IMG/VR virus record: IMGVR_UViG_3300031994_000017 | Coordinates: 58,023-122,022 of that record | Source of the DNA: a virus | Lineage: Duplodnaviria > Heunggongvirae > Uroviricota > Caudoviricetes | DNA: 64,000 nt | Reading direction: 5' to 3' (one strand) | Shown here: one piece after another, positions 1-64,000 of the stretch | Position numbering within the stretch: position 1 is the stretch's first letter | How the letters are laid out: each line of letters starts with the position of its first letter | Notes under the pieces: model-generated | Told to the model about the DNA's origin: nothing | Database searches by the model: none | The model's input: only the letters and a program-made list of their open reading frames with translations | Made by a program: the position numbers and the translations under genes

Positions 1-382
1 CAGTCTTTCCAACAAGCGGAATACCAATTGCCGCGATAAAAGACTCAAAATTAGTAGATTTTGCTGCTTCAATTGAATTGAGAATGCGGTCAACTGACTT
101 TATGCCAAAGCCAGGAAGTTGTTTCCATTCTTCTTCATGTTCTTTTAGATGAAAAATATCCGCAAAACTATTAATCCAACCTTTATCAATTAGTTTTTCA
201 AGAGTCGCCTTAGAGATACCTTTAATATCTAAGCCTTTTTTGCCGCAGAAGTGTTCAATTTTATTTAACCATTTCCCTTCGCAATCGGGATTAGTACAGT
301 AAAGTTGTTCTGACTCATTAATTGCGGTAGGCTGGCCACAAATCGGACAAGTTTTTGGAATTTCAAAATAAATTTTATTCAT
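1..382 (-). CDS. ligA: C-terminal fragment of an NAD-dependent DNA ligase (Zn-finger CxxC...CxC plus HhH), partial at the window edge; a separate ORF with its own start and SD
   Basis: Translates to MNKIYFEIPKTCPICGQPTAINESEQLYCTNPDCEGKWLNKIEHFCGKKGLDIKGI...IGIPLVG. The Zn-ribbon and helix-hairpin-helix pattern matches the LigA C-terminal domains. Confidence 0.6.
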   Translation of the reverse strand, partial: MNKIYFEIPKTCPICGQPTAINESEQLYCTNPDCEGKWLNKIEHFCGKKGLDIKGISKATLEKLIDKGWINSFADIFHLKEHEEEWKQLPGFGIKSVDRILNSIEAAKSTNFESFIAAIGIPLVGKT

Positions 383-989
383 CATCTACATATCTCCAAT
401 GTAATTTTCCGCAGGTTTTTCGCTAACCTCTACATACCATACAAATTTTAGACTAAGTAGTGTTTGGATTCTATCGGGCAGCTTCTGAAGCACTTTCATA
501 GATTATACCAGTTTCAATACACTAAACTTTTCTTTTTCTTGCTTCAGTTGCTTTTTGAGCATTTATTTTTCGCATCTTAGCCATCTCTTCTGGATGTTCT
601 TTTTGCCATTTAAGCATATCTGCTGCTCGAGCAAGACCAAATTCTGGATGCTATTTTTGCCATTCTAAAGCTGCTGGTAAAGCATTTGGAGAGATTGAAT
701 GAAAACCGCCTCGATTTATATTATATCCTTTTTGAGGATCTCTAGCTTCATACAATTCTATATAATAATCTTCTTTTTCAGAAATTAAATTGGGTTCCCA
801 ATCTCCTTCTTCTAAAATAATATGTTCAAAATTATTCCAACCATATTTTTTAATAGCTTGAGTAAAATGCTAATTTTCTTTATAACCATGTCCATTTGCC
901 CATCTATCATTTGGTTTTTTTTGAGTTGTATACCCAATATACACCTTATTATTTATTTTGTTTTTATGCATATAAATAAAACAATACAT
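375..989 (-). mobile_element. GIY-YIG homing endonuclease with a C-terminal NUMOD-like DNA-binding motif, inserted between the two ligA segments; contains 3 in-frame TAG codons
   Basis: Starts MYCFIYMHKNKINNKVYIGYT and contains NINRGG (GIY-YIG). The C-terminal GIIYESASEAAR resembles a NUMOD helix. It has its own SD (AAGGAG). The reading frame is only open if TAG is sense. Confidence 0.55.
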
Positions 990-1058
990 ATTTATCACTC
1001 CTTCTATGTAATATAATTTTTGGAATAATCATATTACATAGAATTGTCCCAAAAATGT

Positions 1059-2174
1059 TTATTCTTTTTCAGCTTTAACAACTTGAGGAATGATAGCATT
1101 TTGTTTACATACCCAAATTTTTTGACCCCGATAAGGTTTTTCACCTAAAAGTTCTCTCATAATATTAAGATTATGAAGACTTGCCCTCTCAATAATACTA
1201 TCACCGTCATCTACTGGTTCAAAAACAGCCACAGGAGTCAGAATACCGGTTCTTCCCATAGACCATTCAATATTAAATAATCTAGTTTCAAATTCTTCAT
1301 CATAGAATTTGTAAGCAATAGCATTTTTAAAATGGTGGTCAGTTTCACCTAGAGAATTACCATAAGAGATATTATCAAACTTAAATACTAGACCGTCAAT
1401 AGGATAACCTTCTTGTTTACAAAGATCTTGAATATCTTTAACCGCATAAGCAAGATTTTCTTGAATCCAAGGGACAACTTCAAAACCCAATTGCGCTAGA
1501 GTAATAAGTCTTCGTTTAAAAGAATTATTATTTTCTATATCGCCTTTAATTAAGTCCCAAGCGATAAAAGTTAAATTCCGAGCAGCACATTCTTTACTAT
1601 TTAACAATCTGATACTTCCAGAAGCAAAATTACGAGGATTTTTATATTGTCCAGAAAAAGGTTCAAAATTTTTGTAAGTACAAATAACTTCTCCATCTAC
1701 GATTGTTTCATTCAAATTTGAAATTTTCTTAGGAATAGAAGGAATTACCATAGCATTATGTGTAATATCTTCTCCAATTAACCCATTACCGCGTGTTTCG
1801 GCTTTGATTAATTCACCATTAAGATAAATCAATGAACAAGTTAAACCATCCATTTTTGCCATGGCGACAAAATCTTTATTACCTAAAAAACTTTCAATTT
1901 CATCTATACTCTTGGTTTTATCTAAAGATAACATTTTATGATTATGTTTTGACTTCTTTAGGTTATTGACTGTTGTATAAACAATATTATGGGTGGGGGA
2001 ATTGGGATAATAAATACCTGTTTTTTGTTCAAGTTGTTCTAATTTAAAATATAAATCATCCCATTCTTTGTCGCTAATGGTAGGATGTCCTTCATCATAC
2101 TCTTTAGTCCTATCATTCAGATATTTAATTAGTTGCGGAATGTAATTTGCATCTGAAATATCAAAATCAAACAT
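1059..2174 (-). CDS. ligA: N-terminal adenylation and OB domains of an NAD-dependent DNA ligase
   Basis: Motifs KMDGL (KxDG) and ETRGNG in the 371-aa ORF; stop is TAA. Confidence 0.7.
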   Translation of the reverse strand: MFDFDISDANYIPQLIKYLNDRTKEYDEGHPTISDKEWDDLYFKLEQLEQKTGIYYPNSPTHNIVYTTVNNLKKSKHNHKMLSLDKTKSIDEIESFLGNKDFVAMAKMDGLTCSLIYLNGELIKAETRGNGLIGEDITHNAMVIPSIPKKISNLNETIVDGEVICTYKNFEPFSGQYKNPRNFASGSIRLLNSKECAARNLTFIAWDLIKGDIENNNSFKRRLITLAQLGFEVVPWIQENLAYAVKDIQDLCKQEGYPIDGLVFKFDNISYGNSLGETDHHFKNAIAYKFYDEEFETRLFNIEWSMGRTGILTPVAVFEPVDDGDSIIERASLHNLNIMRELLGEKPYRGQKIWVCKQNAIIPQVVKAEKE

Positions 2175-2185
2175 ATTTTATCCTC

Positions 2186-2240
2186 TTTTTCTTTTCTTAT
2201 ATATATTATACAATATTTTTTTTAAAAAGTCAAATTTGGT
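2186..2240 (-). promoter_or_regulatory. Conserved phage promoter motif (copy 1) upstream of the ligA N-terminal ORF
   Basis: Minus-strand TTGACTTTTTAAAAAAATATTGTATAATATATATAAGAAAAG; -35 TTGACT and -10 TATAAT. Confidence 0.5.
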
Positions 2241-2304
2241 CCAAAAGAAAGAAAAATAGTGTATAAACTTTCATATATTAAAAAGAGGAAAGGAGAATAT
2301 TCTC

Positions 2305-2490
2305 ATGCCCATTATTTCAAAAGTGAAACTTCCTAATATAACTACACCTTATGATATTGGCGTAAATTGGGAAAATGTTAAAGATAAACCAAATGTGGGT
2401 GGAGTTGATGTTAGCGTGAGTGATGAGGATTTAAAAATAAAAACAAATAATAATATATTATTAGAAAGTGCCGAGGAGGTAAGTTTCTAA
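2305..2490 (+). CDS. Small hypothetical protein upstream of the plus-strand fiber gene
   Basis: 61-aa ORF with AGGAG SD. Confidence 0.4.
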   Translation: MPIISKVKLPNITTPYDIGVNWENVKDKPNVGGVDVSVSDEDLKIKTNNNILLESAEEVSF

Positions 2491-2492
2491 TT

Positions 2493-4439
2493 ATGAGTGA
2501 ATTATATAGTATTAAAGAAGAAACTTTAACAAGTATAGCAAATGCGATACGTAGCAAAAATGGTAGTTCTGATACTTATACGCCTGGCGAAATGGCAGAT
2601 GCTATTGCGGCGATTAGTAGTGGAAGCGTAGAACATCTGTCGTGGCATTAGTGTCCAGAGCTGGTGCGGAATTATCTGGTGGCAGCAGCCGCGGCATATC
2701 CAACTGCGGCAGCAGATTTTACTGTTATCAATGAAAATGATTATGGTGAAGTAATGTATCAAAACATCCCCGACGCTGTAAGCAATGCAAACTCAAAACC
2801 AATTGGATATACTATTGATGGCATTACGTTTTATAACAATGAACCTGGTGTAGCAACGCCTTTTGCTACAACAAACAAAGCTGGGACATTAATGGCTTTA
2901 GATTGGCTCAGATGGTATAATACGACATTGGCACCTAAGGCGGAAGGAAGCTAGTATCCGCGTGGAAAGAATTGTAGAGATCTTGGTGGTTGGGCTTGTG
3001 ATGGTGGTACAATTAAATATGGGATGCTCGTGCGCGGCTCTGAGCCAAATCCTGCCGATAAAGATTTAATGGTCAACAAAATTGGCATCAAGACTGAAGT
3101 TCAGCTCCTACCGGTCTCGGAACAAGGCACGAATTACAAAATGAAATCTCCATGGGGCATTGATTGGGCAGGAAATGACACAGAGGCTAGTTCTGTTTAC
3201 AGCATTACCGACAGCAAAGTGCTTTGGAAGAAGCTCCTCGAACCTATCATGGATTCTGTTATTCACAGCAAACCAGTTTACTTTCATTGTGGTGTTGGCG
3301 CAGATCGCACTGGTGTTATAGCTATGATGCTAGAAGGACTGCTTGGGGTAAGCAGAGCTAATGTAGATATGGATTTTGAACTTACGAATTTTGCGCTTGG
3401 ATGGAAAATAATTAATGGTAATGTATATCGTTCTAGAGCATACCCTACATATCAAAGTATGATGACGGCTTGGATGAGTGACAGTTCTAATCCTCTAGTT
3501 GGGGGATTAACAGATAGTTTTCGTAATCGCTGTATCTCTCATGTTTTGTCTTGCGGTATTAAAATTGATAAAATCAACGCTTTTCGTGCGGCAATGATTG
3601 ATGGAAACCCTGAGACGATCACCATTACAGTACCAGCTTACACAATCAGCAAGAGTGGAATTAATATCAATTTTGATAATCAAATTTCGTCTGTAAATGA
3701 AAATGACTCGTATAGCGTAGGTGTGACTCCGGCAAGCGGCTATGTGATTTCTGATGTCTCCATAACGATGGGTGGCGTGGACATCACGAGTCAGGTGTTC
3801 AGCGGAACTCCAACCACGCGCCGCGTCCGTGTAACAAACAATCTGGTAAACTGCTCCACGTCCAACAGCGCAAAAGTGGTTGAGACTGGAACGGCATATG
3901 CGGCTACGATCACCGCTGACGAAGGGTACACGCTTGATGGAGCAATAATAACTATTACAATGGGAGGAACTAGCATGAGTCAATATTATTCAAATGGTAC
4001 AATCAATATTCCTGCTGTGACTGGTGATGTTGTTATCAGCATTTCAGCGGTTGAATCTGTTCGGGAGAATCTATTTGATCCTACTAACGCACAATATAAT
4101 AAGAGAATCAGTTATAGTAGCGGCACAGAAAGAGACAAGACTGGCGGTTTGGTCACAAATATGATTGATATTACTAACATTAACACGCTTACTGTTGAAG
4201 GAATCACCGAGCTGGCATTGTTTGAATCCCTTTATGCTTTGGAAGCATACTATTCAACAGGCACGTTTGGTCAAGGATACCTTGGATACAGATCATCTAC
4301 GAGTGCTACATATGTTTTTGATGTCGCATCTTACAAAGCAGAGTATCCTACCGCTACGCACATTGCGCTCTACTTCGGTATCTCGACTGAAGCAATCTCG
4401 GCGGCAAATGTGGCAGATCTTGCTATTTATGGTAGCTAA
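2493..4439 (+). CDS. Tail-fiber or receptor-binding-like protein. It has an N-terminal anchor module shared with the 14195..16081 paralog, a Cys-based phosphatase domain (HCGVGADRTG, CX5R) and Ig-like repeats. It contains 2 in-frame TAG codons.
   Basis: ATG at 2493 after a GAGGAGG SD. Two in-frame TAG codons are read through. The N-terminus ETLTSIANAIRSKNGSSDTYTPGEMADAIAAIS parallels SNLTAIANAIRAKNGLSASYTPAQMPAAIGEIS of 14195..16081. The GC content is elevated. Confidence 0.5.
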
Positions 4440-4486
4440 AAAAGACATAACTATAATAAAATCTAAAATGCGAAAAATTAATTAAA

Positions 4487-4520
4487 TGAAAAGACGAGTC
4501 TTTAAAGACTCGTCTTTTTT
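4487..4520. terminator. Bidirectional intrinsic terminator between the convergent fiber gene and the topoisomerase gene
   Basis: AAGACGAGTC-TTTAAA-GACTCGTCTT perfect hairpin flanked by T/A runs. Confidence 0.6.
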
Positions 4521-6880
4521 TATATCTTACTTACTGATAAAATACGATTATCCTTTATAATAATATTACCTTGTGCCATGCGTCCTACTTGAGGAATTTC
4601 TTCAGCTTTTATACATAGACTATTATTATTACCAATAGCTAGTAAAGTATCGCTATTATTTACTATGGCCGCATCTTTTACATAATCATTATCATTTAAT
4701 TTACAGATTATTAAACCTTTACCGCCTCGGCTTTGTACCATTAGTTCATTTGTATTAGTCCTTTTGCCCATGCCTTCATAGGTAAAAACCGCCAAATCAT
4801 CATTTTTATCTCTAATAGGAAGAGCTTTTACAACTTGGTCATCATCTTTCAAAGTAATTCCTTTTAAACCAATAGTTGTTCTACCACTAGCAGGAATAGT
4901 TAAGCTGTTAAGTCTAAGCGCCATACCCTTTTTAGTTAAAATAACTACATCCTCATCATTCACTAAGAAAGCTGAAGCAATATTATCTCCTTCTTTAAGG
5001 TTAATAGCGGCCAAACCGGTCTTTTTCCGCGTCTTAGTATATTCTTCAAGACTAGTCTTTTTAGTAATTCCATTTCTAGTAACAAACATAACATACTTAG
5101 CGTTAGTATCTCGGTAAATAGAATAAATAGTAACAGGATATTCACCTGTTTCCATTTCAATTAAAGCATTTACCGGCATACCCTTAGAAGTATTATTGCC
5201 TTCTGGAATTTCATTTACGATAAGACGATACATATTACCCTTATTGGTAAATACCATAAGTTTGTCTACGGTATTAGTGCGCAACACCATATTTGTAATA
5301 TCATCTTTTGTTTTTACACCTTTAGTATTGCGGCGTTGGGTCCGGAAGGCGGAAATGGGAATACGCTTAATAAGACCGCTTTCACTCAAAATTACGACGC
5401 ATTTTTCAGGTTCAATATTTGCGATTTCTTTATCTTCATCTTTTGGTTCGGCAATTTGAGTTAATTCAGTTCTGCGAGGACGGCCATATTTCTTACCAAA
5501 GGTAATTAAACGTGTTAAGAAAATACTTTCTCGTTCTTGAACGCTATTTATAACTTTTAAAGCATTAGTTATTTTTTGCTCTAATTCAGCTTTTTCCTCA
5601 TTTAGTTCAATACTCTCTAGGTGCGCCAATCTACCTAACTTCATATCAACAATTGCTTTAGCTTGTTTTTCAGTGAAGTTATATTGTTGTTTTAATTTAA
5701 TAACTGCATCACTAGAACTATTAGATTTCTTAATGAGCGCAATGATATTATCTATATCTTCTAGGGCTTTAAGAAGACCATCAACAATTTCTTTGCGATT
5801 AAGCATTTTATTATAATCAAAAGAATATTCTTTCAAGATGCAATTAATGTTATGTTCAATATATATGTCTAAATATTCTTTTAAATTAAGAAGTTTAGGA
5901 GTTTTACCCACCAAAGCATACTGATTTGCATTAAAACTTTTCTGCAAATCAGTATTTTTATACAGAGCATTTAAGATTTTATGAATGTTTCCTTCACATT
6001 CAATTTCAATTAAAAGCTGTTTTTTATCACTTTTATTAGTTACATTGATAATACCAGGAATAGTATCTTCAATAGCCAGTTTTTTAATTTCCTCTATCAA
6101 TGGTTCTATATAAACTTGATAAGGTACTTCGGTAATTAGAATTTTATCTTTTTGTATTTCTGCCTTTGCGCGCAAAACGACTTTACCCTTGCCAGTTTCA
6201 TAAATAGACTTTAAATTATCTTTATTTATAATAATTCCACCAGTAGGAAAGTCTGGGGCCAAATTAGAATAATTTAGTTTTTTTGTTTCTACGTATTCTT
6301 TAATAACCGCGATTAACTCATTTAAGTTACTGGGCAACCATACATTTGCGATTGTACTACCGATTCCTTGGCAACCATTAATCATAAGTCGCGGAAAGAT
6401 AGCTGGTAAAACTACCGGCCATTCAGCATCTTCAGAGAAATTCTGTTTCATTGGGACATTATTTTTATTAATACCAACAAACATACCTTCTTCTGTTGAT
6501 TTGGCCAATCTAGCTTCTGTATATCTATCAGCGGCTGGTTCTCCGCTAATTTGGATAGAACCATTTGCTCCATGCCAATCTACTTCTGGAAGATTATTAA
6601 TCCAAGGCTGAGACATTCTCGCAAATGTTTCATAAACAGCTACGTTACCATGCGGCCACCAAGTTGCGATAGTTCCGCCGCTAATCTTAGCACTTTTTAC
6701 ATGAGGCTTATTGCTAGTATAACCTTTTGAATACATTTCCCAAAGACAAGCCCGTTGTCCAGGCTTAAGTCCGTCTCTCGCATCAGCAAAAGCTCTTTGG
6801 CAGTTTGCTTCATAAGAAAAATCCAAAAAGTTTTGACCTAATTCTTTATTAATATCAATCATTTTCATTAGCCTCCTCAC
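4520..6880 (-). CDS. Type II DNA topoisomerase, large (GyrA/ParC/T4 gp52-like) subunit
   Basis: DGLKPGQRACLWEM (compare GyrA DGLKPVHRRVL); 786 aa. Confidence 0.7.
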   Translation of the reverse strand: MRRLMKMIDINKELGQNFLDFSYEANCQRAFADARDGLKPGQRACLWEMYSKGYTSNKPHVKSAKISGGTIATWWPHGNVAVYETFARMSQPWINNLPEVDWHGANGSIQISGEPAADRYTEARLAKSTEEGMFVGINKNNVPMKQNFSEDAEWPVVLPAIFPRLMINGCQGIGSTIANVWLPSNLNELIAVIKEYVETKKLNYSNLAPDFPTGGIIINKDNLKSIYETGKGKVVLRAKAEIQKDKILITEVPYQVYIEPLIEEIKKLAIEDTIPGIINVTNKSDKKQLLIEIECEGNIHKILNALYKNTDLQKSFNANQYALVGKTPKLLNLKEYLDIYIEHNINCILKEYSFDYNKMLNRKEIVDGLLKALEDIDNIIALIKKSNSSSDAVIKLKQQYNFTEKQAKAIVDMKLGRLAHLESIELNEEKAELEQKITNALKVINSVQERESIFLTRLITFGKKYGRPRRTELTQIAEPKDEDKEIANIEPEKCVVILSESGLIKRIPISAFRTQRRNTKGVKTKDDITNMVLRTNTVDKLMVFTNKGNMYRLIVNEIPEGNNTSKGMPVNALIEMETGEYPVTIYSIYRDTNAKYVMFVTRNGITKKTSLEEYTKTRKKTGLAAINLKEGDNIASAFLVNDEDVVILTKKGMALRLNSLTIPASGRTTIGLKGITLKDDDQVVKALPIRDKNDDLAVFTYEGMGKRTNTNELMVQSRGGKGLIICKLNDNDYVKDAAIVNNSDTLLAIGNNNSLCIKAEEIPQVGRMAQGNIIIKDNRILSVSKI

Positions 6881-8762
6881 TGTGCGCTAAAAGATAAGCT
6901 CGTCTAGGTGGAACAGAAGGACCCAATAGACATTCAATCAAATTCTCAGTTTCTTTTATATCATTAACAACAAGTTGGGCAATATTACGAGTCTCAGGAT
7001 TTAGGAGCGCATCAGCAAGCTCTTCTGCGTCACTCTCGCCAAGGCCCTTGTTTCTGTTTATAAGATATTTTTCATTTTTATGAGCTTCTTTGTATTCTTC
7101 TAGTGCTTTATTATCTTTTAAAAAGATATATTGATTTTTCTTAGTGGTAATACGGAAAAGAGGTGGCATAGTTGTATAAACATGACCATTTAAAATTAAC
7201 TCTGGGCAAATCCACCAAAAGAACTCAATAAGTAAGTTACGAATAGCAGAACCATCAGCATCAGCATCAGCGCATAAAAGAATTTTTCCGTAACGTAATT
7301 TTTTGGTGTCATAAATAAGTTTATTAGTTTTAGGATTTAATTCAAGTCCTAATGCCTTAATAATATTTATTACTTCTTGATTTGCGAAAATCTTTTCACT
7401 ACTATTTTTATATGTTGAAATTAATTTTCCTCTAATAGGAAATACAGCATGAATTTCTGCTGTACGTGCTTCTACTAGTCCGGATGCGGCAGAGTCACCC
7501 TCCGCAATTAATAGCTCACATTTACTTCTATCCTTACCCCAACAGTCTACTAATTTGGTAGGAAGATTAAGTAATTTGTTTTTATTTCCTTTAAGTTCTT
7601 TATCTCTAACCGCGTTTCTAGCTTTTGCAGCAGCTTCACGAGCCTTTTTCGCCATTTTAGCTTTATCTGCAATAATTTTAATTTCTTTTTCATTCGCGGC
7701 CAACCATATGCGCAGCTCTTCAGCAATTGCCGCTGTATATGGCGTCATTTCAAGCTTCGTTACGCGCGTTTTTACCTGCGCATCATAGCCAACATTAGGA
7801 GCAGTAATATTAAATACAATATATAATCCTTCTTGAATATCTTCGCCAGAAAGATTATCTTCTCCCTCTTTAAGCCACTTTTTATCTTTAAAGAATTTAT
7901 TAAATTCTCTTGTCAAAAGAGATTTAATTTGAGTAATATGCGGACCAACGCTTGTGAGACCGGTATTGACATATGGAACCATAGTCATCGCATAGTTTGA
8001 GGTATATGTCATTACCATATCAATTTTATTTTTGCCATTAGCAAACTTTAAATCAAAGCGATGGTCAATTAATTCTTTACCTTTAACCGCTTCATCTACC
8101 AAATCATTTAATCCGTTTTTAGAAAAGTATGTTGTCTTTTCTCCATTGTTATTTAATTCAATAGTAAGACCAGGGCAAAGACATGAAACTGTCTTGAACA
8201 GGGCTTTCAGTTCACTTACATTTACTTCTGGATGTGTAAAAAATTCTTCACTTGGCTGCCAACATACTTCTGTTCCATCTGGTAGAGTAGTTTTTTCAGA
8301 CCAGCGTTTTTCAAATTCTCCCTCTTTAAAACGGATTTGTTCGCTATCACCATTACGATAAGTTTTAACAACTAACCAATGAGAAAGGAATGTTGTAATC
8401 TTTGAACCAATGCCAAAAGAACCAAGAGATGTACCTTCATATGTTCCATCTTCTCTATATTTACCCGAAGTATTTAATACACTAAAAGCGGCTTCAAGAA
8501 TAGTTTTTCCATCTTCTCTAAAAGAATTAGGAATAAAACCTTGACCGTAATCCCTTAAACGGCATTTTGTTCCTTCAATTTCAACTTCAATTTTATTTCC
8601 ATGCCCTAATCTAAATTCATCTACGGCATTAGAGAAAATTTCTACCAAAAGTTGAGTGGAATAGGTTGTGTCGCCCGCATAAACGCCTGGCCGCAAACGA
8701 GTAAATTCTAGTGGAGAAAGTGATTCAATTGATTTTTCATTATATAATGTTTTATCTGTCAT
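6855..8762 (-). CDS. Type II DNA topoisomerase, ATPase/Toprim (GyrB/ParE/T4 gp39-like) subunit
   Basis: GHKL-like N-terminus (EIFSNAVDE) and Toprim (LLIAEGDSAASG). Confidence 0.7.
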   Translation of the reverse strand: MTDKTLYNEKSIESLSPLEFTRLRPGVYAGDTTYSTQLLVEIFSNAVDEFRLGHGNKIEVEIEGTKCRLRDYGQGFIPNSFREDGKTILEAAFSVLNTSGKYREDGTYEGTSLGSFGIGSKITTFLSHWLVVKTYRNGDSEQIRFKEGEFEKRWSEKTTLPDGTEVCWQPSEEFFTHPEVNVSELKALFKTVSCLCPGLTIELNNNGEKTTYFSKNGLNDLVDEAVKGKELIDHRFDLKFANGKNKIDMVMTYTSNYAMTMVPYVNTGLTSVGPHITQIKSLLTREFNKFFKDKKWLKEGEDNLSGEDIQEGLYIVFNITAPNVGYDAQVKTRVTKLEMTPYTAAIAEELRIWLAANEKEIKIIADKAKMAKKAREAAAKARNAVRDKELKGNKNKLLNLPTKLVDCWGKDRSKCELLIAEGDSAASGLVEARTAEIHAVFPIRGKLISTYKNSSEKIFANQEVINIIKALGLELNPKTNKLIYDTKKLRYGKILLCADADADGSAIRNLLIEFFWWICPELILNGHVYTTMPPLFRITTKKNQYIFLKDNKALEEYKEAHKNEKYLINRNKGLGESDAEELADALLNPETRNIAQLVVNDIKETENLIECLLGPSVPPRRAYLLAHSEEANEND

Positions 8763-9208
8763 TATTTACCTCCTATTGGTTTTTCTTTTCCGGTCGCGAG
8801 CTTATCTGCTCTCTCGTTCCAGATATGGCCCGCGTGACCTTTAATTTTTTGGAGATTAATTCTATAACCTTTTTGATAATGCTCATAATATGCTTTTATA
8901 ATATCAAGATTTTCTGGAATTTTTTTATCACTTTTTATCCACCCATTATTAGCCCAACTAAACATCCAATTGGTAAGTGTATTGAAGCAATATGCGGAAT
9001 CAGTATATACTTCTGGATAAGGAGCTTCTTTTACTCCATACATAAGCATAGAATATAAAATAGCTTCTAATTCCATGCGGTTATTGGTTACATTTTCTTT
9101 TTGCTTAGCATATTCGCTAATTAAATATCCTTCATCGGCAACTACTACGACCCCAAAGCCGCCTGGCCCTGGGTTTCCGTGCGAAGAACCGTCAGTAAAT
9201 ATTTTCAT
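8762..9208 (-). CDS. rnhA: Ribonuclease H
   Basis: MKIFTDGSSHGNPGPGGFGVVV...NNRMELEAI...HAGHIWNERADKLA. Confidence 0.7.
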   Translation of the reverse strand: MKIFTDGSSHGNPGPGGFGVVVVADEGYLISEYAKQKENVTNNRMELEAILYSMLMYGVKEAPYPEVYTDSAYCFNTLTNWMFSWANNGWIKSDKKIPENLDIIKAYYEHYQKGYRINLQKIKGHAGHIWNERADKLATGKEKPIGGK

Positions 9209-9295
9209 TTATTTGCCTCCATACATTGACTTTTCAAAAAAAATTATTTATACTATTTATAGAGATTGAAAAATCAATTAATTTTATTATCTTTT

Positions 9296-9350
9296 TTCTT
9301 TATATAATATATTATATCATATTTTTTCATAAAAATCAAGCAAAAAATAA
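9296..9350 (-). promoter_or_regulatory. Conserved promoter motif (copy 2)
   Basis: TTGATTTTTATGAAAAAATATGATATAATATATTATATAAAG on the minus strand. Confidence 0.45.
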
Positions 9351-9399
9351 AAAAGGACTATATTAATATAAAATAATATAGTCCTTTTATTAAAATTTA

Positions 9400-10713
9400 T
9401 TACATTTTATTTGCTATTTCCGCGATTTTACTTCTATGAATTTGATTTAGTTCAATTTCACCATAAATATCTTCGCCTCTAAAAATTTTAGAAGCTCGAT
9501 ACATACCATTCTTTATACCTTCATAATTAGTTAAATCAACCTAGCTTTTTATATCACCATCTAGAATAAAAATAACATCTTCTCCTGCGCGCTATAATGC
9601 TAATTTTAATAATTCAACATCTAAATTTTGCGCTTCGGTAATATAAATACCGGCATTCATTCCAGAAGTATCATATCCTCTAATATCACTTATAGGCAAT
9701 AATATTAATTTTTCATTGTTTATTAACTATTCTACAATTAATTTACTACCTAATTTGCTTGCTAAAAAGTTGCCTATTTGAGAATCTAAAAGTTTAGCAT
9801 CTTTACTGCCTGGGTAAAAGCCAAGCTTGGCCGCATTTTTAGTCGCTACTGGATTACAAAAGATAATTATTTTATCTATTTTATTTTTTTCTAATAAATA
9901 GAATAAATAACCAATAGCCAAATAAGATTTACCTGTGCCCGCAGGCCCTTTTATCATTGTTATTTGGTTATTTAATAAGCTATCTGCTACCATAGCTTGA
10001 TAAATATCATCTTTATAAGGTTTAATTTCTCCTAATTGTTTAGAGCAAAAACTTTTGTATTTTAATGGACGAAAAGAATTTCCTAACCAGCATAAAGTAT
10101 CTACTCTATTTTTAGTTTGAGTTTCATAAATATTTAAATATTGATTTACTTTTAATTTTAAATCTTGCCCAAGTTTTTCTGGATAAGAATAAAAGTCAGC
10201 CATTTCTTCCTCATTAAGGTAAGCATCAATATATCCTTTATAATCATCTTTGATTTTTTCGCTTTTTACATTTTCTTTACCAAAGAATTGTTGAGCGATT
10301 ATTTTTAAAGCCAAATCATTAGTATAAAAAACACATTTTTCATCCCAATGAGTTTGTAAATAATTATAAGCTGCGGCAAGTATTTTACTATCATTATTTA
10401 TTTCAATATTTAAATCATGAAGCCAATTTTCAAAATTAGTTTTATAAATAATACAAGTATATTTATCAGGATTTTCATCTAATTGATGTAGTAGCTACTA
10501 TGCTTTACTTTTAATACTTGAATCTTTGTTTGCGGAAGTTTTTATATTTTCTAATTCTTTTAATGAAATATTTGTAATAACTATTTTGTCATTGGTATCA
10601 AAAATTTCTTCTGCTTTAATTAATAAGCTACTTGTGTCATATATTTTAGTCATTTTCATATTCTTCTCCTTCTTGCGGTATAGTAAAACCAATTGCGGAT
10701 ACATTATTTTCAA
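9400..10713 (-). CDS. phoH: PhoH2-like protein (PIN domain plus PhoH ATPase) with at least 6 in-frame TAG codons, including a TAG-TAG tandem
   Basis: The N-terminal PIN shows KIYDTSSLL and SLKELENIK. The Walker A is GPAGTGKS. The C-terminal ILDGDIKS[TAG]VDLT aligns with the conserved PhoH GD-x-TQ-I/V-DL motif (recalled from memory), placing TAG at a Gln. The true stop is TAA at 9400. Confidence 0.6.
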
Positions 10714-11029
10714 TATTTGTATTTGTTGCTATTTTTGTTTGATTTTCCGCAATCTTTAACGCTACTTCACTTTGTTTCTATTGGAACCAACTTGCGCACG
10801 TATTAAATATATTATCTAATACTGATACTCCCCAAGCGCCAAAAGAGAAGCCTAAGAAAAATATTGTTATTTTAGAAATAAGACATCATCCTCTCTTATT
10901 AATATATAGGGGTAATAATTTATTACCCCTATATGTATTATTTAGCAGTAGAGTTTTTATTTAAATAATTGATTTTAATTATCCAAGAGGAAAATTTTCT
11001 TTTTCCTTGTTTTCATTTTTATCAGAGTT

Positions 11030-11269
11030 CTATGAAATTTTTAATAAATTTTCTTTCTCAGCCTTTTTATAATAATATGCTTGACTTACCCCATAGGCAG
11101 TCCAAGGTAAAGCCACCATTGCGGTTAGCCAAGGCAATTCCGCGTATGCTCCTAAGAAAACACAAATAAAAGAAAGAGCAATAAGTGAAATTGTCATGAT
11201 CCAAATAAGAGCTGATTCTTGAATTAGTAATTTTTTAGAAAATTCTTTTTTTTTTTGTTCTTTCTTCAT
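11030..11269 (-). CDS. Small membrane protein
   Basis: Hydrophobic helices (ISLIALSFICVFLGAYAELPWLTAMVALPW). Confidence 0.35.
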   Translation of the reverse strand: MKKEQKKKEFSKKLLIQESALIWIMTISLIALSFICVFLGAYAELPWLTAMVALPWTAYGVSQAYYYKKAEKENLLKIS

Positions 11270-11307
11270 TTAAAATTATCTCCTTTTGGTAGGTATGCTT
11301 TAGGTGC

Positions 11308-11742
11308 TTAAGGGTTTTCTTTTATCGGATATTCGTATTTATGTTCGCAACCGAAAATAATATGATTTGGTGATTCTCCAAAATTATTACTATTGAATCC
11401 AATAGCAAACACATCCGCATCCATTCGATTAGCATATTGTATAGTATATTTTCCATTATATATATTACCAGGATAGTCATTTTCAGAATAGACGCAAACG
11501 TTTGGCATAGCATTAATAATTTCTTCATATGTTTTATCAAGTCTTAAATTATTAGTACCTTCAATACGTTCTATATTTACTATTAAGGCTGAAGAATCGC
11601 TGGAGTCATCACCAGATTCAGCATTCTCTTCAACAACATCAGCAATTTTATCCATTACAGATATTAAATTTTTATCCTCTGCTTCCTCACCACTAAGTGC
11701 GGTAAAAATTCTCTTTAATGGTTTTAATAAATTTAGTTTCAT
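11308..11742 (-). CDS. Hypothetical acidic protein
   Basis: 144-aa ORF. Confidence 0.35.
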   Translation of the reverse strand: MKLNLLKPLKRIFTALSGEEAEDKNLISVMDKIADVVEENAESGDDSSDSSALIVNIERIEGTNNLRLDKTYEEIINAMPNVCVYSENDYPGNIYNGKYTIQYANRMDADVFAIGFNSNNFGESPNHIIFGCEHKYEYPIKENP

Positions 11743-11764
11743 TGTTATTATCTCCTTTTAAAAA

Positions 11765-12880
11765 TTATTTTTTTTCAGTATAATCAAGGCAAATCCAACC
11801 AGCGCCAGATTTTAATTTGCCCCAATTATCCTTTTTATCAACAATAGTATATACACCATTTTTATAAATAACAGTTTTAACGCTATAATTGGCGCCTGGG
11901 CCGCTGCGGACATTAAGTGCGTTCGCGGTTACACGGATTACATAGGGGTCAAAAGCAGGGGCAGGTGGTTGCGTGCTGGCCGCAGCTTTAGTGAGATATT
12001 TTGTATTAATAGGGCTACTAATTGAACTCTTTTGGTCTTCTGATTTATCAATAACAGCTCTATCACCTTTAATAGATTTAATATACCATTTTTTAGCTAA
12101 TACCCATGAAGGAATTGCTTTTCCGTTGTAATAAGTTGCGCCAGATTTGATATCAACTAAATCGCCAGCCTTAAATTCTTCGGTAGTTGGGGGAGTCGGC
12201 GGTTCAGGCTCTTTTGCGGCTGGAGGAGTAGTTGCTTTTAAAATCGCAGAAACGTCTGCCCGCACATTGTTCATATCTTTATTGTATTTATTAAACCAAC
12301 TATAAATATCAGTGTGCGCGCCTCCAAGACCTAACTTATAGCTATCCCAGTGGCAAAGAATGGTAGGAACTTGAACGCCCTTATACTATACTGTGCCATT
12401 TGGATCAATATTAAACATATTACATAAATAGGCAGTTATTTCACAAGCTTCTTTATAAGCCTTATTAAAATAGTCCTAGCTTGTGTAGCCGTCATCACAG
12501 ATTTCAAACTAGATCCAAAATGGTCCACCAGTAGAACCATTACAACTACCTTTAGGTCCTGAGCCGCAGCCCCAAGGACGATAATTCCAAGGCATTGTTT
12601 GAACAGTGGTTATAGTTCCATCCGCCAGTTTACCAACCCAGCAGTTAAGACCAGCAGAGTGATGAATATGATTCCAATCATTCTTATAAGCATTTTTACC
12701 TAATAATTGAAGTAATTGAGCTTTATTTGCCGCATTATCATCTGGTTGAACATATCTGCGAAGTTCTGGGTTTCCACCAGCGGTATCATGCCAAAGAATG
12801 CCTACGGGTGTGCCTTTTGTGGTACCTTTATAGCAAGTACTCTATGTCATCATACAAACTAGAGGTTTATTATTTGTATT
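11765..12880 (-). CDS. Endolysin: an N-terminal catalytic domain that uses TAG codons, plus C-terminal tandem SH3b cell-wall-binding domains
   Basis: The C-terminus has KAGDLVDIKSGATYYNGKAIPSWV and VIRVTANALNVRSGPGANYSVKTVIYKNGVYTIVD (SH3-like). The N-terminus MKYNTNNK...GILWHDTAGGN... has a GGAGG SD at 12880 and 4 in-frame TAG codons. Confidence 0.55.
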
Positions 12881-12897
12881 ATATTTCATAAAAAATC

Positions 12898-13113
12898 CTC
12901 CTTTTATTCTTCTTCTTCTTTAGTTGGGTTATTTTTATCTACCCATGTTTTATTTCCATTTAAAATATATTCTTTTCCGCTATTTATTACATAAGCAGTA
13001 CTTCCCATTTTATCAGTAGTGCGTAATTGCTTTATATCTTCATCTGTATCTACTATATAAGTCTAAATACCATATGCTTTAATTCCATTAGAAGCAATAA
13101 TGCCTATAGACAT
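12898..13113 (-). CDS. Small hypothetical protein (1 TAG)
   Basis: MSIGIIASNGIKAYGI[TAG]TYIVDTDEDIKQL... Confidence 0.3.
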
Positions 13114-13210
13114 TTTATTTCCCTCCTTTTTTAATCTCTACTTTTTATAAAAAAGATATCGGTAAAATGAAGCAAAATGGCCCAAAAAGAAAAAGCCAGA
13201 GTGATTTATT

Positions 13211-13633
13211 TCACTCTGGCTTCTTATCTTCGTATTTGTTTTTAATGCGTGTCGCATATTCAGAATAAACATTTACAATATCTTTTTCAAATTTTTTACT
13301 TTGATAAATATAATCTTTAATTACTTCCAAATCATCTTCTCGTTGGCGGATTTGTCGCTGAAGCATTATTGCTTCATAACTCTTTGGATTATATTTTTTG
13401 CTTTTATTCATTGAATAATATAATTGCTTTAAGGCTTGTAATTGCGGTTTAATTTCATTTTCTCGGACGAAACATAAATATTTACGAAATGCTCTTCGTT
13501 CTGCGAGAGAACCGCCAATATATTCACTAAACCTATCTTCTGGATGACAATGAGCTTCTCCAGTAAAGGAAAATCCTTTGTAATCCATAACCGCAGTTGT
13601 TAAACCATTTTCCGCATTGAAAAAAGTTTCCAT
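13211..13633 (-). CDS. Hypothetical protein
   Basis: 140-aa ORF; a promoter motif lies upstream at 13640-13690. Confidence 0.4.
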   Translation of the reverse strand: METFFNAENGLTTAVMDYKGFSFTGEAHCHPEDRFSEYIGGSLAERRAFRKYLCFVRENEIKPQLQALKQLYYSMNKSKKYNPKSYEAIMLQRQIRQREDDLEVIKDYIYQSKKFEKDIVNVYSEYATRIKNKYEDKKPE

Positions 13634-13639
13634 ATATAG

Positions 13640-13690
13640 AACTCCTTTTTTCTTTTATTATATCATATATTTTTATAAAAGTCAAAACAA
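13640..13690 (-). promoter_or_regulatory. Conserved promoter motif (copy 3, more divergent)
   Basis: TTGACTTTTATAAAAATATATGATATAATAAAAGAAAA on the minus strand. Confidence 0.4.
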
Positions 13691-13724
13691 ATATTTATAT
13701 TAAGAGATATACTTGTTTTAATTA

Positions 13725-14041
13725 TTTCATTTGAACATAATCAATTTTAAAGTAATTGGTTCCATCTTTGGTTAACCGCAATGTGCCAACGGTATCATAA
13801 CCAAAAATAATAAAATCAATAAATTTGTAATAAGTATCACAAATATAACTAGTTAATTTACCCGTACAATTAGGTCCTTTAATTTCAATAGCTAAATCTT
13901 CATTATTTTTTGCTAAATTGAAAATATAATCCCAATTAAATTTAGCTTCTTCAATATTTTTACTTTCAAAAATAAGGTTTTTATTTTCCTAATAAGGATT
14001 ATCAGTAATAGTAATAGTAGGGATATAAATAGTCATAGTAT
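13725..14041 (-). CDS. Small hypothetical protein (1 TAG)
   Basis: MTIYIPTITITDNPY[TAG]ENKNLIFESKN... Confidence 0.3.
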
Positions 14042-14194
14042 TTTTTCCTCCTTAAAATTAATTAGCAATTAGATAAATATTATTTAGGCGTGTAAACATT
14101 CACGTCAACAAACAATTTATAAAAGGAAGTCTGCGCGACCTTAGTAGCATGACCAACACAACGATAATTGCTTCGCTTATGTTGATTCCCTCCC

Positions 14195-16081
14195 TTATGT
14201 GATTACTTCATTGATCGTGATGGTCCAATTTGCGCCGGACCCATAGCCCGCGATGCGCAGTAGCGGTCGGTTATTTACTGATTTCAGTGGCATATTATCA
14301 GGCGTCAGCGTCCATGTCATATTGCCGCTCGCATCAAAAGCGATTGTTCCATAGTTGGTGGATGTACCCTCCGTGAGATAACCGCCGCCAACAAAGGTCT
14401 CATCCGTATGGTAACAGCACCACGTTGCGTTGCTGTGTGTAGACTTTCGCATATCCACACCGCTCGTGCGGATGACAACAGTCTCGCCCTTGTCCACCCA
14501 CGGCGTCAGATCGATGAAGCCGGAGGTCGTGTAGCCAGTGGCAGCAGAAAGTGTGCCTTTGCTTGTGGACAGGCGATAGCCGTCTGTGTAGCCGATTGTG
14601 TTGATAAGGTTGGTATAACCACTCGTCACACAGGAAATCGTGATGTTCCCGGTCACATTTGCGATGGAGATTGTTCCATTATTGTATGCCGTCGCAGAGA
14701 TGTCCACGCCTCCCATTAAGACGGTCACGCTGCCGATGGTGTAGCCACTCGGAACGGTCAGTGTTGCGCTGTAGGTCTGGCCCTCTTCGATAGATGTCGC
14801 CATGTTAGAGATCTCCGCCTTGCCAAGGCTGTTGATCGTAATCGTGTATTGTGCCGTCACGTAGTTATAGGTCCGGTCATAGCCGGCGCCGTAATGGTCT
14901 GCGTATATGACACCGCGATCCAGGTCGATGCTCACCACGACAAAGGCCGTGTCCTGTCCGGAGTCAGCGGTCTTGTTGTAAGTAGTTGTTTCGCCGAACT
15001 CGACGCCATTAGATTCTGTTCCGCTATTGCGGCCATATTCGTTATTGCGTCCGAAGCAGACATTTGGTACCGCCAGTCGGACCACATCCATCTCACCCTC
15101 GTCGATGGCGCCACCAGAGTATCCGATGGCGTGGAGCTTGCCCATGAGGTAATTGTGAGTGTGCCCATGAATCTGCGCGATGAGCTTAGCACTGTTTTTC
15201 CCGGAAAAATTGTAGCTTATTGTTATTCCGTCATAAGCCAGTGAGACAGCGCTGCCGTTTAAGTATGCCTTGATTATCTGAGACACGCGGAAGGTCTGCC
15301 AGTCGATTGGGTGGTGACAGCAGATAATCACTCCCCAATTAGCTGCGTCGCTCTTGCTACCAACCTCGCCGAGCCGGTCGGCAAACCACTGTAGCTGCCT
15401 GCCGCTGATCCACAGGTCCTTCGATTGCGTGTCCGCTGTCGTCTCGGCGCTGTTAAGGCAGATCACCCGGATTTGCTTGGATACAAAGTCCTGATAGCAG
15501 TATCCGCCCTTGAGATTTTGCGGATCGACCGTGCCGGTGCTATAGACGCCGACCAGGTTATACATCTCGTCCCGATAGATCGGCGTGTGACCACCGAGGT
15601 CTGAGGAAAAGTGTAGATTATCATGGTTGCCAACACTATGGAACTGCGGCAGACTTCCGAAGGCGTCCGCGAGGTTGGCATGCATCTGCCTAATCTCCGC
15701 AACGCCGTTATCATAGGTTGTGTTGCTGCCGCCGGCGGTGGCATCTCCTAACCACATGCAGCAGTCGATCTCCAGTGCCCGGCGCAACAGGCTGGCCGCT
15801 TGTCCAGCGTGCTTTGCTGAGGTAACAAGCTGCGCGTTAGTGCGGTCGATGTGACTATCTGATAGCGCAAGAATGCGGAAACCATTCACGATCCCGTGGC
15901 TACTGACCTGATTGGCCACCCGGAGCGCCTCCTGTACCACATAACTGTCCGGATAGCTGCTGATCTCCCCGATCGCCGCCGGCATCTGCGCCGGGGTATA
16001 GGATGCGCTTAACCCGTTCTTCGCTCGAATCGCGTTGGCAATCGCGGTGAGGTTAGATTCTGTTATTAAAGCTTGACTCAT
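14195..16081 (-). CDS. Receptor-binding or tail-fiber paralog with a calcineurin-like metallophosphoesterase domain and Ig-like repeats; GC-elevated
   Basis: ILALSDSHID, GDATAGG, GNHDN and GHTHNY metallophosphoesterase motifs. The N-terminus is shared with the 2493..4439 protein. The repeat TLTVPSGYTIGSVTVLMGGVDIS resembles SVGVTPASGYVISDVSITMGGVDIT. Confidence 0.55.
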   Translation of the reverse strand: MSQALITESNLTAIANAIRAKNGLSASYTPAQMPAAIGEISSYPDSYVVQEALRVANQVSSHGIVNGFRILALSDSHIDRTNAQLVTSAKHAGQAASLLRRALEIDCCMWLGDATAGGSNTTYDNGVAEIRQMHANLADAFGSLPQFHSVGNHDNLHFSSDLGGHTPIYRDEMYNLVGVYSTGTVDPQNLKGGYCYQDFVSKQIRVICLNSAETTADTQSKDLWISGRQLQWFADRLGEVGSKSDAANWGVIICCHHPIDWQTFRVSQIIKAYLNGSAVSLAYDGITISYNFSGKNSAKLIAQIHGHTHNYLMGKLHAIGYSGGAIDEGEMDVVRLAVPNVCFGRNNEYGRNSGTESNGVEFGETTTYNKTADSGQDTAFVVVSIDLDRGVIYADHYGAGYDRTYNYVTAQYTITINSLGKAEISNMATSIEEGQTYSATLTVPSGYTIGSVTVLMGGVDISATAYNNGTISIANVTGNITISCVTSGYTNLINTIGYTDGYRLSTSKGTLSAATGYTTSGFIDLTPWVDKGETVVIRTSGVDMRKSTHSNATWCCYHTDETFVGGGYLTEGTSTNYGTIAFDASGNMTWTLTPDNMPLKSVNNRPLLRIAGYGSGANWTITINEVIT

Positions 16082-16102
16082 TTTTTATCTTACCTCACTT
16101 TC

Positions 16103-18688
16103 TTAATAACTTGTAGTATTAGCATTAGCCATGGGAACCCAATTAATTTTTAAATTATTGGTAGAACCATTTTGACTAATTTCAAACTACCCATAAGATA
16201 AGCCTGTGTCTTCATCCTAATAATTAAAATTAAAATATATTTTTTCTATGTCAGTATCTACAAAATAAGAATTTAATCTACCTCTGTTGTATCCGCCATC
16301 ATTAATAATTAATGAAATATTATCACAATTGTCAGCAGCATTCTCAAGTGTGCTCCATGTTACAGCGGGAGTATATGAAAGAGTAGCTGTTGTGAAAGGA
16401 TTAGACGTTATTGTCAATTCTAACTAAGTAGTTACTGCTTTATTGTCTATAAACAATTCATTAGATGATGGATTATAGGTTAATGATGAAGCTTTGTTCA
16501 CAGTAGCAGTTACAGCTGTTGTAGCAGTTGTACCACCCAATAATATTGGATAATTACCACTAGTTGTAATTGCCGCGGCTTGCGTAACTTGATGATCACC
16601 AGTTGGTATAGTCCATGATCCAGAATTATTTAAGAAGTAAGTAGAAGAAGAACCAAAAGCTGGGCCAGCTTTTACCATATTACTATCGCTATTGTCAGTA
16701 ATTAAAATACGGTCACTAGAAGCAACTGTTACAGTAGTTGTTACAGCGCCAGCATTAGTGATATTACCATGAGTATGCTCGTAAGTAGCAGCTCCTCCTG
16801 AAGAACCAAGAGTCATAATACCAGGAGAATCAGTAGTAGCTGTTGGTGGTGTGTAATTTAATGATAGATGACCATCTATTAGTGTAAACTATTCACTAAC
16901 ACTTTCGATAAAATTAAAATTTTTAATATAAATAGTTAATATATGATCTTCACCATTATATATAGCTGCTTGTCCCTAAAAGAAACTTGAAGCTATTTGT
17001 TGAGCAAAACCAATAGTACCAGGAATAAGCATAAAAGATCCCATAGTTACGGTACTTTTAGGATAAAATAAAATTTCTGAAGGATAAAATAAAATTTCTG
17101 AATCAGTAAAATCATATACTGCTATATAATAACTTAATATTTCTTGGTTAATAAAACTCTAAGGTACATTATTATAGGTCAGAGTAGTTACACCATTTTT
17201 AGTAATTATTGTGGGAGGTCCATAATCATTTAAATTTATATGATGTATTAGTGTCTCATTTCCAAGTTCTTCCCAAGTATTACCATTCCATACAAATTCA
17301 GTCTAGCTATTATCAGCGCTATTATATTGTAAATATACATCACCAGCATCACCTAAATACTCACTACCTATAACACTACTTGCCGCATTCTCAGTTCCGC
17401 CATCAGTAATGGTCTATTGGGCAGAACCTTTAAAGTGCATTGCTCCTGTGGTAGCACCAATTTCATAGATGTCTGTTATGGTAGCGATACAGTATTCTGA
17501 ATTTTCAGATTGCGTTACTAAAAAAGTAATTAATTTATTTTTATAAATCCCTTGAAATGAAATACTGGTTCCATTTATTCCAATAGGAAGAATAGGAAAA
17601 GAATCAACTATTTCATTTGCCTATGAATCATCAACTAATACTCCTACTATATAAGTCTAAGCTCCCTCCAAACAAAAACCAATTAATTGACTATAAGATA
17701 TTTCACTACGAGATGTAAAATTCACTACGGCAAAAGTGTTATTTATAGAAAGTGAAAAAGGATAAGAAACTACTCTTATAAACTCTACAAGTTTTGCATC
17801 ATAATTGGTAAAAGCATTACTTATTTGACTATTGACCCAACTAATATTAGGTATTATATCTCCGCTAGAATCATCAGTAGGAGTGGGAGCCGTTGGGGCT
17901 CCAGTAAACGCAGGGCTTGCTACTGGCGCTCTACTTGTGTCAGTTGGGTGAACATGGTCTGCTCTAGCATATTCGGTTGAAGTACCAATAGCGCCTGTAC
18001 CATCCATAACGGGAGTAGTTGTAGCAAAACCACGATTTCCATTATAGATACCAACAATATGATATTGCGTGCTATACATCATAATAACAACATCATTAGG
18101 TTTGATTAAATTAGTGGGGCAAGCAGCACCATTCCAATAAATCGCTTTAGCGCCTTTACTATTTATATTTAAGGTTGGATTTGCGGCCGTATTACCATTG
18201 GTAAATTTAATTGCGCAAATACCATGAGCAACTAAAGCATATGATGACATTGAAACAGTTTTTGCGGCTGTGCCTACTGCGGTACTACAAGTTCCATAGC
18301 ATTGACCTTGTGCTACATTATTTGTATAACCAGAGGAATTATAGCCATAATACATCATCCAACAGCCGCCAGAGATTCTAGTGCTATCATATACAAATAA
18401 CATTGTATAAGCTGTATTAAATGTAGTAGTTACTGCGCTGGCGTTGGCCATACTATTATAAATGGGTTTAGCGCCCAAACCATTGACATTTAAAGTACAA
18501 CCAGAAGCAGAAGTTACTTTACCATTTTTGATAAAGCAGCAAACACCATCTCGCAACTCTTTAATGCCAGGAACAGTGGCGGTAAAGGCTGTTGAAGTTG
18601 AAGTGCTGTCAACAGTGCCGGACGGAATAGCCACTGCCCGCACACCATATTCTTGTTCATTAACTTCTATATTACTTATAAAAGCCAT
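16103..18688 (-). CDS. Tail fiber protein (about 860 aa) with many in-frame TAG codons
   Basis: The start MAFISNIEVNEQEYGVRAVAIP has an AAAGGAG SD. An internal module MHFKGSAQ[TAG]TITDGGTENAA...GDAGDVYLQ...EFVWNG is shared with 19924..21170. The frame is continuous through ORFs 17657..18688, 16424..16816 and 16217..16417 to a TAA at 16103. Confidence 0.55.
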
Positions 18689-18709
18689 AATTTATATTTT
18701 CTCCTTTCA

Positions 18710-19840
18710 TCATTTTTATTTTGATGACTAGGATTTTTCTAATAAAGCTAAATAATTTTTCTAAATTCTTTCATCTAAAGGAGCTAGCTATAAGGCTTTT
18801 AAAGCATTTTTTAAACCTTTCTCTATATCATTAAGATAAAAACAAGAAATAGCAATTGTATCATACGGACCTTCGCGCCAGACGACAGCGCGTTCAGTCC
18901 AGTCAAAATGCTAATGACTTTTCGCCAATCCCTCTTCCATGAAAGCAAGAGCAATATTATACAGCCCTAGATCATTATATATAGTGGCAAGATTATAATA
19001 TGGTTCTCTATATGTATAATCTAATATTAATTGTTGATTATAGTATTTTATTGAGGTAGCAATATCATTTTTACAACGATAAATATCTCCCAAATAACCC
19101 GTTACACAATATTCGACAAGCGGGAATGTTTTAATATCATCTCTGGCAAGACATAATTTAAACTATTCTATTGCTTTATCAAATTCTCTAAAATTACCAT
19201 ATTCTCTACCTAAGAGATAATAACCATAAGTATCAGTAGGATCTTCTTCAACCCGCAGTTTTAACAAATCTAAATAATTAGATCGTGATTTTTCCTAGTC
19301 GGGATAGTGATGTAAGGTAATAGAATTACCGAAATCAATTAAATGACCTCCTTGTATTTCTGCGGCTAATTCTTTGTATCCTCCAGGAGGTAAAAGAACT
19401 TCATGAACCGCGAAATGCCATTGATACCCATGGATATGCATTTTATCATACCAAAATGTTTCAGCGGGTTCTCCTGTTGGGGTATGTGACCAAATATACC
19501 GATAATGGCCACGCCAAGTATTTTCTGTCCAATTATTGCGAATTAAATCACCCCAACCGGGTTCAAGTAATTCGTCTAAATCAGTGCAAAATAAGATATT
19601 AGCATCTTCTGGCACAAGTTTTAATGATTCATTGCGGGCAACATCAAAACGCCAAGGTTTAATTATTTTTTGTTCTATTCTTGTTACTCGTGAATCATTT
19701 TTAAAAAATTCATATGTTCCATCGGTTGAGCCGGTATCTAAAATTACTATATAATCGGCCTCTGACATTGAATCAAGCCATTTGGCAGCAAATTTCATCT
19801 CATTTTTACATATAGCGTAAATACAAACTTTATTTTCCAT
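18710..19840 (-). CDS. Family-2 glycosyltransferase fused to TPR repeats. It contains TAG codons and an apparent +1 frame change near 19195.
   Basis: GT2 N-terminus (CIYAICKNE...ILDTGSTDGT...DLDE). The TPR text continues in the +1 frame after ...YYLLGRE|LW*. Confidence 0.4.
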
Positions 19841-19923
19841 ATATAATCTCCTTTATCTCATTTACATCAAGAGGTGACCATTAGGCCACCTCTTGATAGT
19901 TATAATTTTTATTAAATTGTTTA

Positions 19924-21170
19924 TTACAGAGTGACAGAGCCAGTAACGCCTTCCATATATTGTTTTGTGCTAGTAACAGTAATGGTTGCTGAGGTGCCCG
20001 TAAATGTAGGACGAGAAACTGTGCCATTTGGCAGTGTAATAGAAGTGCTGGTAGATGTGTCAATTTCGGTAACAACATCTTCGGTAGCTGTAACTGTAAT
20101 AGTTGCTGAAGTACCGGTAAATGTAGGCTGAGAAACTGAACCAGCGGGAGTATATGTTCCAGTACTAGTAATAGCGGCCTTTGTTGGGGTGATTTCGACA
20201 CTAACAGGAAGTGTAACATTGACCGTAGTAGAACCCCAAGTAAGAGTAGGAGCAGAAACTGTGCCAGCAGGAGTATAAGAGGCCGTAACTGTAATAGTCG
20301 CAGTAGTGCCAGAGAAGGTAGCTCCTGTAACATCTTTTACTACTGGTGTTGTTAAAGGATTAATAGCAGTTACTACATTCTCAGTAGACCAAGATAATAT
20401 TTCATTACTTACTGTAGCTGTATAAAGAACATTCGCTAAAGTAGGAGTATCAAAACCATAAACAACAGAAGTAGTTGTTTTATTTACACTAACGGAACCA
20501 GCGGGAGTATATGTTCCAGTACTAGTAATTGTAGCTTTAGTGCCAGTAAAGGTAGGTTGACTTATTGTATTACTAAGCAAAGTAGCTTGACCAGTTCCAG
20601 ATGTTACATCTTTAACAAACTACTCTGAGCTAGTAACTGTAATAGTCGTTGAAGTGCCAGTAAAAGTGGGTTCTGAAACTGTGCCGGCAGGAGTATATGT
20701 TCCGCTGCTAGTAACCTTTTTTAGCGTTGGAGTATCAAAATTAATATTAACTGCCACAGTTTTTGTGGAGTTTGTAGTAGCCCAACTGAAAGAAGGGGTG
20801 CTAATGGTACCAGCAGGAGTATAAGTTGCGGTTGAACTTACTGTAGATTTTGTGGGAGTAAGATCTACTGAATATGTGCCATGAGTTGCGTAAGAACCTT
20901 CATCGCCTAAAAGTTCCCAAGCTGACCCAGTCCATACAAATTCGCTAGTGCCAGGAGATTTTTGTAAATATACATCACCAGCAGCACCTGTATATGGACT
21001 GCCAGAAGCAGCAGCCGCATTTTCAGTTCCGCCATCTGTTAAAGTCTACAAAGCTCTATTTTTAAAATGCATTGGACTACCAATACTACCAATTTGTTCA
21101 CGAGCCCATGCGTCTTTAATATTATAAGTAATTGTACCTATATTTACTTTAGAAATATATGGTGTTGTAG
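19924..21170 (-). CDS. Tail fiber paralog with tandem 'PTFTGT-ATIT-TGTYTPAGSVS' repeats; contains TAG codons
   Basis: The start MPTTPYISKVNIGTITYNIKDAW has an SD. It shares the MHFKNRAL[TAG]TLTDGGTENAA module. About 7 imperfect repeats of roughly 30 aa. Confidence 0.5.
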
Positions 21171-21199
21171 GCATATTTTTTCCACCTTTCTTTTTAAAA

Positions 21200-21745
21200 T
21201 TAAATTGGCGTTATAGAAATTCCAGAAATAAATTCAGTATCAAAAGTAAGTATTTCAGAGCCTTCTACTACAGAAGCAGGAAGACTTTGATTAATGCCTA
21301 TTGCAATACTATCTTTATAAGCTAAGGCGCCCAATGACTAAGTAGTCGCGATACCTAATTCTGAAATTACTTGCTATTTTGTAAGAGACCTAATGCGGCC
21401 ATTGTTATCTATAACCGCAAAATTATCGGGGATACTTTCCCCTTCACCAATACTTATATTGCCTGTAGTTTCTAAGTATTGGCCTTGGATTGCCCCAGTA
21501 GAAGCATTAAAAGAACTTGAAGTAGTTCCATTTTGATCTACTATTTGAACATCGCCTGTAATCGTTCCGCCTGTTAAAGACATTTTTAAAGGGTCTTTAA
21601 CTTGAACTCTACGATCAGTTAAATCTATATAAAGAGCTAATGTTTCTGAATCAAAAACAAAAGCACCTGGTTCTAATGGCGGAAAAAATGGAGACGTCGC
21701 AGTAACCGAGGGGCCGTATTTAAATTTTACTAAATTTTGGTTCAT
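21200..21745 (-). CDS. Short tail fiber-like protein with an 'SLTGGTITG' motif (T4 gp37/gp12-like LSGGTMTG)
   Basis: MNQNLVKFKYGPSVTA...KDPLKMSLTGGTITGDVQI...; 2 TAG codons in the C-terminus. Confidence 0.45.
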
Positions 21746-21763
21746 GCCACTTCTCCCTTCTAA

Positions 21764-22147
21764 TTTTTTAATTAAGGAGTAGAATTTTCTGGTTCGAAAT
21801 GCTCCCAAGTCGGTAAAGCATTATATACAGCCCTGGCACTAGGAATTTGATCATCTGTTGACAATGAGTTAATTACTGTAATTAAATCTAAATCTTCTCC
21901 CGTAATGCCTGGAATAGTTATTTCTTCACCATTAATCAGAAGGGTCCCTGGTTCTGTGCCGGGGGTAATAGATATTGAAACGACCTAATCAATAGCTTCT
22001 AGAATTTCATTATTTAGTTCTATTTGTTTTATGAATTCCTATAATTTAGTATCTATTTCATATTTATTATAATAATGTAATTTTATTCTTTCAGCCAATT
22101 GCTTTAAAGCAGAAACTTTTACTAATTTTGTTAGGTCATAAGCCATT
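21764..22147 (-). CDS. Hypothetical protein (3 TAG codons)
   Basis: MAYDLTKLVKVSALKQLAERIKLHYYNKYEIDTKL[TAG]EF... Confidence 0.35.
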
Positions 22148-22172
22148 ATTCTCTCCCTCCTTTTTTTAGAAT

Positions 22173-22222
22173 TTTAATAATAAATTTACTCCATTAAAAC
22201 ATGAAAGGTGCTTTAATGGAGT
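22173..22222. terminator. Hairpin (TTTACTCCATTAAA / TTTAATGGAGTAAA) downstream of the large virion gene
   Basis: A 14-bp perfect inverted repeat around a 13-nt loop. Confidence 0.4.
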
Positions 22223-22373
22223 AAATTAATTTTGACCAAAAAAATTCTTACGTATTAATCTATTCAATATGATTCTAATTATTAAAATAATACCATATAA
22301 GTTGTTTAACCTAAGGATTATAACTATCATCAAAATCATAATAATTAAATACTATTCCTATATTATTAATAGA

Positions 22374-25300
22374 ATCAATTATGCTCTAAGTTAAAGATCC
22401 ACCAATTATGGTTTTGCCTCCAAAATCTCCATCAATAAATTTTAAAGTTATAGAACCTCTTTTTTGGAGAATTTCTTTTGCTAAAAGAAGATCATTTTCT
22501 GTAATAGAATCATATAAATCTTCTCCTATCTTTTTCTCATATTCATAACTATTATATAAAGGTCTCCAATAAAATTCAAAAATATTATTATTATCATTTG
22601 ATATTTTATAAACGAAAGTGGGTGTTGATGAATCAGATCTAAAACCTGCTCCGTCCGGGGAGTTCAGCTGAAAAACATCATTAGAAGGTGATAATATCAA
22701 AGAACCATCTTTATAATTTTTTCTACTTTCAGTTTTATTGGTAGAGTTAAAAATATATTCACCCACATCACTATCATAAGTAATAGTTTCATAATCCATT
22801 AAATAACGCATATTTGGTGCGTTTATTTTATTTTTGACGGAAGTATTTAAATCAGATAAAGGAATTCCGCCAGAAGGCTTAACATAAGCATTATCTATTT
22901 TTGTCTATAAACTATTATCTAAATCATTATAAGAAATTATTTTATTACTCAAGTCTCCAATTTTTGTGGTAACAACATAATCAGATTGAATTTCTCCTAC
23001 TTGATAGAAAGACTAATTACAAATAATAACATCATTTACCGCAGGAATAGCATTACCCGCAAAAGGATATGGCAATGAAGTTAAATCAAAAACATAAGTA
23101 TCATCACCATAACGTCCACCAGAAGAAGGATTGCGACTTGACAATAATATTTTAAAGGAATTAAGTTTGTCAACTACATTACTAGCTAATTGAACTTCGC
23201 TAATTGAACCTTCTGGAATAATAATGCGTGTAGGATCAAACTCTATTGAAGAACCATCTTCTATATTGATAGTAAATGGTAATGAAGTAATAGGAATTGC
23301 ATCTATTCCAATAGGACATTGTAAATTAGTCAATAATCTATATCTTAAATCTTTTAAATATTCTACATCATTTTCGTTTTTGCGATAATTGTAAATGGTG
23401 TCAATATCTAAATTAGGATATTCTTCTTTAAGTAATTTCAACCATTCGATTAAAGAAGAACAAGTTTCCAATAATTCCGCATGGTTATTTTCCGCGTAAC
23501 TACTACCATTCCAAATGTAAGGATATTGAATTTCATCAGAACTTTCATCTTTCTTAAAATGATATAATTTGAAATCATCCCCATCATGTAAGCCCGCGTT
23601 CTTTAATTCTGTGATTAAAATATCTCTTAGAACAACATCATGCATTAATAAAGTTCTATTAGATGTGGCATTGCGCGCTAAATAACAAGCAAAATTAATA
23701 AAAATTTCTCTACCTTCTGGATAGTCTTTAAAAATATCATAAAGATAAGGAGCTGAAGTAGTTTGATATAAATTAAAGAAATTATTCTCCGTACTTAAAA
23801 CAAAATCACCTGGTATCATATGATTTAATTGTTTAAAACGAATTTCAGTTCTTAAACTATTATTCACTTCACTACTGGAAATTTTTTCTTGTATTACTTT
23901 TGGTAATAAATACAAAGTATTAAATACTAATTTAGTTTTATCTTGCTCATTGTTTAAAATATTATTTTGATATTTTTTGAGCTGTTCAATATAATCACTT
24001 AATCCATGGAAATAAGAGTCATTTAGGCCCTATTGAGACTATAAATATTCTATAAAACCAGGTAAAGCCGCAATCTTATTAATATTTTGATCTTGCTAAT
24101 TAGGAGATAAATAAGTAATATTATTTCCGCGGATGTAAGTTCCGCCAGCTCTAGTAGCACCATCAACCTCGTTGTTAATATAAGTTAAAACATCTTCGGT
24201 TAAGAAAGATTCGCGGCCAGAGCCATTTTCTGCGATAGTCTAAGGGCGGTAAACGCGTCTTAATTCTGAAGAATAAGGATTATATATATAATCATTTACT
24301 CTTGGGGTATTGTCATTATTATATCCTAAAAGTTTTTGATATACCTTTCCACCTGGATATTCTATGCCGCCAGAGTATAATAAATCTCCGCAGAACTACC
24401 AGATATTCCCGGTATTAATAGTTCCACGTTTAACGCAATGTAAAGCCATCGCTCCATGAGGATATTCTTTTACAATATTTTCACCATAAATTTCTTCATT
24501 TAAAATTGGAATATGGTAATAAATTCTAGGAGAGGCAATATTAATTACAGGTCTAAAAAGAGAACTTCCTTGCCAAACATTATTATTAAAAACCGCGGAA
24601 ATTTCTCCACCTTGCCCCAGATAAGTATTTAAATCACTAGTAATTCTTGGAATTTCGTTCTAATTAACAATATCTTCCGTTTTATCAGAGTCATAACTGA
24701 CATTGTATTTAGGATGAGTAGTATAATAAATTTTATTATTTTCTTCATTTAAATTGCCAGTTACCATATTTTCTCTTTTTATAAAATCAGATAGTTTATA
24801 ATCTGTGTTTCCAATTTTTCCGATTACAATATCTTTATTTTCTTGCATCATTAATTCGTAATGATTACGAATGGTAGTATGTCCACTTCCATTTACCAAT
24901 TCGCTATCAGCACCAGAAGCAACACTTTCATCTACTCCTGGGGTCATTGATTTTAGAATTAAATATAACGCATTAGCTTCATCTATAAAATATGTATGAG
25001 TTGCTTCTGGTTCATTTGGATCTGGATCACCAAAAGTTTTCTTTATTCTGTCCTAATACTCCCAATTATAAATTGTTTCTGGACGATATTGATTAGTATT
25101 ATTTTTATCTACCTATAAAGATAAGGCTGTATTGGCGGTAATTCCTTCACTATTTGCGGTAACTTCATAAATATTACCAGTAGAAGGCTAAAATAAAATT
25201 GCTCCAGACAAAGAACTGGTCTAAGAACCAATTTTTTCTGGAACAAAAGTTTCCCAAGGAAGAGCAACATATTCTACAAAAGCAGAAATAGAGCCTCCTA

Positions 25301-25982
25301 CTTGAGTATTATAAAGACCAGTTAATAATCTTTCTTTTTTTACATCTGCTTCTCCGCCGAATATTAAATTATAAGCAGCTGCGTCACTGGCATCAACTTT
25401 TTCTTCACAAACTTTCGCAAAATCAGCAAAATGCCATTTATTTTTTACCCAAGCATTAGTGGTATTTTTAAGAGCATTTTTATATTTTTTAATCCATTCT
25501 GGTTCATTTTTAAATAACTCTTCATAAGTGGTTTTCTTATAAATAACATCTTTATAATTAATATCTTCAAAATATTCTGAAAGAATTGGAATACCATATT
25601 CTTCTACTTTGGCCTATGGGGTTAAAATAAATAATTTACGTTTGCCATTAGCTATATCTGTAAAAGCTTGTTTAACCCAATTATCTTCTTGGTCTAAGAT
25701 AGTAAGTCCTTTTGCGCTAGTCGCCAAATTATTCAGCACATTAGCTATTTTTGCTTCTAGTATTCCATCGCCAAAGATATTAGTAATAGCAGTTTCTTGT
25801 TCTACAAGAGTTGGATTTTGTGAATTATAAGAAACATAATTTTCTTGTTCTAAGAAATCTCTTACGTCTTTAGCTACATAGTTTATCTATTCTTCTGTAA
25901 TAATAGCATTTTTTTCAAGTTCATATTGACTGTTGCCTTGATATAATTGCGGATTATTTTTATCGTAAACTATATCTGCCAT
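22374..25982 (-). CDS. Large virion or structural protein, about 1202 aa, in a single frame with about 16 in-frame TAG codons
   Basis: ATG at 25982 with GGAGG 9 nt upstream. The frame is continuous through ORFs 24660..24947, 23013..23915 and 22386..22811, which are separated only by TAG, to a TGA at 22374. Confidence 0.55.
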
Positions 25983-26156
25983 TATGCGTTTACCTCCTTT
26001 TTATCATTATATCTATTATTTATAAAAAACGATAAAGGAAAATAAAGCTTTTTGGGCCAAATTAGTTTTTACTTTAAAAAAACTTAAAGGGCTTTCAAAT
26101 TTGGGTTTTCGGGGCTTACTTTTGCGGCCGGTCCGAGGAACCGATTGTAAAAGAAA

Positions 26157-26186
26157 GTGAGCTATAAGATCATCTTATAGCTCACT
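26157..26186. terminator. Perfect hairpin GTGAGCTATAAGAT-CA-TCTTATAGCTCAC at the early/late boundary
   Basis: A 14-bp inverted repeat located after the small peptide gene. Confidence 0.45.
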
Positions 26187-26197
26187 AGTATTCTTAT

Positions 26198-26266
26198 ATA
26201 TTAAATATACAAACAATAGCCATAATACCAATAATAACTATCAAGCCAATAAAAATTCCTGCCATA
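26198..26266 (-). CDS. Possible 23-aa single transmembrane peptide (MAGIFIGLIVIIGIMAIVCIFNI)
   Basis: An entirely hydrophobic ORF followed by the hairpin. Confidence 0.25.
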
Positions 26267-26274
26267 ATTTTGCC

Positions 26275-26565
26275 TCATTTATCTTCATCATCCCAATGAC
26301 GACATTCTCCATCGCTAGATAAAAGTGCTCTACACTCCTCTGCCGCTTCTTCTACTGGCATATCTCCGTATAGCTCCTCATACCAATCTGGATAATAACA
26401 CTTAATATAAGCAGGATCATTTACACATCCTTCATAGCCTACAATACAAGCAGGCGTATAATCGGGTAGGCGGACACTGGCTTTCGCGACCGCTTCGGCA
26501 ATTGCCGCAAGTTCTTCAATCGGCATTTCCTCAAGCTTTTTTAGTAATTCTTCTATATTCAACAT
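26275..26565 (-). CDS. Hypothetical acidic protein
   Basis: 96-aa ORF. Confidence 0.4.
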   Translation of the reverse strand: MLNIEELLKKLEEMPIEELAAIAEAVAKASVRLPDYTPACIVGYEGCVNDPAYIKCYYPDWYEELYGDMPVEEAAEECRALLSSDGECRHWDDEDK

Positions 26566-26652
26566 TTACAATTCCTCTTTACACTCTTCAACCAGTATAT
26601 TAATGGTTTACTAATTTTATAATTACATATCCGCATCTTTTACATGGTAGCA

Positions 26653-27060
26653 TTATTTCAAATTATCAAGCGGAATAAATTCAAATTCATCATAGACATT
26701 AGGATAGAAAATTCCAACCCAAAAATTTTTTTGAAGTGCCTTTCCTTCTGCCAAATCTTCATTCCATTCTTGGACCTGATTTGCTAGTTCCTTTTTACCA
26801 TATTCATTATCATTGTTATACATGCCGCTTTCTACTTGATGCATCAAGGAATCATATCTCTGATGACTAGAAGCAACAAAACCAGGAGCACCCAAAGATT
26901 GAATAAGAATTATAATGGTCATAACGATAATAGCAACAGTAGTTGTCATACCTCCAAGAAGACTAGTTATCTCCCAACCATCATAATCATAGCTATCTTT
27001 AAATTTGACATAAACTACCCAACAAGCAATACATAAGATAATACAAATAAAATAAATCAT
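26653..27060 (-). CDS. Membrane protein with two predicted TM helices
   Basis: MIYFICIILCIACWVVYV...TTTVAIIVMTIIILI. Confidence 0.4.
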   Translation of the reverse strand: MIYFICIILCIACWVVYVKFKDSYDYDGWEITSLLGGMTTTVAIIVMTIIILIQSLGAPGFVASSHQRYDSLMHQVESGMYNNDNEYGKKELANQVQEWNEDLAEGKALQKNFWVGIFYPNVYDEFEFIPLDNLK

Positions 27061-27078
27061 TTTTCTCTCCTTTAATTA

Positions 27079-27693
27079 TTATAATTGTTCTTTACATTCT
27101 TCAACCTTTTGATACATTTCCGCGATTACATTTTCAATATTTACAGGGAAACAATCATGGCTATCTACGCCTACATGATACATATAAGGTTGGTCTTCAA
27201 AGAAATTATTTTTTTGATGTGTATGACCATAAAGATTAAGTGTCATTTGCTTTAAGCTTTCTTTTTCAAGATTACCAGTAAGAGTAGGAAAATGAGAAAG
27301 ATAAAAATGATACTTGCCATATTTAAGATAAATAGCATTTTTACATTCAACTACATTTGGAAGTGTAGGATACGCAAGCCATCGCTGTTCTGTATCATGG
27401 TTGCCTCTTACAATATGGAGTTTTCCATTCATTTGTTTAATAAGCTCAAGACCTTCATTCATTTTATCAGCGCCACCAAGCATAAGGTCTCCAAGCACAT
27501 AAACATCATCTTCTGGTGTAACAATAGAATTATGTCGCATCAAAAGGGCTTGGTTCATGTCTTCTACTAAAGTAAAGCCACGAGGGACATAAATAAATTC
27601 TCTATTATGGCAAAAATGCCAGTCACTAGTAACATAAATTTTACTCATATTATTCCTCCATGTAGATAATTTTATCATAGGTAAAATTATCAT
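27079..27693 (-). CDS. Calcineurin-like metallophosphoesterase
   Basis: YVTSDWHFCH, GDLMLGG, GNHD and GHTHQ. Confidence 0.6.
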   Translation of the reverse strand: MIILPMIKLSTWRNNMSKIYVTSDWHFCHNREFIYVPRGFTLVEDMNQALLMRHNSIVTPEDDVYVLGDLMLGGADKMNEGLELIKQMNGKLHIVRGNHDTEQRWLAYPTLPNVVECKNAIYLKYGKYHFYLSHFPTLTGNLEKESLKQMTLNLYGHTHQKNNFFEDQPYMYHVGVDSHDCFPVNIENVIAEMYQKVEECKEQL

Positions 27694-28138
27694 CTTTTGG
27701 GTCTGTCATTCCATTATACATGGTTTCAATAGCATGATGAGGAACATTTGCGCGACCAGTGCGGGTATCATTGCGCTTAAAGCACGTTTCAAGGGAAGGC
27801 TTGAAAACAACAACCCAAACTTCATCATAACATTTATCGCCAGAACGCTTACAAAATCTATCAATATTAGCAAGAAGCTTTCTGCGGCTTAACCAATTCA
27901 AATGAGACGCATCTGCGATTACGTCATGCCCGAACCGCAATTCACCTACGATATGATTACAGAATGTGTTAAAAACCAACTTTTCTTTTGCGAAATAATC
28001 ATCTTCTTCTTTCAAAAGAGAAAAACGAATTTCATCTCGGCTAATTACAATCGTGCCAAGATGTTTAGCCGCGTAATTTCTTGCCCAGGTAGATTTTCCA
28101 CTACCGGGAGCGCCAGAAAGAATAATTATTTTACCCAT
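27650..28138 (-). CDS. P-loop kinase (polynucleotide kinase / AAA_33-like)
   Basis: GKIIILSGAPGSGKST Walker A; about 160 aa. Confidence 0.5.
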   Translation of the reverse strand: MGKIIILSGAPGSGKSTWARNYAAKHLGTIVISRDEIRFSLLKEEDDYFAKEKLVFNTFCNHIVGELRFGHDVIADASHLNWLSRRKLLANIDRFCKRSGDKCYDEVWVVVFKPSLETCFKRNDTRTGRANVPHHAIETMYNGMTDPKDDNFTYDKIIYMEE

Positions 28139-28446
28139 GCTTTACCATTCTCCTTTATGTATTCAATAGAATTTGCTGCCTCTTCTTTAAAATGTCCAGC
28201 AGCAAATTCTTCAAGAAACCATTCTTTATCTTCAAGGCAAGTAACTTCAATACAATTAACTTCTACTCGGCAGTATGGGCAATAGAGAGCCTTCTTATGG
28301 CATCTGCTATGTTTATGACCTTTTTTCCGCATAATAGGAAAAGTCTTATTGCCGCAATTCATACAATAAAAATCATGCGACTCATATTTAGCTGTTCCTC
28401 TACTCATTTTCTTCTCCTGTTGTAACTTCAAAAATATGTTCATCAA
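28126..28446 (-). CDS. Zn-ribbon protein
   Basis: CMNCG...CPYCR motifs. Confidence 0.4.
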   Translation of the reverse strand: MMNIFLKLQQEKKMSRGTAKYESHDFYCMNCGNKTFPIMRKKGHKHSRCHKKALYCPYCRVEVNCIEVTCLEDKEWFLEEFAAGHFKEEAANSIEYIKENGKAWVK

Positions 28447-29146
28447 AAGTGTCTAAATCAAGAACCACTGTTTTATTTGACCACACACTTCCCATATCAA
28501 GGCATACTTTATGATTATCCGCATACCAAAAAGCACCATCTTCATACACAGGAGGTTCTTTCTGATAAAACTCAGCAACATCTTGCAATTCTTTTACCAA
28601 AAGCGGAATAGGAGTATGTCCATGAACTACAATCACATTTTCTGGTCCAAGCCAACCTTTTGCGAAATCTCTTTTATAACGAGTTCTGTCCCAGAGAAGT
28701 TCATTTTCCCAAGGGAAAGTTTTATTTTCATCATAGAAGCCAGAATGATTAAGAATAATTCTTATTCCATCTTTATTTAGATATTCTGTCTCAAGAATTA
28801 AATCTTTCATAAGAGGATAAATATCAAAACCATTTTCATCAGCAACAATTTGATCGAATGTAATAACTCCGCCATTAGCAAACCAGATAGGAATATTATC
28901 TTGATAATTACCATACTTTACGTCGTTCATGGCTTTAAAGCACATATCTTCATGGTTTCCTTTAAGAAGTTTACAACGAGGATCTTTCATTACTTCTTTA
29001 AAAAGCTTCCAACCATCGGGGCCTCTGTCAATGACATCACCAAGAATATAAAGTGTATCATCTTTATTTAAGAAAGCTTTAATTTGTTTAAAGAGGTCTA
29101 GGCGGCCATGTAGATCCGCGCAAGCATAAACACTCATATTTATCAC
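28400..29146 (-). CDS. PPP-family Ser/Thr (lambda-like) phosphatase
   Basis: GDVIDRG, GNHE and HGHTP. Confidence 0.6.
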   Translation of the reverse strand: MINMSVYACADLHGRLDLFKQIKAFLNKDDTLYILGDVIDRGPDGWKLFKEVMKDPRCKLLKGNHEDMCFKAMNDVKYGNYQDNIPIWFANGGVITFDQIVADENGFDIYPLMKDLILETEYLNKDGIRIILNHSGFYDENKTFPWENELLWDRTRYKRDFAKGWLGPENVIVVHGHTPIPLLVKELQDVAEFYQKEPPVYEDGAFWYADNHKVCLDMGSVWSNKTVVLDLDTFDEHIFEVTTGEENE

Positions 29147-29152
29147 ATCCTT

Positions 29153-29641
29153 TTACTTTTGTTCAGTATTAGTGCGAGTAGGAAGCATCATATCAAAATC
29201 ATAATTTTCAAGTCCGTCAAGACCCTTTACTCTAGCATAGCAGCCATTAGAACACATAAGACTCATCGGTTCATTGGTCATTTCAACCATAATAATTTTC
29301 TTTCCCTTGGCAAAGGCATAGCCACATTCCCAACAAGTTCCTGCTGTTGGGTCAAGACGACCATAATTCAATGAAATTACAATATCGGCTGTTTCAAGTG
29401 CGGCAATATCAGCCGCAAAAACCATGAGTCCCCATTCTTTATTGAGATAATCCCAATCATTAGGGAACTTGAGTGTCCAAGGCGCGTATACGGAACTTTC
29501 GTCAAATTTGCGGATAAGAATTTCTCTAAGTTTTTCGCAGTTTTCTCTTTTTCTTTTGGTATCTACATCATTGCGGCCATTAAAAGCCGCGGCAATATAA
29601 ATTTTATTCATTATCATATCACCATCCAAATGGATTATCAT
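29153..29641 (-). CDS. Nucleoside 2-deoxyribosyltransferase-like protein
   Basis: IYIAAAF...AADIAALETAD...GTCWECGYAFAKGK pattern of the deoxyribosyltransferase/Rcl fold. Confidence 0.45.
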   Translation of the reverse strand: MIIHLDGDMIMNKIYIAAAFNGRNDVDTKRKRENCEKLREILIRKFDESSVYAPWTLKFPNDWDYLNKEWGLMVFAADIAALETADIVISLNYGRLDPTAGTCWECGYAFAKGKKIIMVEMTNEPMSLMCSNGCYARVKGLDGLENYDFDMMLPTRTNTEQK

Positions 29642-29903
29642 CTGTTAAAATTTGATTAGTTAACACTCGTGTACTATGACATACTTTACAAAGACATTTA
29701 TGTCTATCTTCGGTCAAATAAACCCTTTCTTTAATCATTGGTTGACAGCAACATAAATATTTATCTTTTTTAGTGCGGCCACAAGGAATTGTTCTTTCTT
29801 TATGGAAATATTTATACAATAGCCATTGTATATTAGCGAAAAAGTGAACATCTTTGGCGATATAAATTTGAATTGGAAAAATACCATTTTTACTCATTAT
29901 CAA
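29619..29903 (-). CDS. Cys-rich hypothetical protein
   Basis: 94-aa ORF. Confidence 0.3.
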   Translation of the reverse strand: MIMSKNGIFPIQIYIAKDVHFFANIQWLLYKYFHKERTIPCGRTKKDKYLCCCQPMIKERVYLTEDRHKCLCKVCHSTRVLTNQILTDDNPFGW

Positions 29904-30717
29904 AATCCTCTTTTACAGAAATTTTCATAATTTGATAAGCAACGTCATCAAAAAGCTCGTCTACTGCGGAATTTACTTTTTCATTTTTGTGGGCTTTAAC
30001 AAATTTATCACACTTTTCGTGAATATTTGCATAAGTTGTATTTGCAATATCTCTTGCTTCGTCAAGTTCAAAACAACCTTTTTTAGCAGCAAGAAGGTAT
30101 TCAGCTTGATTGCTCACCAAACAATCACCATACGGTTCTCCTGCAAGGTACCTATCAAGATATTCTGAAACCCGCAAAAGATGATGCAACTGCTTTGGGT
30201 CATAACCATATTTTTCAATCCAAGCCATGCGAGAGGGGTAATGGTGCTCCATAGCGAAGTATTTTTCACTAGCAATACCCATCATAGATTTTACGCTACG
30301 AACAGGGTCATAATGAGTAATTTCTTCTCTATGCGCCACAAGTCTTTTCCACTGTTCTTCAAAATGCTGGTTTGGCAAGTAAAAATAAGGAGTATAAAGA
30401 ATTTCAAGGAAATTAAGGTTTTGTTTGCGGAAAGTCTGAATATAAAGACGAATATCTTTTAAATCAATATGTTCGTCATTTTCACGAATATGAGTAGTAC
30501 TTACCGGCTTACGTGCAAGAGCAATGTCTTTAAAAGTGGGAGTAACAATACATTTAGTATCTACGTCAGAGTCTTCATAATCAAGACCATAGTTCTGCGA
30601 ACCCTGAAGGAAAACACCGACAATATGTTTCTTGGGAACAAGAGTTTCTGCTTCAAGAACATGTTCCGCTAATCTATTAGTAATCCAATGATTTGTATGA
30701 TAATTCATTAATATCAC
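29890..30717 (-). CDS. Nucleotidyltransferase-fold protein (GS-x9-13-DhD signature)
   Basis: GSQNYGLDYEDSDVDTKC. Confidence 0.45.
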   Translation of the reverse strand: MILMNYHTNHWITNRLAEHVLEAETLVPKKHIVGVFLQGSQNYGLDYEDSDVDTKCIVTPTFKDIALARKPVSTTHIRENDEHIDLKDIRLYIQTFRKQNLNFLEILYTPYFYLPNQHFEEQWKRLVAHREEITHYDPVRSVKSMMGIASEKYFAMEHHYPSRMAWIEKYGYDPKQLHHLLRVSEYLDRYLAGEPYGDCLVSNQAEYLLAAKKGCFELDEARDIANTTYANIHEKCDKFVKAHKNEKVNSAVDELFDDVAYQIMKISVKEDFDNE

Positions 30718-30726
30718 TCCTTTATT

Positions 30727-31014
30727 TTAATCTTCTTTCCAGTTAATTATAAGACAATAACGTGCGCCCATTTCTAACTGAGTCTTATATCCAAAATCAG
30801 CAACTTCCTTTAGAACTTCTTTAATAATTTTTTCATAATCACAATTAGTTAATCTTGCCGGAGTTTCTAAATAAATTTTATATTTATAATAACCCATTTG
30901 AGCATTTTCTCTGACACGCTTATCAATAGTTTCCATAAGATTAGCTTTTACTTCGGACCTATACTTTTCATTTTTCATATCAGCAATTTGTCTAGCTTCT
31001 TCAAGACTAATCAT
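30727..31014 (-). CDS. Hypothetical protein
   Basis: 95-aa ORF. Confidence 0.35.
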   Translation of the reverse strand: MISLEEARQIADMKNEKYRSEVKANLMETIDKRVRENAQMGYYKYKIYLETPARLTNCDYEKIIKEVLKEVADFGYKTQLEMGARYCLIINWKED

Positions 31015-31035
31015 TTAATTTTGTTCCTTTCTTTA

Positions 31036-31410
31036 TCACCAATTTAAATCTTTCTCAGATTGTTTAATTAGCTCATCAGTAAATCCATTAATGCAATGAA
31101 GGTTTTTTCCTTTTCCTTCTCTTACTTGCACAAGAGAAAACATGACAATAATTTTATCAATTAAATTATTCTTAAACTTTCCATCTTCTCTAAGAGACCA
31201 AAGAACAAATGATGGATTTTTCACACCATTAATATAATCACACAATGCTTCAAAAAGAATATTTTCTAAAATACCTGTAGTATAAGAACCTTTAGAGCAA
31301 TTACATTCATGCGCTAAATAATGCTTAATACTATAAATAGGGTCACATCTATAACTATACCTATCGTTACCTTTACAACACATAATAATATTACAAGTTC
31401 TTTGTGTCAT
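31036..31410 (-). CDS. Hypothetical Cys-rich protein
   Basis: 124-aa ORF. Confidence 0.35.
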   Translation of the reverse strand: MTQRTCNIIMCCKGNDRYSYRCDPIYSIKHYLAHECNCSKGSYTTGILENILFEALCDYINGVKNPSFVLWSLREDGKFKNNLIDKIIVMFSLVQVREGKGKNLHCINGFTDELIKQSEKDLNW

Positions 31411-31514
31411 TTTTATTAACTTCTTTCTTTATTTTCTATATATATTATACTATATTTTTTAATAAAAATCAATAAAAAGAGAGGAAAGTAGAAACTTTCC
31501 TCTCTTATTTTATA

Positions 31515-32468
31515 TTACTTCATACCAACAATAGTGCTTGCATTTTCAGAACCTACATATGTAGTAGGAAGTTTACCATCCCACTGCTGAATGTAATAAT
31601 ACTGAATAAGGTCTTCAGACAGCCATTCTGCGATTGCCTTATTTTTCGCAGCTTCCTTCAAACCAGCATATTCAGCTGCGTCAGCCTGAATCTTCGTAAC
31701 TTCCAAATCAGCCTGAGCTTGAATCTTAGCAACTTCAGCTTCTGCGTTTGCGGCAATGACCGAGCGGTCAGCAGCAGCTTGTTCCTCAATAACTTTCTGT
31801 TCCTGCTCAGTAGTGGCGCGAAGCTTATTCTGCTGTGCTACCTGCTTTGCCTCAACCGCATCGGTAAAAGCATCTGTAAAGTCAAGGTCTTCAATTGATG
31901 TGCTTACAACTTCAATATTATACTGTGTAAGTGCTTCCCTTAGGAGGCTTTCAATATCTGCGGCCAAGATGCTGCGACCGCCAACCAGACCCTCTGCATT
32001 ATACTTTGCGATCGCAACCTTGACGCATTCCGCCACACTGGGCATCACAACAGTATCATAATAATCTTTGCCGACTTCACGATAAAGACGCTGGGCATTC
32101 TGCTTATCAATCTGATAATTAAGAGTATAAATTACCTGAACTTCCTGAATGTCTTTGGAGAAAGAGGAAAGTTCAATGGTTGCTTTTTGTACGCGATTAT
32201 CCATCTTAATGACTGAACGCCATGGGGCTGTGAAATGAATACCCGCATCAAGAGTGTAATTTTCAACGCGACCGAAAGTAGTTACAACACCCGTGTGGCC
32301 TGTCGGTACCGAGGAAATACAAGAGATGAGAATTAGAGCTGCGGCAATGGCAATTCCTACCGTAAACACAAAACCAGAATATCGCTTAAAATCTTTTGAT
32401 TTTGTGAAGCTAAAACCTACATATAAGCCAGCTAAAAGAATCACAATGCCCAAAATAAACAAAAACAT
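31515..32468 (-). CDS. SPFH/band-7 (prohibitin/HflC-like) membrane protein
   Basis: N-terminal TM helix, SPFH core, Ala/Glu-rich coiled-coil tail. Confidence 0.55.
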   Translation of the reverse strand: MFLFILGIVILLAGLYVGFSFTKSKDFKRYSGFVFTVGIAIAAALILISCISSVPTGHTGVVTTFGRVENYTLDAGIHFTAPWRSVIKMDNRVQKATIELSSFSKDIQEVQVIYTLNYQIDKQNAQRLYREVGKDYYDTVVMPSVAECVKVAIAKYNAEGLVGGRSILAADIESLLREALTQYNIEVVSTSIEDLDFTDAFTDAVEAKQVAQQNKLRATTEQEQKVIEEQAAADRSVIAANAEAEVAKIQAQADLEVTKIQADAAEYAGLKEAAKNKAIAEWLSEDLIQYYYIQQWDGKLPTTYVGSENASTIVGMK

Positions 32469-32498
32469 TTTCTTACTCCTTTTTTAATATTAACTTTT

Positions 32499-33641
32499 TT
32501 ATCTTTTAATTACATTATATGGATTATTACTAAAATATTCTGCTTGCTGATACAAGTCGGCAAATTCATTACAGTGAGTGATTGCCATACTCTTTTTAAA
32601 GCGGTTATCGGCTTCTGCGATCGCCCAATCTTTTGTAATTCGCTCTCTTTGATCTTTATCAGCGAGATAACCATATCTAAGAGACCCCTGGAAATTATTA
32701 TGAACATTCGTTCTATCTACCATACTTTCATTAATCTCACTCTTCTTTACCGCTTCTTCTAGGGGCCCGACGCCATGACGCGTCAAATAAGAACGAGAAA
32801 CATAACAAACCTCAGCATTAAAATCAGTTTTATCCTTTAACATATTATAAGGATTAATAAGTCCAGTATTAGAAGTTGTATGCCAATCGTTATCAACATT
32901 CCGGTCCAGTCCAAGCCCTTGACCATTTTCAAAGATTAAACTGTCATATGTATCATATACTTTGTCGAAAGATAAGATATTAGTTTTATTAAAGAAGAAA
33001 GCCAAATCATCTTTAAAATGAGAAATCAAATTGGCTTTCTGCGAGGAATTAAGGATAAAGTAATTCTTGAACTGCGGCAAACGGTCCACATCTACGCCAC
33101 GAGAAATTAAGATTGCGAGACATTCCTTCCACACTTCTTCCATCATATAATTAAAGAAGAGAGGATCTTTAGCCATAAAATCAGTAACTCTAAAAGTCGC
33201 CCGAGGGTAGCGGTCTGTGGCGCACCAGGTGCCATAACCGCACGAGCCATATTCTGGCTCCCCATTAATAAGATGAATCCAAGCCTCTGTTGCGTGATCA
33301 ATCAACATATCAAAAGGAGTAACCACTAGAGCATTGGGATCGCAAATGGTCATAGGAACAATACCTTCTACGGCGAGTTGTTTATATTCACGCGCAAATT
33401 CCATAGGATGAACCCAGAAGGTATCAGTAAAAAAGGTAGGCACTTTATCTCCACTACCACTTCCAAAGTGATGGAAAACATGACGGTAATGGGGGTTGTA
33501 ATCTACAGTATGACCTCGCTGTGCTGTCCCATTGTGAAAAACCACAATGGAGTTAGGATTCTGCTTTGCGAAATAGCGAGTTAGCAAGCCTTTGCCCTCA
33601 TCACCATAATTAGCACCAATAATTACTTTTACATCCTTCAT
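32499..33641 (-). CDS. Adenylosuccinate synthetase homolog (PurA/PurZ-like)
   Basis: IIGANYGDEGKGLLT (compare GTQWGDEGKGK) and HNGTAQRGHTV (compare QGGNNAGHT). Confidence 0.5.
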   Translation of the reverse strand: MKDVKVIIGANYGDEGKGLLTRYFAKQNPNSIVVFHNGTAQRGHTVDYNPHYRHVFHHFGSGSGDKVPTFFTDTFWVHPMEFAREYKQLAVEGIVPMTICDPNALVVTPFDMLIDHATEAWIHLINGEPEYGSCGYGTWCATDRYPRATFRVTDFMAKDPLFFNYMMEEVWKECLAILISRGVDVDRLPQFKNYFILNSSQKANLISHFKDDLAFFFNKTNILSFDKVYDTYDSLIFENGQGLGLDRNVDNDWHTTSNTGLINPYNMLKDKTDFNAEVCYVSRSYLTRHGVGPLEEAVKKSEINESMVDRTNVHNNFQGSLRYGYLADKDQRERITKDWAIAEADNRFKKSMAITHCNEFADLYQQAEYFSNNPYNVIKR

Positions 33642-33660
33642 GGGTTCATCCTCACTTTCT

Positions 33661-34554
33661 TTACCAGGTTACTTCGCCATTTTCGTTAACGCCAATCGCA
33701 GGGGTATAGGGAATAGCAGTAATATTGTTACCATGTTTGAGAATAATATCTACAATAACAGGAGCCAACTGGTCAAGATTAGCCACATAAAAGTGGTCTT
33801 CCCCAAGTAGCTTCTTCCATTCTTTTTCAGCACCGCGAGATTTAAACCACTTAAAAGAGGTTTCGGGGTCATCAACCGCGATATGATAAATTTCAAATTT
33901 TTCCTGTGCCTCTTTTAGCAAATCAGAAGTTTCAATATTGGCCTGAAGATCATGCTCTCCTACAATGCTGCCCATGCCTCTCGGTAGGTAGGGATTGGGG
34001 AATTCATCACCAAGGGTAATGATGATACCCTTCTGGCCGCGATTCCAGCAGTCTAACTTACAGTGATTAAGACCCATATACCAAGCAGCGGAATAAGATT
34101 CACTGTTATTACCGCCACCGCCGCCTTCAAAGTAAATCTGGTCGAGCTGTTCTGCGATACGAATATCAGATTCAAACTGCGAGATCTGAATAGGCGCATC
34201 ATCATAAATAACATCACCAATAGCCATAATACAGAATTCAGGATCCTGAACCTGCTCATCGGCATAAAGATCAGTCATAATTTCATTGAGCTTCTGTGCT
34301 ACTTTAACTGCTGCGCCGCCCATACTACCCGTAACATCAAGAGCGAGAATAATAGGAAGAGAATTAGGATGTTCTTCACTATCGCAGCATTCTCTCATGA
34401 CGTTTTTCGGATTGAGGACAGGAGCAACACTATGACACTTAAATATAGACTGCGCAGTATAATTAGTAGCCGTGGTGAAATGATCAAGGCTTACACCTTT
34501 AGTTGTCGTAGTATACGAAGCATAGGAACTAACATCCCAAGAACCGCTACCCAT
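33661..34554 (-). CDS. von Willebrand factor A (vWA) domain protein
   Basis: MIDAS motif LALDVTGSMGG. Confidence 0.5.
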   Translation of the reverse strand: MGSGSWDVSSYASYTTTTKGVSLDHFTTATNYTAQSIFKCHSVAPVLNPKNVMRECCDSEEHPNSLPIILALDVTGSMGGAAVKVAQKLNEIMTDLYADEQVQDPEFCIMAIGDVIYDDAPIQISQFESDIRIAEQLDQIYFEGGGGGNNSESYSAAWYMGLNHCKLDCWNRGQKGIIITLGDEFPNPYLPRGMGSIVGEHDLQANIETSDLLKEAQEKFEIYHIAVDDPETSFKWFKSRGAEKEWKKLLGEDHFYVANLDQLAPVIVDIILKHGNNITAIPYTPAIGVNENGEVTW

Positions 34555-34556
34555 AA

Positions 34557-35153
34557 TTACGCCTCCTTATTTCCCTCGGCGTCTTCATCATCGCCGCCGA
34601 AATTAAACGCTCCTTCAAACATATTACTGAAAAGATTGTCTCCACTACCATTCATCATCATCAGCATCATGGGGTTGAAACTATTGTAGTTATTGCCATT
34701 ACCACTATTGAACATCTGGCCCATCATCATCATAATCATCATAGAAGACATGGTATCATTGTCCTTAGTCATATTCATAAATGGGCTGAAAATCTTACCA
34801 TAGCAATAAGTCTTGCCCATAAAAACATGATGCTCGGGGACGACTTCGTTAATGGTAGAATTTTCATAAGAGAAAGCCTTAATAGAATTGGGGGCTACTT
34901 CAATAACACAACACGGCTTACCATTTACAAGGATAATATCACCGCGTTTAACCTTAAAAGTAGGAACAACCCAATAGGCGCCATCCATATCAAAGCAGAA
35001 ATTATCACAGCTAACAAGTTTTCCGCTCTCAGTGTTATAAGTCTTATAACCGCTACTAGTCCTAATTGCGACCTGTCCGTTTGCGCCCATCTTACAGAGT
35101 CCACGAGCAACAGGCTTAAACATTCCATTAAAAGCATTGCCAAAATCAAACAT
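34557..35153 (-). CDS. Hypothetical protein with a Met-rich C-terminus
   Basis: 198-aa ORF. Confidence 0.35.
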   Translation of the reverse strand: MFDFGNAFNGMFKPVARGLCKMGANGQVAIRTSSGYKTYNTESGKLVSCDNFCFDMDGAYWVVPTFKVKRGDIILVNGKPCCVIEVAPNSIKAFSYENSTINEVVPEHHVFMGKTYCYGKIFSPFMNMTKDNDTMSSMMIMMMMGQMFNSGNGNNYNSFNPMMLMMMNGSGDNLFSNMFEGAFNFGGDDEDAEGNKEA

Positions 35154-35810
35154 ATCTTTTTGCTCCTTTTCTATTTTCTATATATATTATATCATTTTTT
35201 TTATAAAAAATCAATTAAAATTATCCTTTACATCCAATAGGTGTCCAGCAGGCACATTCTTTACCTAGGCAATCTTGAAATTCTGATTCAATTTCAGTTG
35301 CATTTTTTAAAGTTGTAGTCCAATCACCGTTATAAGTATGATAAATTTTTCTATAAGGACATTTAGTTCCTACTACTGGATTTATTACATTTGAACCTGT
35401 CGTTGGAGGTGGAGGTGGATAACTTTTTCCATTAATCGTTACATTTAATTCTTTAGCCATTTACTTATCCTCATCATCATAATCTGAGTTGTTTTTACAA
35501 TATGTCACTTTTACTATCTTTTTATCATTGGATGGTAATTCTTCATATTTTTTTAAAGCAACTTCAGCATTAAAGGGGATTTTTGGTCCAACATTATGAG
35601 AATCATTTTCATAATATTCATGCTCAATTTTAAGAAGCTATATTAGACGGTCTCGTGAAATTTTATATTGTCTATCTTCGTATAACATTTATTTATCCTC
35701 GTCATCATAATTTTGTTTCTTTTAGATTTTGAAGAGCTTGAATTGCGGAATCTACAGAGTCATAATATCCTTCATGCTCAAACTCTTCATTTTCATTTTC
35801 AATACAAATT

Positions 35811-37022
35811 TCAATTCTCATTATAAACAATTCCTTTCATGTCTGCGCCACAGTTGCCGCAAAAATGCGAACCCGCACAATACAATGGGTTGTGCTTATC
35901 GGTAGCCCACCATGTTTCAGCCTTACAATGGCAATGACTACATTTCCACGCACCAAGACCCCAATCCATACCGTTTTCATCCCATTCCCAATGCGCTCGC
36001 ACCACGGGCCGCACATTAGCAGCTGGGATACTTAGAAGAAATTCTTTAAATCTCTCTGCGATAACTCTATTATCCTGCGCAGAAGTGCTTAAATCCTGGG
36101 TTGGTATCATGAAATCTAATGCTGCTTCTCGACTAATATACTCATTCATTGTCAGCTTTCCTGTTCCATGCTTCTACCGTATTGCTCTGTTGACTGCTTG
36201 AACTGCAGGTGATTTCTGGCCCATTCCACGTCCACGACTGCATGACATACGGGCAAGGATTGTTTGTAATTAGGCATAGACCACACGGGAGTCTGGAACC
36301 GCACGATTCAGCAGCATTTGGAAACGTAATTGTTGTCTCAGTCACCCTCGTTGCCTCCTTTCTCGCCAATTACAATCGGGAATGAGTCATTCATCCAGCG
36401 CTTAAATCTCCTTGCGCACGAGGCGCAGAGTTCATACTTTTCTTTCGGTTCATTCCAACAATCCATGTTATAGCCCACTACAATCCTGCTTGATGCGGGA
36501 ATAATTGGAGCCCCACATTTATCACATACAAGTTTATACGCCATCAGCATTTCCTCCTTCCGCAGGCACGATTGTGGGAGCATTAAGCAAATCAACAATG
36601 TTGATAACTCTTTCATAGGTTCCTCTGTTTGTTTTGATTTCATAAGTTAGCTTCTTGAGTTTATCCAGATCGCCCAGCTTCCCATGTCCTTCCGGGAGAG
36701 GAACGAGAGGACAACCTTTCGCCCTGTTGTCATCATCGCCCCAATCTTTGACACGCCAACATTTCCACGCCCCAAAGCATTCATCGTCCTTAAACGGACA
36801 AACTCCACAACCTTTTGGCATCTCCATACCCCTAAAAAGGACATCAGCCATCTTTGCTGCCTCCTCCCGTATAATTTGTCCAATATGTTTCATTGTCTTT
36901 TGTTGATGTTGTTGTCGTCGTTCTATATGTATTGCTTTGATATTTCGGATTAATACAAACTGTTGTCTTACAATACCCAAATTCATTTCTGTTTGGGCAT
37001 TCCCAATAAGGGCAATTACCAT
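35811..37022 (-). CDS. Block of four small Cys/His-rich hypothetical ORFs (35811..36149, 36142..36369, 36338..36643, 36534..37022); locally higher GC
   Basis: ORF track; no recognizable domains. Confidence 0.3.
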
Positions 37023-37052
37023 ACATCATTTTTATTGTCTCCTTTTTGGCTT

Positions 37053-38459
37053 TTAAAGTTCAGCAAGTCTATCTTCGTCCATGGTATCAGTTGCGCCACT
37101 CTCTGCCGCAAGGTCGGCCGCAATTCCAGAGAGAACCTTAAAGGAAAAATTCTTATGCTTGTAAGCAGTAAACTTAGGACGATTTACAATGCGAATTACA
37201 ACACCTTCGCGCACATGAGTCTTACCAATAGGGTCAGGGCCATCATAAAATTGTTCAGCAATATCTTTTACATACTCGCCAGGAACAAAGTCTTTTTTAG
37301 TCCAATCATCTGGTTCATCAAGATAACCACGCCACAATACAGGAACACATTTTGCGCCCATTTGTTCGCAACGATAACGCATAAAATCGGGAGTATATTC
37401 AACAACATCTCCATCTTCATTAGTAAAAGTCATGCGATAAACATAGAAATCAGACTGCGGCACAGCTTCTTGAATAACTTTATCAGTATTGGCATCAATC
37501 ATAGCGGAAAGAGGTTTAGGATTACAGCCATAAGAAAATACAGTAGTAGGACCATACTGCTTAGTAAATTTCTTATCAGAAATTTTACTATTCGGAACAG
37601 AAGCCATAATAGGATTACCATCAGTAGTAAAACCTACAATCTCGTAATATACGGTTTCGCCCTTCCAAAGCTTGCCTTCAAAGAATTTAGCATGAGGCTC
37701 GCGGAAAGCATTGCTTCCGTAGAAACCACCATCTTCAAAATCATCAAGAACAACTCGACGAGTACCAGTTACATAACCCCAATCATAAATAGGAGTTCCT
37801 TGCCGACGGAGAATCTTATCCAAAAGAGTGCGCTTATAGCCTTGGAGTTTCGGAAGATAGCCAGTTCGGCCAGAAGTGCCGTGCATCTTCAAGGTAATTT
37901 CAATCTGGTCGCCGGGTTTAAAAGCGTTCATATTATAGACAAGCTGTTCAGTATCTGCGTGCTCTGCGAATAAAGGCGCAATAGGGACAGAGCGCTTACG
38001 AGTTCTATTTCCCTGCCGAGTATAAGTAGAAGAGGAGTGATTACCACGAGGAATATACTTGCGGCAAATCTCATGACCATTTACAATATCAATTTTATCG
38101 CCTACTTCAAACCTAGTTTCGCCAGTGTAAGCAAGACTAATAAGTGGCATAAAAAGTCCTTCAGATTTTTCACCACGCAACTTCATGGCGCGAATATTGC
38201 GCTTTTCCGGATCAAGGTAGCCACCAGCAGGATTACCATTCTCATCCTTGCGCCGCACAAGGTCATTTACCTTACAGTACTCTTCACTCAACTGAAGATC
38301 AATAGGGAAATAAACACCAATATCACCAAGCTGAGTGCTAAGATCTACAATCACATTGTTGCTAAAAATAGTAGCAATTTGAAGTCTATCCGCATTAGAA
38401 TGAGGATGAAGTTCATTAATTTTCACAATATAAGCAACATGTTCGCTCATTTTTATCAC
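37053..38459 (-). CDS. RNA ligase-like nucleotidyltransferase (K-x-H-G) with an N-terminal tRNA-binding OB (Myf-like) domain
   Basis: N-terminus KINELHPHSNADRLQIA...KLRGEKSEGLF; motif I LKMHGTSGR. Confidence 0.45.
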   Translation of the reverse strand: MIKMSEHVAYIVKINELHPHSNADRLQIATIFSNNVIVDLSTQLGDIGVYFPIDLQLSEEYCKVNDLVRRKDENGNPAGGYLDPEKRNIRAMKLRGEKSEGLFMPLISLAYTGETRFEVGDKIDIVNGHEICRKYIPRGNHSSSTYTRQGNRTRKRSVPIAPLFAEHADTEQLVYNMNAFKPGDQIEITLKMHGTSGRTGYLPKLQGYKRTLLDKILRRQGTPIYDWGYVTGTRRVVLDDFEDGGFYGSNAFREPHAKFFEGKLWKGETVYYEIVGFTTDGNPIMASVPNSKISDKKFTKQYGPTTVFSYGCNPKPLSAMIDANTDKVIQEAVPQSDFYVYRMTFTNEDGDVVEYTPDFMRYRCEQMGAKCVPVLWRGYLDEPDDWTKKDFVPGEYVKDIAEQFYDGPDPIGKTHVREGVVIRIVNRPKFTAYKHKNFSFKVLSGIAADLAAESGATDTMDEDRLAEL

Positions 38460-38462
38460 TCC

Positions 38463-39636
38463 TTAATTTTCATTTTTTTCTACTAGTTCTCTTTGATGCT
38501 GAATTGCTTCTTCAACGGTAGTATAGGTTCTACCATCAGTGCAAGTCCATTCAGCATAAGAAAGGGTAAGCATAGATTTAATTTTATTTTTTTCGGTCTT
38601 AGACATACCGGTTTTATAAGTTTCCGCATGAGGATAGGGAATAAGTTTAGACATTTTTACTCGCATCCAACCCTGACCATTCTGCTGTCCTGCTAAAACG
38701 GGAACAAAACAAACCGCAAAAACTGAACTACCTTCTGTGTAAATTTTAAAGACATCAACATCGCATTTATAATCTTTATGCCACATAGTAATAATTTCTT
38801 TAGCCATTTTTATTATTCCTTTCGATAAATATATTTTGCTGCTTCTTCCGGTGTGTAATACACCATTTTCCCGATAGCTTCAGGAATAATAGTAAATTCT
38901 GCTGGATACTCAGAGGACAGTTTTGCTCCCCAATAATTCTGAGCTTCCAAATAAATTAAATAATGTAACTCCTTATTAAATATAGTAATATATTTTACCA
39001 CATATTTAATAACATTATTACCAACAGGGTAAAAAAGTGAGTCACCAGGAGCAATAATTAAATTTACAGTATTCATATTATTTATAAAATGTCTAACTTT
39101 TTAATTTCTTCGGTAGAAGAAATAGGATTTGAAACTTCACTAGCGGACATAATAAGTCTTTTCATTTCATCATACTGCCATCGCACTTGCTCTTGTGCTT
39201 CACTAACTCGCTTGTCCGCCACTTGTTGTGCCGAGGTCAAGAGCATTTGATATTCTTTAAGATTTTCATTATCCTCGCCGCGCACCTTTTCTTTTCTTAA
39301 AAATTTCTTCCATTTACGATAATCTCGCCATGTAAGAAACTTAATAAATTGCGGTTCATCTCCAACTCTAAGATTTTCTTCATTAACTTTGAAATAAACC
39401 GGCATTACAAAATATTTATAGCCATTATCCTTAATTTGGGCCGTTTTCCAACCATCTGGGTCTGCTTGATAAAGAGCAAGCCATTGTGTAAATTTTAAAT
39501 AAGTAGTATTTTCTTCTTTTAAATCACAATCATCGCGCCAAAAATAGCTAGTGGATGGCAGAAAATCATTTTGATAAGTACTTAAACAATTACATTTTTC
39601 ATGAGTTTTATATGAAACAAATTTCATAAGTATCAC
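38463..39636 (-). CDS. Three hypothetical proteins (38463..38807, 38813..39076, 39082..39636)
   Basis: ORF track. Confidence 0.35.
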
Positions 39637-39639
39637 CTC

Positions 39640-39921
39640 TTACTCGGCAGATAATGTAATTCCTTGCTCTTCAAGCTGACTGACTGCCATATAAATCATC
39701 TTTTTGCGACTTCTACTTTGCGTTTTTCGAATAAGACCCATTTTATTTAGTTCAGAAAGGATGCGAGCCATCTTCTGAGAAGAGCGGCCATGTAGAGTCA
39801 TACTTTTACTACAAATTTCTTCAATAGTCAAAGCAACAGGAGATTCTGACAAAACATTCAAAGTCTCAAACTCAAGCATCCGATTTTCAGCTTTTGAACT
39901 TCCTCTATTCCTACCAGGCAT
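39640..39921 (-). CDS. Small winged-helix or DNA-binding-like regulator
   Basis: 93 aa, basic (RKTQSRSRKKMIYMAV). Confidence 0.3.
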   Translation of the reverse strand: MPGRNRGSSKAENRMLEFETLNVLSESPVALTIEEICSKSMTLHGRSSQKMARILSELNKMGLIRKTQSRSRKKMIYMAVSQLEEQGITLSAE

Positions 39922-40002
39922 TTTTATTTTCCCCTTTCTCTTTATCTTACACTTATATTATATCATATTTTTTAAATAAAATCAATAAAAACTCCGGTGT
40001 TT

Positions 40003-41283
40003 TTATTTACCGGAGTTTTTTATTCTTTCCATAGCAGTTTCTAATTCTTCAGCCTTTTGGCGGATATATATATCATTTTTAATTATTTCTTTTCGGATAA
40101 TTTTATCAATTTTATCTGCGCATTTTATAAACTGTGGAATATCCCATCCTTTAGTCACCATGGCCGCGGTGCCGATCCTAATTCCAGAAGCTTGTTTAGG
40201 AGAACGTTTTTCATTGGGAATACAATTTTTATTAACTATAATTCCTTCTGCTTCAAGAGCTTTCTCTACATGACTACCCGATAAATTAGTTTTACTTAAA
40301 TCCAAAAGGAACATATGATTATCTGTCCCATCAGTTACAATATCATAACCCAATTCTTTAAAACGAGAAGCCATAGCATTTGCGCAATTAACAACCTTTT
40401 GGGCATAAGTGGCAAATTCTGGTTTCAATGCTTCTTCAGCGCATATAGCCTTGGCGGCAATAATATGCTGTAAAGGACCACCTTGTGAACCAGGAAATAC
40501 TGCGCTATCAATTTGTTTTGCTAGTTCTGGTCGGCAGAAGATAAGACCACCTCGTGGGCCACGCAGAGTCTTATGAGTGGTAGTGGTGATAATATCCGCA
40601 TATCCAAAAGGAGAGGGATGTACACCACCGGCAATTAAACCAGCGACATGAGCCATATCAACCATAAAGTATGGTTCATAATGAACTTCATAATCATCTC
40701 CATTTGGTAAAGATTCTGAATACGATAACAACGCTTTCTTCTCTTGGATAATATTATAAATCTTTTTATAATCAATAAAACGAGAATAAGCACTAGCTCC
40801 TGCTACTATCAATTGAGGCTTCAAATCTTCAATCTTTTTTGCCAAGTCATCATAATCAATAAAACCATCTTTGTCAAGGTTATAAAAATAAGTATTATAT
40901 AATTTACCAGAAAAATTAACATGGGAGCCGTGCGTTAAATGGCCGCCATTTTTTAGATCCATAGCCAAAATTCTATCTCTAGGTTTTAGTACTGCCATAT
41001 ATGCGGCAAAATTTGCTTGCGAGCCGCTGTGTGGTTGGACATTTACATGATAATCAGTCTTAAAAACTTCTTGCCATTTTTGTTGACAATAATTTTCAAT
41101 TTTATCAACAATTTCACAACCGCCATAATAACGCGCCCCAGGGTATCCTTCCGAGTACTTGTTGGTTAAACAAGACCCCATCGCGCGTTTAATATCTTCA
41201 CTTACAAAGTTTTCAGAAGCAATTAACTAAACAGTATTAGCTTGTCTTTCTTCTTCTTGCTTAATTAAATCAAAAACAATTGA
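40003..41283 (-). CDS. glyA: Serine hydroxymethyltransferase (1 in-frame TAG near the N-terminus)
   Basis: LIASENF, HLTHGS and TTTHKTLRGPRGG. The N-terminus MSIVFDLIKQEEERQANTV[TAG]LIASENFVSEDIKRA runs into the 40003..41181 ORF. Confidence 0.65.
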
Positions 41284-41286
41284 CAT

Positions 41287-42075
41287 TTAATGAGTATCTC
41301 CTTCGTAATAAAAATTAGGGTCTTTTTTAAGCCACCAATCAATTTCGCCTGTTTCCGCGTAGTTATTCCAACGGTCTACAATAGTTTGAAGTGGCTCAAT
41401 ATCAGTATAATACATTTCAACCCCTGGCCGCACTAAACGGTCATCATGATAATGGCCAAAAAGCCAAATTTTCCAATTAGCAGTTTTTTGGACACTATTT
41501 AAAAATTTTTCCATAGTTTTATCTATTTTCTTTTGGTCTATAGCAGATAAAAATAAATCAGTAGGCTCCCACGGCAAAGGGCAAGTATGAGTTAATACTA
41601 AATCTACAGTTAAATTTTGAGAGAAAATAAGAATTTTACTTCGTTCATGTTCATTTAACATTTCATTAGCAAACCAACCTGTTGCTTTTGGGTTATTATT
41701 TTCTTCAGTATATCCAGCTCTAAAAATACGATACCATTTATCAACAGAATATGCTCCCCCAATAGTAAAAGTAATAATACCATTAAAATTATAAAGTCCG
41801 CCATCCATTAAATAACGAATATGCGGAAATTGTGTTTCCATGTAGACATATTCATTTACTTCTGGGTCATACAAGTAAGACATCGTAGGAATGTCTTCAG
41901 GTCGTGCTTCATGATTGCCTCTTAGACAGTAAAAAGTAAATCCTAAATCTTCGGCTTGCTGTTTTAGTTTTTGATCCTTTTTATTAAGATAAAAATTAAA
42001 ACCACAATCTCCTAAACAAATGATAGCTGTTTCTGTTGGATTATATACAAGATGTAAATCAATAAAGCGGTCAAG
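41287..42075 (-). CDS. Metallophosphoesterase (start uncertain; 1 TAG near the N-terminus)
   Basis: VSDLHGKLDRF...LGDCGFNFY...CLRGNHEARPED... continuing into the 41287..41883 ORF (THTCP, GHYH). Confidence 0.45.
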   Translation of the reverse strand, partial: LDRFIDLHLVYNPTETAIICLGDCGFNFYLNKKDQKLKQQAEDLGFTFYCLRGNHEARPEDIPTMSYLYDPEVNEYVYMETQFPHIRYLMDGGLYNFNGIITFTIGGAYSVDKWYRIFRAGYTEENNNPKATGWFANEMLNEHERSKILIFSQNLTVDLVLTHTCPLPWEPTDLFLSAIDQKKIDKTMEKFLNSVQKTANWKIWLFGHYHDDRLVRPGVEMYYTDIEPLQTIVDRWNNYAETGEIDWWLKKDPNFYYEGDTH

Positions 42076-42135
42076 CTTACCATGTAAGTCACTAACCTGT
42101 GACTAGCCAATAACTAATCACAATTCATTCCTCCT

Positions 42136-42432
42136 TTACTTGTAAAATTCTTTACCATAATCAGTAATCCAATATACCTTTTTATTATTTCCATTGTCAG
42201 AACTTGCCGCCATGCCTCTTGAAATCAAAGGCCGCAAAGCTCCAGCAATTTTAGCAGGAGTTACAATAATACCATAATTCTTTTTTGTGAGTCTGCTAAT
42301 ATCATTGGCAGATGAACATCCATAAGTTAGAAGAGTTTGAATAATCATTTCACGCTGTTCGTTCATATTATTGATTTTCTCCTTTATTATTTTTTCTATA
42401 TATATTATAACATATTTTTTTATAAAAAGCAA
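42136..42432 (-). CDS. Small hypothetical protein
   Basis: ORF track; the likely start is the internal MNEQRE. Confidence 0.3.
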   Translation of the reverse strand: MLFIKKYVIIYIEKIIKEKINNMNEQREMIIQTLLTYGCSSANDISRLTKKNYGIIVTPAKIAGALRPLISRGMAASSDNGNNKKVYWITDYGKEFYK

Positions 42433-42491
42433 AAAAATCCTCTTTTTAAAGATTAAAAAGAGGATTTTTTTATTAGTTATCTTTTTATTAT

Positions 42492-44048
42492 TTACTTAAT
42501 ACAACTGTATCTTTCATCGTTAAGCTTATCAAGCATAAGCTCAATACCAGTCTTATTCTTCATAATCTGCTCAAAGATGGAAGCACTCATACCACTTACA
42601 TAAGAAACACTAGGGCCATCATCCAAAATTGTATTTTGACGAGCCTGTACATTCCAATAAATAAGCTTGGGCATTTGATATCCAGCATGATTCCACTTAT
42701 ATCGCATATTTTCCATCATGGTCTTGGTATTATCTGAACGATGATAATAACTATAATAACCACCTCTGGCAGCATCAATTTCCATATCACTAATTACAAT
42801 GATAGAACCAGGAAGATCTTCTTGCGCCAAATGGTTTTTAATAGCAGTATTTAGCACGAGGTCAAAAGCAGCTTCAAGATTGGTATTCTCACAAAGGTTG
42901 GTGGAATAAATTCTTTCTACCTTATCTACAAAATCAACGCCTTCAGTCTTAATTAGCTGGGGAGAACGACTAAAGGAAATATAATTTCCATGGAAAGGAC
43001 CTTTAGCCTTTTCTGCGCAATACAAACCAAGTGAAATTGCGACATTGATAGGGGCCGCAGCATCTGTGCCCCACATAGAGCCAGAAGTATCTACCATAGC
43101 AAGCGCGTTAAGATTTGCTCCATTAAAATAATCTGTAAGATTATCCCAATACTTATTAATCATAAGACGTTCGGTATTATCAAGAGGAATTTCTTCTCGC
43201 CCATACCAACTATAATGACTATGATAAGTAAGATTATAAGCCTTTGCTACAACCTCATAAGGATAAAGATCCTTAGCATTTACTTTAGTGGTAGTATCTT
43301 TAGCGAAATCCGCATAAGACTTTACGTTTTTGTTCTTCATGCGCTCAACATCGTGGCGCGCAAAAGCATTACGATAAATAAAGCCAGCCTTAGAAGGAAT
43401 TTTATCAAATTCAATCTTATCCCACTCATTTGCGCTCATAAGACGTTCAAGCACATTAATACGTTTCCGCAGCACAGACAAAGTCTTACGATATTGCTGA
43501 TGCGTCATATTAAAATAATTCCGAGTTTTATTACCAAGCAAACGACTCTCAGGGCTAGAAGTATTTTCACTTTTCAGCCACTTAGCCAGCAAAGAAGGAG
43601 TCTTACACTGAACATCCAAAGCAAGCTGATGTTTCATCAACTTAAAAGCGTCCTTCTCTACAGGAGTGCCAACAAAGGTATAGAGGTCATCCCATCTACC
43701 ATACAGAGGCACACAATCAAGATTTACGCGTACATCATCGGGATATGCATTTGCGAGCCACTTTGCGCATACGCGCCAAAAACGTCTTTCACCCTGGCCG
43801 CCACGCACATCGCGCAAATAAAACAGACACTTAAGCGCGTAAAGACGATCCTCTTCATAAGCGTTCTTAAAAAGAAGGATAACATCTGCATCACTTCTGG
43901 TCCGATATGCGCCACCAAAAGCAAACATATCATAAACTGCGCTCAAGGTAGACTTATGCGCCAGGCCGCCGTTCTCAGTCAACTTATAATTAGTGTCTTT
44001 AGTCATAGCATCAATAAGCTTACTCATATTTTTTCTCCTTTTTCTCAA
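42492..44048 (-). CDS. Ro60/TROVE-like N-terminal domain plus a C-terminal vWA domain (Rsr-like architecture)
   Basis: 518 aa; MIDAS VDTSGSMWG in the C-terminal third; helical N-terminal region (ALKCLFYLRDVRGGQGERRFWRV). Confidence 0.35.
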   Translation of the reverse strand: MRKRRKNMSKLIDAMTKDTNYKLTENGGLAHKSTLSAVYDMFAFGGAYRTRSDADVILLFKNAYEEDRLYALKCLFYLRDVRGGQGERRFWRVCAKWLANAYPDDVRVNLDCVPLYGRWDDLYTFVGTPVEKDAFKLMKHQLALDVQCKTPSLLAKWLKSENTSSPESRLLGNKTRNYFNMTHQQYRKTLSVLRKRINVLERLMSANEWDKIEFDKIPSKAGFIYRNAFARHDVERMKNKNVKSYADFAKDTTTKVNAKDLYPYEVVAKAYNLTYHSHYSWYGREEIPLDNTERLMINKYWDNLTDYFNGANLNALAMVDTSGSMWGTDAAAPINVAISLGLYCAEKAKGPFHGNYISFSRSPQLIKTEGVDFVDKVERIYSTNLCENTNLEAAFDLVLNTAIKNHLAQEDLPGSIIVISDMEIDAARGGYYSYYHRSDNTKTMMENMRYKWNHAGYQMPKLIYWNVQARQNTILDDGPSVSYVSGMSASIFEQIMKNKTGIELMLDKLNDERYSCIK

Positions 44049-44056
44049 ATGAGTTT

Positions 44057-44787
44057 TCTATTACTAGATAACCAGATATTTTTTATTCAAAATATCTGAA
44101 AAACAATTTATTTTAGATAAATCAGTATAGGGAATTCTGTATAAAGGAATGTTATGAGATAAACAATAATCATTTTTTATTTTATCTCTCATTTGGTTCT
44201 TTGATAAATTAAAAAATCCTTCTTCAAAGTGCTATTTACCATCATATTCTATTAAATATTTTAAATTGTTATTTTCATCAAAAATAGCAAAATCAAAACG
44301 ACATAAATAACCTTTTTCTGTTTTACAATTCTAAAAACTGTATTCTTGTTTAAAAAGAATATTATTTTTTTGTAAAATAGAACTTATCTTTTTTTCACCA
44401 AAAGATTTAATACATCCACAACTTTTACTTTTTCCAGATAACAAAGAACCAATTTCAACATCTCGCTCTGTTCCGCAAGAACATTTACAATGCCAATAAT
44501 AAGAACCAGTAGAGGTTTTTTTATCTGTTCTATATAAAGCAATCCATTCTCCAAATTTCTAATTTGTAATATCTTTTGGCTAAAACTAATTTTTTATTGT
44601 AGTATTTTTTTTAATACAACCACAACTCTTAGTATTATTATTTTTTAAATTAGAACCTAAAACTTCAACTTTATTACCACAATCACACTAACATAACCAA
44701 TAATAACCATGTTTGGAGGATTTTGTTTTATATAAAACTTTTAATTTACCAAACTAACAATTTGCTAAATCTAATGTTTTAGGCATT
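44057..44787 (-). mobile_element. PD-(D/E)xK (DUF559/Vsr-like) putative homing endonuclease with two duplicated N-terminal DNA-binding modules; at least 6 in-frame TAG codons
   Basis: Repeats FGKLKVLYKT...YYWLC[TAG]CDCG and FGEWIALYRTD...YYWHCKCSCG. The C-terminus has YLCRFDFAIFDEN...LIEYDGK[TAG]HFEE. Confidence 0.4.
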
Positions 44788-44841
44788 ATTTTCCTCCTTT
44801 TTTCTATATATATTATATTAAAATTTTTTATAAAAATCAAA

Positions 44842-45576
44842 TTAAAAATCTTTTGTTCCTTTACCAAGATTACAATCTTGGCACAATGTTTGTAGATTTT
44901 CTGGGACAGTTTTTCCACCTTTTGCAATTGGAATAATATGGTCAACATGAAGTTTAACTCCATCCGCTTGTGTACGGCCACAAATTTGACATTTATAATT
45001 GTCTCGTTTCAAAATATCATAACGCAATCCTGCGGTTAATTTTTCTCGTTCTTGCTTTCTATTATCAATTGAATTATTTAAATTTTTTGTGTTATTTTCC
45101 AAGAATTTATCTAAAAAGAAAAAATTTTTTTGTTTTATTGCTTCTAAATATTCATCAGTTCCCCAACTTATAAGGCAATAATACGCTAAAGGATGATTCA
45201 TATCTTCTTGACATAAAACTTTAGAAAAATTTTGATTGTCAACAATATTAAGAAAATCTTTTATTTGAAATTTATGATAAGGAGGAACGTTAAAATAAAC
45301 TACCCCATGTCCTTCTTTTCTTGAATTTGGAATGGTTTTTTGACTAAAATAAATGCGCCAAAAACTATTTGTATCAAAATCTAAGCGACACAATATATAA
45401 GATAATCCTTGATTAGCCAATTCAATTAACCATTTTGAAAAATATTCATTAAAAAAATTATTAGAATCCTGAATCGCTCTTTCTCTTTTTATTTGTTGTT
45501 CTAATTGATATGTTTTTTCTTGCTGTTCTATTGTGGTTTTGGTTAATTCTTGTAATTGACTAACTAAACTATTCAT
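44842..45576 (-). CDS. HNH endonuclease
   Basis: C-terminal YKCQICGRT...HVDHIIPIAKGG...NLQTLCQDCN. Confidence 0.6.
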   Translation of the reverse strand: MNSLVSQLQELTKTTIEQQEKTYQLEQQIKRERAIQDSNNFFNEYFSKWLIELANQGLSYILCRLDFDTNSFWRIYFSQKTIPNSRKEGHGVVYFNVPPYHKFQIKDFLNIVDNQNFSKVLCQEDMNHPLAYYCLISWGTDEYLEAIKQKNFFFLDKFLENNTKNLNNSIDNRKQEREKLTAGLRYDILKRDNYKCQICGRTQADGVKLHVDHIIPIAKGGKTVPENLQTLCQDCNLGKGTKDF

Positions 45577-45616
45577 TTTAATTATTCCTTTATTCTTTAT
45601 TATTATTTAAAAAAAT

Positions 45617-45652
45617 GGACCGGGATACCAGATTCGAACTGGCATCGCAGTC
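45617..45652 (-). pseudogene. tRNA 3'-half fragment (T-arm plus acceptor 3' strand, no 5' partner)
   Basis: Minus-strand GACTGCGATGCCAGTTCGAATCTGGTATCCCGGTCCA. Confidence 0.3.
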
Positions 45653-45657
45653 TTATA

Positions 45658-45746
45658 TGGTGCCGGGGAGGGGATTTGAACCCCCAATCCCTCACGGGCG
45701 TCGGATTTTAAGTCCGATGCATATACCTAAATTCTGCCACCCCGGC
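45658..45746 (-). tRNA. tRNA-Leu(TAA), class II, CCA encoded
   Basis: GCCGGGGTGGCAGAAT...CGGACTTAAAATCCG...GGGGTTCAAATCCCC...CGGCACCA. Confidence 0.7.
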
Positions 45747-45754
45747 ATTTATTA

Positions 45755-46069
45755 TTATCTAATGTTATTTAGATATTCTTCTTCAGTAATTTCTTCCCAA
45801 GTGGTATAGTCAGAAATAGAGTCATAATAATCTTCTCGGTCTTCTTCAGATTCCCAATCTTCATCCCAACCAGTTACTACATACTCATAGGATTCTGCGT
45901 ACTCATAGGCGAAATTATCTGCACAAGATTCAATATAAAAAGGATCAGAATTAATATCTTCTTCTGTGACCATGATATATTCATCCCAGTCACAACCACA
46001 GTAACCATTTCCACCGGATAAATGAAAATAACGCATAATTTTACTCCTTTTTTTATTATCTAGACTCAT
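45755..46069 (-). CDS. Acidic hypothetical protein
   Basis: 104-aa ORF. Confidence 0.35.
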   Translation of the reverse strand: MSLDNKKRSKIMRYFHLSGGNGYCGCDWDEYIMVTEEDINSDPFYIESCADNFAYEYAESYEYVVTGWDEDWESEEDREDYYDSISDYTTWEEITEEEYLNNIR

Positions 46070-46141
46070 TAAAAAACATCTTCTAAAATCCCAAATTCTA
46101 TGATTATTTTTTTAATAAATTGCTGTGTGAGTCTAATTACA

Positions 46142-46217
46142 TGGCAGGGGAAGTGAGGCTCGAACTCACAACCTACGGTTTTAGAGACCGTCGCTCTAGC
46201 CGATTGCGCTATTCCCC
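46142..46217 (-). tRNA. tRNA-Sup(CTA), an amber suppressor: anticodon stem ACGGT/ACCGT with loop CTCTAAA
   Basis: GGGGAATAGCGCAATCGGCTAGAGCGACGGTCTCTAAAACCGTAGGTTGTGAGTTCGAGCCTCACTTCCCCTGCCA. Confidence 0.65.
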
Positions 46218-46276
46218 AATATAAAAACAAGACAGTATATTAATTGCTTTATCCTCTAAGCTAACTTTCCTATTCA

Positions 46277-46345
46277 TGGCGGAAGGTATCGGAATCGAAC
46301 CGATGATACATTAAATAATGTATTTGCTGTAACTGTCTTTATCTT
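46277..46345 (-). pseudogene. tRNA-like 3' fragment with a CCA end and T-arm (ATCGGTTCGATTCCGAT) but no canonical 5' acceptor strand
   Basis: Sequence inspection. Confidence 0.25.
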
Positions 46346-46390
46346 ACATATATATTATATCATATTTTTTTTAAAAAATCAAATTAATAT
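46330..46390 (-). promoter_or_regulatory. Conserved promoter motif (copy)
   Basis: TTGATTTTTTAAAAAAAAATATGATATAATATATATGTAAGATAAAG on the minus strand. Confidence 0.5.
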
Positions 46391-46449
46391 TTTTAATTTA
46401 TAAAACCAAAAGTGAAAATATAATACCTAAATATTATAATTAATAACAT

Positions 46450-46716
46450 TTATTTAGCCAATCAGAATCTTTCCAAGTATAATTTCTAAAGGTAAGTAAA
46501 TTCATTCTTGCTAAATATCGTCCTAAAATATTTTTACCTTTATACATTATGGTTATTTTTTCCCAATATTTTTTAATATATGGATAATCTAAAGCTTTTA
46601 ATACTGGCAAAAATGTATTTATATTATAAGGATCAATAATATTTATTAACTCTTGTTTTGTATGCTCAGTATAAAATTGTTTATTTTTTTTCTAATAATA
46701 CTAATGTTTCATTAAA
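46450..46716 (-). CDS. Small hypothetical protein (2 TAG codons)
   Basis: MKH[TAG]YY[TAG]KKNKQFYTEHTKQELINII... Confidence 0.25.
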
Positions 46717-47521
46717 TAAGTCCTTCAATATATGCTCTATCTTCGGTAAGAATAGGCATTTCATCATCAATATACCAAGGATGACGTGTAATTACAATAC
46801 CATTTTCTGTCTCAGTAGATGCTAAATATCGCCGCACAAAAGAGCCTCTCTTTTCGGGAATTGAATAATCATCCCAATTAATTCCCTTTTGGAAAAGCAT
46901 TTCTTGAATATCTGCTTGAGATTTACCATTTAATTCCTTATGACTGAATTGTGCCTGGCCAGCAGCTTGGATACTATTTCTTGTAGCATCCTTTTGGCGC
47001 CAAATAAAATAATTACAAACCTCTTCTTTAGGAATATTAAATGCTCGCGCATCAAAAGTTGCTCTAAATTGTTTAGGACACCAAAGATTATATTTATCCC
47101 AATAGCGTTCATTATCACCTTCAAAAGAATGTTGTGTCATAGCATCATAAGATTTCACTGTTTCAGCAACTTGGTAATTGAAAACTGCGGTAGCACGTGC
47201 GGCCGCAAGGGTAGTAATCTTTTGAAGATTATAGTCAAACCAAGCATCAGTATCAATATTTTGATAATCAATTAAAAGAAGAGAAATTTCATCACTCTGG
47301 ACATATCCACCAACACAACCTTGAATACCTGCGCAAAGAGATTTACAAGTTTCTTGCATCATACGCATAAAGTCGGCATCAAAGGGTCTATCAAGACCGC
47401 GAGTAAAAGTGTGAAAAGCATTACCATCTACTCGGATGATTACAGGCATACGCCGAGTTAGATAAAATCTATATCGGTTTTCATAGAAGTCTTTCATTCT
47501 ATCGCCAAGAGTATCTTTCAT
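46712..47521 (-). CDS. Thg1-like protein (tRNA-His guanylyltransferase / 3'-5' polymerase family)
   Basis: PVIIRVDGNAFHTFTRGLDRPFDADF matches the Thg1/TLP N-terminal catalytic signature; strong SD (AAGGAGGG). Confidence 0.55.
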   Translation of the reverse strand: MKDTLGDRMKDFYENRYRFYLTRRMPVIIRVDGNAFHTFTRGLDRPFDADFMRMMQETCKSLCAGIQGCVGGYVQSDEISLLLIDYQNIDTDAWFDYNLQKITTLAAARATAVFNYQVAETVKSYDAMTQHSFEGDNERYWDKYNLWCPKQFRATFDARAFNIPKEEVCNYFIWRQKDATRNSIQAAGQAQFSHKELNGKSQADIQEMLFQKGINWDDYSIPEKRGSFVRRYLASTETENGIVITRHPWYIDDEMPILTEDRAYIEGLI

Positions 47522-47529
47522 AATTTCCC

Positions 47530-47585
47530 TCCTTTATTTTCTATATATATTATAATATATTTTTTTAAAAAAATCAAATTATTTG
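47530..47585 (-). promoter_or_regulatory. Conserved promoter motif (copy)
   Basis: TTGATTTTTTTAAAAAAATATATTATAATATATATAGAAAATAAAGG on the minus strand. Confidence 0.5.
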
Positions 47586-47890
47586 TCTTTAAACCATTTG
47601 CGCCATTCGGCATTCAGATATTCTTCTTTATTTTTATAACGCTGTGTATATTCTATAGTATGCGGATGAGATATATCAGTTAAATCTTTATAATAATCTT
47701 TTTCAGTTTCTTCTTTAGACCAGCGAAATCTATAATCGTGAATATCCCAAGTATTATAATATCTTTTATATTTGCGGCCATGGGGAATATTTTCCTCTTT
47801 CCGCACACGCTTATTAGCTTTACGTTTAAAGTATTTACGCCCTTTTTTATGATCGGTGCATATGGGCGTTTTCTTATAGCTTCTGGACAT
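47579..47890 (-). CDS. Highly basic small protein
   Basis: 103 aa, Lys/Arg-rich. Confidence 0.35.
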   Translation of the reverse strand: MSRSYKKTPICTDHKKGRKYFKRKANKRVRKEENIPHGRKYKRYYNTWDIHDYRFRWSKEETEKDYYKDLTDISHPHTIEYTQRYKNKEEYLNAEWRKWFKDK

Positions 47891-47949
47891 ATTGTAATTC
47901 CTCCTTAATAAAAGTAATTACATAAAAATACATCCTTTCTATTATCTAT

Positions 47950-48039
47950 TGGCGGGAGCGGTAGGATTTGAACCCACGGACGGAAAACCGCCTCTTGTTT
48001 TCAAGACAAGCGCCATAAACCAGACTCGGCCACACTCCC
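47950..48039 (-). tRNA. tRNA-Ser(TGA), class II
   Basis: GGGAGTGTGGCCGAGTCTGG...CTTGTCTTGAAAACAAG...GGGTTCAAATCC...CCGCCA. Confidence 0.7.
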
Positions 48040-48144
48040 ATATTACAAGACTCCTACTATACTTTGCCGACATATAGTTTTAATAAAAATGGAGGCTATT
48101 AATTTTGCTGTAAGAGTCTTTGTTTGTTAACAAAAATTAATTAA

Positions 48145-49387
48145 TTAAGGCCATTCACCCAACGGCTTACCCAACTTACCAACTTCAATATCAGTATTAA
48201 AATACACACCCTGAACAGCTTCACCTGTAAGAATGTCCTTAGCAATGTCCTGATACAAAGTGCTAACCACACCATGACAATCATTAAGATTATCATTAAA
48301 GAACTGTACAACACAGTTCTTAAATACAACATAAGTCATAGCAAACCAATTATATCCATCTTCTACTGGAGAAACAGCATAAGCAAAAGCGGGATTCTTT
48401 TCAAAAGCAGTTTCAAAGAGTTCCTTCTTACTTACAAAAGCTCGATTACTAGGAACACCATCTACCATAACCTTCAAGATAACATTGCCGCAATAAATTT
48501 CACTAGGCAAAATTTGCGTAAGAGCCGTTACCTTATCCGAGTTATTACAAGCAAGAATAATAAAAGGCTCTGGACCGCTCCAATTCACATTACAAGCAAT
48601 CTGAGGGTCTCCATCAAACAAAGCTTCAATTTCATGGATATAAGTAACCCAAGGAGGGGAAATCTTTAAACGAACATTATCCATTTCTGTCTCCTTTACA
48701 TATTTTCAAAAGTAGCTACCGCGCTTTCAGTTTCCGTTACTTCAAGGCAGGCATTTTTATAATATTTGCGCATTTGCTCATAAAAATCTTGTGCCTGCTT
48801 CAGCTCATTACTAGCAATATTCAACTTCTTCAAAGCTCTCTTCATGCGCTTACGAGCAATCTTATGAGCACATCTTGCGGTTGCAAGGTCTTTACCTTTT
48901 TCAAGATCAAACCGGTCATTAGGAGCGCACTTAGCAATACCACGAACAGCCTTACCAGCGTAAGTTGAAAGAGCAATTACCTTATTACCAGCGGTAATAT
49001 ACTTATAATTATACATATTTTTTCTCCTTAATTATTTTTCATTTTCTATATATATTATACTAAATTTTTTAAATAAAATCAAATTTTGTTTCTTTTTATT
49101 TTTAAAGTACAAGATTGATAAATAGGAATTATTAGAAAATTTTCTATTTCTTCATATTCATGGTCTATTATTTTCATTTCATTATAAGCGTTTTTTAAAT
49201 AAAGATAAAAATAACATCCTTCTTCTAAAGGGTAATTAATATTAACTTCTATTTTTTCTTCACTTTTATCAAAATTATAATTTATAGTTTTACTTGGTAT
49301 TAATTTATAGCAATCACCATTTTTATATAATGGTTGATATCCCGCCACAACGATTCTTAAATCATCAATTATATCTTGTTTTGTCAC
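48145..49387 (-). CDS. Three hypothetical proteins (48145..48684, 48696..49016 basic, 49079..49387)
   Basis: ORF track. Confidence 0.35.
49040..49090 (-). promoter_or_regulatory. Conserved promoter motif (copy)
   Basis: Same consensus. Confidence 0.5.
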
Positions 49388-49464
49388 AATTATATCCTTT
49401 CTTTTTGAATGTTATAATGATCGGGATCGTGACTGACCCCTAAAGTCGCTAGCTGCTATAACAA

Positions 49465-49540
49465 TGGAGCAAATAGCGGGATTCGAACCCGCCCCTAATG
49501 CTTGGCAAGCACTCGTGCTAACCACTGACACCATACCTGC
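49465..49540 (-). tRNA. tRNA-Gly(GCC)
   Basis: Loop TTGCCAA; T-arm GGGTTCGAATCCC; CCA end. Confidence 0.6.
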
Positions 49541-49579
49541 TTAGGTGTCCCGCCATTTAAACTCTAACGGGCTGAGTTA

Positions 49580-49665
49580 TGGAGCCGAAGGTGAGATTCG
49601 AACTCACGCGGGCTTGCGCCTCTGGGTTACAAATCCAGTGCAATCGACCACTATGCGACTTCGGC
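49580..49665 (-). tRNA. Class II tRNA with anticodon loop TTTGTAA. Loop position gives TGT, but the long variable arm argues against Thr, so the identity is uncertain (Tyr-like?).
   Basis: GCCGAAG...CTGGATTTGTAACCCAG...GTGAGTTCGAATCTCAC...CTTCGGCTCCA. Confidence 0.45.
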
Positions 49666-50182
49666 ATATAAAAATATTCTATCTGAATATTTGTTTTGAT
49701 TTTTACTTATATTGCGCTAACCGCAGTTGCCAATAACCCAGAGATTATAGCCACCCCAACCTCAAAATCAAAAAGAAATAATTCAGATAGAATATTCCGT
49801 TTAATAAAAATTTATAATAAATAATGCGTACTATCCGTAATGGAAGATAGCTATAAATTTTATTAAACTTACATTCTATTTAATCGTCTCGCATTATAGA
49901 CATAACATATTATATCATTCATACCATTACCTTTTTCCACTTACTTCGCTTGTATTTTATTATACTGTCTATCTAAACCGCTTGTATTGCTCCATATCAC
50001 TGACCTGCATATCTTAAAGACGTCGAGGTTGAGTGCCAGGAGTAGTTTAGTGGGAATCCGTGCTTTCTTTGACAGTTTTGCGCTACTATCAGCGCAAGTG
50101 GTGACTCGTAGAGAGTACGATTCTCTATCTGTAGCTTGAGAGGCTACTGTCCTAGGCCAATTAGACGAACGAGCCATATAGA

Positions 50183-50259
50183 TGGTAGCGCGTGAGGGAT
50201 TCGAACCCTGCGCCTCCGGCTTGAAGGGCCGGCGTCTTAGCCTACTTGACTAACGCGCC
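50183..50259 (-). tRNA. tRNA-Glu(TTC) (probable; position 33 is C)
   Basis: Stem CCGGC/GCCGG with loop CCTTCAA. Confidence 0.45.
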
Positions 50260-50559
50260 ATATAAGATAGGTACTTGCTTCGCTTTATTTTAAGTCCCAC
50301 GTAGAATGTACCTTAAAACCTTGGACTAAATAAATAACTTTTCCACGGATCGCTTTTAATTATGTCCGAAATTCTAGCGCGCTCTTAGTTACTGTTGTAT
50401 TCCCCAACCTATCTCGCCCTGTTGAGGAGCCTCGGCCTTGAGGCAAGTTATTTATTAAAACTATTTTCAGCTCGCATCAAAGAGATAGTTTTAAATGCGC
50501 CCAGGAACACCACGTGGAGGTAAATAGTCATCGTCCCCATAGAAAGAATTTATTTCTTT

Positions 50560-50620
50560 CTTTATTTTGTATATATATTATACCAAATTTTTTTTAAAAA
50601 GTCAAATAATTTTCTAAATG
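50560..50620 (-). promoter_or_regulatory. Conserved promoter motif (copy)
   Basis: TTGACTTTTTAAAAAAAATTTGGTATAATATATATACAAAATAAAG on the minus strand. Confidence 0.5.
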
Positions 50621-50704
50621 GTGCGGAATAAGGGACTCGAACCCATACGCCCAAAGGACAACAGCTTCTAAAGCTGCCATGACTACCAATTCCATCAATT
50701 CCGC
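50619..50704 (-). tRNA. tRNA-Leu(TAG), class II
   Basis: Stem GCAGC/GCTGT with loop TTTAGAA; long variable arm. Confidence 0.55.
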
Positions 50705-50730
50705 ATATTAAGCAAGACACTTATAATTTT

Positions 50731-50796
50731 AGAGGGTCGGATTTGAACCGACAATTTCCAATTTTTTAGATTGGCGACTTAACCCTTTGTCTACCC
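50731..50796 (-). pseudogene. Degenerate tRNA-like element (anticodon loop CTAAAAA, weak acceptor stem)
   Basis: Perfect T-arm GTCGGTTCAAATCCGAC, but the acceptor has 2 internal mismatches and no CCA. Confidence 0.25.
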
Positions 50797-50829
50797 AAAA
50801 AATTAAATTTGCTGTAAATGTCTTTAAAA

Positions 50830-50906
50830 TGGTGCGCAAAGTGAGACTTGAACTCACACGCTCTAGCGAGCAATAGGGTTTGAGCCTATCGCGTATACCA
50901 ATTCCG
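50830..50906 (-). tRNA. tRNA-Leu(CAA), class II
   Basis: Stem ATAGG/CCTAT with loop CTCAAAC. Confidence 0.6.
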
Positions 50907-51196
50907 CCATTTGCGCATAAAAGCATTTGAGTGGTCTGCAGCCCAACTCCATTAATGATAGCAGCATCACTACCAGTTTATTTTCCAATTTTTGTTACGC
51001 AAGTCTCGGATAACAAACAAAATTCTGACTCCGTTGATATTTGCGGCAATCACAGCCGATGTCTTACGCGGCTAAGACACAAACCGGTTTTTCTTTTCAT
51101 TTTTATGGGTGAAGGTACAACTCCAATACCAAACCAAGTAATTTTTTGATAACTAATCCTCTATTAGTTACAACGTAAAAATTACCAAAACGAAAC

Positions 51197-51259
51197 TGCG
51201 CCCAATGGGATTTGAACCCATACTTCTTCTAATCAACAAAAAGCGTACTCCCTATTATA
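51197..51259 (-). tRNA. Atypical class I tRNA-like with an anticodon loop containing TGA (GTTGATT), a G:G acceptor mismatch and no CCA
   Basis: GTGGCCATAGTATAATAGGGAGTAC...ATGGGTTCAAATCCCAT. Confidence 0.3.
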
Positions 51260-51264
51260 CTATG

Positions 51265-51339
51265 GCCACATATTTGGCGATCTTGCGGGGAATTGAACCC
51301 CGATCTACGGAGAGACAGTCCGTCATAATAGCCATTATA
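51265..51339 (-). tRNA. tRNA-Asp(GTC)
   Basis: Stem ACGGA/TCCGT with loop CTGTCTC; acceptor GGTCTTG/CAAGATC; CCA. Confidence 0.65.
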
Positions 51340-51344
51340 CCACA

Positions 51345-51433
51345 AGACCATATATGGTGAAAGATATGGGAATTGAACCCATCTGTTTTTCTCGGTGCAA
51401 GCGAGACGACTACCCCATGCAGTCCTATCCCCC
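51345..51433 (-). tRNA. tRNA-Ala(TGC) with G3:U70, A73 and CCA; unusually extended 5' region
   Basis: Stem TCTCG/CGAGA with loop CTTGCAC; acceptor GGGGGAT/ATCTTTC via G:U pairs. Confidence 0.45.
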
Positions 51434-51439
51434 ATCTTT

Positions 51440-51490
51440 CTTTACCTTACATATATATTATATCAAATTTTTTTTAAAAAATCAATTTTA
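51440..51490 (-). promoter_or_regulatory. Conserved promoter motif (copy)
   Basis: Same consensus. Confidence 0.5.
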
Positions 51491-51499
51491 AGATTGAAT

Positions 51500-52098
51500 T
51501 TACCAAGAAGCGTAATCAGTAATATCTTGCTTTGTATTACACTTATCACAAATTATATAAATTACCGAACCAACAGAAGTAGGATATACCTCGTAATAAA
51601 TTTTGCCGCCCTTGCAATCATGATGGCGCGCAATAAATTCGTCTCTTCTACTTCTTTCTTTTGGAGTTGTTACTGCCAATGGTTGAAGTTCTTCTGAAGA
51701 ATAAATAGGATCAAAATCAATAACTTGATTTGAAAAATTATTATTATTCTGTTGTTCTTCTAACTTCTTTAATCTAGTTTCAAAATCATTTAAAGTTTGT
51801 AAAATAGTATCAACCATTATAAATCCTCCAAAATTACATCAGAAAAACTTTCCCATTCATCACGAATCTCTACAAAATTACAAGACTCAAAATCAATGTA
51901 TTCTCCAGTTTCTCCAGAAATAATACAACTACCTACTACAATTCCGCCATAATAAATTGTTGGCATATCTACCAAAGTATAAATAACTTGTGCGGGACGA
52001 GGAAAAGTAAAACCATCCATAGTTTCTTTACAATTTATAAAAAACATAAAAACATCCTTTCTTAAAACACAGGAAGCCAATTGCCGCAACACGGACAC
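51500..52098 (-). CDS. Two small hypothetical proteins (51500..51817, 51817..52098)
   Basis: ORF track. Confidence 0.35.
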
Positions 52099-52214
52099 TC
52101 AATATGCGGATAAGGCATAAGAATAATATCTGGATCATCAAAACTTTCTACAGCAACTTCTGTTCCACAAATTTTACATACACAAGAAAAGACGATAGAT
52201 TTCATTTACTTTTT

Positions 52215-52270
52215 TCCTTTCTTCATTTTCTATATATATTATATCAAAAATTTTTATAAAAATCAAAAAA
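52215..52270 (-). promoter_or_regulatory. Conserved promoter motif (copy)
   Basis: Same consensus. Confidence 0.5.
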
Positions 52271-52424
52271 GCGGTTATAAAAATATAAAATTTATAACCG
52301 CTTTATATAAAATAAAAGAACTAAATAAAACTCTTAATCAGAGTGAGATTTTTCTCTATTATAATATAAAATTATTAAAACAATTTTATATCATTTGGGC
52401 CAGAATTAAAAATCATAAATCTCA

Positions 52425-52842
52425 TCTAACATTTCATCAATTTCTTCCTCTGTAGCGATACGAAGATCAAAAGAATCTCCTCCACCAATGATTAAAGCAC
52501 TTTCTTCTTTTAAGATACGAGCGCCGGGATGAATATATCCTAATCTTACATATTTTGTCGGTAAAACCTCAGTTAAATCTTTTGAAATGCCCTTAACCGC
52601 AACATGTAAATCTAAATTAGGAGTTTCTAAAACTTTACTAGGTATTACTGCGTCACATTCAAGCCCCTCTGCTAAACTAACAACTTTCTTTATATTACCG
52701 GCCTAAAAACTGGCTTTTTTATCTAAATTTGCCCATTTATTGTCAAAACTAAAATGAATTTTATGTCCTATTCGACCTGAAGTTAAAATTTCAGGTCTTA
52801 CTACTTTAATGTTGCCATTAAATACAGAAACTTCAATCATTT
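52425..52842 (-). CDS. Hypothetical protein with 2 TAG codons (coordinates approximate)
   Basis: Open frame MIEVSVFNGNIKVVRPEILTSGRIGHKIHFSFDNKWANLDKKAS[TAG]AGNIKKVV...DLRIATEEEIDEMLDEIYDF. Confidence 0.3.
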
Positions 52843-52910
52843 AAAATCAACTCCTTCTATTATTTTTCAAAAAAAAATAAAGTTGATTATTTATCTTGGC
52901 CCTAATTTTA

Positions 52911-52985
52911 TGGCAGGCCCGAGTGGATTTGAACCACTACCAACAGAGTCAAAGTCTGTTATGCTAACCATTACACAACGGGCCC
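52911..52985 (-). tRNA. tRNA-Gln(TTG)
   Basis: Stem ACAGA/TCTGT with loop CTTTGAC; acceptor GGGCCCG. Confidence 0.6.
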
Positions 52986-52998
52986 ATATCATTAAAAT

Positions 52999-53078
52999 TG
53001 GAGGTTCCGGTTGGATTCGAACCAACGTAACTACTGCTTTGCAGGCAGCGGCCTTGAACCAGACTCGGCAACGGAACC
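52999..53078 (-). tRNA. tRNA-Cys(GCA) (probable)
   Basis: Stem GCTGC/GCAGT with loop CTGCAAA. Confidence 0.45.
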
Positions 53079-53082
53079 ATAT

Positions 53083-53217
53083 TGGTGGGGAAGGACAGGA
53101 TTTGAACCTGCGAAGCTTTTTATAGCACTGAATTTACGCTCATTAATTGCTGTTATCAAGCCTGACTACGAGACTCAGTTATGATTTCAGCCCCTTTGAC
53201 CGCTCGGGAACTTCCCC
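53083..53217 (-). ncRNA. 135-nt tRNA-like RNA. Its ends pair perfectly (GGGGAAG / CTTCCCC followed by A-CCA) and it has a canonical T-arm, but it carries about 45 extra nt.
   Basis: GGGGAAGTTCCCGAGCGGTCAAAGGGG...GCAGGTTCAAATCCTGTCCTTCCCCACCA. Confidence 0.3.
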
Positions 53218-53221
53218 ATAT

Positions 53222-53297
53222 TGGTGGGCCATCCTGGAGTTGAACCAGGGACGCGCAGGGCTTCAACCTGCCGCTCTACCAACTGAGCTAAAGACCC
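53222..53297 (-). tRNA. tRNA-Phe(GAA)
   Basis: D-arm TAGCTCAGTTGGTAGAGC; loop TTGAAGC. Confidence 0.65.
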
Positions 53298-53637
53298 ATA
53301 TATATCATTGATTATCCGGCTCAATGATATAAAGCCTTTATATGTCCCAAACTATAAGTAAAGGATTACATAGTAAATCTGGCTGTTCCTCAAACTCCGT
53401 TTAACTGTTTCACAACGCCATGACTCACTCATGAGAAACCTTCGGGCGAATGCAGCACCAGATTATAGATATAATTTTTTTGTATAAAGAAAACTATAAA
53501 AAAACTTCCCAATCTTTTTAAAACGCCGCTATGGGGACGATGCCATCTTAAAAAAAGAGGACCATTAGTTTAATGTAAAAGTGCCCGTTGGACGAAAAGA
53601 TATTTGCATTGGTTAAAAGCGCTATTCATGGCGCCGT

Positions 53638-53714
53638 TGGTGCGGATACACGGACTCGAACCGCGACGTCTCATGCTTGTAAGGCATATGTTTTAACCAG
53701 TTAAACTATACCCG
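53638..53714 (-). tRNA. tRNA-Val(TAC)
   Basis: Loop CTTACAA; acceptor GCGGGTA. Confidence 0.55.
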
Positions 53715-53916
53715 CATATTAAGACAAATCATCAATTTTATCTTCAAATAAAGATTGAATAATAAAATAGGCATATTCAATCAAAGCTTTTCCGTCAATT
53801 TCAATCTCATCATCGTTTTTATGTGTAATTATAACATTACCAGAAAAATCTCCATTATGATGAAAACAATATCCATTTGAACTAGAAAAAGTATGCATAT
53901 AATATTTCTCCTTATA

Positions 53917-54294
53917 TTATCCAATAGCAAATGAACAAAGATGTTTTACACATTCAGGTTCATCAATTTCAAAATATCCATTCTTCTTTTGGTCGTATTT
54001 AAAAAATTGGCGGTTCATTGTATCATTAGAAATACCTTCATAGTATTCTTCCAAAACCGCGTAATTATAAATAGTCTCCCAAAGATCAGTACGATTTTCA
54101 TGAAGGGTATTAAGAGCGTCTTGTTTGTTAGAATAAAATCCCCAACAACGCTGATCGCCAAAATCAGTATAAAATTGTTCGCTAGGTCCAATTCTTTCCA
54201 TTACAGTAATAAACCAATAAGATTGTTTCATATATCCTCCATAAAATAAATTAAAACTAGACACTTTAAAAGAAAAATGTTGGATTTGAACCAA
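53917..54294 (-). CDS. Hypothetical protein
   Basis: 125-aa ORF. Confidence 0.35.
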   Translation of the reverse strand: MVQIQHFSFKVSSFNLFYGGYMKQSYWFITVMERIGPSEQFYTDFGDQRCWGFYSNKQDALNTLHENRTDLWETIYNYAVLEEYYEGISNDTMNRQFFKYDQKKNGYFEIDEPECVKHLCSFAIG

Positions 54295-54345
54295 CTACAT
54301 CCAGATTACAAAGTCAGGCGCTCTACCATATGAGCTAAATTCTCT
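54272..54345 (-). tRNA. tRNA with a TTTGTAA-containing anticodon loop (Thr-TGT-like; imperfect stem)
   Basis: D-arm TAGCTCATATGGTAGAGC; T-arm GTTGGTTCAAATCCAAC. Confidence 0.4.
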
Positions 54346-54366
54346 TTTTAAAGAAGTTTGCTGCAA

Positions 54367-54461
54367 GTGCCTAAAATGGTACTCCCCCTCGGATTCGAAC
54401 CGAGATCGTACGCTAATCTGGCGCCTTATGCCGGGCATAAACCGGTTGCACTACCGTTGTG
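54367..54461 (-). tRNA. Atypical 95-nt tRNA-like with candidate anticodon TAT (loop TTTATGC) and a very long variable region
   Basis: Acceptor GCTCCCC/GGGGAGT, discriminator A, CCA; T-arm CTCGGTTCGAATCCGAG. Confidence 0.35.
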
Positions 54462-54561
54462 CTAGGGGAGCATATAATAGCAGTTATAAAACAGAACCAA
54501 TGTATACATTAATTCCTAGAACTGACCTGCTACAGTTTATATATCTTAAATATATCATTAA

Positions 54562-54825
54562 TTATCCCGCATTATAAGAATATAAAATGATTTTTACTTG
54601 ATTAAAATCTGCTTTACCAATTTTAGTTACCTTTAGAGAATTAGGATCTTGTACCCAATCACTGATATAAGGATAATCAAAATTATAATATAAATTATCG
54701 TCAAATTTGCCATCATATGTTGGATTCATAACTCTGGCTTGATTTTCAGATTCTGCTACACAAACAAAACCAATATATTGATCATAACCAATTTTATCTG
54801 TTCTTTCAACCAAATAAATATTCAT
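54562..54825 (-). CDS. Hypothetical protein
   Basis: 87-aa ORF. Confidence 0.35.
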   Translation of the reverse strand: MNIYLVERTDKIGYDQYIGFVCVAESENQARVMNPTYDGKFDDNLYYNFDYPYISDWVQDPNSLKVTKIGKADFNQVKIILYSYNAG

Positions 54826-54853
54826 ATTTATTATCCTCTAATAAAAAAATATA

Positions 54854-54930
54854 TGGTCCGAGTGGAGGGACTTGAACCCCCGATCTCTTGCGCCCAAAGC
54901 AAGCGCGATACCAACCTTCGCTACACCCGG
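54854..54930 (-). tRNA. tRNA-Pro(TGG) with C1:G72
   Basis: Stem CTTGC/GCAAG with loop TTTGGGC. Confidence 0.6.
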
Positions 54931-54950
54931 ATATACATACAAGACATTTT

Positions 54951-55024
54951 TCATTGCAGAGGGACTCGAACCCCCAATAATCCATTAATCAGACGGATGA
55001 GTTAACCATTTTCTCTATACATTA
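54951..55024 (-). tRNA. tRNA-Ile(GAT)-like with a weak acceptor stem and no CCA (possibly a pseudogene)
   Basis: Stem TCCGT/ATGGA with loop CTGATTA. Confidence 0.3.
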
Positions 55025-55047
55025 AATTGCTGTAAATGTCTTTATTA

Positions 55048-55133
55048 TGGTACCAAGGGGCAGATTCGGACTGCCGTGACGGCATTATCAGTGCCGCATA
55101 CTAGACCGCTATATGACCTCGGTATATTTCTAG
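55048..55133 (-). tRNA. tRNA-Ile(GAT)
   Basis: Stem CGGCA/TGCCG with loop CTGATAA; acceptor ACCGAGG/CCTTGGT. Confidence 0.55.
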
Positions 55134-55184
55134 GCCCATCTTTTTAGAGTATTGATCTACCAGCTGATCTATTTTCAAAATTAA

Positions 55185-55254
55185 TGGCTTGAAAAGTTGG
55201 AATCGAACCAACGACATATACTTTGTTAAGTATGATTGCTGTATAGGCCTATTA
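55185..55254 (-). pseudogene. tRNA-like element with a good T-arm/acceptor 3' strand and CCA but a non-canonical 5' half
   Basis: GTTGGTTCGATTCCAACTTTTCAAGCCA; no matching 5' acceptor strand. Confidence 0.25.
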
Positions 55255-55329
55255 TGGCATCTCCCAAAGGACTCGAACCTTCATCAACGGCTTCGTAGGC
55301 CGCTACTCTCTCCATTGAGCTAAGGAGAT
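55255..55329 (-). tRNA. tRNA-Arg(ACG)
   Basis: Stem GCGGC/GCCGT with loop CTACGAA. Confidence 0.6.
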
Positions 55330-55332
55330 ATA

Positions 55333-55409
55333 TGGCACCCCGGCAGGGATTCGAACCCCGAACCCACAGATTAGAAATCTGTTGCGCTATTCAATTACGC
55401 CACCAGGGC
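55333..55409 (-). tRNA. tRNA-Arg(TCT)
   Basis: Stem ACAGA/TCTGT with loop TTTCTAA. Confidence 0.6.
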
Positions 55410-55412
55410 ATA

Positions 55413-55487
55413 TGGGGCGAAATACCGGATTTGAACCGATACAAACAGAACCACAATCTGTCGTGCTACCTTTACACCAATTACGCC
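55413..55487 (-). tRNA. tRNA-His(GTG) with an encoded G-1 and C73
   Basis: Loop TTGTGGT; 5' GGCGTAAT; 3' ATTTCGC-C-CCA. Confidence 0.55.
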
Positions 55488-55492
55488 AAATA

Positions 55493-55567
55493 TGGCAGGA
55501 CGACTAGGACTCAAACCTAGACCAACGCTTTTGGAGAGCGCTATGCTATCAATTACACCATCCCCCT
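55493..55567 (-). tRNA. tRNA-Trp(CCA)
   Basis: Stem GCGCT/AGCGT with loop CTCCAAA. Confidence 0.55.
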
Positions 55568-56169
55568 ATATTTTACTACTTGTAAGGTGAGTAAGCCTTC
55601 ATTTTAGCAAACGTAAGTAGTCACCGCTCGCAGATAGTTATTGGCCCTATCTCAGCCACCGGACGTCATTCTAACGTTGTTCCTCCGGTCAAACTCGGTA
55701 CTCTTTCTCGCAGTACGGACGGTTTCTTTTTAGGCTCCCCCAAGGCAAACAATTATTCCTTTGGCGGCCAAGGAGAATTACGATATCTCAACCCTACGCT
55801 TAACAGGCGTATGCTCTGCCTTTGAGCTACTCAGCCATAAACTATACGCTTTAATTTATAGAGGAAAGCGTTTGCAACTCCTACCTCTGTACGCCGAACA
55901 TCCTATTGGAACGCTTACACCCTGCGGGACTTCTATTGTTTATTTGCCGGCAGAATTTGAACCATTAACCGTGGCGTAAGGCTTTCCATAACGTCTCCTA
56001 TTGGAAAACTTTTTGAAATTATAGGAAAAAGTTAGAAGTACGACTTCTTTATGAGACTTTCAACTCCAGCATTGCTTTTACAGTAAAGCGACTGCCTACA
56101 ACTCGTTTCTTATCGTGTCCACGGCACGGCTCAGTTTCGTGTGACAGGTACGAGCAATTATACCTTTAA

Positions 56170-56235
56170 TGAACTTGACGGATTCGAACCGTCTAATTGC
56201 CTTACGAGGGTCAATTACAGATCCAGTGTAGTTCA
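56170..56235 (-). pseudogene. Degenerate tRNA-like element (T-arm GACGGTTCGAATCCGTC)
   Basis: 6-bp acceptor but no clear anticodon stem. Confidence 0.2.
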
Positions 56236-56449
56236 AATAATAGAATTTAGTAGTATATCTTGGCCTTCGGTATCCTACTTGCAGTTACTTGGCTCTATCA
56301 AACCAAGCCAGGTCGTTCACACTTTTGCGCAGGGGACAGCCTAGACCTCACCAGCCCCCATTCTGTTAGAAGCACTGCGCTACTTGCCAAAGTTGATTGG
56401 GATTGGCGCCCAATAGCCTGTTGATTATAGAGCTTAGCTCCCAGCTCTA

Positions 56450-56538
56450 TGGTCCCTCGTTGTGGAGTCGAACCACATGAGTCGTTAGACAACGGGTTTA
56501 CAGCCCGCACCGCTTCCACATACGGTATACCGAGGGAT
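56450..56538 (-). tRNA. tRNA-Tyr(GTA), class II, CCA
   Basis: Stem GCGGG/CCCGT with loop CTGTAAA; acceptor TCCCTCG/CGAGGGA. Confidence 0.55.
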
Positions 56539-56704
56539 ATTTTAATAAAAAGGTCCATCGCCGAAGTTTCATGCCCTTGTTTAGCGCTTTTAAGGGGTCA
56601 CCCAAGACCTAGCGATGCTTAACTGGGTACTGACCTTTTTATCTAAATGTAAGATAAAAGATTGAAGGTCATTGTAAAATGTCAAGTCCTCTTTTCTATC
56701 TTGA

Positions 56705-56765
56705 TTTCTTATCTCTTTATCTTACATATATATTATATCATATTTTTTTTAAAAAATCAATTTTC
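56705..56765 (-). promoter_or_regulatory. Conserved promoter motif (copy) driving the non-coding/tRNA block 56680 to 55570
   Basis: Same consensus. Confidence 0.5.
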
Positions 56766-56775
56766 AGATTTTTTA

Positions 56776-56852
56776 ATGGAGCGGATGACGAGACTCGGAC
56801 TCGCAACAGCCTGCTTGGAAGGCAGGAATTCTACCAATTGAACTACATCCGC
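56776..56852 (-). tRNA. tRNA-Gly(TCC)
   Basis: Stem CCTGC/GCAGG with loop CTTCCAA; acceptor GCGGATG/CATCCGC. Confidence 0.6.
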
Positions 56853-56857
56853 ATTTA

Positions 56858-56948
56858 TGGCAGAAAGGGCGGGATTCGAACCCGCGGAAGAGATTTTCCC
56901 TTCACCTGCTTAGCAGGCAGGCACCTTAAACCCCTCGGTCACCTTTCT
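56858..56948 (-). tRNA. tRNA-Ser(GCT), class II
   Basis: Stem CCTGC/GCAGG with loop CTGCTAA; long variable arm. Confidence 0.55.
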
Positions 56949-56977
56949 ATATAAAAGGGATTTTGAAATCCCCAAAA

Positions 56978-57265
56978 TTAGAACCAGTCAAAAAAAGAAA
57001 AGAAGGGACTAGTCTTTGTAAAAGTAGCATGAAAGCTACCATAATCTTTAAGAAACTCATTTAGAACTTTATTATAATTCTGACGAGCCTCTGCCATAGC
57101 CTCATATGCCTTTTCAACCTCTTTTGCGCGCGCGGCACGCTGTTCTGCGAGAGCCTTCTTTTTTTCTTCTGCCTCTGCTCTAGCCTTTTCCTGCGCTTCC
57201 TCTGCTTCTGCGCAGGCCTTTTCAGTGTCATAAAACTTATTCAGTTTTTCACTAAAATACTTCAT
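56978..57265 (-). CDS. Ala/Glu/Lys-rich coiled-coil protein
   Basis: 95-aa ORF. Confidence 0.4.
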   Translation of the reverse strand: MKYFSEKLNKFYDTEKACAEAEEAQEKARAEAEEKKKALAEQRAARAKEVEKAYEAMAEARQNYNKVLNEFLKDYGSFHATFTKTSPFFSFFDWF

Positions 57266-57724
57266 TTGAAATTCCTACCTTTCAAATTAAATTTTGCGTC
57301 CTCGCCTTCTTCCTCGGGACTTGGAACCCGCATACGGTGGTTTACGCAAAATATATAAAAACTAGAGGCAAGAAAAACACATTGTAAAAATACAACTGGG
57401 TGTAAAAGAAACCTCTAGAGTAAATTCTTTTGTTCCCATACACTTTAAAATATATGAGAAAAGATGCCACCCTTCTAGCCAAGACAGCGACTCCCTAAAT
57501 CTTGGTTCTCTGTTTAGAAGGTCTTAAACTTACAAAATTGACGCGTCTTTGTAAGAAGCTGTAAGGAAGCTCAAACCGCATTGCTCATTCACCCGTCAGA
57601 ACTATGCTCCTAGGAGGTACTAATCGGCGTTTTCTTTTATTAGTGAAGAAACCCGTTTTCTCATAACCAAAAAAGAAAAACTTGCGGCAAAAGAGCTGAT
57701 ATCCGCGATACGAATTGCCGCAAT

Positions 57725-57799
57725 TGGTGCCGGATGCGAGAATCGAACTCGCGTAGTTTTGCTTATGAGACAAAACAGGAAACCAACATCCTATCCGGT
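57725..57799 (-). tRNA. tRNA-Met/Ile2(CAT) with an A1-C72 mismatch
   Basis: Stem TTTGT/GCAAA with loop CTCATAA; T-arm GCGAGTTCGATTCTCGC. Confidence 0.5.
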
Positions 57800-57879
57800 A
57801 TATAGTGGTAGTTTTACGAGCTTGACCACACGCCTCGTCATTTAATAAAACATAAATGAAATTAAAAATAATAAATTCT

Positions 57880-57940
57880 TATCTTTATCTTACATATATA
57901 TTATATCAAAAATTTTTGAAAAAATCAAATTTAAAATCAG
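57880..57940 (-). promoter_or_regulatory. Conserved promoter motif (copy)
   Basis: Same consensus. Confidence 0.5.
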
Positions 57941-57943
57941 GAA

Positions 57944-58249
57944 TTAAAATACTTCGGGATTACGATTAAAGAAATCTAGAAGATAACCTTCATCTTCCTT
58001 GTGTTCGCAAAACAGCTCCAAATTATCGCCATCTTTAGCGAGAAGTGCGCCAATAGCTACATATTTGCTCAATTCTGATTTTAGATTATACCTATCACCA
58101 AAAGGAGAAATCAAATAAACATCTCCCTCACAACGATCTATCGCTGCTAAAAAGTCATGTAAAACTACATCATTTTTAATCTTCATTTTCTTTTTCCTCA
58201 ACTCTTTATTTTCTATATATATTATACTAAATTTTTTAAATAAAATCAA
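57944..58249 (-). CDS. Hypothetical protein
   Basis: 101-aa ORF. Confidence 0.35.
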   Translation of the reverse strand: MILFKKFSIIYIENKELRKKKMKIKNDVVLHDFLAAIDRCEGDVYLISPFGDRYNLKSELSKYVAIGALLAKDGDNLELFCEHKEDEGYLLDFFNRNPEVF

Positions 58250-58260
58250 ATCAAATTTCT
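58200..58260 (-). promoter_or_regulatory. Conserved promoter motif (copy)
   Basis: Same consensus. Confidence 0.5.
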
Positions 58261-58307
58261 TATTTAATGTAAAAAATTAAAAGGAACTTTTATCCTAAGC
58301 GGTCCAC

Positions 58308-58658
58308 TTAAAGATCAAAAAATTTTTTCAATCTTTCAATATTATCTTTTTCTTCTTGCGTAATAGCAGTTTGAGAAACAATAGTGGTTTCAACCTTATC
58401 CCAAGGATTAACCGTAGTAGCTTCTTTAGCTACTACAGTAGTCGGCATAGATTCTCCTACAGGATTCTTGGGACAAGTGAGAGCAATACTAATTTGAACT
58501 TGCTCTCCTCCATCATTTGCCCAAACGTAATACTTTTTATCAAATTCGCCAATATATGAAGCACCAAAAGCTTGCTTTAAGATATTTGCTACTTCTACTT
58601 TAGCATTTGCGCCACGAGCCATTTTTATTCTCCTTTCTCCTGGATTTCGTTTATACAA
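58308..58658 (-). CDS. Hypothetical protein
   Basis: 116-aa ORF. Confidence 0.35.
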   Translation of the reverse strand: MYKRNPGERRIKMARGANAKVEVANILKQAFGASYIGEFDKKYYVWANDGGEQVQISIALTCPKNPVGESMPTTVVAKEATTVNPWDKVETTIVSQTAITQEEKDNIERLKKFFDL

Positions 58659-60106
58659 TCATAGCAATAGAAATTTTTATTTAAATAAGTCATTTTAGAT
58701 GTTAAGTAAATTTTTCCGCATCTATTACAAACAGTAGTAAAATCACTAACGCATTCTGAGCACAAAGGCTCACCGTATCCATCTTCGGCATACCATTCAT
58801 TATCTTCAATTCGGCGATCACACACAGAACAGAAAATATCTGTTAAACTAGTATTCGCAATTTTATTAATACATTCCGCGCAAATAAGTTCTCCCGGATT
58901 CTTTAAGATATTTTTTCCGCAACAAGGACATCTTACTTGGCCCCCAATAAAGAATTTCGCTCTTTCTCTATCACTAGGATGTATAGGTCTTTTTATCATA
59001 TAATAAGGATCAGTATAAAAATGAGAATTCAAAAGATCATTATAAAATAACGAATTTTTAGGCTCAACAATTAATTTATCCAAAGTCATCAAAGGCTCTG
59101 AGCCACCTACATAATAATATTTTTTGTTTAACAAAATATCTGTTTCTTTTGAAAATGAACTAGCAGTAGGATCTTTTATGCTTGACAAATTTTTATTTGT
59201 CCATTCGCTCCAGTGGAAAAGCCATTCTGGATATTTTAAAATATCAGATGACAAGTTATCATGAATAACAGATAAACTAGTGGTAATGTCAAAAGGATAT
59301 TGGCGTCCGGCAAAAATCATATCTTGTGTTTCATTAAAAAATAGCAACATGCGCCATTTTTTATTATTCCAAGGAATACCATTAAAACGTGGAATATAGG
59401 TTTCTTTGCCGCTTTTTAAATAACAAATTACTGTGCTATGGTCTATCATATATTGTAGATTACCCGCACAATAATCACCATCAAGAGCATGACAAGAGCG
59501 CCAATTTAAGGTATTTTCACTAAGAGAAAGATAATCCAGGGGATGGACAGAGAAACACAAGTATCCTTCAATTTTTTCTTTCTGAATAAACTCACTAGCT
59601 CTATCTTGAATTTTTCGTAAAAGTTGTTTATCTTGGATAAAACGCTTAAAACTTTTTACCAACTTACTATGAGAAGGAATTACTTCTTCAGCCACTTTAT
59701 TTTCATCTCTATTGGCCCATTTAACAACCTTAATATCTTTAGAGGTTTTATTATCAAAAAAATCATTTACGCCAGCTGATGAAATAAAATCATATAAGGC
59801 GCCTAAATCTGCGTCTTTCATATTAGACCATGTATAATTCTCATCAAGCCAATCCAAAAAATTTTGATACATTGTCTCTTTGTCTTTCTCTTGGAGATAA
59901 AAGGTTAAAAGTATTCCTGTTTCATAAATTAAATTACCATGAAACATTTCAATAAAATCTTCTTTATTCTTTTCCCATGTATCAATTAATTCTGAAACGT
60001 GTTCACAAGAAGTTTTTGTATTATAATCCAAAATATGTTTTACCTGTTGAGTTAATTCTGTTTTGTTCCAAATAGTCATTTTTACATTCTCCACATAAAA
60101 TATCAT
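58625..60106 (-). CDS. Large protein with an N-terminal 'HPLD...NW-SC...NKKWR' domain and a C-terminal cluster of CxxC zinc ribbons; paralog of 62431..63954
   Basis: CFSVHPLDYLSLSENTLNWRSC / NNKKWRMLLFF; C-terminus CPCCGKN...CAEC...CSVCD...CSEC...CNRCG...CYDC. Confidence 0.45.
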   Translation of the reverse strand: MIFYVENVKMTIWNKTELTQQVKHILDYNTKTSCEHVSELIDTWEKNKEDFIEMFHGNLIYETGILLTFYLQEKDKETMYQNFLDWLDENYTWSNMKDADLGALYDFISSAGVNDFFDNKTSKDIKVVKWANRDENKVAEEVIPSHSKLVKSFKRFIQDKQLLRKIQDRASEFIQKEKIEGYLCFSVHPLDYLSLSENTLNWRSCHALDGDYCAGNLQYMIDHSTVICYLKSGKETYIPRFNGIPWNNKKWRMLLFFNETQDMIFAGRQYPFDITTSLSVIHDNLSSDILKYPEWLFHWSEWTNKNLSSIKDPTASSFSKETDILLNKKYYYVGGSEPLMTLDKLIVEPKNSLFYNDLLNSHFYTDPYYMIKRPIHPSDRERAKFFIGGQVRCPCCGKNILKNPGELICAECINKIANTSLTDIFCSVCDRRIEDNEWYAEDGYGEPLCSECVSDFTTVCNRCGKIYLTSKMTYLNKNFYCYDCINEIQEKGE

Positions 60107-60953
60107 TTAATTGTTCAGGGAAAAAGGCTTTTCCGCATCTTGGGCACCATCTAGCTATTTTTAAACAATCCCAACATAAATTTACTTTCGCACCTTTATA
60201 ATAAACGGGTTCTAAAAAAGGAGTATAATGAGCGCAACAATCACACAATAACATTTCAGTCTCTATATAATCAAAACGAGAAATATTACAATTATCTTCT
60301 AATAAATTTTTGACTTTTGTTATTGTGCTATTTAAAAAATCTAATAATAAAATTTCCTGTGTAGTATGTTCATTAAAATAGCCAATAGATAAGTTAACGC
60401 CCGCTATTTTCCACTTGGGGCAAATGATACTTATATCAGTAAAAGTGCCCCAATTAGTTAAAAAATCAAAATTTTCTATGTATTTTGTAAAATCTTTGTT
60501 ATCACAATCATAGAATATACAATCTTTTTCACCTTGGCGGTCAAGTTCAATAATATATTTTAAATTTTCCATTGGCGAAGAATATTTCTTAATAAAAGCT
60601 CTTGCCCCTTGGCCGCCAATCTCTTCACCGCATGTAAAAAGAATATGCGGTTTATAATTATCTGAAATAATTTTTAAGATAGCATAAACTCCAGCTCTAT
60701 CATCCCCAATTCCACCTTCTGTGCTAAAAATAATTTTTGCTTCTTTATTATAAAAGATTCGAGAAGGTGGTGCAGAAAATACCGTATCTAAATGAGCGAT
60801 CAATAGAATAGGAATATTACCTTTAGCATATAAAAATAATTCATTATTATCTATTTTAACATATTTGTTTTTTATATACTCATATAAATATTCTTTTAAT
60901 TCTTTTTCAGTTTTTTGGACTATTTGTTTATAAAGACTAAAATCAAAGTCCAT
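60021..60953 (-). CDS. M42/M20-like metallopeptidase fold with a C-terminal Cys cluster
   Basis: AHLDTV, GGIGDDRAGV and GEEIGGQGA motifs. Confidence 0.4.
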   Translation of the reverse strand: MDFDFSLYKQIVQKTEKELKEYLYEYIKNKYVKIDNNELFLYAKGNIPILLIAHLDTVFSAPPSRIFYNKEAKIIFSTEGGIGDDRAGVYAILKIISDNYKPHILFTCGEEIGGQGARAFIKKYSSPMENLKYIIELDRQGEKDCIFYDCDNKDFTKYIENFDFLTNWGTFTDISIICPKWKIAGVNLSIGYFNEHTTQEILLLDFLNSTITKVKNLLEDNCNISRFDYIETEMLLCDCCAHYTPFLEPVYYKGAKVNLCWDCLKIARWCPRCGKAFFPEQLNDILCGECKNDYLEQNRINSTGKTYFGL

Positions 60954-60964
60954 TATTCTTTCTC

Positions 60965-61020
60965 ACTTTCTTTTATATAAATATTATACCATATTTTTTA
61001 TATAAAATCAACTTTTTATT
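60965..61020 (-). promoter_or_regulatory. Conserved promoter motif (copy)
   Basis: Same consensus. Confidence 0.45.
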
Positions 61021-61800
61021 TATTTTTATATTTATTTTCTAAAGTATTAGCAAATGACATCGCTTGCGGACAATAGTGGCATTTATCTAATTGACAAATT
61101 TGTTTACAATTAAGTCTATGTTCTCCAATATCTTCCTCTAATAAAGAATTATAACAATTATTGCCTAAATCTTTTACTATGTTATTTAAACGCCCCGGCC
61201 ATTCTTTTTTATCTTTATAAATATGTAATAGTGTGCGCTCAAAGATTAAAGGATTTTCTACTGAAACATCTTGAGTGCGGAACTCGCATATAGTGGCGCC
61301 ATATGGCTCATAAAGATAGAGGTCTTCTGGCCGCACCCATTGGCCGTAAACACCACCGTTCTTTCTAGGAATATATTCTTCAAAAGCTTTATTTGGAGTA
61401 ATCCGAATTGGAATACCAAAAGTAGCTACATCAGACATTTGGAAGAAAATTGGCATTCCTAGCCGCACATATGAAACATCCAATTCTTTTAAACATTTTA
61501 ATTCAAAGAAACTATTTGCGGGAAAGGCATAAAAAAATGGCAAATCATATTGTTTACATTTTTGATATAAATAAATATCGTATAAGCAACAATATACTGT
61601 TCCTTCTATCTTTTGATTACAAGCTTTTAACATTTGCCAAGTGGTTTCAGAAATTTCATTTTCTATATCAACTACATAGTCTTTATCTGGAAATTTCTCT
61701 ACCAAATCTAAAAGCATATCAATATCTTTTTGGCGCAAATAAATTTCATCTGCTTGCGCGAGCGTAGAACTGTCCTAGCCGCAAAATACACTAAATCGCA
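61016..61800 (-). CDS. Cys-rich hypothetical protein (1 TAG near the N-terminus)
   Basis: MRFSVFCG[TAG]DSSTLAQADEIYLRQKDIDML... with a GGAGG SD. Confidence 0.4.
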
Positions 61801-61854
61801 TTTTATCATCCTCCTTTATAAAAATTATAACATATTTTTTTAGAAAAATCAAAA

Positions 61855-61885
61855 AACCTCCCCATGAAAGGGGAGGTTTTATTCC
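61855..61885. terminator. Intrinsic terminator, hairpin AAACCTCCCC-ATGAAA-GGGGAGGTTTT
   Basis: Perfect 9-bp GC-rich stem followed by a T-run. Confidence 0.6.
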
Positions 61886-61898
61886 AAATAAGTTTAGA

Positions 61899-62333
61899 TT
61901 ACTCCTCAGTGACCAAAGAATAGACAGTTACCTTGTGCTTAGCGCCAGTTTCGCCAACAGTGGTGGTCTCCTTGGCGGCAACACCATCCGCAATCAGCGC
62001 AGACAGACGACTAGTCAGCTTATTAGGAGTAAGCTCATTCTGCGCGAAATCATTATCTGCATGAGCTTCCTGGATTGCAGTCAGCAGCTCATCACGGGTC
62101 TGAGGAGTCGCAGTGAGCGCATCTCGCACCCATTCTTTAATTTCGTCAGTAGCAGCACGCTTTTCCGCAGCACGCTCCTTAGCCTTGGCAGCCTTATTTT
62201 CCAGCTGCTGGATTTCACCTTCACAAAATTCGGTCAGATCATCAAAATCGAAACCTTCAACATCGTTATCAATTGCGTTAACAATCAGCTTCAGCAGAGA
62301 CTCAAAACGAGACTTCTTAGTAGGGTTCTTCAT
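61899..62333 (-). CDS. Hypothetical acidic protein (GC-elevated)
   Basis: 144-aa ORF. Confidence 0.4.
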   Translation of the reverse strand: MKNPTKKSRFESLLKLIVNAIDNDVEGFDFDDLTEFCEGEIQQLENKAAKAKERAAEKRAATDEIKEWVRDALTATPQTRDELLTAIQEAHADNDFAQNELTPNKLTSRLSALIADGVAAKETTTVGETGAKHKVTVYSLVTEE

Positions 62334-62374
62334 GGGTTTTTCTCCTTTTTTAATTAATTATTTTTTATTATGTT

Positions 62375-62435
62375 TTCTTTCTTTATCTTACATATATATT
62401 TTATCAAAAATTTTTTTAAAAATCAAATCTTTATT
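62375..62435 (-). promoter_or_regulatory. Conserved promoter motif (copy)
   Basis: Same consensus. Confidence 0.5.
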
Positions 62436-63954
62436 CTTCAATAGGAATTAATTTAACAGGCTTTTCAAAAGTAGCCAAGGTGGTATCATAAGAAGAATCA
62501 GCTTTATCACTAGTGATAAATATAGTTGAAGAATTTTTATCTTTATAAATTTCTTTTATTTTATGAGGATACCATGGATAACAATCACCTTTATGAAGAA
62601 AATTTTTTATATCATTTTCTTTTGAATAACAATATTTACAAACATGAGTTGAACAAAAATAATGAACTTTTTTATTTAAAGAATATTCATCATTTTCATC
62701 CAAGATAATTTCATCTGGACTAATACAATATACTTGAGAGAAATTATCGCTAGTGTTGCGCAAAAAGCTATAACAAATTGAACAGGTTGAAAAAGAAGTT
62801 TCATAACAATTTGAACAAACATAACAATTTTCATCTTCAATATAAAAGGTATCTTCATCTTCGGAATTTAGCATTCTTCCGCAATTTTCACAATAGATAG
62901 GAGAAAAGTTTAAATTACATTCCATACATTCCAAAGTATTATTTACTTCATAAAAGTCAAAATCAACTTTTCCGCAAGTCATACATTGTGAAGGACCGCT
63001 ATAAATAATTTCAAGATATTTCTCTTCTTCATCTTCGTTATAATAAGCTTTTAACAATTGCGGATTAAAACGATGAACATGATGCTCATCTAATATATAA
63101 TCATTATACATAATATTTGTAATAAGATTTACGATAATATTGGCACTTTTTCCTTCATTGTCTTCGATAGGTGCGCGTTTGTTCCTAGTAAAAATAGTAG
63201 GATCATATTCCCAACCAAGATTTTGTTTAGCCAAATCCGCAATCCAGTTTACAAATAATTCTTTAACTTCGGAATAATGTTCTGGATAATCCTTAATAGA
63301 TATAATGGCTTCTTTTGTTACCACAAACAAACAGCGCCATTTTTTATTAGACCATGTTGTATTATTATCAATGTAAAAGTCATCTTTTGCGCCTTTAATA
63401 TAGCCCATAATGACACACGGAGAGTTCAGCATTTCGGTGGTTCCCAAACGATATTCACCGTCATTGCTCCATGACATACAACTACTCCAATTATAAGAAT
63501 TATCACTCATTGTCATGAAATCTAATGGATGAATAGATAAACAAAAATCACCACTAGTTTGTCTATTATTTGTAATTTGCGAAACAAAAATTCTAAAATA
63601 CTCAAATTCTTCCCAAATTGGGTCATTTTTATCAATATTTAAAGCATTAAGCAATTTACGATAAATTTTGATAATTTTTTCATTATAAGAAATTTTAATA
63701 TTTTTATTATTTGTTGTTAAAGTATAAGTTGGTTCTTTGTTTACATTATTTAAAATGGTAGTATAACTAAAAAGAGAGCGGACATAAATAGGAAGATCCC
63801 AATAAAAAACATGATTTAAAGCTTTAACAATTTTATTTTGAAGATGTTTAATAAAAAACAAAGCCCTAGAATTTTTTTCAAATTCTTTCGTCATAGTGGA
63901 AATAGTCTTATTATAAAGCACTCTTTTCTTAATAAGACAAGTATTATTGCCCAA
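62431..63954 (-). CDS. Paralog of 58625..60106 ('HPLD...NW-SC...NKKWR' domain plus C-terminal zinc ribbons)
   Basis: CLSIHPLDFMTMSDNSYNWSSC / SNKKWRCLFVV; C-terminus CMTCGK...CMEC...CENCG...CSNC...CSIC... Confidence 0.45.
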   Translation of the reverse strand: MGNNTCLIKKRVLYNKTISTMTKEFEKNSRALFFIKHLQNKIVKALNHVFYWDLPIYVRSLFSYTTILNNVNKEPTYTLTTNNKNIKISYNEKIIKIYRKLLNALNIDKNDPIWEEFEYFRIFVSQITNNRQTSGDFCLSIHPLDFMTMSDNSYNWSSCMSWSNDGEYRLGTTEMLNSPCVIMGYIKGAKDDFYIDNNTTWSNKKWRCLFVVTKEAIISIKDYPEHYSEVKELFVNWIADLAKQNLGWEYDPTIFTRNKRAPIEDNEGKSANIIVNLITNIMYNDYILDEHHVHRFNPQLLKAYYNEDEEEKYLEIIYSGPSQCMTCGKVDFDFYEVNNTLECMECNLNFSPIYCENCGRMLNSEDEDTFYIEDENCYVCSNCYETSFSTCSICYSFLRNTSDNFSQVYCISPDEIILDENDEYSLNKKVHYFCSTHVCKYCYSKENDIKNFLHKGDCYPWYPHKIKEIYKDKNSSTIFITSDKADSSYDTTLATFEKPVKLIPIEE

Positions 63955-64000
63955 CAGTTTATATAAATATTGTTCTTTGGCATTTGACCAAGTTTTAAGC

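Follow-up and report, generated by a model that had tools for sequence, protein, structure and literature searches.

[quoted passage not shown]

The NAD-dependent DNA ligase gene of a large, TAG-recoded phage is carried as two open reading frames with a gene for a GIY-YIG homing endonuclease (HEG) between them. The DNA examined is IMG/VR record IMGVR_UViG_3300031994_000017, positions 58,023 to 122,022, and this whole stretch of 64,000 nt is referred to as the window. Very probably a free-standing HEG, with neither an intron nor an intein, invaded the ligase at the linker that joins its OB fold to its Zn finger (the OB/Zn linker), and left behind a ligase that would reassemble from two pieces and a mobile HEG whose expression may be timed by TAG codons. 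According to the proposed course of events, the HEG inserted into this short linker, the cassette supplying a stop codon for the upstream half and, at its 3' end, a Shine-Dalgarno (SD) sequence and ATG for the downstream half, so that the ligase would be made as two polypeptides. The two would come together again without a covalent bond, probably around nicked DNA, to form an active enzyme, like LigA and LigB of phage T5. The endonuclease would cut HEG-less ligase alleles of co-infecting relatives, and recombinational repair would copy the HEG in together with flanking ligase sequence (co-conversion). Its six TAG codons suggest that full-length endonuclease would appear only once a CTA suppressor tRNA (Gln) is active, and the TAG-free ligase halves should be translatable at any time. 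The event is of a known kind (compare T5), here with the invader still in place.

Organization of the ligase locus

All three genes are on the minus strand, in the order LigN, HEG, LigC. LigN (1059..2174, with a TAA at 1059-1061) is the N-terminal piece, encoding 371 aa with a putative Ia region, the KxDG adenylation domain and the OB fold, and it contains no TAG codons. Its matches to the Pfam profiles DNA_ligase_aden (2.2e-45, above cut-off) and DNA_ligase_OB (1.4e-17) agree with an earlier, sequence-only reading of this DNA, which had assigned adenylation and OB domains and a TAA stop to this ORF. The same reading had described a ligase in two ORFs with a GIY-YIG gene between, and all three ORFs are present, essentially as placed. 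The LigN motif AKMDG aligns with the KxDG motif of the T5 and E. coli ligases, and over residues 1-69 LigN can be aligned with the Ia region (…YDEGHPTISDKEWDDLY…) found in relatives and in E. coli LigA. Ia is the NMN-binding domain, and sets NAD-dependent ligases apart from ATP-dependent ones. The C-terminus of LigN, ...IIPQVVKAEKE followed by the stop, falls within the OB/Zn linker, and the conserved block coding for IIPQ is found 21-32 bp ahead of that stop codon. A predicted sigma-70-like promoter (2205..2233, minus strand; TTGACT-17-TATAAT, 11/12 consensus match) precedes the LigN start by about 30 nt, and probably drives LigN, HEG and LigC as one transcription unit. There is no terminator-like site anywhere in 1-2400.

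The C-terminal piece, LigC (1..385, minus strand), runs off the window at position 1. The window contains the first 128 of its approximately 275 codons, and the rest was taken from the identical IMG/VR contig L001. A full-length LigC is present in record IMGVR_UViG_3300028805_000743. The expected masses are about 43 kDa for LigN and about 31 kDa for LigC. The completed protein has a Cys4 Zn finger, an HhH domain (HHH_5, 4e-14) and, beyond the window, a BRCT domain (3e-9), while its match to Pfam DNA_ligase_ZBD is below the gathering score (E 3e-4 to 9e-4). Across 17 aligned relatives, none of the four Zn-finger Cys varies. By profile search LigC is related to LigA, which disposes of an earlier reservation that it might prove to be an unrelated protein. 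The OB fold, Cys4 Zn finger, HhH and BRCT are all present, but spread over two polypeptides. LigC most likely starts at the ATG at 385-383, since this codon lies 8 nt after a GGAG SD sequence (394..397, minus strand), itself inside the 3' end of the HEG ORF, and is kept in contig L086, where the ATG at 382 reads ATA. The earlier placement of the start at 382 is accordingly moved to 385, while the SD and the Zn-finger and HhH domains proposed with it are confirmed. The ATG overlaps the last HEG codons, and in every split relative a purine-rich SD occurs 6-9 nt before the LigC ATG.

The HEG (375..989, minus strand; 204 codons, TAA at 375-377) is free-standing and of the I-TevI/Seg type. It begins 69 nt after the LigN stop and is separated from LigC by 0 nt, its stop overlapping the LigC start. 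It matches Pfam GIY-YIG (4.7e-8, above gathering score) and PHROG_314 'homing endonuclease' (8e-34), and aligns with the I-TevI catalytic domain (1LN0/1MK0, phmmer, 1e-5) with FIY, YIG, R, E and N in register. A GIY-YIG domain plus NUMOD had been read here; the former stands and the latter is tentative, both C-terminal matches, to I-TevI_DNA-bd (E 0.033) and an I-HmuI NUMOD-like module (E 0.057), being below the cut-off. The C-terminal 50 aa match PHROG_4538 (1.9e-10) and PHROG_20162 (0.0045). No HEG in the phage database is more than 36% identical to this one.

Between the LigN stop and the SD of the HEG (GGAG, 1001-998) there is a 17-bp hairpin (1002..1043, minus strand) with a predicted dG of -25.5 kcal/mol in a 101-nt context (z -4.55); none of 200 shuffled sequences was equally stable. 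It is kept in L086, where one C to U change leaves a G-U pair, and may control HEG translation or mRNA processing. Among the split loci described below it is found only in ours and L086, and a regulatory hairpin common to all inserts was rejected for this reason. An assembly artefact was ruled out, since L001 (100% identical) shows this arrangement too, and so does L086, an independent contig that comes from a different metagenome.

Intact and split ligases among related phages

A single-sequence scan of IMG/VR with LigC returned only the same contig, and an alignment-based scan was required to find relatives; LigC has 533 relatives in IMG/VR. In about 150 related phage contigs the ligase is mostly a single contiguous LigA of 596-676 aa; in the first IMG/VR scan, 71 of 80 loci had one ORF of this length. 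Nine lineages are split, all at exactly the same OB/Zn linker, and four kinds of insert occur there: a GIY-YIG HEG (our contig with L001, L086, L012 and L071), a DUF2726-type HEG (L004, L021), an HNH-type HEG with a small ORF (L136), and a small ORF only (L027/28). The small ORF, of 95 aa, has no Pfam match in its L027 and L136 copies and no PHROG match in the L027 copy. In L068, LigN is present without LigC within 5 kb downstream.

The split alleles are scattered across the LigA tree, beside intact sisters at 75-92% amino acid identity, and in these sister pairs the collapse of identity is confined to a window of 50-80 aa at the junction. Omega (dN/dS) is 0.07-0.17 for split-versus-intact sister pairs and similar for intact-versus-intact pairs. 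For our phage the nearest intact sequence is 56% identical, hence no empty site was seen for its own lineage. The closest intact-type linker, IIPQVVRSEKSNTALTYIDIPAKCP (L005), is equal in length to ours, which reads IIPQVVKAEKE, stop, then MMNKIYFEIPKTCP. A comparison with intact orthologs, which had been suggested as a way to locate the breakpoint, thus places it in the OB/Zn linker with nothing lost. Among cultured phages the closest relative of the ligase is that of Clostridium phage c-st, at 43% identity. A nucleotide search of the phage database gave only short matches of 65-80% (the c-st ligase and assorted GIY-YIG genes), so there is no close cultured relative.

Homing and co-conversion

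The most informative comparison is with L086, in which a HEG about 97% identical to ours occupies the same site, in a ligase with 72% and 69% amino acid identity for the two pieces. Nucleotide identity is 60-75% in the distal ligase, rises to 82-88% in the last 400 nt of LigN, reaches 93-100% in the HEG, and stays at 85-92% for the initial 170 nt of LigC before dropping to 60-70%. Such a decay outward from the insert is expected for homing with co-conversion. Synonymous divergence follows the same course, with dS of 0.28 in the HEG, 0.55-0.58 in the ligase flanks and 1.2-1.8 in the distal ligase. Codon differences between the two HEGs comprise 24 synonymous and 7 non-synonymous changes (omega 0.05). 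Omega is 0.16 for the LigN flank and 0.13 for the LigC flank, values that cover some 195 flank codons, the only ones whose descent in the split state is clear; for the distal ligase, dN/dS may record evolution from before the split. Judged by these ratios, the HEG and both ligase flanks are under purifying selection. With the site occupied in some sister alleles and empty in others, and with the gradient of identity in the flanks, the HEG is an active or recently active mobile element, cleavage itself being predicted.

Fate of the divided ligase

LigA requires all its domains in a single clamp around the nick, and C-terminal truncations of it cannot seal nicks alone, so that any activity of LigN and LigC would depend on their reassembly. 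Both facts would favour the view that the insertion killed the ligase, that LigN and LigC are decaying remnants, and that the phage uses the host LigA. This is unlikely. Both ORFs are complete, with KxDG, OB, Cys4, HhH and BRCT signatures intact; omega is low in the flanks inherited split (0.13-0.16) and between split and intact sisters; and both halves are retained across the split lineages, apart from the missing downstream LigC of L068. The same split is kept in T5-like phages, and LigC has matches in about 1,090 records of the phage database, Demerecviridae accounting for many of these. We infer that the two-piece ligase is functional, because its motifs are conserved, dN/dS in the flanks is 0.13-0.16, independent splits recur at one and the same linker, and T5-like phages carry the same split.

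Still less probable is a HEG-carrying group I (or II) intron, by which an insert of 680 nt would be spliced out and full-length LigA translated. Many phage GIY-YIG HEGs are intron-encoded, some of the best cultured-phage matches to this one are annotated as 'intron associated/encoded endonuclease', a recoded intron endonuclease in an early gene has been described by Borges et al., and the HEG is closely preceded by a strong hairpin. An Rfam search for a group I intron around 382-1059, as had been proposed, was run more widely: no intron family turned up in 1-2400 at E<=10 or, at E<=1, in any of seven split loci (ours and six others), the matches being of chance level (snoR72, mir-246, tRNA-Sec-like and others), although Rfam may overlook a very divergent intron. 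With 69 nt before the HEG and 0 after it, a P3-P9 core would have no room outside coding sequence. In every split lineage LigN ends at a stop codon of its own and LigC carries a separate SD and ATG. Elsewhere the halves are separated by unrelated ORFs (Vibrio phage River4) or by annotated promoters (T5), and L068 has no LigC within 5 kb downstream of LigN. The sequence-only reading had offered either a two-subunit ligase or an intron/HEG invasion; HEG invasion and the two-piece ligase both survive, and the intron is dropped on the Rfam result and the 69-nt spacing. An intein or split intein was also rejected, as there are no extra residues at the break and the linker has the length seen in intact relatives: LigN stops 5 residues past IIPQVVKAE, and LigC begins about 10 residues before the first Zn-finger Cys.

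It is highly improbable that the halves have diverged in function, with LigN working by itself, perhaps as an adenylyltransferase, and LigC serving separately as a DNA-binding or BRCT scaffold protein. The halves stay adjacent and are probably transcribed as one unit, their evolutionary rates resemble those of intact LigA, and their new termini carry no extra domains or altered motifs; these points outweigh the occurrence of LigN without a nearby LigC in L068 and the ability of C-terminally truncated LigA (Ia-NTase-OB) to self-adenylate by itself, as stated in PMC1684257.

Stop-codon reassignment

There are six in-frame TAG codons in the HEG (870-872, 651-653, 522-524, 471-473, 453-455 and 423-425), rather than the three counted previously. 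Five of the six are conserved in L086, and the sixth, codon 173, is TAG here and CAA there. The long ORFs of the window also need TAG read-through, with 4-18 in-frame TAGs each. A tRNA with a CTA anticodon would be needed to read the six HEG TAGs and those in many other genes of the window, and ARAGORN predicts such a suppressor tRNA at 46142..46218 (minus strand). Its pairwise identity to the other tRNAs of the window was uninformative. The CTA tRNA and the single TAG/CAA substitution support TAG as a sense codon read as Gln (genetic code 15). The idea that the HEG is a dead pseudogene and its TAGs real stops, prompted by a standard code ending the ORF at codon 40 and by ligase halves free of any TAG, has next to no likelihood given the encoded CTA tRNA, the many long conserved ORFs that require read-through, an omega of 0.05 that holds over all 204 codons including those downstream of the TAGs, a TAG replaced by CAA with no TAA or TGA having arisen, and catalytic residues that align with I-TevI.

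Comparison with known systems

Annotation of the split LigA/LigB of T5 goes back to 2005 (Wang et al. 2005, cited in PMC1684257). In T5 (GenBank AY543070, T5.116/T5.117) and other Demerecviridae the break is at the same OB/Zn position, the T5 junction reading VIPCIVERVYD, stop, then MKIEIPTQCPSCG, and ours IIPQVVKAEKE, stop, then MMNKIYFEIPKTCPICG. The N piece is again Ia-NTase-OB and the C piece Zn-HhH-BRCT, and the genes are adjacent, co-oriented and in a replication gene cluster. However, in T5 the halves are 200 bp apart, with annotated promoters but no HEG in the gap, and Vibrio phage River4 has three other small ORFs between the halves, whereas in our phage the HEG is still in the gap and evidently mobile. 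Over LigC, our ligase shares no more than about 27-30% identity with the T5-like proteins, and our split arose independently, in a clade that is mostly intact. The literature searched contained no HEG-split ligase beyond the split ligase of T5.

The locus has the properties of the 'genes in pieces' of T4-like phages: it is contiguous in relatives, a HEG lies between the pieces, and each piece has its own translation signals. Examples are Aeh1 nrdA with mobE, T4 gp39/gp60 with mobA, and gene 43 of Aeromonas phage 25 with a seg-like gene (PMC2988022; Friedrich et al. 2007). As here, the gene invaded by a free-standing HEG is an essential gene of DNA metabolism, undivided in relatives, so that two polypeptides must reassemble. 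Our case differs in that the host gene is LigA, the insertion is in an inter-domain linker and not in a functionally critical region, reassembly is predicted, and one site has been struck repeatedly by unrelated HEG families.

Like I-TevI and the Seg proteins, our HEG has an N-terminal GIY-YIG domain with Tyr/Tyr/Arg/Glu/Asn in register, then a linker and a putative small C-terminal DNA-binding module (weakly matched here), and its gradient of flank co-conversion is as in homing. Unlike I-TevI, it is not intron-encoded, and it has six TAG sense codons. A further parallel is found in the TGA-recoded 'Agate' phages, in which an early gene contains an intron endonuclease that is preferentially recoded (Borges et al., bioRxiv 10.1101/2021.08.26.457843). 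In both, a HEG rich in reassigned stops lies in an otherwise unrecoded early or replication gene, and late-only translation is expected; in ours, the recoding is TAG to Gln and not TGA to Trp, and the HEG is free-standing and splits the gene instead of being removed with an intron.

Significance

These findings on the split ligase do not overturn current understanding, but offer a plausible origin for the two-subunit NAD-dependent ligase of T5-like phages. A wider reading is put forward tentatively, with a little less than even confidence: the OB/Zn linker would be a fission hot spot for unrelated cassettes (GIY-YIG, DUF2726-type, HNH-type and the 95-aa ORF), a two-piece ligase being tolerated, the T5 split being a relic, and TAG serving as a timer. 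If so, the long-known LigA/LigB split of T5 would be explained as what remains, now fixed, of such an invasion whose endonuclease was later lost, and stop-codon recoding would confine the endonuclease to late infection while the split early gene stays translatable. The locus shows cleanly how a mobile endonuclease gene can use the reassigned TAG within a host gene that does not, and this bears on the idea that recoding times expression. Together the contigs form a natural series, from intact ligases, through freshly invaded ones with four inserts, to invaded ones with co-converted flanks, which could be used to define the endonuclease target, to study how a clamp enzyme of several domains withstands fission, and as a guide in designing split ligases.

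A ligase gene in two pieces

The gene for the NAD-dependent DNA ligase LigA is carried on the minus strand as two separate ORFs. The N-terminal piece is LigN (2174..1059, 371 aa, TAA stop), in which a domain search recognises the adenylation domain of NAD-ligases (2.2e-45) and an OB fold (1.4e-17). It ends five residues past the IIPQVVKAE motif, which closes the OB fold. The C-terminal piece, LigC, starts at an ATG at 385-383 (SD GGAG, 397-394) rather than at 382, as the sequence-only reading had placed it, about ten residues ahead of the first zinc-finger Cys, and runs off the window edge. Its remainder was taken from L001, a 100% identical IMG/VR contig, which brings LigC to about 275 aa, comprising a Cys4 zinc finger, HhH repeats (4e-14) and BRCT (3e-9). 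The two pieces sum to about 646 aa, the normal length of LigA, which confirms the split.

Between them, in the linker joining OB fold to zinc finger (OB/Zn linker), lies a free-standing GIY-YIG homing endonuclease gene (HEG; minus strand, start 989, TAA 375-377) with a strong AGGAG before its start. It begins 69 nt from the end of LigN and its last codons overlap the LigC start; the HEG supplies the context in which LigN stops, along with the SD and ATG of LigC. The location of the split at a GIY-YIG endonuclease, as originally proposed, is borne out by three ORFs with domain matches. A near-consensus promoter (2233-2205, minus strand) precedes LigN, no terminator-like sites were found in 1-2400, and the three genes are probably co-transcribed. 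Just 5' of the LigC start there is an ATG-TAG (386-391, minus strand), and the frame reads ATG TAG ATG ATG; decoding this TAG as Gln could, late in infection, extend LigC slightly (MQMMNK...) or allow in-frame read-through from upstream.

The sequence-only reading had offered either a split two-subunit ligase or an invasion by an intron or HEG. HEG invasion and a ligase in two pieces stand; an intron, which would be spliced out to join the halves, does not. The proposed Rfam search for a group I intron found no intron family in 1-2400 (E<=10) and none in seven split loci (E<=1), and the non-coding DNA flanking the HEG amounts to 69 nt towards LigN and none towards LigC. Comparison with intact LigA relatives placed the breakpoint at the OB/Zn linker with its length unchanged: KAEKE/MMNKIYFE is as long as in, for example, the intact relative L005 (RSEKSNTALTYID). 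An intein is ruled out, the break having neither extra residues nor intein blocks, and no residues missing.

The endonuclease gene and TAG recoding

The HEG stays open, and is fully translated, only if TAG is a sense codon. It has six in-frame TAGs (870-872, 651-653, 522-524, 471-473, 453-455 and 423-425, minus strand), not three as first counted. With TAG as Gln, the product matches Pfam GIY-YIG above the gathering score (4.7e-8) and PHROG_314 'homing endonuclease' across its full length (8e-34). It also matches the catalytic domain of I-TevI (1LN0/1MK0, 1e-5), and the catalytic residues Tyr, Tyr, Arg, Glu and Asn line up between the two. The NUMOD previously assigned to it is not established, as the C-terminal module gives sub-threshold matches to I-TevI_DNA-bd (0.033) and an I-HmuI NUMOD-like module (0.057).

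L086, a relative from another metagenome, has the HEG at the same insertion site, and stop and start overlap there in the same way. Of the six TAGs, L086 keeps five and has CAA for the sixth, an exchange that agrees with the TAG-to-Gln code known from gut phages (PMC10607447, PMC9523058). Between the two copies, 24 codon changes are synonymous and 7 are non-synonymous (omega 0.05), which rules out a TAG-riddled pseudogene; judged by this substitution pattern, the HEG is a working protein-coding gene. A perfect, AT-rich 17-bp hairpin (1002-1043, minus strand; dG -25.5, z -4.55) abuts the HEG SD on its 5' side and is kept in L086, where a C to U change retains a G-U pair; none like it occurs in the other split loci. 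We infer that it modulates HEG translation or RNA processing.

Many long ORFs in the window require TAG read-through to stay open, such as 22248-25982 (1244 codons, 18 TAGs) and 16103-18688 (10 TAGs); LigN, LigC, gyrA and gyrB have no TAG codons. The 31 tRNA genes (array 45658-57799, minus strand) include a suppressor with anticodon CTA (46142-46218, minus strand). An ARAGORN call in the array (54270-54345) has a four-base anticodon, 'ttgt', and could be an erroneous prediction or a frameshift-type tRNA. TAG codons in the HEG would delay synthesis of the endonuclease until the suppressor tRNA is present, in line with a proposal made for an intron endonuclease that is recoded in Agate phages (bioRxiv 10.1101/2021.08.26.457843). 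A second HEG-like gene (44061-44963, minus strand) encodes a DUF2726-type nuclease with Cys-rich repeats, an EYDGKQH motif and several in-frame TAGs, and is of the same family as the element splitting LigA in the related loci L004 and L021. Both HEGs of the window are TAG-rich, and the ligase and gyrase genes examined are without TAG.

Mobility and selection

The endonucleases of L086 and the present phage are about 97% identical, while LigN and LigC are 72% and 69% identical. Nucleotide identity is 93–100% in the HEG (dS 0.28), 82–88% in the last ~400 nt of LigN (dS 0.58) and 85–92% in the first ~170 nt of LigC (dS 0.55); it is 60–75% in the distal ligase (dS 1.2–1.8) and 60–70% further into LigC, with dS as in the distal ligase. 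This gradient indicates that the HEG moved between diverged phage backbones after their separation, together with ligase flanks, and demonstrates, at the level of sequence, horizontal mobility with co-conversion. In the flanks, inherited already split, omega is 0.16 (LigN) and 0.13 (LigC), and in split-versus-intact sister pairs it is 0.07–0.17 for both halves, no different from the values for pairs of intact alleles. Both ligase pieces are therefore still under purifying selection.

Survey of relatives

In a first scan of IMG/VR, 80 loci matched LigN; 71 of them have a contiguous LigA (596–676 aa) and nine (seven lineages) are split, with a stop right past IIPQ[VI]xxAE[KR] and a restart just ahead of (E)IPxxCPxCG. 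A second, alignment-based scan, this time with LigC, gave 533 relatives (80 retained) and brought in two further split lineages, L086 and L136. The insert is a GIY-YIG HEG in the present phage (and L001), L086, L012 and L071, a DUF2726-type HEG of about 310 aa in L004 and L021, an HNH-type HEG plus a 95-aa ORF in L136, and the 95-aa ORF alone in L027/28. This ~95-aa ORF, found at the split site in two separate lineages (L027:1297-1580, L028; L136, ~4700-4990), has the conserved pattern ...RWA..G.L..KY...HY/W.DHNG.YE.Y.I.PWY..TTG...; Pfam gave no match for the L027 or the L136 copy, nor did PHROG for the L027 copy. In L068 (IMGVR_UViG_3300026549_000001, 250 kb), LigN (5001-6122) ends in the same linker (...IIPQIVRAERKKNE, then a stop) and is followed by no LigC-like sequence for 5 kb; the rest of the ligase may lie elsewhere in the genome or be lost.

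Split alleles are scattered over a neighbour-joining tree, several with intact sisters: L071 and L080 (92% aa identity), L004 and L009/10 (88%), L012 and L018 (87%), L027 and L031 (75%). In each of these four pairs identity is ~95% along the protein and collapses in a 50–80 aa window at the junction, where GQKIW..K.N.IIPQVVKAE[KR] is common to split alleles from different clades. On these alignments the pattern is a co-conversion footprint, the insert having come with donor flanks.

HEG invasion without an intron, leaving the ligase in two pieces, is a very probable structural and evolutionary account. The endonuclease would cut ligase alleles that lack a HEG, close to the conserved block encoding IIPQ, and LigN and LigC would reassemble; that the two predicted pieces form an active NAD-ligase is likely.

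Neighbouring genes

In the product of ORF 2493-4439 (plus strand; 648 codons, 2 TAGs), tail-fibre-like repeats come after a tyrosine-phosphatase domain (Pfam Y_phosphatase3, 3.4e-19) with the motif HCGVGADRTG. Over the N-terminal ~45 residues it is similar to the product of ORF 14195-16081 (minus strand), an ORF that has no Pfam match and a G+C content of 52%, where the background is ~32%; the two may be receptor-binding modules exchanged on a common N-terminal anchor. The gyrA-like (782 aa) and gyrB-like (635 aa) genes (4520-8762, minus strand), overlapping by 14 nt, adjoin the ligase region on the downstream side, and are followed by a PhoH-PIN fusion (9400-10704, 5 TAGs) and an amidase-SH3 endolysin (11765-12889, 4 TAGs). 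The closest cultured ligase is that of Clostridium phage c-st (43%), which, with the SH3 endolysin, suggests a Gram-positive host.

Relation to known split genes

The locus belongs to known kinds, the HEG-made genes in pieces and the split LigA of phage T5. Free-standing HEGs are an established cause of gene fission (Aeh1 nrdA/mobE, T4 gp39-gp60/mobA, Aeromonas phage 25 gene 43; PMC2988022). The annotation of T5 (AY543070) lists ligA (323 aa) and ligB (259 aa) as the A and B subunits of an NAD-dependent ligase; their break falls in the same linker (...VIPCIVERVYD, stop, then MKIEIPTQCPSCG), and the gap is 200 bp with promoters. Other Demerecviridae keep the ligase split, and some gaps hold other small ORFs, as in Vibrio phage River4. 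No published description of a HEG-split LigA was found in the literature searched, coverage of which is incomplete. Specific here are a HEG still present inside the LigA split, the independent recurrence of the split at one linker by unrelated cassettes, and a TAG-recoded mobile gene within an unrecoded host gene. Together these loci form a natural series of good resolution, which could account for how the T5 split arose.

Follow-up and report, generated by a model that had tools for sequence, protein, structure and literature searches.

Probable host-type promoter sites, presumably early or middle, recur in an uncultivated TAG-recoded phage and its relatives

Organization of the promoter copies in the window

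The window, the whole stretch of 64,000 nucleotides analysed here, belongs to a contig of about 150 kb from an uncultivated, TAG-recoded phage of the gut or rumen, which has a G+C content of about 34% and whose host is probably a member of the Firmicutes. The original prediction had claimed about 20 minus-strand copies of one promoter motif, and a copy is indeed present at all 20 of the positions listed there; one plus-strand copy (9226-9274) had been overlooked, which brings the total to 21. Another ten copies lie outside the window, in 18 kb of adjoining contig sequence. It had also been claimed that each copy lies upstream of a gene or RNA block in the same orientation, and this holds for 20 of the 20 minus-strand copies. 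Below, each copy is named by the position from which its -10 element runs, all copies are on the minus strand unless stated, and every +1 is a predicted one.

At the right-hand end of the window, copy 62403 (62378-62426; TTGATT-17-TAAAAT followed by ATATAT; +1 G at 62391, GTAAGATAAAG) is connected by a 58-nt leader to the ORF at 61899-62333. Copy 61829 (61804-61852; TTGATT-17-TATAAT; +1 at 61817) adjoins a terminator hairpin at 61853-61880 and is followed by an ORF with one in-frame TAG (61016-61801), while copy 60988 (60963-61011; +1 at 60976) precedes a peptidase-like ORF (60021-60953) and copy 58226 (58201-58249; +1 A at 58214, AGAAAATAAAG) precedes the ORF at 57944-58186. Behind copy 57905 (57880-57928; +1 G at 57893) there is a 94-nt leader and then the gene for tRNA-Met (57725-57799), and behind copy 56737 (56712-56760; +1 G at 56725) a structured leader of 190 nt, whose 5' end is paired from +1, leads to tRNA-Tyr (56450-56535). 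Copy 52243 (52218-52266; +1 A at 52231) has a terminator hairpin directly on its 5' side and heads small ORFs from 52205 to 51500. Copy 51462 (51437-51485; +1 G at 51450) lies 17 nt 5' of tRNA-Ala (51355-51433), with a tRNA array behind it, and copy 50582 (50557-50605; TTGACT; +1 A at 50570) is separated from tRNA-Glu (50183-50259) by an unannotated leader of 311 nt. Copies 49059 (49034-49082; +1 A at 49047) and 47554 (47529-47577; +1 A at 47542) serve the ORF at 48696-49016 and a Thg1-like gene (46712-47521), respectively, and in the latter the conserved box downstream of the start merges directly with the Shine-Dalgarno sequence (AGAAAATAAAGGAGG). Copy 46359 (46334-46382; +1 G at 46347) is followed by a YrlA-like RNA (46228-46339) and the amber-suppressor tRNA(CUA) (46142-46218), an arrangement that recurs in relatives.

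Further to the left, copy 44817 (44792-44840; +1 A at 44805) is followed by a DUF2726 nuclease-like ORF (44061-44786) with eight in-frame TAG codons and then by the gene at 42492-44048. In relatives, the DUF2828 gene lies directly behind a copy, while in the window this TAG-rich nuclease gene intervenes. Copy 42409 (42384-42432; TTGCTT; +1 A at 42397), with a terminator hairpin directly 5', precedes a small putative transcription-regulator ORF (42136-42366). Copy 39962 (39937-39985; +1 G at 39950), also with a terminator hairpin directly 5', heads the ORF at 39640-39921 and an operon towards the RNA ligase gene. Copy 35191 (35166-35214; +1 A at 35179) is followed by the ORF at 34557-35153 and then by PurA-like and SPFH genes. 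Copy 31449 (31424-31472; +1 A at 31437), again directly preceded by a terminator hairpin, heads a TAG-poor operon of about 5 kb (31410 down to 26275) that is closed by a terminator at 26157-26185. Copy 13662 (13637-13685; TTGACT-17-TATAAT; +1 at about 13650) is a weak variant in front of the ORF at 13211-13633 and probably also of TAG-containing lysis and PhoH genes down to 9400. Copy 9316 (9291-9339; +1 at 9304), with a bidirectional terminator (9351-9388) on its upstream side, is followed by a 96-nt leader and the genes for RNase H, gyrB and gyrA (9208 down to 4520). It is faced by the plus-strand family member (9226-9274; -10 at 9249; TTGACT-17-TATACT; +1 at 9261), so placed that the two predicted transcripts overlap by 44 nt; the plus-strand copy would yield an RNA of about 125 nt stopping at the hairpin 9351-9388. 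Finally, copy 2210 (2185-2233; TTGACT; +1 A at 2198) precedes the gene for NAD-dependent DNA ligase (1059-2174). Taken by their apparent products, the units served would be non-structural ones, namely replication, nucleotide metabolism, RNA repair, tRNA arrays and small RNAs.

Architecture of the element and chance controls

Of the 21 window copies, 20 have TTGATT or TTGACT as their -35 element and one has TTGCTT. The -10 element is an exact TATAAT in 19; of the other two, one reads TAAAAT and the plus-strand copy reads TATACT. An ATATAT discriminator and a purine at the predicted +1 are common to the window copies. The spacing had been described as 17-18 nt after TTGAYTTTT, which needs correction: exactly 17 bp lie between TTGAYT and TATAAT in 21 of 21 copies. 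This spacer is near-invariant, with five or six T followed by six to eight A, and TGn stands immediately 5' of TATAAT in 13 of the 20 minus-strand copies (TG at -15/-14). For the clade as a whole, a logo was built from 306 sites chosen solely on positions -36 to -7. In it the -35 region is almost fixed (T-35 100%, T-34 99%, G-33 96%, A-32 95%), a TRTG "-16 region" is evident (-17T 94%, -16A 62%, -15T 98%, -14G 68%), the ATATAT discriminator is conserved at 66-90% per position and -1 is T at 90% of the sites. The predicted +1, 7 nt past the -10 hexamer, is a purine at nearly all sites (A 72%, G about 28%). The profile of information content falls into two parts and dips at -26 to -24, -19 to -18 and -13. 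No conserved sequence was detected upstream of -36 in the 306 sites, where only a faint A bias occurs at -43 to -48 (at most about 0.1 bit). Downstream of the start, a box occurring mainly as A-GAAAATAAAG or G-TAAGATAAAG shows +3A at 90%, +4A at 91% and +7T at only 54%, and the conservation fades by +16. The extended downstream box of the original prediction is real and no ascertainment artefact, with the restriction that it is absent from copy 13662 and degenerate in copies 61829, 9316 and 2210.

That the copies are chance matches or functionless, low-complexity AT-rich sequence has a negligible probability. The reading could appeal to the low G+C content and to the abundance of generic sigma-70-like matches (125 in 20 kb versus 88 expected), but shuffled sequences never matched the observed counts or scores. 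The 18-mer TATAATATATATAGAAAA, allowing up to three mismatches, has 17 matches where 1.15 would be expected. All of them are on the minus strand, and none of 100 shuffles gave as many. With a weight matrix of 48 nt, 19 window matches scored 41-66 bits and two were weaker, copy 13662 (21 bits) and the plus-strand copy with its -10 at 9249 (28 bits), whereas the top score on ten Markov shuffles was below zero. Moreover, the family copies were the top-scoring sites in an independent consensus scan, they agree in strand, placement and 17-bp spacing, and the element of about 50 bp is found in more than 150 metagenomic phage contigs with flanks at random identity. The shuffle controls and the conservation across genomes together refute the chance reading.

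Start classes, downstream RNAs and TAG content

A Shine-Dalgarno sequence and start codon follow 17-59 nt past the predicted +1 at 14 copies and at +97 at one more, while behind five copies there is a tRNA, a Y-RNA-like RNA or a long leader reaching the next tRNA. The start class is associated with the kind of unit: GT-start sites precede 60 mRNA and 95 non-mRNA units, AG-start sites 75 and 38, respectively (p = 8e-6). Stable-RNA promoters of Firmicutes hosts tend to start with G. In most relatives the YrlA-like RNAs start 8-12 nt past the predicted +1, and in some leaders the pairing begins exactly at the predicted +1; both observations support the predicted start site.

In-frame TAG codons occur in 12.7% of the first genes behind the motif and in about 26% of the other genes, and in recoded loci 13% of the first genes versus 43% of the others carry TAG (p = 0.002); spurious ORFs among the background genes may have inflated this comparison. 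Only one of 63 TAG-rich genes has the motif core within 150 nt upstream, and in the window no copy lies between 13.7 and 31.4 kb, where the TAG-rich structural block is located. Being TAG-poor, the genes that follow the motif directly would be translatable before the code switch. This lends indirect support to the view that the copies are early or middle promoters. The early/late split is not absolute, since TAG-containing genes lie directly behind two copies (44817 and 61829) and the suppressor tRNA is itself behind a copy.

Distribution of the element among related phages

The exact 23-mer pattern occurs in at least 117 stretches from viral contigs in IMG/VR and in 72 stretches of MAG contigs, and the MAG bins that carry the element have mixed taxonomic labels. 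No isolate bacterial genome was found to carry the exact element, the matches being confined to phage-like contigs. The sole isolate match, in Clostridium oryzae, has a spacer of 15 bp and was rejected as chance. Genes and coding DNA of the element-bearing contigs are only 65-75% identical to those of the window. Between -35 and +15, the sites are on average 73.3% identical between loci versus 76.5% within loci, while the flanks are about 31% identical; the higher within-locus value was reached in 0 of 200 permutations.

This slight excess within loci bears on the idea that the copies are mainly mobile or recombinogenic promoter-terminator cassettes, kept uniform by homologous exchange of modules within and between phages. 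Such cassettes, termed PeSL, are known from T4-type phages (PMC2839356, PMC4122927). Like the present copies, PeSL cassettes carry sigma-70-like early promoters that recur between small genes, with a Shine-Dalgarno sequence and start codon at their end, and some of the present copies have a stem-loop directly 5'. Strong hairpins abutting the -35 element (-15.8 to -21.4 kcal/mol) occur at six copies, their T-run being fused to that element, and a weaker one (-10.3 kcal/mol) lies near a seventh. In addition, the copies occur at high density amid small unknown ORFs, tRNAs and homing-endonuclease-like genes, and the nuclease gene interposed before the DUF2828 gene in the window would fit module exchange. 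However, the other 13 of the 20 minus-strand copies have no such hairpin, and the phage lineage and the host phylum differ from those of the PeSL cassettes. The conservation also ends sharply at -36 and +15, flanking repeats are absent, and the conservation per position tracks the contacts of RNA polymerase, which recombination alone would not produce. We regard a mainly cassette-like nature as decidedly unlikely; in any case it would complement a promoter function and not replace it.

Probable recognition by the host polymerase

The original prediction read the motif as a sigma70-type promoter, and this reading fits well, all sequence-level hallmarks being present and placement and orientation being promoter-like. 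We consider it quite likely that the copies are strong promoters for the primary sigma factor of the host (sigma-A/sigma-70), used by the TAG-recoded phage presumably in the early or middle phase. In this scheme sigma region 4 would read TTGAYT, region 3 the TRTG/TG '-16' extension and region 2 TATAAT across the invariant 17-bp spacer, the AT-only ATATAT discriminator would melt easily, and transcription would start at the conserved purine 7 nt past the -10 hexamer, after the T at -1.

The closest parallels considered here come from large lytic phages of Firmicutes. In Listeria phage CKA15, SigA-type early promoters with a TTGACTT ... ATGxTATAMT core were mapped by ONT-cappable-seq, and its general early class has an AT-rich UP-like region upstream of -35, which the strongest promoters lack (PMC12282133). 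The early promoters of Bacillus phage SPO1 are also reported to depend on host sigma-A (PMC13401047). The sites of CKA15 and those of the window share the TTGACTT-type -35 and the ATGxTATAMT extended -10, and both are present many times per genome, ahead of early genes, of tRNA regions and of small RNAs with high expression. By analogy with such phages, whose first wave of expression needs the host polymerase, the same would apply here. The two families differ in that the spacer, the ATATAT discriminator and the +1 to +14 box are also near-invariant here, and in that the window family shows no conserved AT-rich UP element upstream of -36, unlike the general early class of CKA15. Furthermore, the CKA15 promoters were mapped experimentally, whereas the present family is known from the sequences of uncultivated TAG-recoded phages. 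In Enterococcus phage H1 and Lactococcus phage phiL47, tRNA arrays and early genes are likewise headed by weaker look-alikes, which reach only 15-28 bits on the window matrix versus 41-66 for window copies.

It is very unlikely, in our estimation, that the sites are read not by the unmodified host holoenzyme but by a phage-encoded specificity factor, which might be a sigma-A-like sigma, a sigma appropriator or a phage RNA polymerase. If the sites had co-evolved with such a factor, the clade-wide constancy of the spacer and the transcribed box would be explained, and the conservation does reach far past the hexamers, about equally between and within genomes. The confinement of the exact element to phage-like contigs and the lineage-specific spacer flavours in some of them point in the same direction. 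Moreover, the gene search spans about 82 kb of the phage, and the roughly 68 kb outside leave room for the gene of a sigma factor or polymerase. Against this, the bipartite -35/TRTG/-10 arrangement with its 17-bp spacer is exactly the layout of Gram-positive sigma-A promoters. Some small window ORFs aside, no RNA polymerase gene is among the family annotations for those 82 kb, nor is there a complete sigma factor, the one weak region-4 helix-turn-helix match being in a non-sigma protein; the motif DFDGD, a test for multisubunit polymerase only, is absent from 1.57 Mb (window and fetched loci). In addition, some genes have to be transcribed by the host enzyme when the phage enters and these copies are the sole consensus promoters seen, and the low TAG content of the genes served is what a first expression wave would be expected to show. 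Promoters of phage polymerases, whether of the T7-like 23-bp type or of the multisubunit type of giant phages, resemble the present sites in their high uniformity, their many copies and the conservation across the start site, but they form a single contiguous block without a -35 element and 17-bp spacer and require a phage polymerase gene. A T7-like contiguous block of about 23 bp was ruled out by the bipartite profile with its -35 element, and no gene for the polymerase that T7-like promoters require is among the family annotations for the same 82 kb.

Possible roles of the transcribed box

Recognition by sigma-A alone needs neither the spacer of five or six T and six to eight A nor the +1 to +14 box, so that some further constraint probably acts. 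With the host sigma-A reading, the purine-rich box (RNAARATAAAGAAAG) would most likely serve fast initiation and promoter escape, as is the case for T5 and other phages with strong early promoters, and in mRNA units it would continue directly into an extended Shine-Dalgarno sequence to give leaders of 17-32 nt. The +1A class (AGAAAA) lies mostly before mRNAs, and the +1G class (GTAAGA) mostly before tRNAs and structured RNAs. In coliphages, the strong early T5 (PN25, P25, P26) and T4 promoters are known to be conserved into the transcribed region, and T5 PN25 has a purine-rich initial transcribed region. Those promoters are likewise of the host sigma-70 type, with many near-identical copies, AT-rich spacers and purine- or A-rich initial transcribed sequences that influence later steps of initiation; they belong to another host lineage, their box sequences are unrelated, and the Gram-positive TRTG extension distinguishes the present sites.

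It is possible, though unlikely, that the box, perhaps jointly with the palindromic T/A spacer, has a regulatory function and does not set promoter strength, acting either as an operator for a phage shut-off repressor or as a sigma-dependent promoter-proximal pause site. For the pause variant, TAAGAT/TAAGGT at +2 to +7 fits the minimal -10 sequence TANNNT and could load an elongation or antitermination factor. Consistent with a regulatory role, +3A and +4A stay at about 90% even at sites picked without reference to the box, the box is retained before tRNA and ncRNA units, where no role in translation is possible, the small conserved putative transcription regulator is itself behind a copy, and many units are separated by terminators. 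Yet +7T is weakly kept across the clade, the A-start class has G and not T at +2, and neither a binding protein nor an antiterminator was identified; a purine-rich initial transcribed region is, as in T5 PN25, already familiar from strong phage promoters.

Promoters of this kind are well known, but the present element recurs in far more than 100 related phage contigs. The same promoter also heads the gene of the tRNA that lets these phages decode a stop codon as an amino acid.

Promoter copies and their placement in the window

The 18-mer TATAATATATATAGAAAA, with up to three mismatches allowed, has 17 matches in the window, all on the minus strand, where 1.15 are expected, and this count was reached in none of 100 shuffles. 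A 48-nt weight matrix, made from the clear copies and scanned across the window, gave 19 minus-strand sites at 41-66 bits, a weaker minus-strand site at 21 bits (13662; each copy is named by the first base of its -10 hexamer) and a plus-strand site at 28 bits (9249), and no score above 0 was found in ten Markov shuffles. The minus-strand sites coincide one for one with the 20 positions listed in the original prediction, which missed the plus-strand copy at 9226-9274. Across all 21 sites the -35 hexamer is TTGAYT with one exception (TTGCTT), and the -10 hexamer is TATAAT apart from one TAAAAT and one TATACT. The spacer, given in the original prediction as 17-18 nt, needs a slight correction: the hexamers are 17 bp apart in 21 of 21 sites. 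In most of the window sites the -10 hexamer is followed by ATATAT and then by A-GAAAATAAAG or G-TAAGATAAAG. Ten further copies were found in the ~18 kb flanking the window on the same 150,422-bp contig (ENA ERZ27256871 k141_3267896), which makes 31 copies in ~82 kb.

As had been proposed, the minus-strand copies lie upstream of minus-strand genes or RNA blocks, all 20 being intergenic and co-oriented with the downstream unit. A Shine-Dalgarno sequence and a start codon are located 17-59 nt past the predicted +1 in 14 of them, five lead to tRNAs, to a Y-RNA-like RNA or to long leaders reaching the next tRNA, and one has a 96-nt leader, that of the RNase H-gyrB-gyrA operon, which contains the opposing plus-strand promoter. 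The two facing promoters (9226-9274, plus strand, and 9291-9339, minus strand) have predicted starts 44 nt apart, and the predicted product of the plus-strand one is an RNA of ~125 nt ending at a bidirectional terminator hairpin (9351-9388); such an arrangement could result in antisense control or transcriptional interference. Between copies and tRNAs lie leaders with no annotation, 94-311 nt long, at 56536-56725, 50260-50570 and 57800-57893 (minus strand), the 190-nt leader having its 5' end paired from +1 (GUAAGAUAA/UUAUCUUAC; z = -2.4), and a weak, sub-threshold twister-P1 match (27 bits) was noted at 57295-57348 (minus strand).

Immediately 5' of six or seven copies there is a strong terminator hairpin, whose T-run fuses with the -35 element. 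Generic terminator-like sites are not enriched in the 44-64 kb region (14 versus 11.5 expected), so the pairing of terminator and promoter is not universal. No motif copy occurs from 13.7 to 31.4 kb of the window, a stretch with the TAG-rich structural block at 16.1-26.0 kb and the last part of an operon of ~5 kb, which starts at copy 31449 and ends at the terminator 26157-26185. Past this terminator, a 170-nt region (25983-26156, minus strand) 5' of a 1244-aa TAG-rich gene has neither a family promoter nor a -35 element, and is a candidate site of a different (late) promoter class.

Promoter anatomy and recognition

As a control for search artefacts, 306 sites of the clade were re-chosen on positions -36 to -7 alone and their downstream sequences were then inspected. 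The extended conserved downstream box persists at these sites and is thus a genuine part of the element, as the original prediction had suggested. In the 306 sites, the discriminator ATATAT is conserved at 66-90% per position with T at -1 in 90%, +1 is a purine (A 72%, G about 28%), +3 and +4 are A in 90% and 91%, respectively, and the downstream signal is gone by about +16, with at most a faint A bias upstream beyond -36. Moreover, positions -17 to -14 read T-A/T-T-G at 94, 62, 98 and 68%, which we take to be the TRTG '-16 region' that is characteristic of sigma-A promoters in Gram-positive bacteria. Every feature of a sigma-A promoter that can be checked at the sequence level is present, and both the observation of a repeated motif and its interpretation as a promoter hold.

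Family annotations for ~82 kb of the ~150-kb phage contig, some small window ORFs excepted, include neither an RNA polymerase nor a complete sigma factor, and the DFDGD polymerase motif does not occur in 1.57 Mb comprising the window and the fetched loci. An ORF ~9 kb past the right end of the window (positions 400-1188 of L194, the sequence fetched from the same contig) was considered as a phage sigma factor and rejected, because its weak Sigma70_r4_2 match is a short N-terminal helix-turn-helix in a 262-aa, otherwise non-sigma protein. The call of this gene reads through one stop codon. Judged by its sequence, the motif represents a family of sigma-A-type promoters in a new group of uncultivated, TAG-recoded phages. 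Which polymerase reads it, where and when transcription starts and what the extra conserved positions contribute are all inferred. In kind the element is ordinary, as such promoters are known and strong host-type promoters are expected to recur in the early part of a large phage genome. What is unusual in the family is the degree and breadth of the conservation, which extends into the spacer and the transcribed box, and the link to a suppressor-tRNA unit.

Transcribed box and start classes

In the mRNA units an extended Shine-Dalgarno sequence follows the box without a break (copy 47554, for instance, has AGAAAATAAAGGAGG), and the box is retained equally in front of tRNAs and ncRNAs, so that a purely translational role is unlikely. 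We prefer the reading that the AT-only discriminator and the purine-rich initial transcribed sequence would together allow maximal initiation and promoter escape; the early promoters of T5 and T4 have the same kind of initiation- and escape-promoting sequence. Alternatively, the box may be an operator for a phage regulator, or a sigma-dependent pause element, the latter in keeping with TAAGAT at +2 to +7, which matches the TANNNT pattern, although the T at +7 is conserved in just 54% of the 306 clade sites. The idea that the 5' box generally pairs with a complementary stretch further downstream, and so protects the 5' end, was rejected, such pairing being found in 12 of 201 non-mRNA units (~6%) versus 2 in the control.

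Of the sites starting with GT, 60 precede mRNAs and 95 precede non-mRNA units, whereas the corresponding numbers for sites starting with AG are 75 and 38 (p = 8e-6), and the difference between +1G and +1A is also seen in the sites outside the ascertainment set (odds ratio 0.41, p = 0.001). Four of the six GT copies in the window head tRNA or ncRNA units. In Firmicutes hosts, stable-RNA promoters often initiate with G and respond to the GTP level, and it is plausible, by analogy, that the +1G class parallels them.

Suppressor-tRNA unit and Y-RNA-like RNA

Downstream of copy 46359 lie a 112-nt element (46228-46339, minus strand) and, behind it, an amber-suppressor tRNA(CUA) (46142-46218), which ARAGORN labels 'Pyl'. 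The 112-nt element folds at -29.3 kcal/mol (z = -3.7) and has a full-length but sub-threshold match to the Rfam family YrlA (Y-RNA-like; 28.5 bits, the gathering score being 69; E = 0.01 over 12.8 kb, 1.9e-4 locally), in which the T-arm-like and D-arm-like parts line up. A second weak YrlA-like match is located at 55150-55220 (minus strand).

In relatives, a copy lies at most 400 nt upstream of 12 of 16 tRNA(CUA) genes versus 88 of 498 other tRNAs. The RNA between promoter and tRNA(CUA) usually has the 5' end AAG-N5-(N)-ACAGCAA and the 3' end N5'-CTTG, and the closing stem AAG-N5...N5'-CTTG covaries, with a perfect complement for each of 12 different N5; the exact complement was found in 23 of 60 sequences with the 5' pattern versus 0 of 60 controls of the same composition. 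The base of this stem is the AAG of the promoter box, and the stem begins 8-12 nt past the predicted +1 in most relatives, which lends some independent support to that start site.

The DUF2828+DUF7788 protein (42492-44048, minus strand; 518 aa) has 50-60% identity in relatives, in some of which its gene is directly behind a GT-class copy. It was considered as a Ro60-like partner of the Y-like RNA and set aside, since neither sequence nor profile search gave a significant PDB match. In the window, a DUF2726 gene (44061-44786) separates the DUF2828 gene from the promoter copy, the two adjoining in relatives, and hence looks like an insertion. It is one of three homing-endonuclease-like genes on the minus strand (GIY-YIG, 375-998; zinc ribbon plus DUF2726; HNH, 44842-45576), two of which are TAG-rich.

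TAG recoding and probable timing of expression

When TAG is read as sense, long genes are restored (PhoH with 6 TAG, endolysin with 4, tail-fibre-like genes with 10 and 18, GIY-YIG with 6 and DUF2726 with 8; the TAG-containing genes lie at 375-998, 9400-10752, 11765-12889, 16103-25982 and 44061-44786), and their Pfam matches are kept with TAG read as Gln, which confirms the recoding. Taking the genes that start at most 80 nt from a predicted +1 as those behind the motif, in-frame TAG was found across the loci in 12.7% of them (0.87 per 1000 codons) versus ~26% of the others (2.75-3.0 per 1000), a background set that may include some spurious ORFs. In the clearly recoded loci the proportions are 13% and 43% (Fisher p = 0.002). 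Furthermore, the core TTGAYT-N17-TATAAT is present within 150 nt upstream of 1 of 63 TAG-rich genes, and 8-mer enrichment upstream of these 63 genes gave AT-rich words alone and no shared late-promoter motif. This distribution fits a model in which the motif promoters would serve genes translatable under the standard code, before suppression sets in. The exceptions in the window are copy 44817, in front of a nuclease-like gene that contains 8 TAG, and copy 61829, in front of a gene that contains 1.

Distribution in other phages

An exact degenerate 23-mer, from the -10 hexamer through +11, was found in at least 117 stretches of IMG/VR viral contigs, many of which are 100-400 kb long, and in 72 stretches of GTDB genome contigs, nearly all on MAG contigs of phage-like size. 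The bins of these MAG contigs are mixed (Clostridia, Bacilli, Mollicutes, even archaeal or Patescibacteria), which together with their size suggests mis-binned phage DNA. The sole match in an isolate genome, Clostridium oryzae, was rejected as a host copy and regarded as a chance AT-rich match; it has a 15-bp spacer and lies upstream of a lipoprotein-like gene. The coding DNA of the motif-bearing contigs has just 65-75% identity to the window. From -35 to +15 the identity is 73% between loci and 76% within loci, versus ~31% in the flanks. The uniformity thus reflects a shared constraint, within-genome copying being insufficient as a cause.

No match to cultured or deposited phages was obtained by megablast with 20 kb of the window, and we found nothing relevant in the literature on the literal motif and no paper combining stop-codon recoding with promoters. 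The consensus has look-alikes of ~80% in the intergenic DNA of cultured Firmicutes phages, and those in Enterococcus phage H1 and Lactococcus phage phiL47 precede tRNA arrays and early or replication genes, a gene context much as in the window. In Listeria phage CKA15, early promoters mapped by ONT-cappable-seq have TTGACTT and ATGxTATAMT, resembling the SigA consensus, and abundant small RNAs, possibly Y RNAs, occur near the tRNA genes (PMC12282133).

Gene content of the window

The window is phage DNA of ~34% G+C with 31 tRNA genes spread over 12 kb, between which there are small ORFs and promoter copies, and it encodes gyrase A and B, an NAD-dependent ligase, RNase H, SHMT and an RNA-repair set (RNA ligase, RlaP and a Thg1-like gene). 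The endolysin, an amidase plus SH3 protein, suggests a Gram-positive host. The repair genes belong to an RNA/nucleotide-repair-type cluster (26275-31410, 37053-38459 and 46712-47521, minus strand) that also has an AAA_33 kinase, two metallophosphoesterases and a nucleoside deoxyribosyltransferase, and its position beside the tRNA arrays fits a tRNA-repair or anti-defence module. Among the tRNAs, a four-base anticodon call (ttgt), a tRNA-Phe(AAA) and a tRNA-Ile(UAU) are unusual (54270-54345, 50727-50801 and 54377-54471, minus strand). In addition, a PurA-like protein (32499-33641, minus strand) is a divergent adenylosuccinate-synthetase homologue (Pfam 5.6e-23) that scores far under the NCBIfam cut-offs for PurA as well as for PurZ; it may or may not take part in base modification (Z-base-type pathway). 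A 628-aa ORF (14195-16081, minus strand) has 52% G+C versus 34% for the genome; it lacks in-frame TAG, matches neither Pfam nor NCBIfam, and may have been acquired recently.

Implications

The T5-6/A6-8 tract of the spacer is nearly invariant, and both it and the +1 to +14 box are dispensable for sigma-A binding. It is conceivable, though we consider it rather unlikely, that they serve as the docking site of a phage factor specific to the clade, for instance a shut-off repressor, a protein that modifies sigma, or one loaded during a sigma-dependent pause. If so, the element would mark a 'first-wave' regulon common to many uncultivated TAG-recoded gut and rumen phages, and the same signal would time the switch of genetic code via the conserved arrangement in which promoter, Y-RNA-like RNA and suppressor tRNA(CUA) follow one another. 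Better conserved than the genes, the ~50-bp element is a sharp signature of a large group of uncultivated gut and rumen phages (100-400 kb), indicates a Firmicutes-type transcription apparatus in their hosts, and offers a candidate strong promoter for low-GC anaerobes. Its placement provides a first transcription map for TAG-recoded phages, in which the genes behind the promoter are largely without in-frame TAG, the structural block is unserved and the amber-suppressor tRNA mostly comes directly after a copy, along with a Y-RNA-like RNA, and makes the proposed model of recoding as a timer for late genes directly testable.

Follow-up and report, generated by a model that had tools for sequence, protein, structure and literature searches.

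Two probable tail proteins with different phosphoesterase heads encoded by a phage that reads TAG as glutamine

Enzymatic heads that are swapped on a conserved N-terminal anchor are familiar from the depolymerase 'anchor-branch' systems of Klebsiella phages and from the tailspikes of phage CBA120. The two genes described here, A and B, resemble these systems in their short conserved N-terminus, in their interchangeable heads and in the horizontal exchange of those heads. The likeness is one of architecture. In place of glycanases, the predicted heads here are phosphoesterases, and docking apparently takes place through an aromatic tail of the protein encoded upstream. We know of no earlier description of docking through the C-terminal aromatic tail of an upstream protein. 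Glycerophosphodiester phosphodiesterases (GDPD) are unrelated in fold and family to the enzymes of A and B, which have a Cys-based PTP fold and a calcineurin-like fold, respectively. The logic is nevertheless the same, that of a tail enzyme processing a phosphate-linked wall polymer of Gram-positive hosts: tail-associated GDPD domains of Staphylococcus and Enterococcus phages have been proposed to cut wall teichoic acids (PMC10194240). Neither of the enzyme types found here is among the five lysin types surveyed in the same paper, and searches of the literature produced nothing specific on phage tails that bear a PTP-fold or a calcineurin-like domain.

The window, by which we mean the whole stretch of 64,000 nucleotides that was analysed, is part of a phage genome of about 150 kb. 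Recalculated over the whole stretch, its GC content is 34.9% and not the approximately 30% first supposed. The host is most likely one of the gut or rumen Clostridia, and host recognition in phages of these strict anaerobes is almost unstudied. We think it probable that A and B are exchangeable distal tail (host-recognition) proteins of this TAG-to-Gln recoded phage, and that they carry phosphoesterase heads. In each, a two-helix docking module of about 40 residues would be followed by the phosphoesterase head and then by one or two Ig-like spacers, with a beta-sandwich at the C-terminus. The original prediction had singled out A as the only large plus-strand gene of the window, had described A as a CX5R Cys-phosphatase and B as a calcineurin-like metallophosphoesterase, and had noticed the N-terminal module and Ig-like repeats common to both; the searches reported below bear all of this out.

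Genetic code of the phage and gene A

Long ORFs emerge in the window only when TAG is taken as a sense codon. One of its 31 tRNA genes (positions 46142-46218, minus strand) encodes a suppressor tRNA with the anticodon CTA, which reads TAG. At all four conserved positions that were checked TAG is aligned with glutamine, namely at codon 53 of A, codons 16 and 127 of the endolysin, and codon 307 of the B gene of L001, a syntenic relative. Code 15 (TAG = Gln) is assigned to this phage on the basis of in-frame TAG at conserved glutamines and of the CTA tRNA; the alignments are what suggests glutamine as the amino acid. The phage is in this respect like the known code 15 gut phages with suppressor tRNAs (bioRxiv 10.1101/2021.08.26.457843; PMC10607447). 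Its early genes contain no TAG, as is the case for the ligase, GyrA, GyrB and RNase H genes among the early replication genes of the window, whereas in the majority of late genes 20-55% of the codons of Gln type (CAA, CAG and TAG) are TAG. This difference in usage agrees with the published recoding model (bioRxiv 10.1101/2021.08.26.457843). Comparison of the CTA tRNA with the phage tRNA-Gln(TTG) did not make it evident that the suppressor is a recent copy of the latter, and an Rfam scan of positions 1-20000 of the window gave no matches. The recoding had been missed by the original prediction, which read through two TAG codons.

Gene A occupies positions 2493-4439 of the plus strand and has 648 codons when TAG is read as Gln. 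The coding regions of A and B are where they had been placed, but in the standard code A is not an ORF, and two in-frame TAG codons split it in the mechanical ORF list; it counts as a gene because the phage reads TAG as Gln. The first TAG, codon 53 (2649-2651), aligns with the glutamine of a WHQCPE motif, which is present in 19 of 19 full-length homologs and invariant across 46 sequences. L011, a recoded phage that is otherwise dissimilar, likewise has TAG at this position. The second, codon 154 (2952-2954), falls on a variable site (V, E, S, K or Q in homologs) two codons ahead of the start of the Pfam phosphatase match. The two TAG codons, along with an abrupt jump in GC at B, could be taken to mean that A is a pseudogene with two stops and that the GC-rich B arose through chimeric assembly or contamination. 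We regard such an artefact as extremely improbable. TAG stands for Gln throughout the window, A is conserved on both sides of its TAG codons, with about 70% identity to intact homologs, and the CTA tRNA together with TAG at a conserved Gln rules out a pseudogene. A chimeric assembly is likewise ruled out, as B and both of its junctions are 100% identical in four retrieved contigs, one from ENA, one from a JGI metagenome and two from Logan run assemblies. Of the 11 Gln-type codons in A, two are TAG and two are CAG, and its translation should therefore await the suppressor tRNA, just as the published model holds for late genes that are recoded.

The N-terminal module of A (aa 1-43) is followed by a conserved region (aa 46-155) and a PtpB-like Cys phosphatase domain (aa 156 to about 370). 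Two Ig-like repeats (aa ~371-518) come next, and a beta-rich domain (aa ~519-648) forms the C-terminus. The phosphatase domain is encoded at 2958-3602 on the plus strand, and aa 156-302 match PF13350 (Y_phosphatase3) at E 3.4e-19, scoring 70.2 bits where the curated cut-off is 22.2, a match also found in all 46 aligned members of the A family. The P-loop HCGVGADRT (CX5R; 3285-3311, plus strand) is invariant in 46 homologs, the invariant residues of HCGVGADRTG being H265, C266, G267, G269, A270, D271, R272, T273 and G274. The fold was read from a model of P0122, a homolog 71% identical to A, in which it extends to about aa 370 and residues 45-150 are of low confidence. The best fold matches of this model in Foldseek were 8dhj, 8dhi, 1ywf and 2oz5 (E 3e-6 to 3e-5, probability 1.0), including the C. 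difficile PTP (8dhj, E 3e-6) and M. tuberculosis PtpB (1ywf, E 5e-6). The PF13350 match and the P-loop pattern HCxxGxDRTG of these two proteins are present in A. Both are single-domain enzymes, with chains of about 240-265 residues, whereas A has 648 and adds to the phosphatase a phage N-terminal module, Ig-like repeats and the C-terminal beta-rich domain; identity over the fold is 13-18%. The assignment of A as a PtpB-like CX5R Cys phosphatase holds on motif, profile and model, and catalysis is predicted.

The gene has the NAD ligase gene on one side and gyrA on the other, inside the replication module. The other plus-strand ORFs of the window overlie minus-strand genes with family matches or tRNA genes, with the exception of a 207-aa ORF at 36330-36953. 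Directly 5' of A on the plus strand is a 61-aa ORF (2305-2490), the stop of which is 2 nt ahead of the ATG of A and the C-terminus of which reads ...ESAEEVSF. No PHROG match was found for it, and its similarity to the fibre N-termini in the window was not significant, so that no virion link was detected. The C-terminal SAExxSF is similar to that with which the upstream ORFs of L008, L009 and L014 terminate. A and gyrA converge on a bidirectional intrinsic-terminator-like hairpin (4488-4519) with a stem of 13-14 bp and T runs on both sides. An invertible or shufflon-like cassette around A was rejected, since no meaningful inverted repeats flank 2200-4500 and the sole inverted match between A and B is the common coding motif MGGVDI.

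The position of A among replication genes and not tail genes counts against its reading as a tail protein. It would suit an action of A and B inside the cell, as host-takeover or anti-defence phosphatases directed at host proteins, lipids or signalling nucleotides. Enzymes of the PtpB family and metallophosphoesterases do often target proteins, phosphoinositides and cyclic nucleotides, and Lmo2642 is among the fold matches. An intracellular role is nonetheless very unlikely. Ig-like repeats and a C-terminal beta-sandwich argue against it, as do the tail-end location of family members, the surface-recognition domains that are the other fusion partners of the N-terminal module, and the TAG codons in A, which are absent from the early replication genes of the window. 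We still think it probable that A is a distal tail protein; it and the 61-aa ORF form a two-gene unit on the opposite strand within the replication module.

Gene B and its neighbours

Gene B (14195-16081, minus strand) encodes 628 aa and has no TAG codon. Its N-terminal module (aa 1-42) precedes a calcineurin-like metallophosphoesterase domain (aa ~46-400), one Ig-like domain (aa ~401-488) and a C-terminal beta-sandwich (aa ~489-628). The five metal-binding motifs (DxH / GD / GNHD / H / GHxH; 15155-15859, minus strand) are invariant in 42 homologs at D75/H77, G112-D113, G151-N152-H153-D154, H256 and H305-G306-H307-x-H309. B itself does not match PF00149, even at E up to 10, but 23 of the 42 aligned homologs do, with a best E of 3e-10. 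The predicted model of B (pLDDT 89) gave 38 PDB matches at E <= 1e-3 in Foldseek, the best 33 of which are all metallophosphoesterases; these enzymes include SMPDL3B, acid sphingomyelinase, purple acid phosphatase, Lmo2642, LpxH, Mre11 and SbcD. SMPDL3B was the top match (E 5e-10), followed by acid sphingomyelinase and purple acid phosphatase. Structurally, B is closest to the branch containing these proteins (E 5e-10 to 1e-8), although its identity to them is 12-15% and it is below the PF00149 threshold. The eukaryotic acid sphingomyelinase and SMPDL3 enzymes act on sphingomyelin and nucleotides, and these substrates cannot be transferred to B. From the motifs and the modelled fold, the assignment of B as a binuclear calcineurin-like metallophosphoesterase nearest to acid-sphingomyelinase-like phosphodiesterases holds, and catalysis is predicted.

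Among phage proteins, the predicted fold of B matches that of a 'Virion protein with calcineurin-like phosphoesterase domain [Enterococcus phage Idefix]' (A0A1M4NET6; E 6e-15) and of proteins of gut-virome Siphoviridae and Myoviridae named 'Metallophosphatase domain protein' (down to E 3e-56), with a sequence identity to B of only 12-32%. The term 'virion protein' was given to the Idefix protein by its depositor, and the Idefix paper is silent on this protein.

Teichoic-acid phosphodiesters, which had been suggested as substrates of both enzymes, are plausible candidates for the metallophosphoesterase of B. They are chemically awkward for A because the Cys-based PTP fold is established for phosphomonoesters, and no PTP-fold enzyme that cleaves phosphodiesters is known to us. 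It is possible that B cuts phosphodiester bridges, while A would more likely remove phosphomonoesters. At none of 33 genomic loci with a B-like gene is there an A-like one within 6 kb, so the pairing of a diesterase with a monoesterase is not a general feature; the two types occur together in the window and in L002 only.

The start codon of B is 21 nt from the end of the gene for an 861-aa tail-fibre protein (16103-18688, minus strand; 10 TAG codons), which matches phrog_8713 and phrog_2636 (tail fiber) and has the C-terminus ...NANTTSY. On the other side of B are lysis genes, the cassette being marked by an endolysin (Amidase_2 and SH3; 11765-12889, minus strand) with four TAG codons.

The common N-terminal module and a place on the tail

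In the window the N-terminal module is carried by A and B only. The two copies have 62% identity by BLASTP (A 7-43 against B 6-42, E 4e-9), and the Ig-like regions 39% (A 449-561 against B 417-526, E 5e-13); the single Ig-like repeat of B also aligns with the first repeat of A. The Ig-like motifs read TPASGYVISDVSITMGGVDIT in A and VPSGYTIGSVTVLMGGVDIS in B. The C-terminal domains gave no significant matches in a profile search against PDB sequences, and their profiles had no significant likeness to each other (probability 2.7%). In receptor-binding and tail-fibre proteins of phages a conserved region for attachment at the N-terminus is combined with a distal part that varies, and by their sequences both proteins have this arrangement.

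Outside the window the module is present in 19,262 representative protein clusters, mostly at residues 1-50, where it is fused to LRR_5, DUF285, Kelch, DUF6273, PKD and Big_3 domains. Stand-alone copies adjoin holin and lysin genes. The ORF upstream of a module gene ends in F or Y in 22 of 24 cases, against a background of 7.5% (P 3e-11 on a conservative set), and the stop of the upstream gene and the start of the module gene often overlap. We infer that the module docks onto the product of the gene directly before it, at the aromatic tail (...S-F/Y) in which that product ends. The carrier of B would then be the 861-aa tail fibre and that of A the 61-aa protein, acting as docking partner or adaptor. 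At the cell surface the heads may bind and hydrolyse phosphate esters of wall glycopolymers. The term 'receptor-binding' can be applied to A and B in a similarly conditional sense, on the strength of where the genes lie, of the N-terminal module that they have in common and of fold matches to proteins from viromes, one of them named a virion protein.

In L002, L003, L009 and L011, B-like and A-like genes are located where tail or lysis modules end, which supports a place on the tail. The genomic setting of the family has also to be considered in relation to lysis, as B and many of its homologs directly adjoin holin and endolysin genes. A and B could thus be non-virion proteins, soluble accessory lysis or receptor-destroying enzymes that are freed at lysis and strip phosphate-containing wall polymers, either aiding the endolysin or keeping progeny off debris. 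The Ig-like and beta-sandwich domains would in that case be cell-wall-binding modules, as in endolysins, of which an enzyme-plus-wall-binding architecture is also typical, and the lack of a signal peptide would be in keeping with it. We consider this unlikely, as it does not account for the coupling of the module to the C-terminus of the upstream protein, often with overlapping stop and start, for the fusion of the same module to LRR, Kelch and PKD binding heads, or for a block divergent from L001 that covers the C-terminus of the fibre as well as B. These three observations are more readily explained by assembly onto a fibre than by an enzyme that is free.

If A and B are indeed tail-borne, phosphate-linked wall polymers would be indicated as receptors and two enzyme folds would join the known virion-associated enzymes. 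The module and the upstream C-terminal F/Y rule may also provide a sequence handle for finding receptor-binding genes in metagenomes and for designing head swaps. More speculatively, the module and the upstream aromatic tail could constitute a general plug-and-socket code of gut Clostridia phages, by which any head could be attached to a fibre and swapped between phages across GC content and genetic code, and A could be the first virion-borne PTP-fold enzyme to act on phosphorylated wall glycopolymers, comparable to glucan phosphatases with binding modules. The heads would on this doubtful but possible view include LRR, Kelch and DUF6273 domains, joined in the present phage by two phosphoesterases that are unrelated to each other. 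Deposited phage genomes (INPHARED) gave no tblastn match to B and one weak match to A. We found no characterised relative of either protein, nor virion proteomics, a structure or an assay for any member.

Composition and exchange of gene B

The original prediction had put both genes at 50-55% GC and had read this as recent acquisition or a host-range cassette. Against 50 genes of the window, B does stand out, with 54.1% GC (z 3.9) and a GC3 of 65% (z 5.7). A does not, at 42.5% GC (z 1.7) and a GC3 of 35.6% (z 1.6), and three further genes of the window equal or exceed it in GC; the idea of recent acquisition as a host-range cassette is thus supported for B, and A is no compositional outlier. 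B has 14 CAG and no TAG amid heavily TAG-recoded neighbours, and the resident late genes that were counted have 0-2 CAG each, with TAG in all but two short ones. The steps in GC are sharp at the ends of the ORF and GC3 is uniform within it. Judged by composition, the foreign segment extends approximately from 14120 to 16051 (minus strand): the switch lies about 10 codons inside the 5' end of B, the first 10 codons having about 30% GC, and GC is intermediate for about 75 nt beyond the stop.

Comparison with a related phage, as the original prediction had proposed, points to a swapped cassette. A block of 4.3 kb (13687-18036, minus strand) has no nucleotide similarity to the syntenic relative L001, the flanks of which are 80-93% identical. 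The block contains a 104-aa gene and B and reaches into the tail fibre, of which it takes in the C-terminal two thirds. A search for IMG/VR relatives by way of the glycosyltransferase adjoining the fibre found none, so this comparison is with a single syntenic relative. The closest relatives of B are in contigs of 53-57% GC, the nearest one found having only 68% identity to it, and B-like loci in Oscillospiraceae, Ruminococcaceae and related genomes have mostly 44-66% GC, with one of the 33 at 37%. Composition and comparison show that B is a recent allelic replacement, derived from a prophage or phage lineage of high GC and standard code; its lack of TAG and its place in the L001-divergent block both lead to this conclusion. 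The pair illustrates the adaptation of a foreign gene to a recoded genome, with 14 CAG and no TAG in B and two of each in A. In a TGA-recoded Agate phage the tail protein just upstream of the lysis cassette is preferentially recoded (bioRxiv 10.1101/2021.08.26.457843), and B, which is directly 5' of the lysis cassette, differs from the tail protein in that position in having no recoded codon.

Recoding and the integrity of gene A

The original prediction described two coding loci, a plus-strand gene at 2493-4439 (A) and a minus-strand gene at 14195-16081 (B). B is an uninterrupted ORF of 628 codons, whereas A, of 648 codons, is open only when TAG is read as Gln, two in-frame TAG codons having been overlooked (2649-2651, codon 53, and 2952-2954, codon 154). 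The mechanical ORF list accordingly lacks 2493-4439 and has 2664-2954 and 3024-4439 in the same frame. When TAG is set as sense, many broken minus-strand ORFs join into long genes, among them 16103-18688 with 10 TAG, 22248-25982 with 18 and 9400-10752 with 6. ARAGORN found 31 tRNA genes in the window, all on the minus strand, one of which has the anticodon CTA (46142-46218). In alignments with full-length homologs (about 630 aa), codon 53 of A falls on the invariant Gln of WHQCPE, and TAG stands at this same Gln in L011, a recoded phage of 181 kb that is otherwise dissimilar. A conserved Gln is likewise written as TAG twice in the endolysin and once in the B ortholog of L001, a syntenic relative. 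The window is that of a TAG-recoded phage, and the joining of ORFs, the CTA tRNA and the TAG at conserved Gln rule out a pseudogene, so that A is an intact recoded gene. Its sequence is also present in JGI and Logan assemblies and in a 150,422-bp ENA contig whose gene calls include a 648-residue Y_phosphatase3 product.

Codon usage sets classes of genes apart. TAG is absent from the genes for the ligase, GyrA, GyrB and RNase H. Among the tail, lysis and PhoH genes, most have TAG as 20-55% of their Gln-type codons (CAA, CAG, TAG), with CAG nearly gone. The same pattern is found in recoded gut phages, in which recoding has been proposed to delay late genes (bioRxiv 10.1101/2021.08.26.457843; see also PMC10607447). 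Within the tRNA array, ARAGORN also reported a tRNA with a four-base anticodon (ttgt; 54270-54345, minus strand), whose identity was not assigned. A further candidate gene is a 207-codon ORF at 36330-36953 (plus strand; 2 TAG, GC3 0.54) lying over two shorter minus-strand ORFs.

Catalytic domains of A and B

The CX5R Cys-phosphatase predicted in A proved correct. A matches PF13350 (Y_phosphatase3) at E 3.4e-19, as do all 46 of its aligned relatives, and its HCGVGADRTG is invariant in the aligned family. The structure was modelled for P0122, a homolog 71% identical to A over its full length and standing in for it (mean pLDDT 79, with residues 45-150 poor); its best Foldseek matches in the PDB were the C. 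difficile PTP and M. tuberculosis PtpB (E 3e-6 to 5e-6). This fold is known for action on phosphomonoesters, namely phosphoproteins, phosphoinositides, inositol pyrophosphates and glucan phosphates, and the teichoic-acid phosphodiester originally suggested as substrate is therefore less likely for A.

B itself gave no Pfam match at any E up to 10 and none to PDB sequences. The calcineurin-like metallophosphoesterase assigned to it is established by PF00149 in its homologs, by five motifs invariant in 42 sequences, and by a model (pLDDT 89) that matches SMPDL3B (E 5e-10), acid sphingomyelinase, purple acid phosphatase, Lmo2642, LpxH and Mre11/SbcD. As the nearest folds are phosphodiesterases, the model makes it chemically reasonable that B could cut phosphodiester-bridged wall polymers, and both A and B may act on polymers of the wall. 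Against BFVD, the B model matched a 651-aa gut-virome protein (E 3e-56), several 'Metallophosphatase domain protein' entries, and the 'Virion protein with calcineurin-like phosphoesterase domain' of Enterococcus phage Idefix (E 6e-15), which is not discussed in the Idefix paper. Matches to 'Tyrosine phosphatase family protein' entries of virome Myoviridae (E ~2e-19) presumably arise through common non-catalytic domains.

A and B would belong among the exchangeable enzymatic tail proteins, a kind already known. A tblastn search of deposited phage genomes gave no homolog of B and one weak match to A; the literature yielded tail-associated GDPD phosphodiesterases (PMC10194240) and nothing on PTP-fold or calcineurin-like tail enzymes. 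Interest lies mainly in the uncharacterised phosphoesterase heads and in the very widespread, putatively docking module that they carry.

Two small phosphoesterase-like proteins at 27079-27693 and 28388-29146 (minus strand), recognised by eye from GDxxxG, GNHD/GNHE and GHTH motifs, are without this N-terminal module. Elsewhere in the window, a 380-aa protein (32502-33641, minus strand) is similar (E 5e-36) to phrog_1211, annotated as the PurZ-like '2-aminooxy adenylosuccinate synthetase'. Should this protein be a genuine PurZ, 2-aminoadenine might take the place of adenine in the phage; it could instead be an ordinary PurA-type enzyme.

Gene neighbourhoods and the origin of B

B lies in a minus-strand series that runs from a 1244-aa protein through small fibre-like proteins, a 416-aa repeat protein, a glycosyltransferase with TPR repeats (phrog_13126) and an 861-aa tail-fibre protein (16103-18688; PHROG tail-fibre matches weak) to B, which begins 21 nt after the fibre gene. 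Three small genes, the endolysin (Amidase_2 and SH3), 144-aa and 96-aa genes, PhoH, RNase H, GyrB and GyrA follow. The glycosyltransferase (18716-19840, minus strand, 6 TAG) is within the tail-fibre cluster, and in the prophage-like locus L013 a GT2 gene (5030-6004) likewise adjoins genes beginning with the module. The tail-fibre gene has a perfect 21-nt tandem duplication (17060-17101) giving SEILFYP-SEILFYP.

The original prediction held both genes to be GC-elevated. The window has 34.9% GC, and against 50 minus-strand genes (GC mean 33.7%, SD 5.2; GC3 mean 23.8%, SD 7.3) B is a strong outlier (GC 54.1%, GC3 65.1%; z 3.9 and 5.7), whereas A is not (42.5% and 35.6%; z 1.7 and 1.6), three other genes equalling or exceeding it in GC. 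With the recoded code this is one of two corrections to a prediction whose observation is partly confirmed and whose interpretation is partly supported. GC3 is 0.53-0.82 along the full length of B and the GC step is sharp at either end; the 5' switch lies about 10 codons within the ORF, and GC is intermediate for about 75 nt past the stop. An assembly chimera is ruled out, as B and both junctions show 100% identity across the four contigs that were retrieved from ENA, JGI and two Logan run assemblies.

B uses 14 CAG and no TAG codons. Its closest relatives (65-68% identity) are in contigs of 53-57% GC; that of L003 (54.8% GC) is preceded by proteins of 1589, 712 and 101 aa, and that of L002 is in a prophage-like region adjoining bacterial genes. 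B-like genes were also present in GTDB species genomes of Oscillospiraceae, Acutalibacteraceae, Ruminococcaceae and further Clostridia (human gut, goat, rumen), at loci of mostly 44-66% GC. L001 is itself TAG-recoded with 34% GC, and protein identity to it is 98.6% for RNase H, 90% for the 140-aa gene directly downstream of B, 83-89% for the endolysin and 78% for the glycosyltransferase, as compared with 62% for the B ortholog (38.8% GC, two TAG codons). Nucleotide similarity is lost at window position 13687 and returns at 18036, the diverged block comprising a 104-aa gene, B and the C-terminal two thirds of the tail fibre. The GC of B, its lack of TAG, the GC of its relatives and the comparison with L001 favour the view that an allele from a high-GC lineage with the standard code recently replaced the resident one, and for B the proposed recent acquisition or host-range cassette holds.

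L001 lacks an equivalent of the 104-aa gene (13722-14036, minus strand, 23.5% GC) in the interval that separates B from the conserved 140-aa gene, and this gene matched no family. An insertion sequence seems to have split a B-like gene in L002 (2306-5739), where a Transposase_mut gene on the opposite strand (2563-3801) lies between a 43-aa module ORF (2306-2437) and the remainder (3922-5739). In L001 (17494-20465; window 6855-8762) gyrB is called as two pieces of 510 aa and 66 aa that flank a GIY-YIG gene, and the endolysin region is likewise broken by a NUMOD3 gene; both genes are intact in the window phage.

A lies past gyrA on the opposite strand, flanked by gyrA and the NAD-dependent ligase. 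A 61-aa ORF (2305-2490, plus strand) directly precedes it, with its stop 2 nt ahead of the ATG, and a bidirectional terminator (4488-4519) follows. Elsewhere, in large phages, A-like genes are found where tail or lysis modules end: after the endolysin and adjoining an integrase in a 146-kb phage (L009), and after an 851-aa Big_13 protein in L011. Another, in L008, has integrase, terminase and YonG/YonD-family genes downstream of it, and one in L002 comes directly after a B-like gene. Such genes are richer in GC than their contigs (53.6 vs 44.1%, 49.8 vs 36.4% and 37.4 vs 32.6%), which fits frequent transfer. A and B do not generally occur as a pair, since no A-like gene lay close by in any of 33 genomic B-like loci.

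The N-terminal module and upstream C-termini

The common N-terminal module and Ig-like repeats reported for A and B were borne out by three significant BLASTP segments: the module (A 7-43, B 6-42; 62% identity, E 4e-9), the Ig-like region (A 449-561, B 417-526; 39%, E 5e-13) and A 371-485 with B 400-523 (E 5e-8), so that the single Ig-like domain of B aligns to both repeats of A. In a six-frame translation of the window the module profile matched A and B only. Among 1.84 billion representative proteins it matched 19,262 clusters at E <= 1e-3 and 4,143 at E <= 1e-10, almost always at residues 1-50 of proteins of 61-648 aa. The 106 module proteins scanned included LRR_5 (BspA-type) in 26, DUF285 in 15, LRR_8 in 10, DUF6273 in 4 and Kelch propellers in 2, others having DUF4082, PKD or Big_3. 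Stand-alone module proteins (44-83 aa) occur in L013 and L014 at prophage tail ends, directly ahead of holin and endolysin genes and beside LRR_5, DUF6273 and GT2 genes. Some members of the B family have an N-terminus of another type, indicating that the module itself is exchangeable. Judged by this distribution, the module would be a widespread adaptor.

At 22 of 24 loci, or in 11 of 13 clearly distinct contexts, F or Y is the last residue of the ORF that stops directly ahead of a module-bearing gene, against a background of 7.5% among ORFs of 100 aa or more (binomial P 3e-11 for the conservative set, 11/13), and its stop often overlaps the ATG of the module-bearing gene. The fibre before B ends in ...NANTTSY and the 61-aa ORF before A in ...ESAEEVSF; corresponding ends are ...SAETASF (L008), ...SAESTSF (L009), ...SAEGGTF (L014) and, in many Oscillospiraceae prophages, ...DGSEVSY. 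This pattern suggests that the module may dock end-to-end on the aromatic tail of the upstream protein, and A and B would probably be attached to the virion. Many of the stand-alone module proteins that were read themselves end in ...SF. The upstream proteins compared, nearly all with a final aromatic residue (...SF or ...SY), are those at 2305-2490 and 16103-18688 in the window and those of loci L001, L008, L009 and L013-L046.

Follow-up and report, generated by a model that had tools for sequence, protein, structure and literature searches.

The 64,000-nt stretch of viral DNA analysed here (hereafter the window) uses TAG as a sense codon and encodes a tRNA with the anticodon CUA. Very probably, the window comes from the large genome of a tailed phage that uses TAG for Gln in a subset of genes, in the manner of translation table 15, and presumably reads UAG with the CUA tRNA, which its late genes would then need. 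The original prediction, made from the same DNA, that TAG is to be read as Gln is supported by comparison with orthologous genes. The CUA tRNA, which was missing from that prediction, is the strongest mechanistic element of the system.

Distribution of TAG in the window

Sixty-one credible ORFs were recognised in the window, 21 of which hold a total of 76 in-frame TAG codons, and 40 hold none. Tail-fibre-like, virion, lysin, PhoH and homing-nuclease-like genes are among the former, and replication, nucleotide-metabolism and RNA-repair genes are among the latter, in agreement with the earlier statement that most early genes are free of TAG. The stops actually used are the two that had been named, TAA in 55 ORFs and TGA in six, with TAG in none; no frame is interrupted by TAA or TGA. 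TAG occurs in frame 76 times in the 6830 codons of one gene set vs 0 times in the 9469 codons of the other. Given that the off-frame counts are similar in both sets (296 vs 306), the in-frame contrast is not compositional.

The ORF map and TAG counts delimit a TAG-rich late block upstream of PhoH, on the minus strand (10979-25982). This block contains a virion protein gene with 18 TAG codons (22248-25982), tail-fibre-like genes with 10 (16103-18688), 2, 2 and 2, a gene for a GT+TPR protein with 6 (18716-19840; GT2 and TPR in Pfam) and an endolysin gene with 4 (11765-12889; Amidase_2 and SH3 in Pfam), all on the minus strand, and TAG is found in small ORFs too. The virion protein, previously given as 1202 aa, has 1244 codons when counted from the first ATG. 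Further TAG-bearing genes on the same strand are those of a GIY-YIG nuclease, with 6 (375-989), and of a nuclease-like protein, with 8 (44061-44963), one of which immediately precedes the TAA stop; Pfam assigns the latter protein to DUF2726, and not to DUF559 as first labelled. The SHMT gene (40003-41286, minus strand) has one TAG, at codon 20. The recurrence of TAG-only interruptions in all these genes, which had been noticed before, is borne out by the counts.

Immediately downstream of PhoH, genes for RNase H and the B and A subunits of a type II topoisomerase (4520-9208, minus strand; functions read from the translations) have a low GC3 and zero in-frame TAG, and the low-GC3 replication genes (ligase, topoisomerase) combine the lack of in-frame TAG with normal off-frame counts. 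A block of nucleotide-metabolism and phosphoesterase genes (26275-34554, minus strand; ORF map) is essentially TAG-free, its sole TAG lying four codons before the end of the frame at 28388-29137. Two TAGs in the window sit 1-4 codons before a TAA, and as long as suppression has not set in, these near-terminal codons may serve as stops. A higher GC content and many CAG codons characterise several genes without TAG, and a TAG-free gene of 628 codons with a GC content of 54% (14195-16081) is located inside the late block. TAG is used preferentially in genes for structure and lysis, and the replication genes are standard, with SHMT, the nuclease-like genes and 14195-16081 as exceptions; the early/late split is imperfect.

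When genes were called with TAG as a sense codon, the fragments merged as had been anticipated, and coverage of the region from 9.4 to 26 kb increased from 0.58 under code 11 to 0.93, with 0.60 in a control in which TGA was the sense codon. The corresponding values for the whole window were 0.73, 0.88 and 0.75. The share of CAG among CAR codons, controlled for GC3, was 5.5% in TAG-using genes vs 17.3% in the others, and GAG was unchanged. The gap between the raw CAG counts (14 vs 107) comes mostly from the GC-rich TAG-free genes, and the effect is real but modest in low-GC3 genes, so it is used here only as supporting evidence.

The PIN-PhoH gene and the residue at TAG

Translation of positions 9400-10659 (minus strand) gives a PIN-PhoH (PhoH2-like) gene of 419 codons plus a TAA stop (9400-9402), which starts with the ATG at 10659, preceded by GGAG; the original prediction had named no strand for it. 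TAG is the sole stop codon interrupting this frame, with no TAA or TGA inside. As originally proposed, the gene is one open frame only if TAG is read through, but the number of such codons is five and not at least six, and starting from an alternative upstream ATG at 10704 gains no extra one. The Pfam families PIN_4 (PF13638; residues 6-123, E 1e-10) and PhoH (PF02562; residues 220-413, E 9e-24) each give a single match spanning the TAGs. The Walker A sequence GPAGTGKS is conserved, and the (S/T)EAQN and GD..Q-VD motifs are also present. An N-terminal PIN_4 domain, a C-terminal PhoH ATPase, Walker A and both motifs are shared with the PhoH2 (PIN-PhoH) family of RNA helicases/ribonucleases. The window gene departs from this family in that TAG, in the gene itself or in its orthologues, encodes two of the motif glutamines. 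Among NCBIfam models, 'RNA 5'-3' helicase PhoH2' matches best, but the equivalog cut-off (NF053827) is missed by far, with 73 bits vs 680. The protein is a distant PhoH2 member of the same architecture and is not classed as an equivalog.

Just 3' of the PhoH stop there is a hairpin resembling an intrinsic terminator (9351-9388, minus strand), with a 15-bp stem, a T-run and a folding energy of -19.6 kcal/mol (z = -5.6). This hairpin and a promoter-like site fall exactly at the boundary between PhoH and RNase H, and the hairpin marks the border of TAG-using vs TAG-free genes.

The adjacent TAGs reported at 10495-10500 are indeed present in the PIN domain, where they form codons 54 (10498-10500) and 55 (10495-10497, minus strand). 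Relatives have Arg at the first of the pair in 56 of 60 cases, and K, Q or L at the second. At codon 311 (9727-9729, minus strand), relatives have R (28), Q (14), E (6), TAG (5) or K (4). The two remaining TAGs lie in conserved-Gln columns. One is codon 356 (9592-9594, minus strand), in an otherwise invariant Gln column where relatives have only Q (56; CAA 31, CAG 25) or TAG (4). The other is codon 373 (9541-9543, minus strand), the Gln of the GD..Q-VD motif, where only Q (52) and TAG (8) are found. This is the codon of ILDGDIKS-TAG-VDLT that had been placed at an invariant PhoH glutamine, and the placement is correct, since Q stands opposite the TAG of GDIKS-TAG-VDL in PDB 3B85 as well.

A total of 78 full-length PIN-PhoH relatives, with 44-77% identity, were found in related viral contigs of about 120 kb to 400 kb; they carry 0-7 in-frame TAG codons each and always stop with TAA or TGA. 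In a codon alignment of 61 distinct orthologues from these contigs, TAG is used by some members at five of five conserved-Gln columns, vs 2 of the 130 remaining conserved columns (Fisher p = 6e-8). Columns 288, 412, 424 and 441 hold only Q (CAA/CAG) or TAG, column 412 being that of the (S/T)EAQN motif and column 441 that of GD..Q-VD. None of the 8 conserved-Lys, the 6 conserved-Glu or the other conserved columns behaves like the five conserved-Gln columns, where TAG is the sole alternative. The orthologues with TAG at the same conserved-Gln columns originate from dozens of independent metagenomes, and homology persists for 365 conserved PhoH codons beyond the double TAG.

Across the window, reliable alignment was achieved for only 24 of the 76 TAGs, and 23 sites, in six genes, had a non-TAG partner. 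At these sites Gln accounts for 36% of the per-site-weighted partners opposite TAG, against a background of about 3%, and in the reverse direction it is enriched 7.5-fold opposite TAG. Lys is the second commonest partner, with 14% per site and a reverse enrichment of 2.8-fold. The maximum-likelihood residue at the 23 sites is Gln (relative lnL of K -11.8, R -21.2, E -21.4 and W -38), which ranked first in 1972 of 2000 bootstraps, with Lys first in 27, and was still the best residue with PhoH left out. In all of 200 control runs the method returned the correct residue, separating Gln from Lys and Glu. Moreover, the TAG sites of the window resemble its Gln sites, with Gln in 36% vs 41% of relatives.

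Single TAG sites are noisy, and Gln emerges only when they are taken together. PhoH codon 54 faces Arg, two lysin sites have mainly Asn in homologues, and codon 20 of SHMT faces Glu in 20 of 22 relatives and in solved SHMTs. The SHMT gene, listed earlier among the recoded genes, does contain one in-frame TAG, but the aligned residue is a conserved Glu and not Gln, and this site was dropped as support for Gln. The genes richest in TAG are without usable homologues and consequently contributed nothing to the inference of the amino acid; for the 18-TAG protein of 1244 aa, no relatives were found in viral contigs and no PHROG or Pfam family. Compared over orthologues in this way, the alignable sites identify Gln as the residue selected at TAG positions, which is what the original prediction had read from PhoH.

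The CUA tRNA and competing interpretations

The window contains an array of 31 tRNA genes (ARAGORN). A putative suppressor tRNA with anticodon CUA and an encoded CCA end is located at 46142-46218 (minus strand; ARAGORN, Rfam and cloverleaf fold). It forms a canonical cloverleaf and fits the Rfam tRNA model end to end (57 bits, positions 1-71). Its acceptor end has a U1-U72 mismatch, G2:C71, G3:C70 and G73, and a weak or mismatched 1:72 pair, G2:C71, G3:C70 and G73 are features that GlnRS uses. Its anticodon arm differs from the tRNA-Trp arm of one relative (L083) at a single base, with U in place of C35. When it was compared with 98 other tRNAs of the window and its relatives, no isotype stood out (0.63-0.74 identity to every isotype). 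An anticodon-arm search of viral contigs returned 32 heterogeneous CUA tRNAs; their identity did not exceed 75%, and the PhoH-bearing contigs were not among their sources. No ribozyme was found beside the CUA tRNA at the Rfam gathering threshold; at a permissive threshold, a weak YrlA-like match, that is, a sub-threshold Y-RNA-like, tRNA-like element, abuts it.

The classical amber suppressors of E. coli include supE (tRNA-Gln CUA) and su7 (tRNA-Trp CUA, charged with Gln). The window tRNA is like them in having CUA with U35, a weak or mismatched 1:72 pair, G2:C71, G3:C70 and G73, and an anticodon arm one base off that of tRNA-Trp. Unlike them, it is encoded by a phage and, where they are leaky suppressors, would be required for dozens of essential phage genes. 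Genes for a release factor, an aminoacyl-tRNA synthetase (GlnRS included) or pyrrolysine were not found among the scanned ORFs, of at least 140 aa, in these 64 kb of a genome that is probably much larger. RF2 and GlnRS are optional accessory genes of code change, which few of the recoded phages are reported to carry. We infer that the CUA tRNA is the decoder of TAG and that it is charged with Gln, either by the host GlnRS or by GluRS and an amidotransferase.

Three other readings of TAG have to be considered. Were TAG a real stop, the genes that are fragmented under table 11 would be pseudogenes, split genes or assembly errors; this is hardly credible and already contradicted by the data, given that all 76 interruptions are TAG and never TAA or TGA, that homology and domains continue at full strength past the TAGs (for 365 codons after the double TAG of PhoH), that orthologues from dozens of independent metagenomes are alike at the same Gln columns, and that a dedicated CUA tRNA is encoded. 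The probability that TAG means pyrrolysine is negligible. ARAGORN labels the tRNA 'tRNA-Pyl', which is only its automatic label for a CUA anticodon, and this reading too is already contradicted, by the canonical cloverleaf and end-to-end fit to the general tRNA model, by the lack of Pyl synthesis and charging genes (pylS/pylBCD) among the annotated ORFs, and by TAG in conserved-Gln columns. That TAG is sense but translated as something other than Gln is very unlikely; Lys would be the likeliest candidate, followed by Glu, Arg or Trp, and such decoding could arise with a CUA tRNA that stems from tRNA-Trp or tRNA-Lys and is charged to match in a host without GlnRS. The position of Lys as second TAG partner (14% per site, 2.8-fold in reverse), Glu at the SHMT site, Arg at PhoH codon 54, the single base (C35 to U) that separates the anticodon arm from that of tRNA-Trp and the fact that the closest deposited phages infect Bacillota are in its favour; many Bacillota are without GlnRS and have amber suppressors that insert Lys. 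However, relative to Gln each of these residues loses at least 11.8 lnL units, Lys leads in just 27 of 2000 bootstraps, no conserved-Lys, conserved-Glu or other column resembles the five conserved-Gln columns, and the method told Gln from Lys and Glu in all 200 controls.

With TAG read as Gln, a mechanism can be proposed in which the phage CUA tRNA would pair with UAG and insert an amino acid, competing there with the termination factor of the host. The genes that would be needed in the unmodified host (ligase, topoisomerase, RNase H, nucleotide metabolism and RNA repair) are free of TAG and end in TAA or TGA, and their reading would therefore be identical in both states. The block of virion, tail-fibre and lysis genes, PIN-PhoH at the end of this block and the homing-nuclease-like genes, with 1-18 TAG each, would yield full-length products only once the suppressor tRNA is active. 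Such an arrangement would presumably delay the expression of late genes and nucleases. It is possible, if rather doubtful, that the recoding is real and its distribution has nothing to do with timing, but results from drift (CAG-to-TAG transitions driven by AT pressure) in genes for which slow translation is tolerable, the TAG-free genes being recent acquisitions or more strongly selected for efficiency. The GC-richer, CAG-rich genes without TAG, which look like recent acquisitions (e.g. 14195-16081), TAG in genes that do not look late (SHMT and the nuclease-like genes), and the spread of TAG use among related contigs, from nil to heavy, fit drift. Against it stand the low-GC3 ligase and topoisomerase genes, at zero in-frame TAG with normal off-frame counts, the coincidence of the switch in TAG use with the terminator/promoter boundary, and the enrichment in lysin and structural genes, as in independent clades (10.1101/2021.08.26.457843).

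We consider it unlikely that the window belongs to an undescribed lineage of large phages (about 120-400 kb), with its nearest isolates on Bacillota, in which standard and recoded members are interleaved, a Trp-derived tRNA delivers Gln and a Y-RNA-like element is involved. The suppressor tRNA may have arisen from tRNA-Trp by a single anticodon change and yet deliver Gln, perhaps in a host without GlnRS, which would imply an unusual charging route (a non-discriminating GluRS and an amidotransferase, or a phage factor). The Y-RNA-like element could take part in the processing or control of the suppressor tRNA.

Relation to known recoded phages

TAG recoding is well documented in gut and rumen phages, and the window represents a further code-15 phage. 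The same pattern has been published for other phage clades (10.1101/2021.08.26.457843; PMC13037316), and for crAss-like phages mass spectrometry has confirmed that TAG is read as Gln (PMC9523058). The code-15 gut phages, namely the crAss-like phages, the Lak megaphages and the 'gemstone' clades of Borges et al. (10.1101/2021.08.26.457843; PMC7886860), share with the window in-frame TAG opposite Gln, a phage-encoded CUA suppressor tRNA, a preponderance of TAG in structural and lysis genes and in a homing endonuclease, replication genes in the standard code, a low GC content, stops dominated by TAA and a code that differs among close relatives. They differ in that the window PhoH is nearest to that of Bacillota phages, and not to crAss-like or Lak sequences (the nearest deposited homologues have 33-39% identity), in that the window has no deposited nucleotide match (megablast of 25 kb of it against deposited phages found none), and in that its scanned ORFs (64 kb) revealed no release factor or synthetase. 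Code-15 jumbo phages from the rumen and from the pig and human gut (PMC13037316) are similar in the large size of the related contigs, the big tRNA array, the CUA tRNA (CTA tRNAs) and TAG recoding in hallmark genes; their codes were assigned by coding density only, whereas here the residue comes from codon alignments of orthologues.

The recoding of the window reveals no new principle, and it extends the well-supported examples beyond the crAss-like and Lak groups. Table 11 mis-annotates the window and its relatives, covering 58% of the late block and splitting the lysin, tail-fibre and PhoH genes, and calling with TAG as Gln repairs this. The 61 orthologous PhoH genes, with TAG repeatedly at invariant motif glutamines, constitute a natural reporter of the inserted residue. 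Among 95 related loci, 57 are recoded vs 38 unrecoded, with TAG use from none to heavy, and this mixture of relatives is usable for studying the origin of recoding.

Reading frames across the window

The PIN-PhoH gene lies on the minus strand, running from an ATG at 10659, preceded by GGAG, to a TAA at 9400-9402 (419 codons). It contains exactly five in-frame stops, every one of them TAG: an adjacent pair (10498-10500 and 10495-10497) and single codons at 9727-9729, 9592-9594 (codon 356, alignment column 424) and 9541-9543 (codon 373, column 441). The original prediction of at least six was one too many; the rest of its description of the gene was right, including the stretch ILDGDIKS-TAG-VDLT. 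With TAG translated as X, the product gave single Pfam matches to PIN_4 (residues 6-123, E 1e-10) and PhoH (residues 220-413, E 9e-24), both spanning TAGs, and its top NCBIfam match was PhoH2 RNA helicase, at a score far under the equivalog cut-off. These matches identify the predicted product as a distant PIN-PhoH (PhoH2-like) protein.

The window has a GC content of 35%, and nearly all its genes are on the minus strand. Calling ORFs with TAA and TGA as sole stops gave 61 credible ORFs, ending in 55 TAA and 6 TGA; 76 in-frame TAGs were spread over 21 of them, and 40 had none. Greedy ORF coverage, computed under three stop-codon sets, was 0.73 for the whole window with table 11, 0.88 with TAG as sense and 0.75 in the control with TGA as sense. 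At 9.4-26 kb the values were 0.58, 0.93 and 0.60, in keeping with the original prediction that TAG is read through.

In-frame TAGs occur in a virion-type protein of 1244 codons (18), tail-fibre-like proteins (10, 2, 2 and 2), a DUF2726 nuclease-like protein (8), a GIY-YIG nuclease (6), a glycosyltransferase-TPR protein (6), PhoH (5) and the Amidase_2+SH3 endolysin (4). The NAD-dependent ligase, phosphoesterases, polynucleotide kinase, nucleotidyltransferase, adenylosuccinate-synthase-like protein, RNA ligase and Thg1-like enzyme have none, nor do RNase H and both type II topoisomerase subunits, whose labels were read from translated sequences alone. There are 76 in-frame TAGs to 6830 codons in the TAG-using set and none to 9469 codons in the TAG-free set, whereas off-frame TAGs are about equal (296 and 306), so the in-frame contrast is not an effect of composition. 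With GC3 controlled, CAG makes up 5.5% of CAR codons in TAG-using genes against 17.3%, and GAG is not depleted; the CAG depletion is consistent with conversion of CAG to TAG.

In two minus-strand genes a TAG lies close to the terminal TAA (4 codons before it in 28388-29137, 1 codon in 44061-44963), at positions outside the reach of homologue alignments; these TAGs could act as the true stop until suppression sets in, and give the product a short tail from then on. An adenylosuccinate-synthase-like gene (32499-33641, minus) has a PHROG match (E 5e-36) to a family whose annotation is PurZ-type, and its product scores far too low to pass the NCBIfam cut-off of either PurA or PurZ. Two large TAG-free proteins of 493 and 487 aa (58625-60106 and 62431-63894, both minus) are alike in build; the C-terminal part of each is rich in cysteine and zinc-ribbon-like, and no family was found for them past a weak double-zinc-ribbon match.

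The amino acid at TAG

A scan of viral contigs yielded 78 loci with full-length PhoH relatives (44-77% identity); the contigs that carry them reach about 400 kb. These orthologues have 0-7 in-frame TAGs, and all terminate at TAA or TGA. When 61 distinct sequences were aligned by codon, columns 288, 412, 424 and 441 held nothing but CAA/CAG or TAG; the (S/T)EAQN motif has its Gln in column 412, and GD..Q-VD has its Gln in column 441. In PDB 3B85 the residue that faces the TAG of GDIKS-TAG-VDL is Q. The proposed placement of a TAG at an invariant PhoH Gln was borne out. TAG is present in some orthologue at 5/5 columns with Gln conservation of at least 90%, and in just 2/130 columns conserved for a non-Gln residue (Fisher p = 6e-8).

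In a wider test, each window protein was compared with TAG-as-X translations of 95 related loci, giving 24 reliably alignable TAG sites in six genes. Weighted per site, Gln accounted for 36% of the partners of TAG, where the background is about 3%; Lys (14%), Arg (10%) and Thr (9%) came next. In the reverse comparison, Gln of the window was 7.5-fold enriched opposite TAGs of the relatives. A likelihood test with substitution profiles from the same alignments (23 sites with a non-TAG partner) placed Gln best, with Lys at -11.8, Arg at -21.2, Glu at -21.4 and Trp at -38 log units. Gln was top in 1972 of 2000 bootstraps, and also with PhoH left out. In control samples of 23 sites with a defined residue (Q, K, E, R, N, T, L or W), the true residue was recovered in 200/200 runs for each. 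The TAG sites resembled true Gln sites: relatives have Q at 36% of the former and 41% of the latter.

Individual sites depart from Gln: the TAG in the SHMT gene (40003-41286, minus) is opposite Glu in 20/22 relatives and in solved SHMTs, that at PhoH codon 54 is opposite a conserved Arg, and two in the lysin are opposite mainly Asn. These are ordinary substitutions; it is the aggregate of sites that identifies Gln from the alignments. Our results indicate with high confidence that TAG is a sense codon read as Gln, as originally proposed.

A candidate decoder tRNA

ARAGORN detected 31 tRNA genes at 45.6-57.8 kb, among them one with anticodon CTA (46142-46218, minus), whose 'Pyl' label is automatic only. 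This tRNA folds into a cloverleaf and matches the general tRNA model of Rfam along its whole length (57 bits). Its CCA end is encoded, U1-U72 is a mismatch, and G2:C71, G3:C70 and G73 are present. E. coli GlnRS uses a weak 1:72 pair, G2:C71, G3:C70, G73 and U35. The tRNA-Gln(UUG) genes of L081 and L083, two related loci, also start with UGGGG. Overall similarity assigned no isotype (all at 0.63-0.74), and the anticodon arm is one base from that of a tRNA-Trp in L083, so the tRNA sequence alone is no proof of Gln charging, which we infer from the comparative data. The annotated ORFs of the 64 kb included no release factor, synthetase or Pyl genes, and an Rfam search turned up no ribozyme beside the tRNA.

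Directly 5' of this tRNA, at 46221-46330 (minus), is a match to YrlA (Y RNA-like, RF02553), mainly to the tRNA-like module. It stays below threshold, with 28.5 bits where the gathering score is 69 and E between about 3e-4 and 1e-3. Close by are a DUF2828/DUF7788 gene labelled 'RNA-binding protein' in PHROGs (42492-44027) and genes for RNA ligase, polynucleotide kinase and a Thg1-like enzyme; together these look like an RNA-repair set. Another tRNA gene (54270-54345, minus; 51 bits with the tRNA model of Rfam) has an 8-nt anticodon loop (ARAGORN 'ttgt'). Four relatives found via SHMT carry an odd conserved tRNA with a 6-nt anticodon loop, CUUAAG (ARAGORN 'ta'; L081:12478-12552, L082:12490-12564, L083:12853-12927, L086:12501-12575), close to canonical tRNA-Gln(UUG); no CTA tRNA was found within their fetched flanks. 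The anticodon arm ACGGUCUCUAAAACCGU is common, exactly, to 32 otherwise unrelated CUA tRNAs (39 viral loci, L096-L134), some of them of types with long variable arms. L125 and L119, the two of type I, share a mismatched 1:72 pair and G73 with the window tRNA.

Gene order, relatives and known recoding

On the minus strand, a TAG-rich virion, tail-fibre and lysin block is followed by PhoH, a strong terminator-like hairpin (9388->9351; 15-bp stem, T-run, z = -5.6), an extended -10 promoter-like site (9339->9311), and RNase H and topoisomerase, which past this boundary have no TAG. The change in TAG use thus falls at a predicted transcription-unit boundary. It has been proposed that translation begins with standard-code early genes and that late, lysis and homing-nuclease genes, which contain TAG, are translated only once the code has switched (10.1101/2021.08.26.457843); the split of genes in the window agrees with this model, and a timing role is plausible. 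The split has exceptions: SHMT and nuclease-like genes use TAG, and a GC-rich gene of 628 codons in the late block does not, so drift may account for part of the pattern. Against drift or composition, low-GC3 replication genes also lack TAG, and GC content alone therefore does not explain the split. The exceptional late-block gene (14195-16081, minus; 54% GC, GC3 65%) seems to be a recent acquisition; at the N terminus, ~35 residues of its product are similar to the same part of a plus-strand phosphatase-domain gene (2493-4439, GC 43%, 2 TAG).

No nucleotide-level match to deposited phages was found. The PhoH homologues closest to that of the window come from phages of Alicyclobacillus, Geobacillus and Bacillus (33-39% identity), and the Amidase_2+SH3 lysin suggests a Gram-positive host. 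In two relatives (L063:10004-12568, L075:9380-11920) the PhoH orthologue lies in an open frame of ~850 codons, twice normal, which points to a fusion or to the insertion of an intein or some other element. TAGs occur in the aligned homologues of 57 of the 95 related loci, where long-ORF coverage rises sharply with TAG as sense; in the remaining 38 there are no TAGs, and coverage is hardly altered. The group thus contains recoded members alongside apparently standard-code ones, as has been reported for other clades.

Recoding of TAG to Gln with CUA tRNAs is already well documented in crAss-like phages (PMC7886860), with proteomic validation (PMC9523058), in Lak and other clades (10.1101/2021.08.26.457843), in gut and rumen jumbo phages (PMC13037316) and in the phAss-1 group (PMC10607447), and the present case will not surprise a specialist. 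Its value lies in the correct annotation of these genes and in a clean comparative demonstration that TAG is read as Gln.
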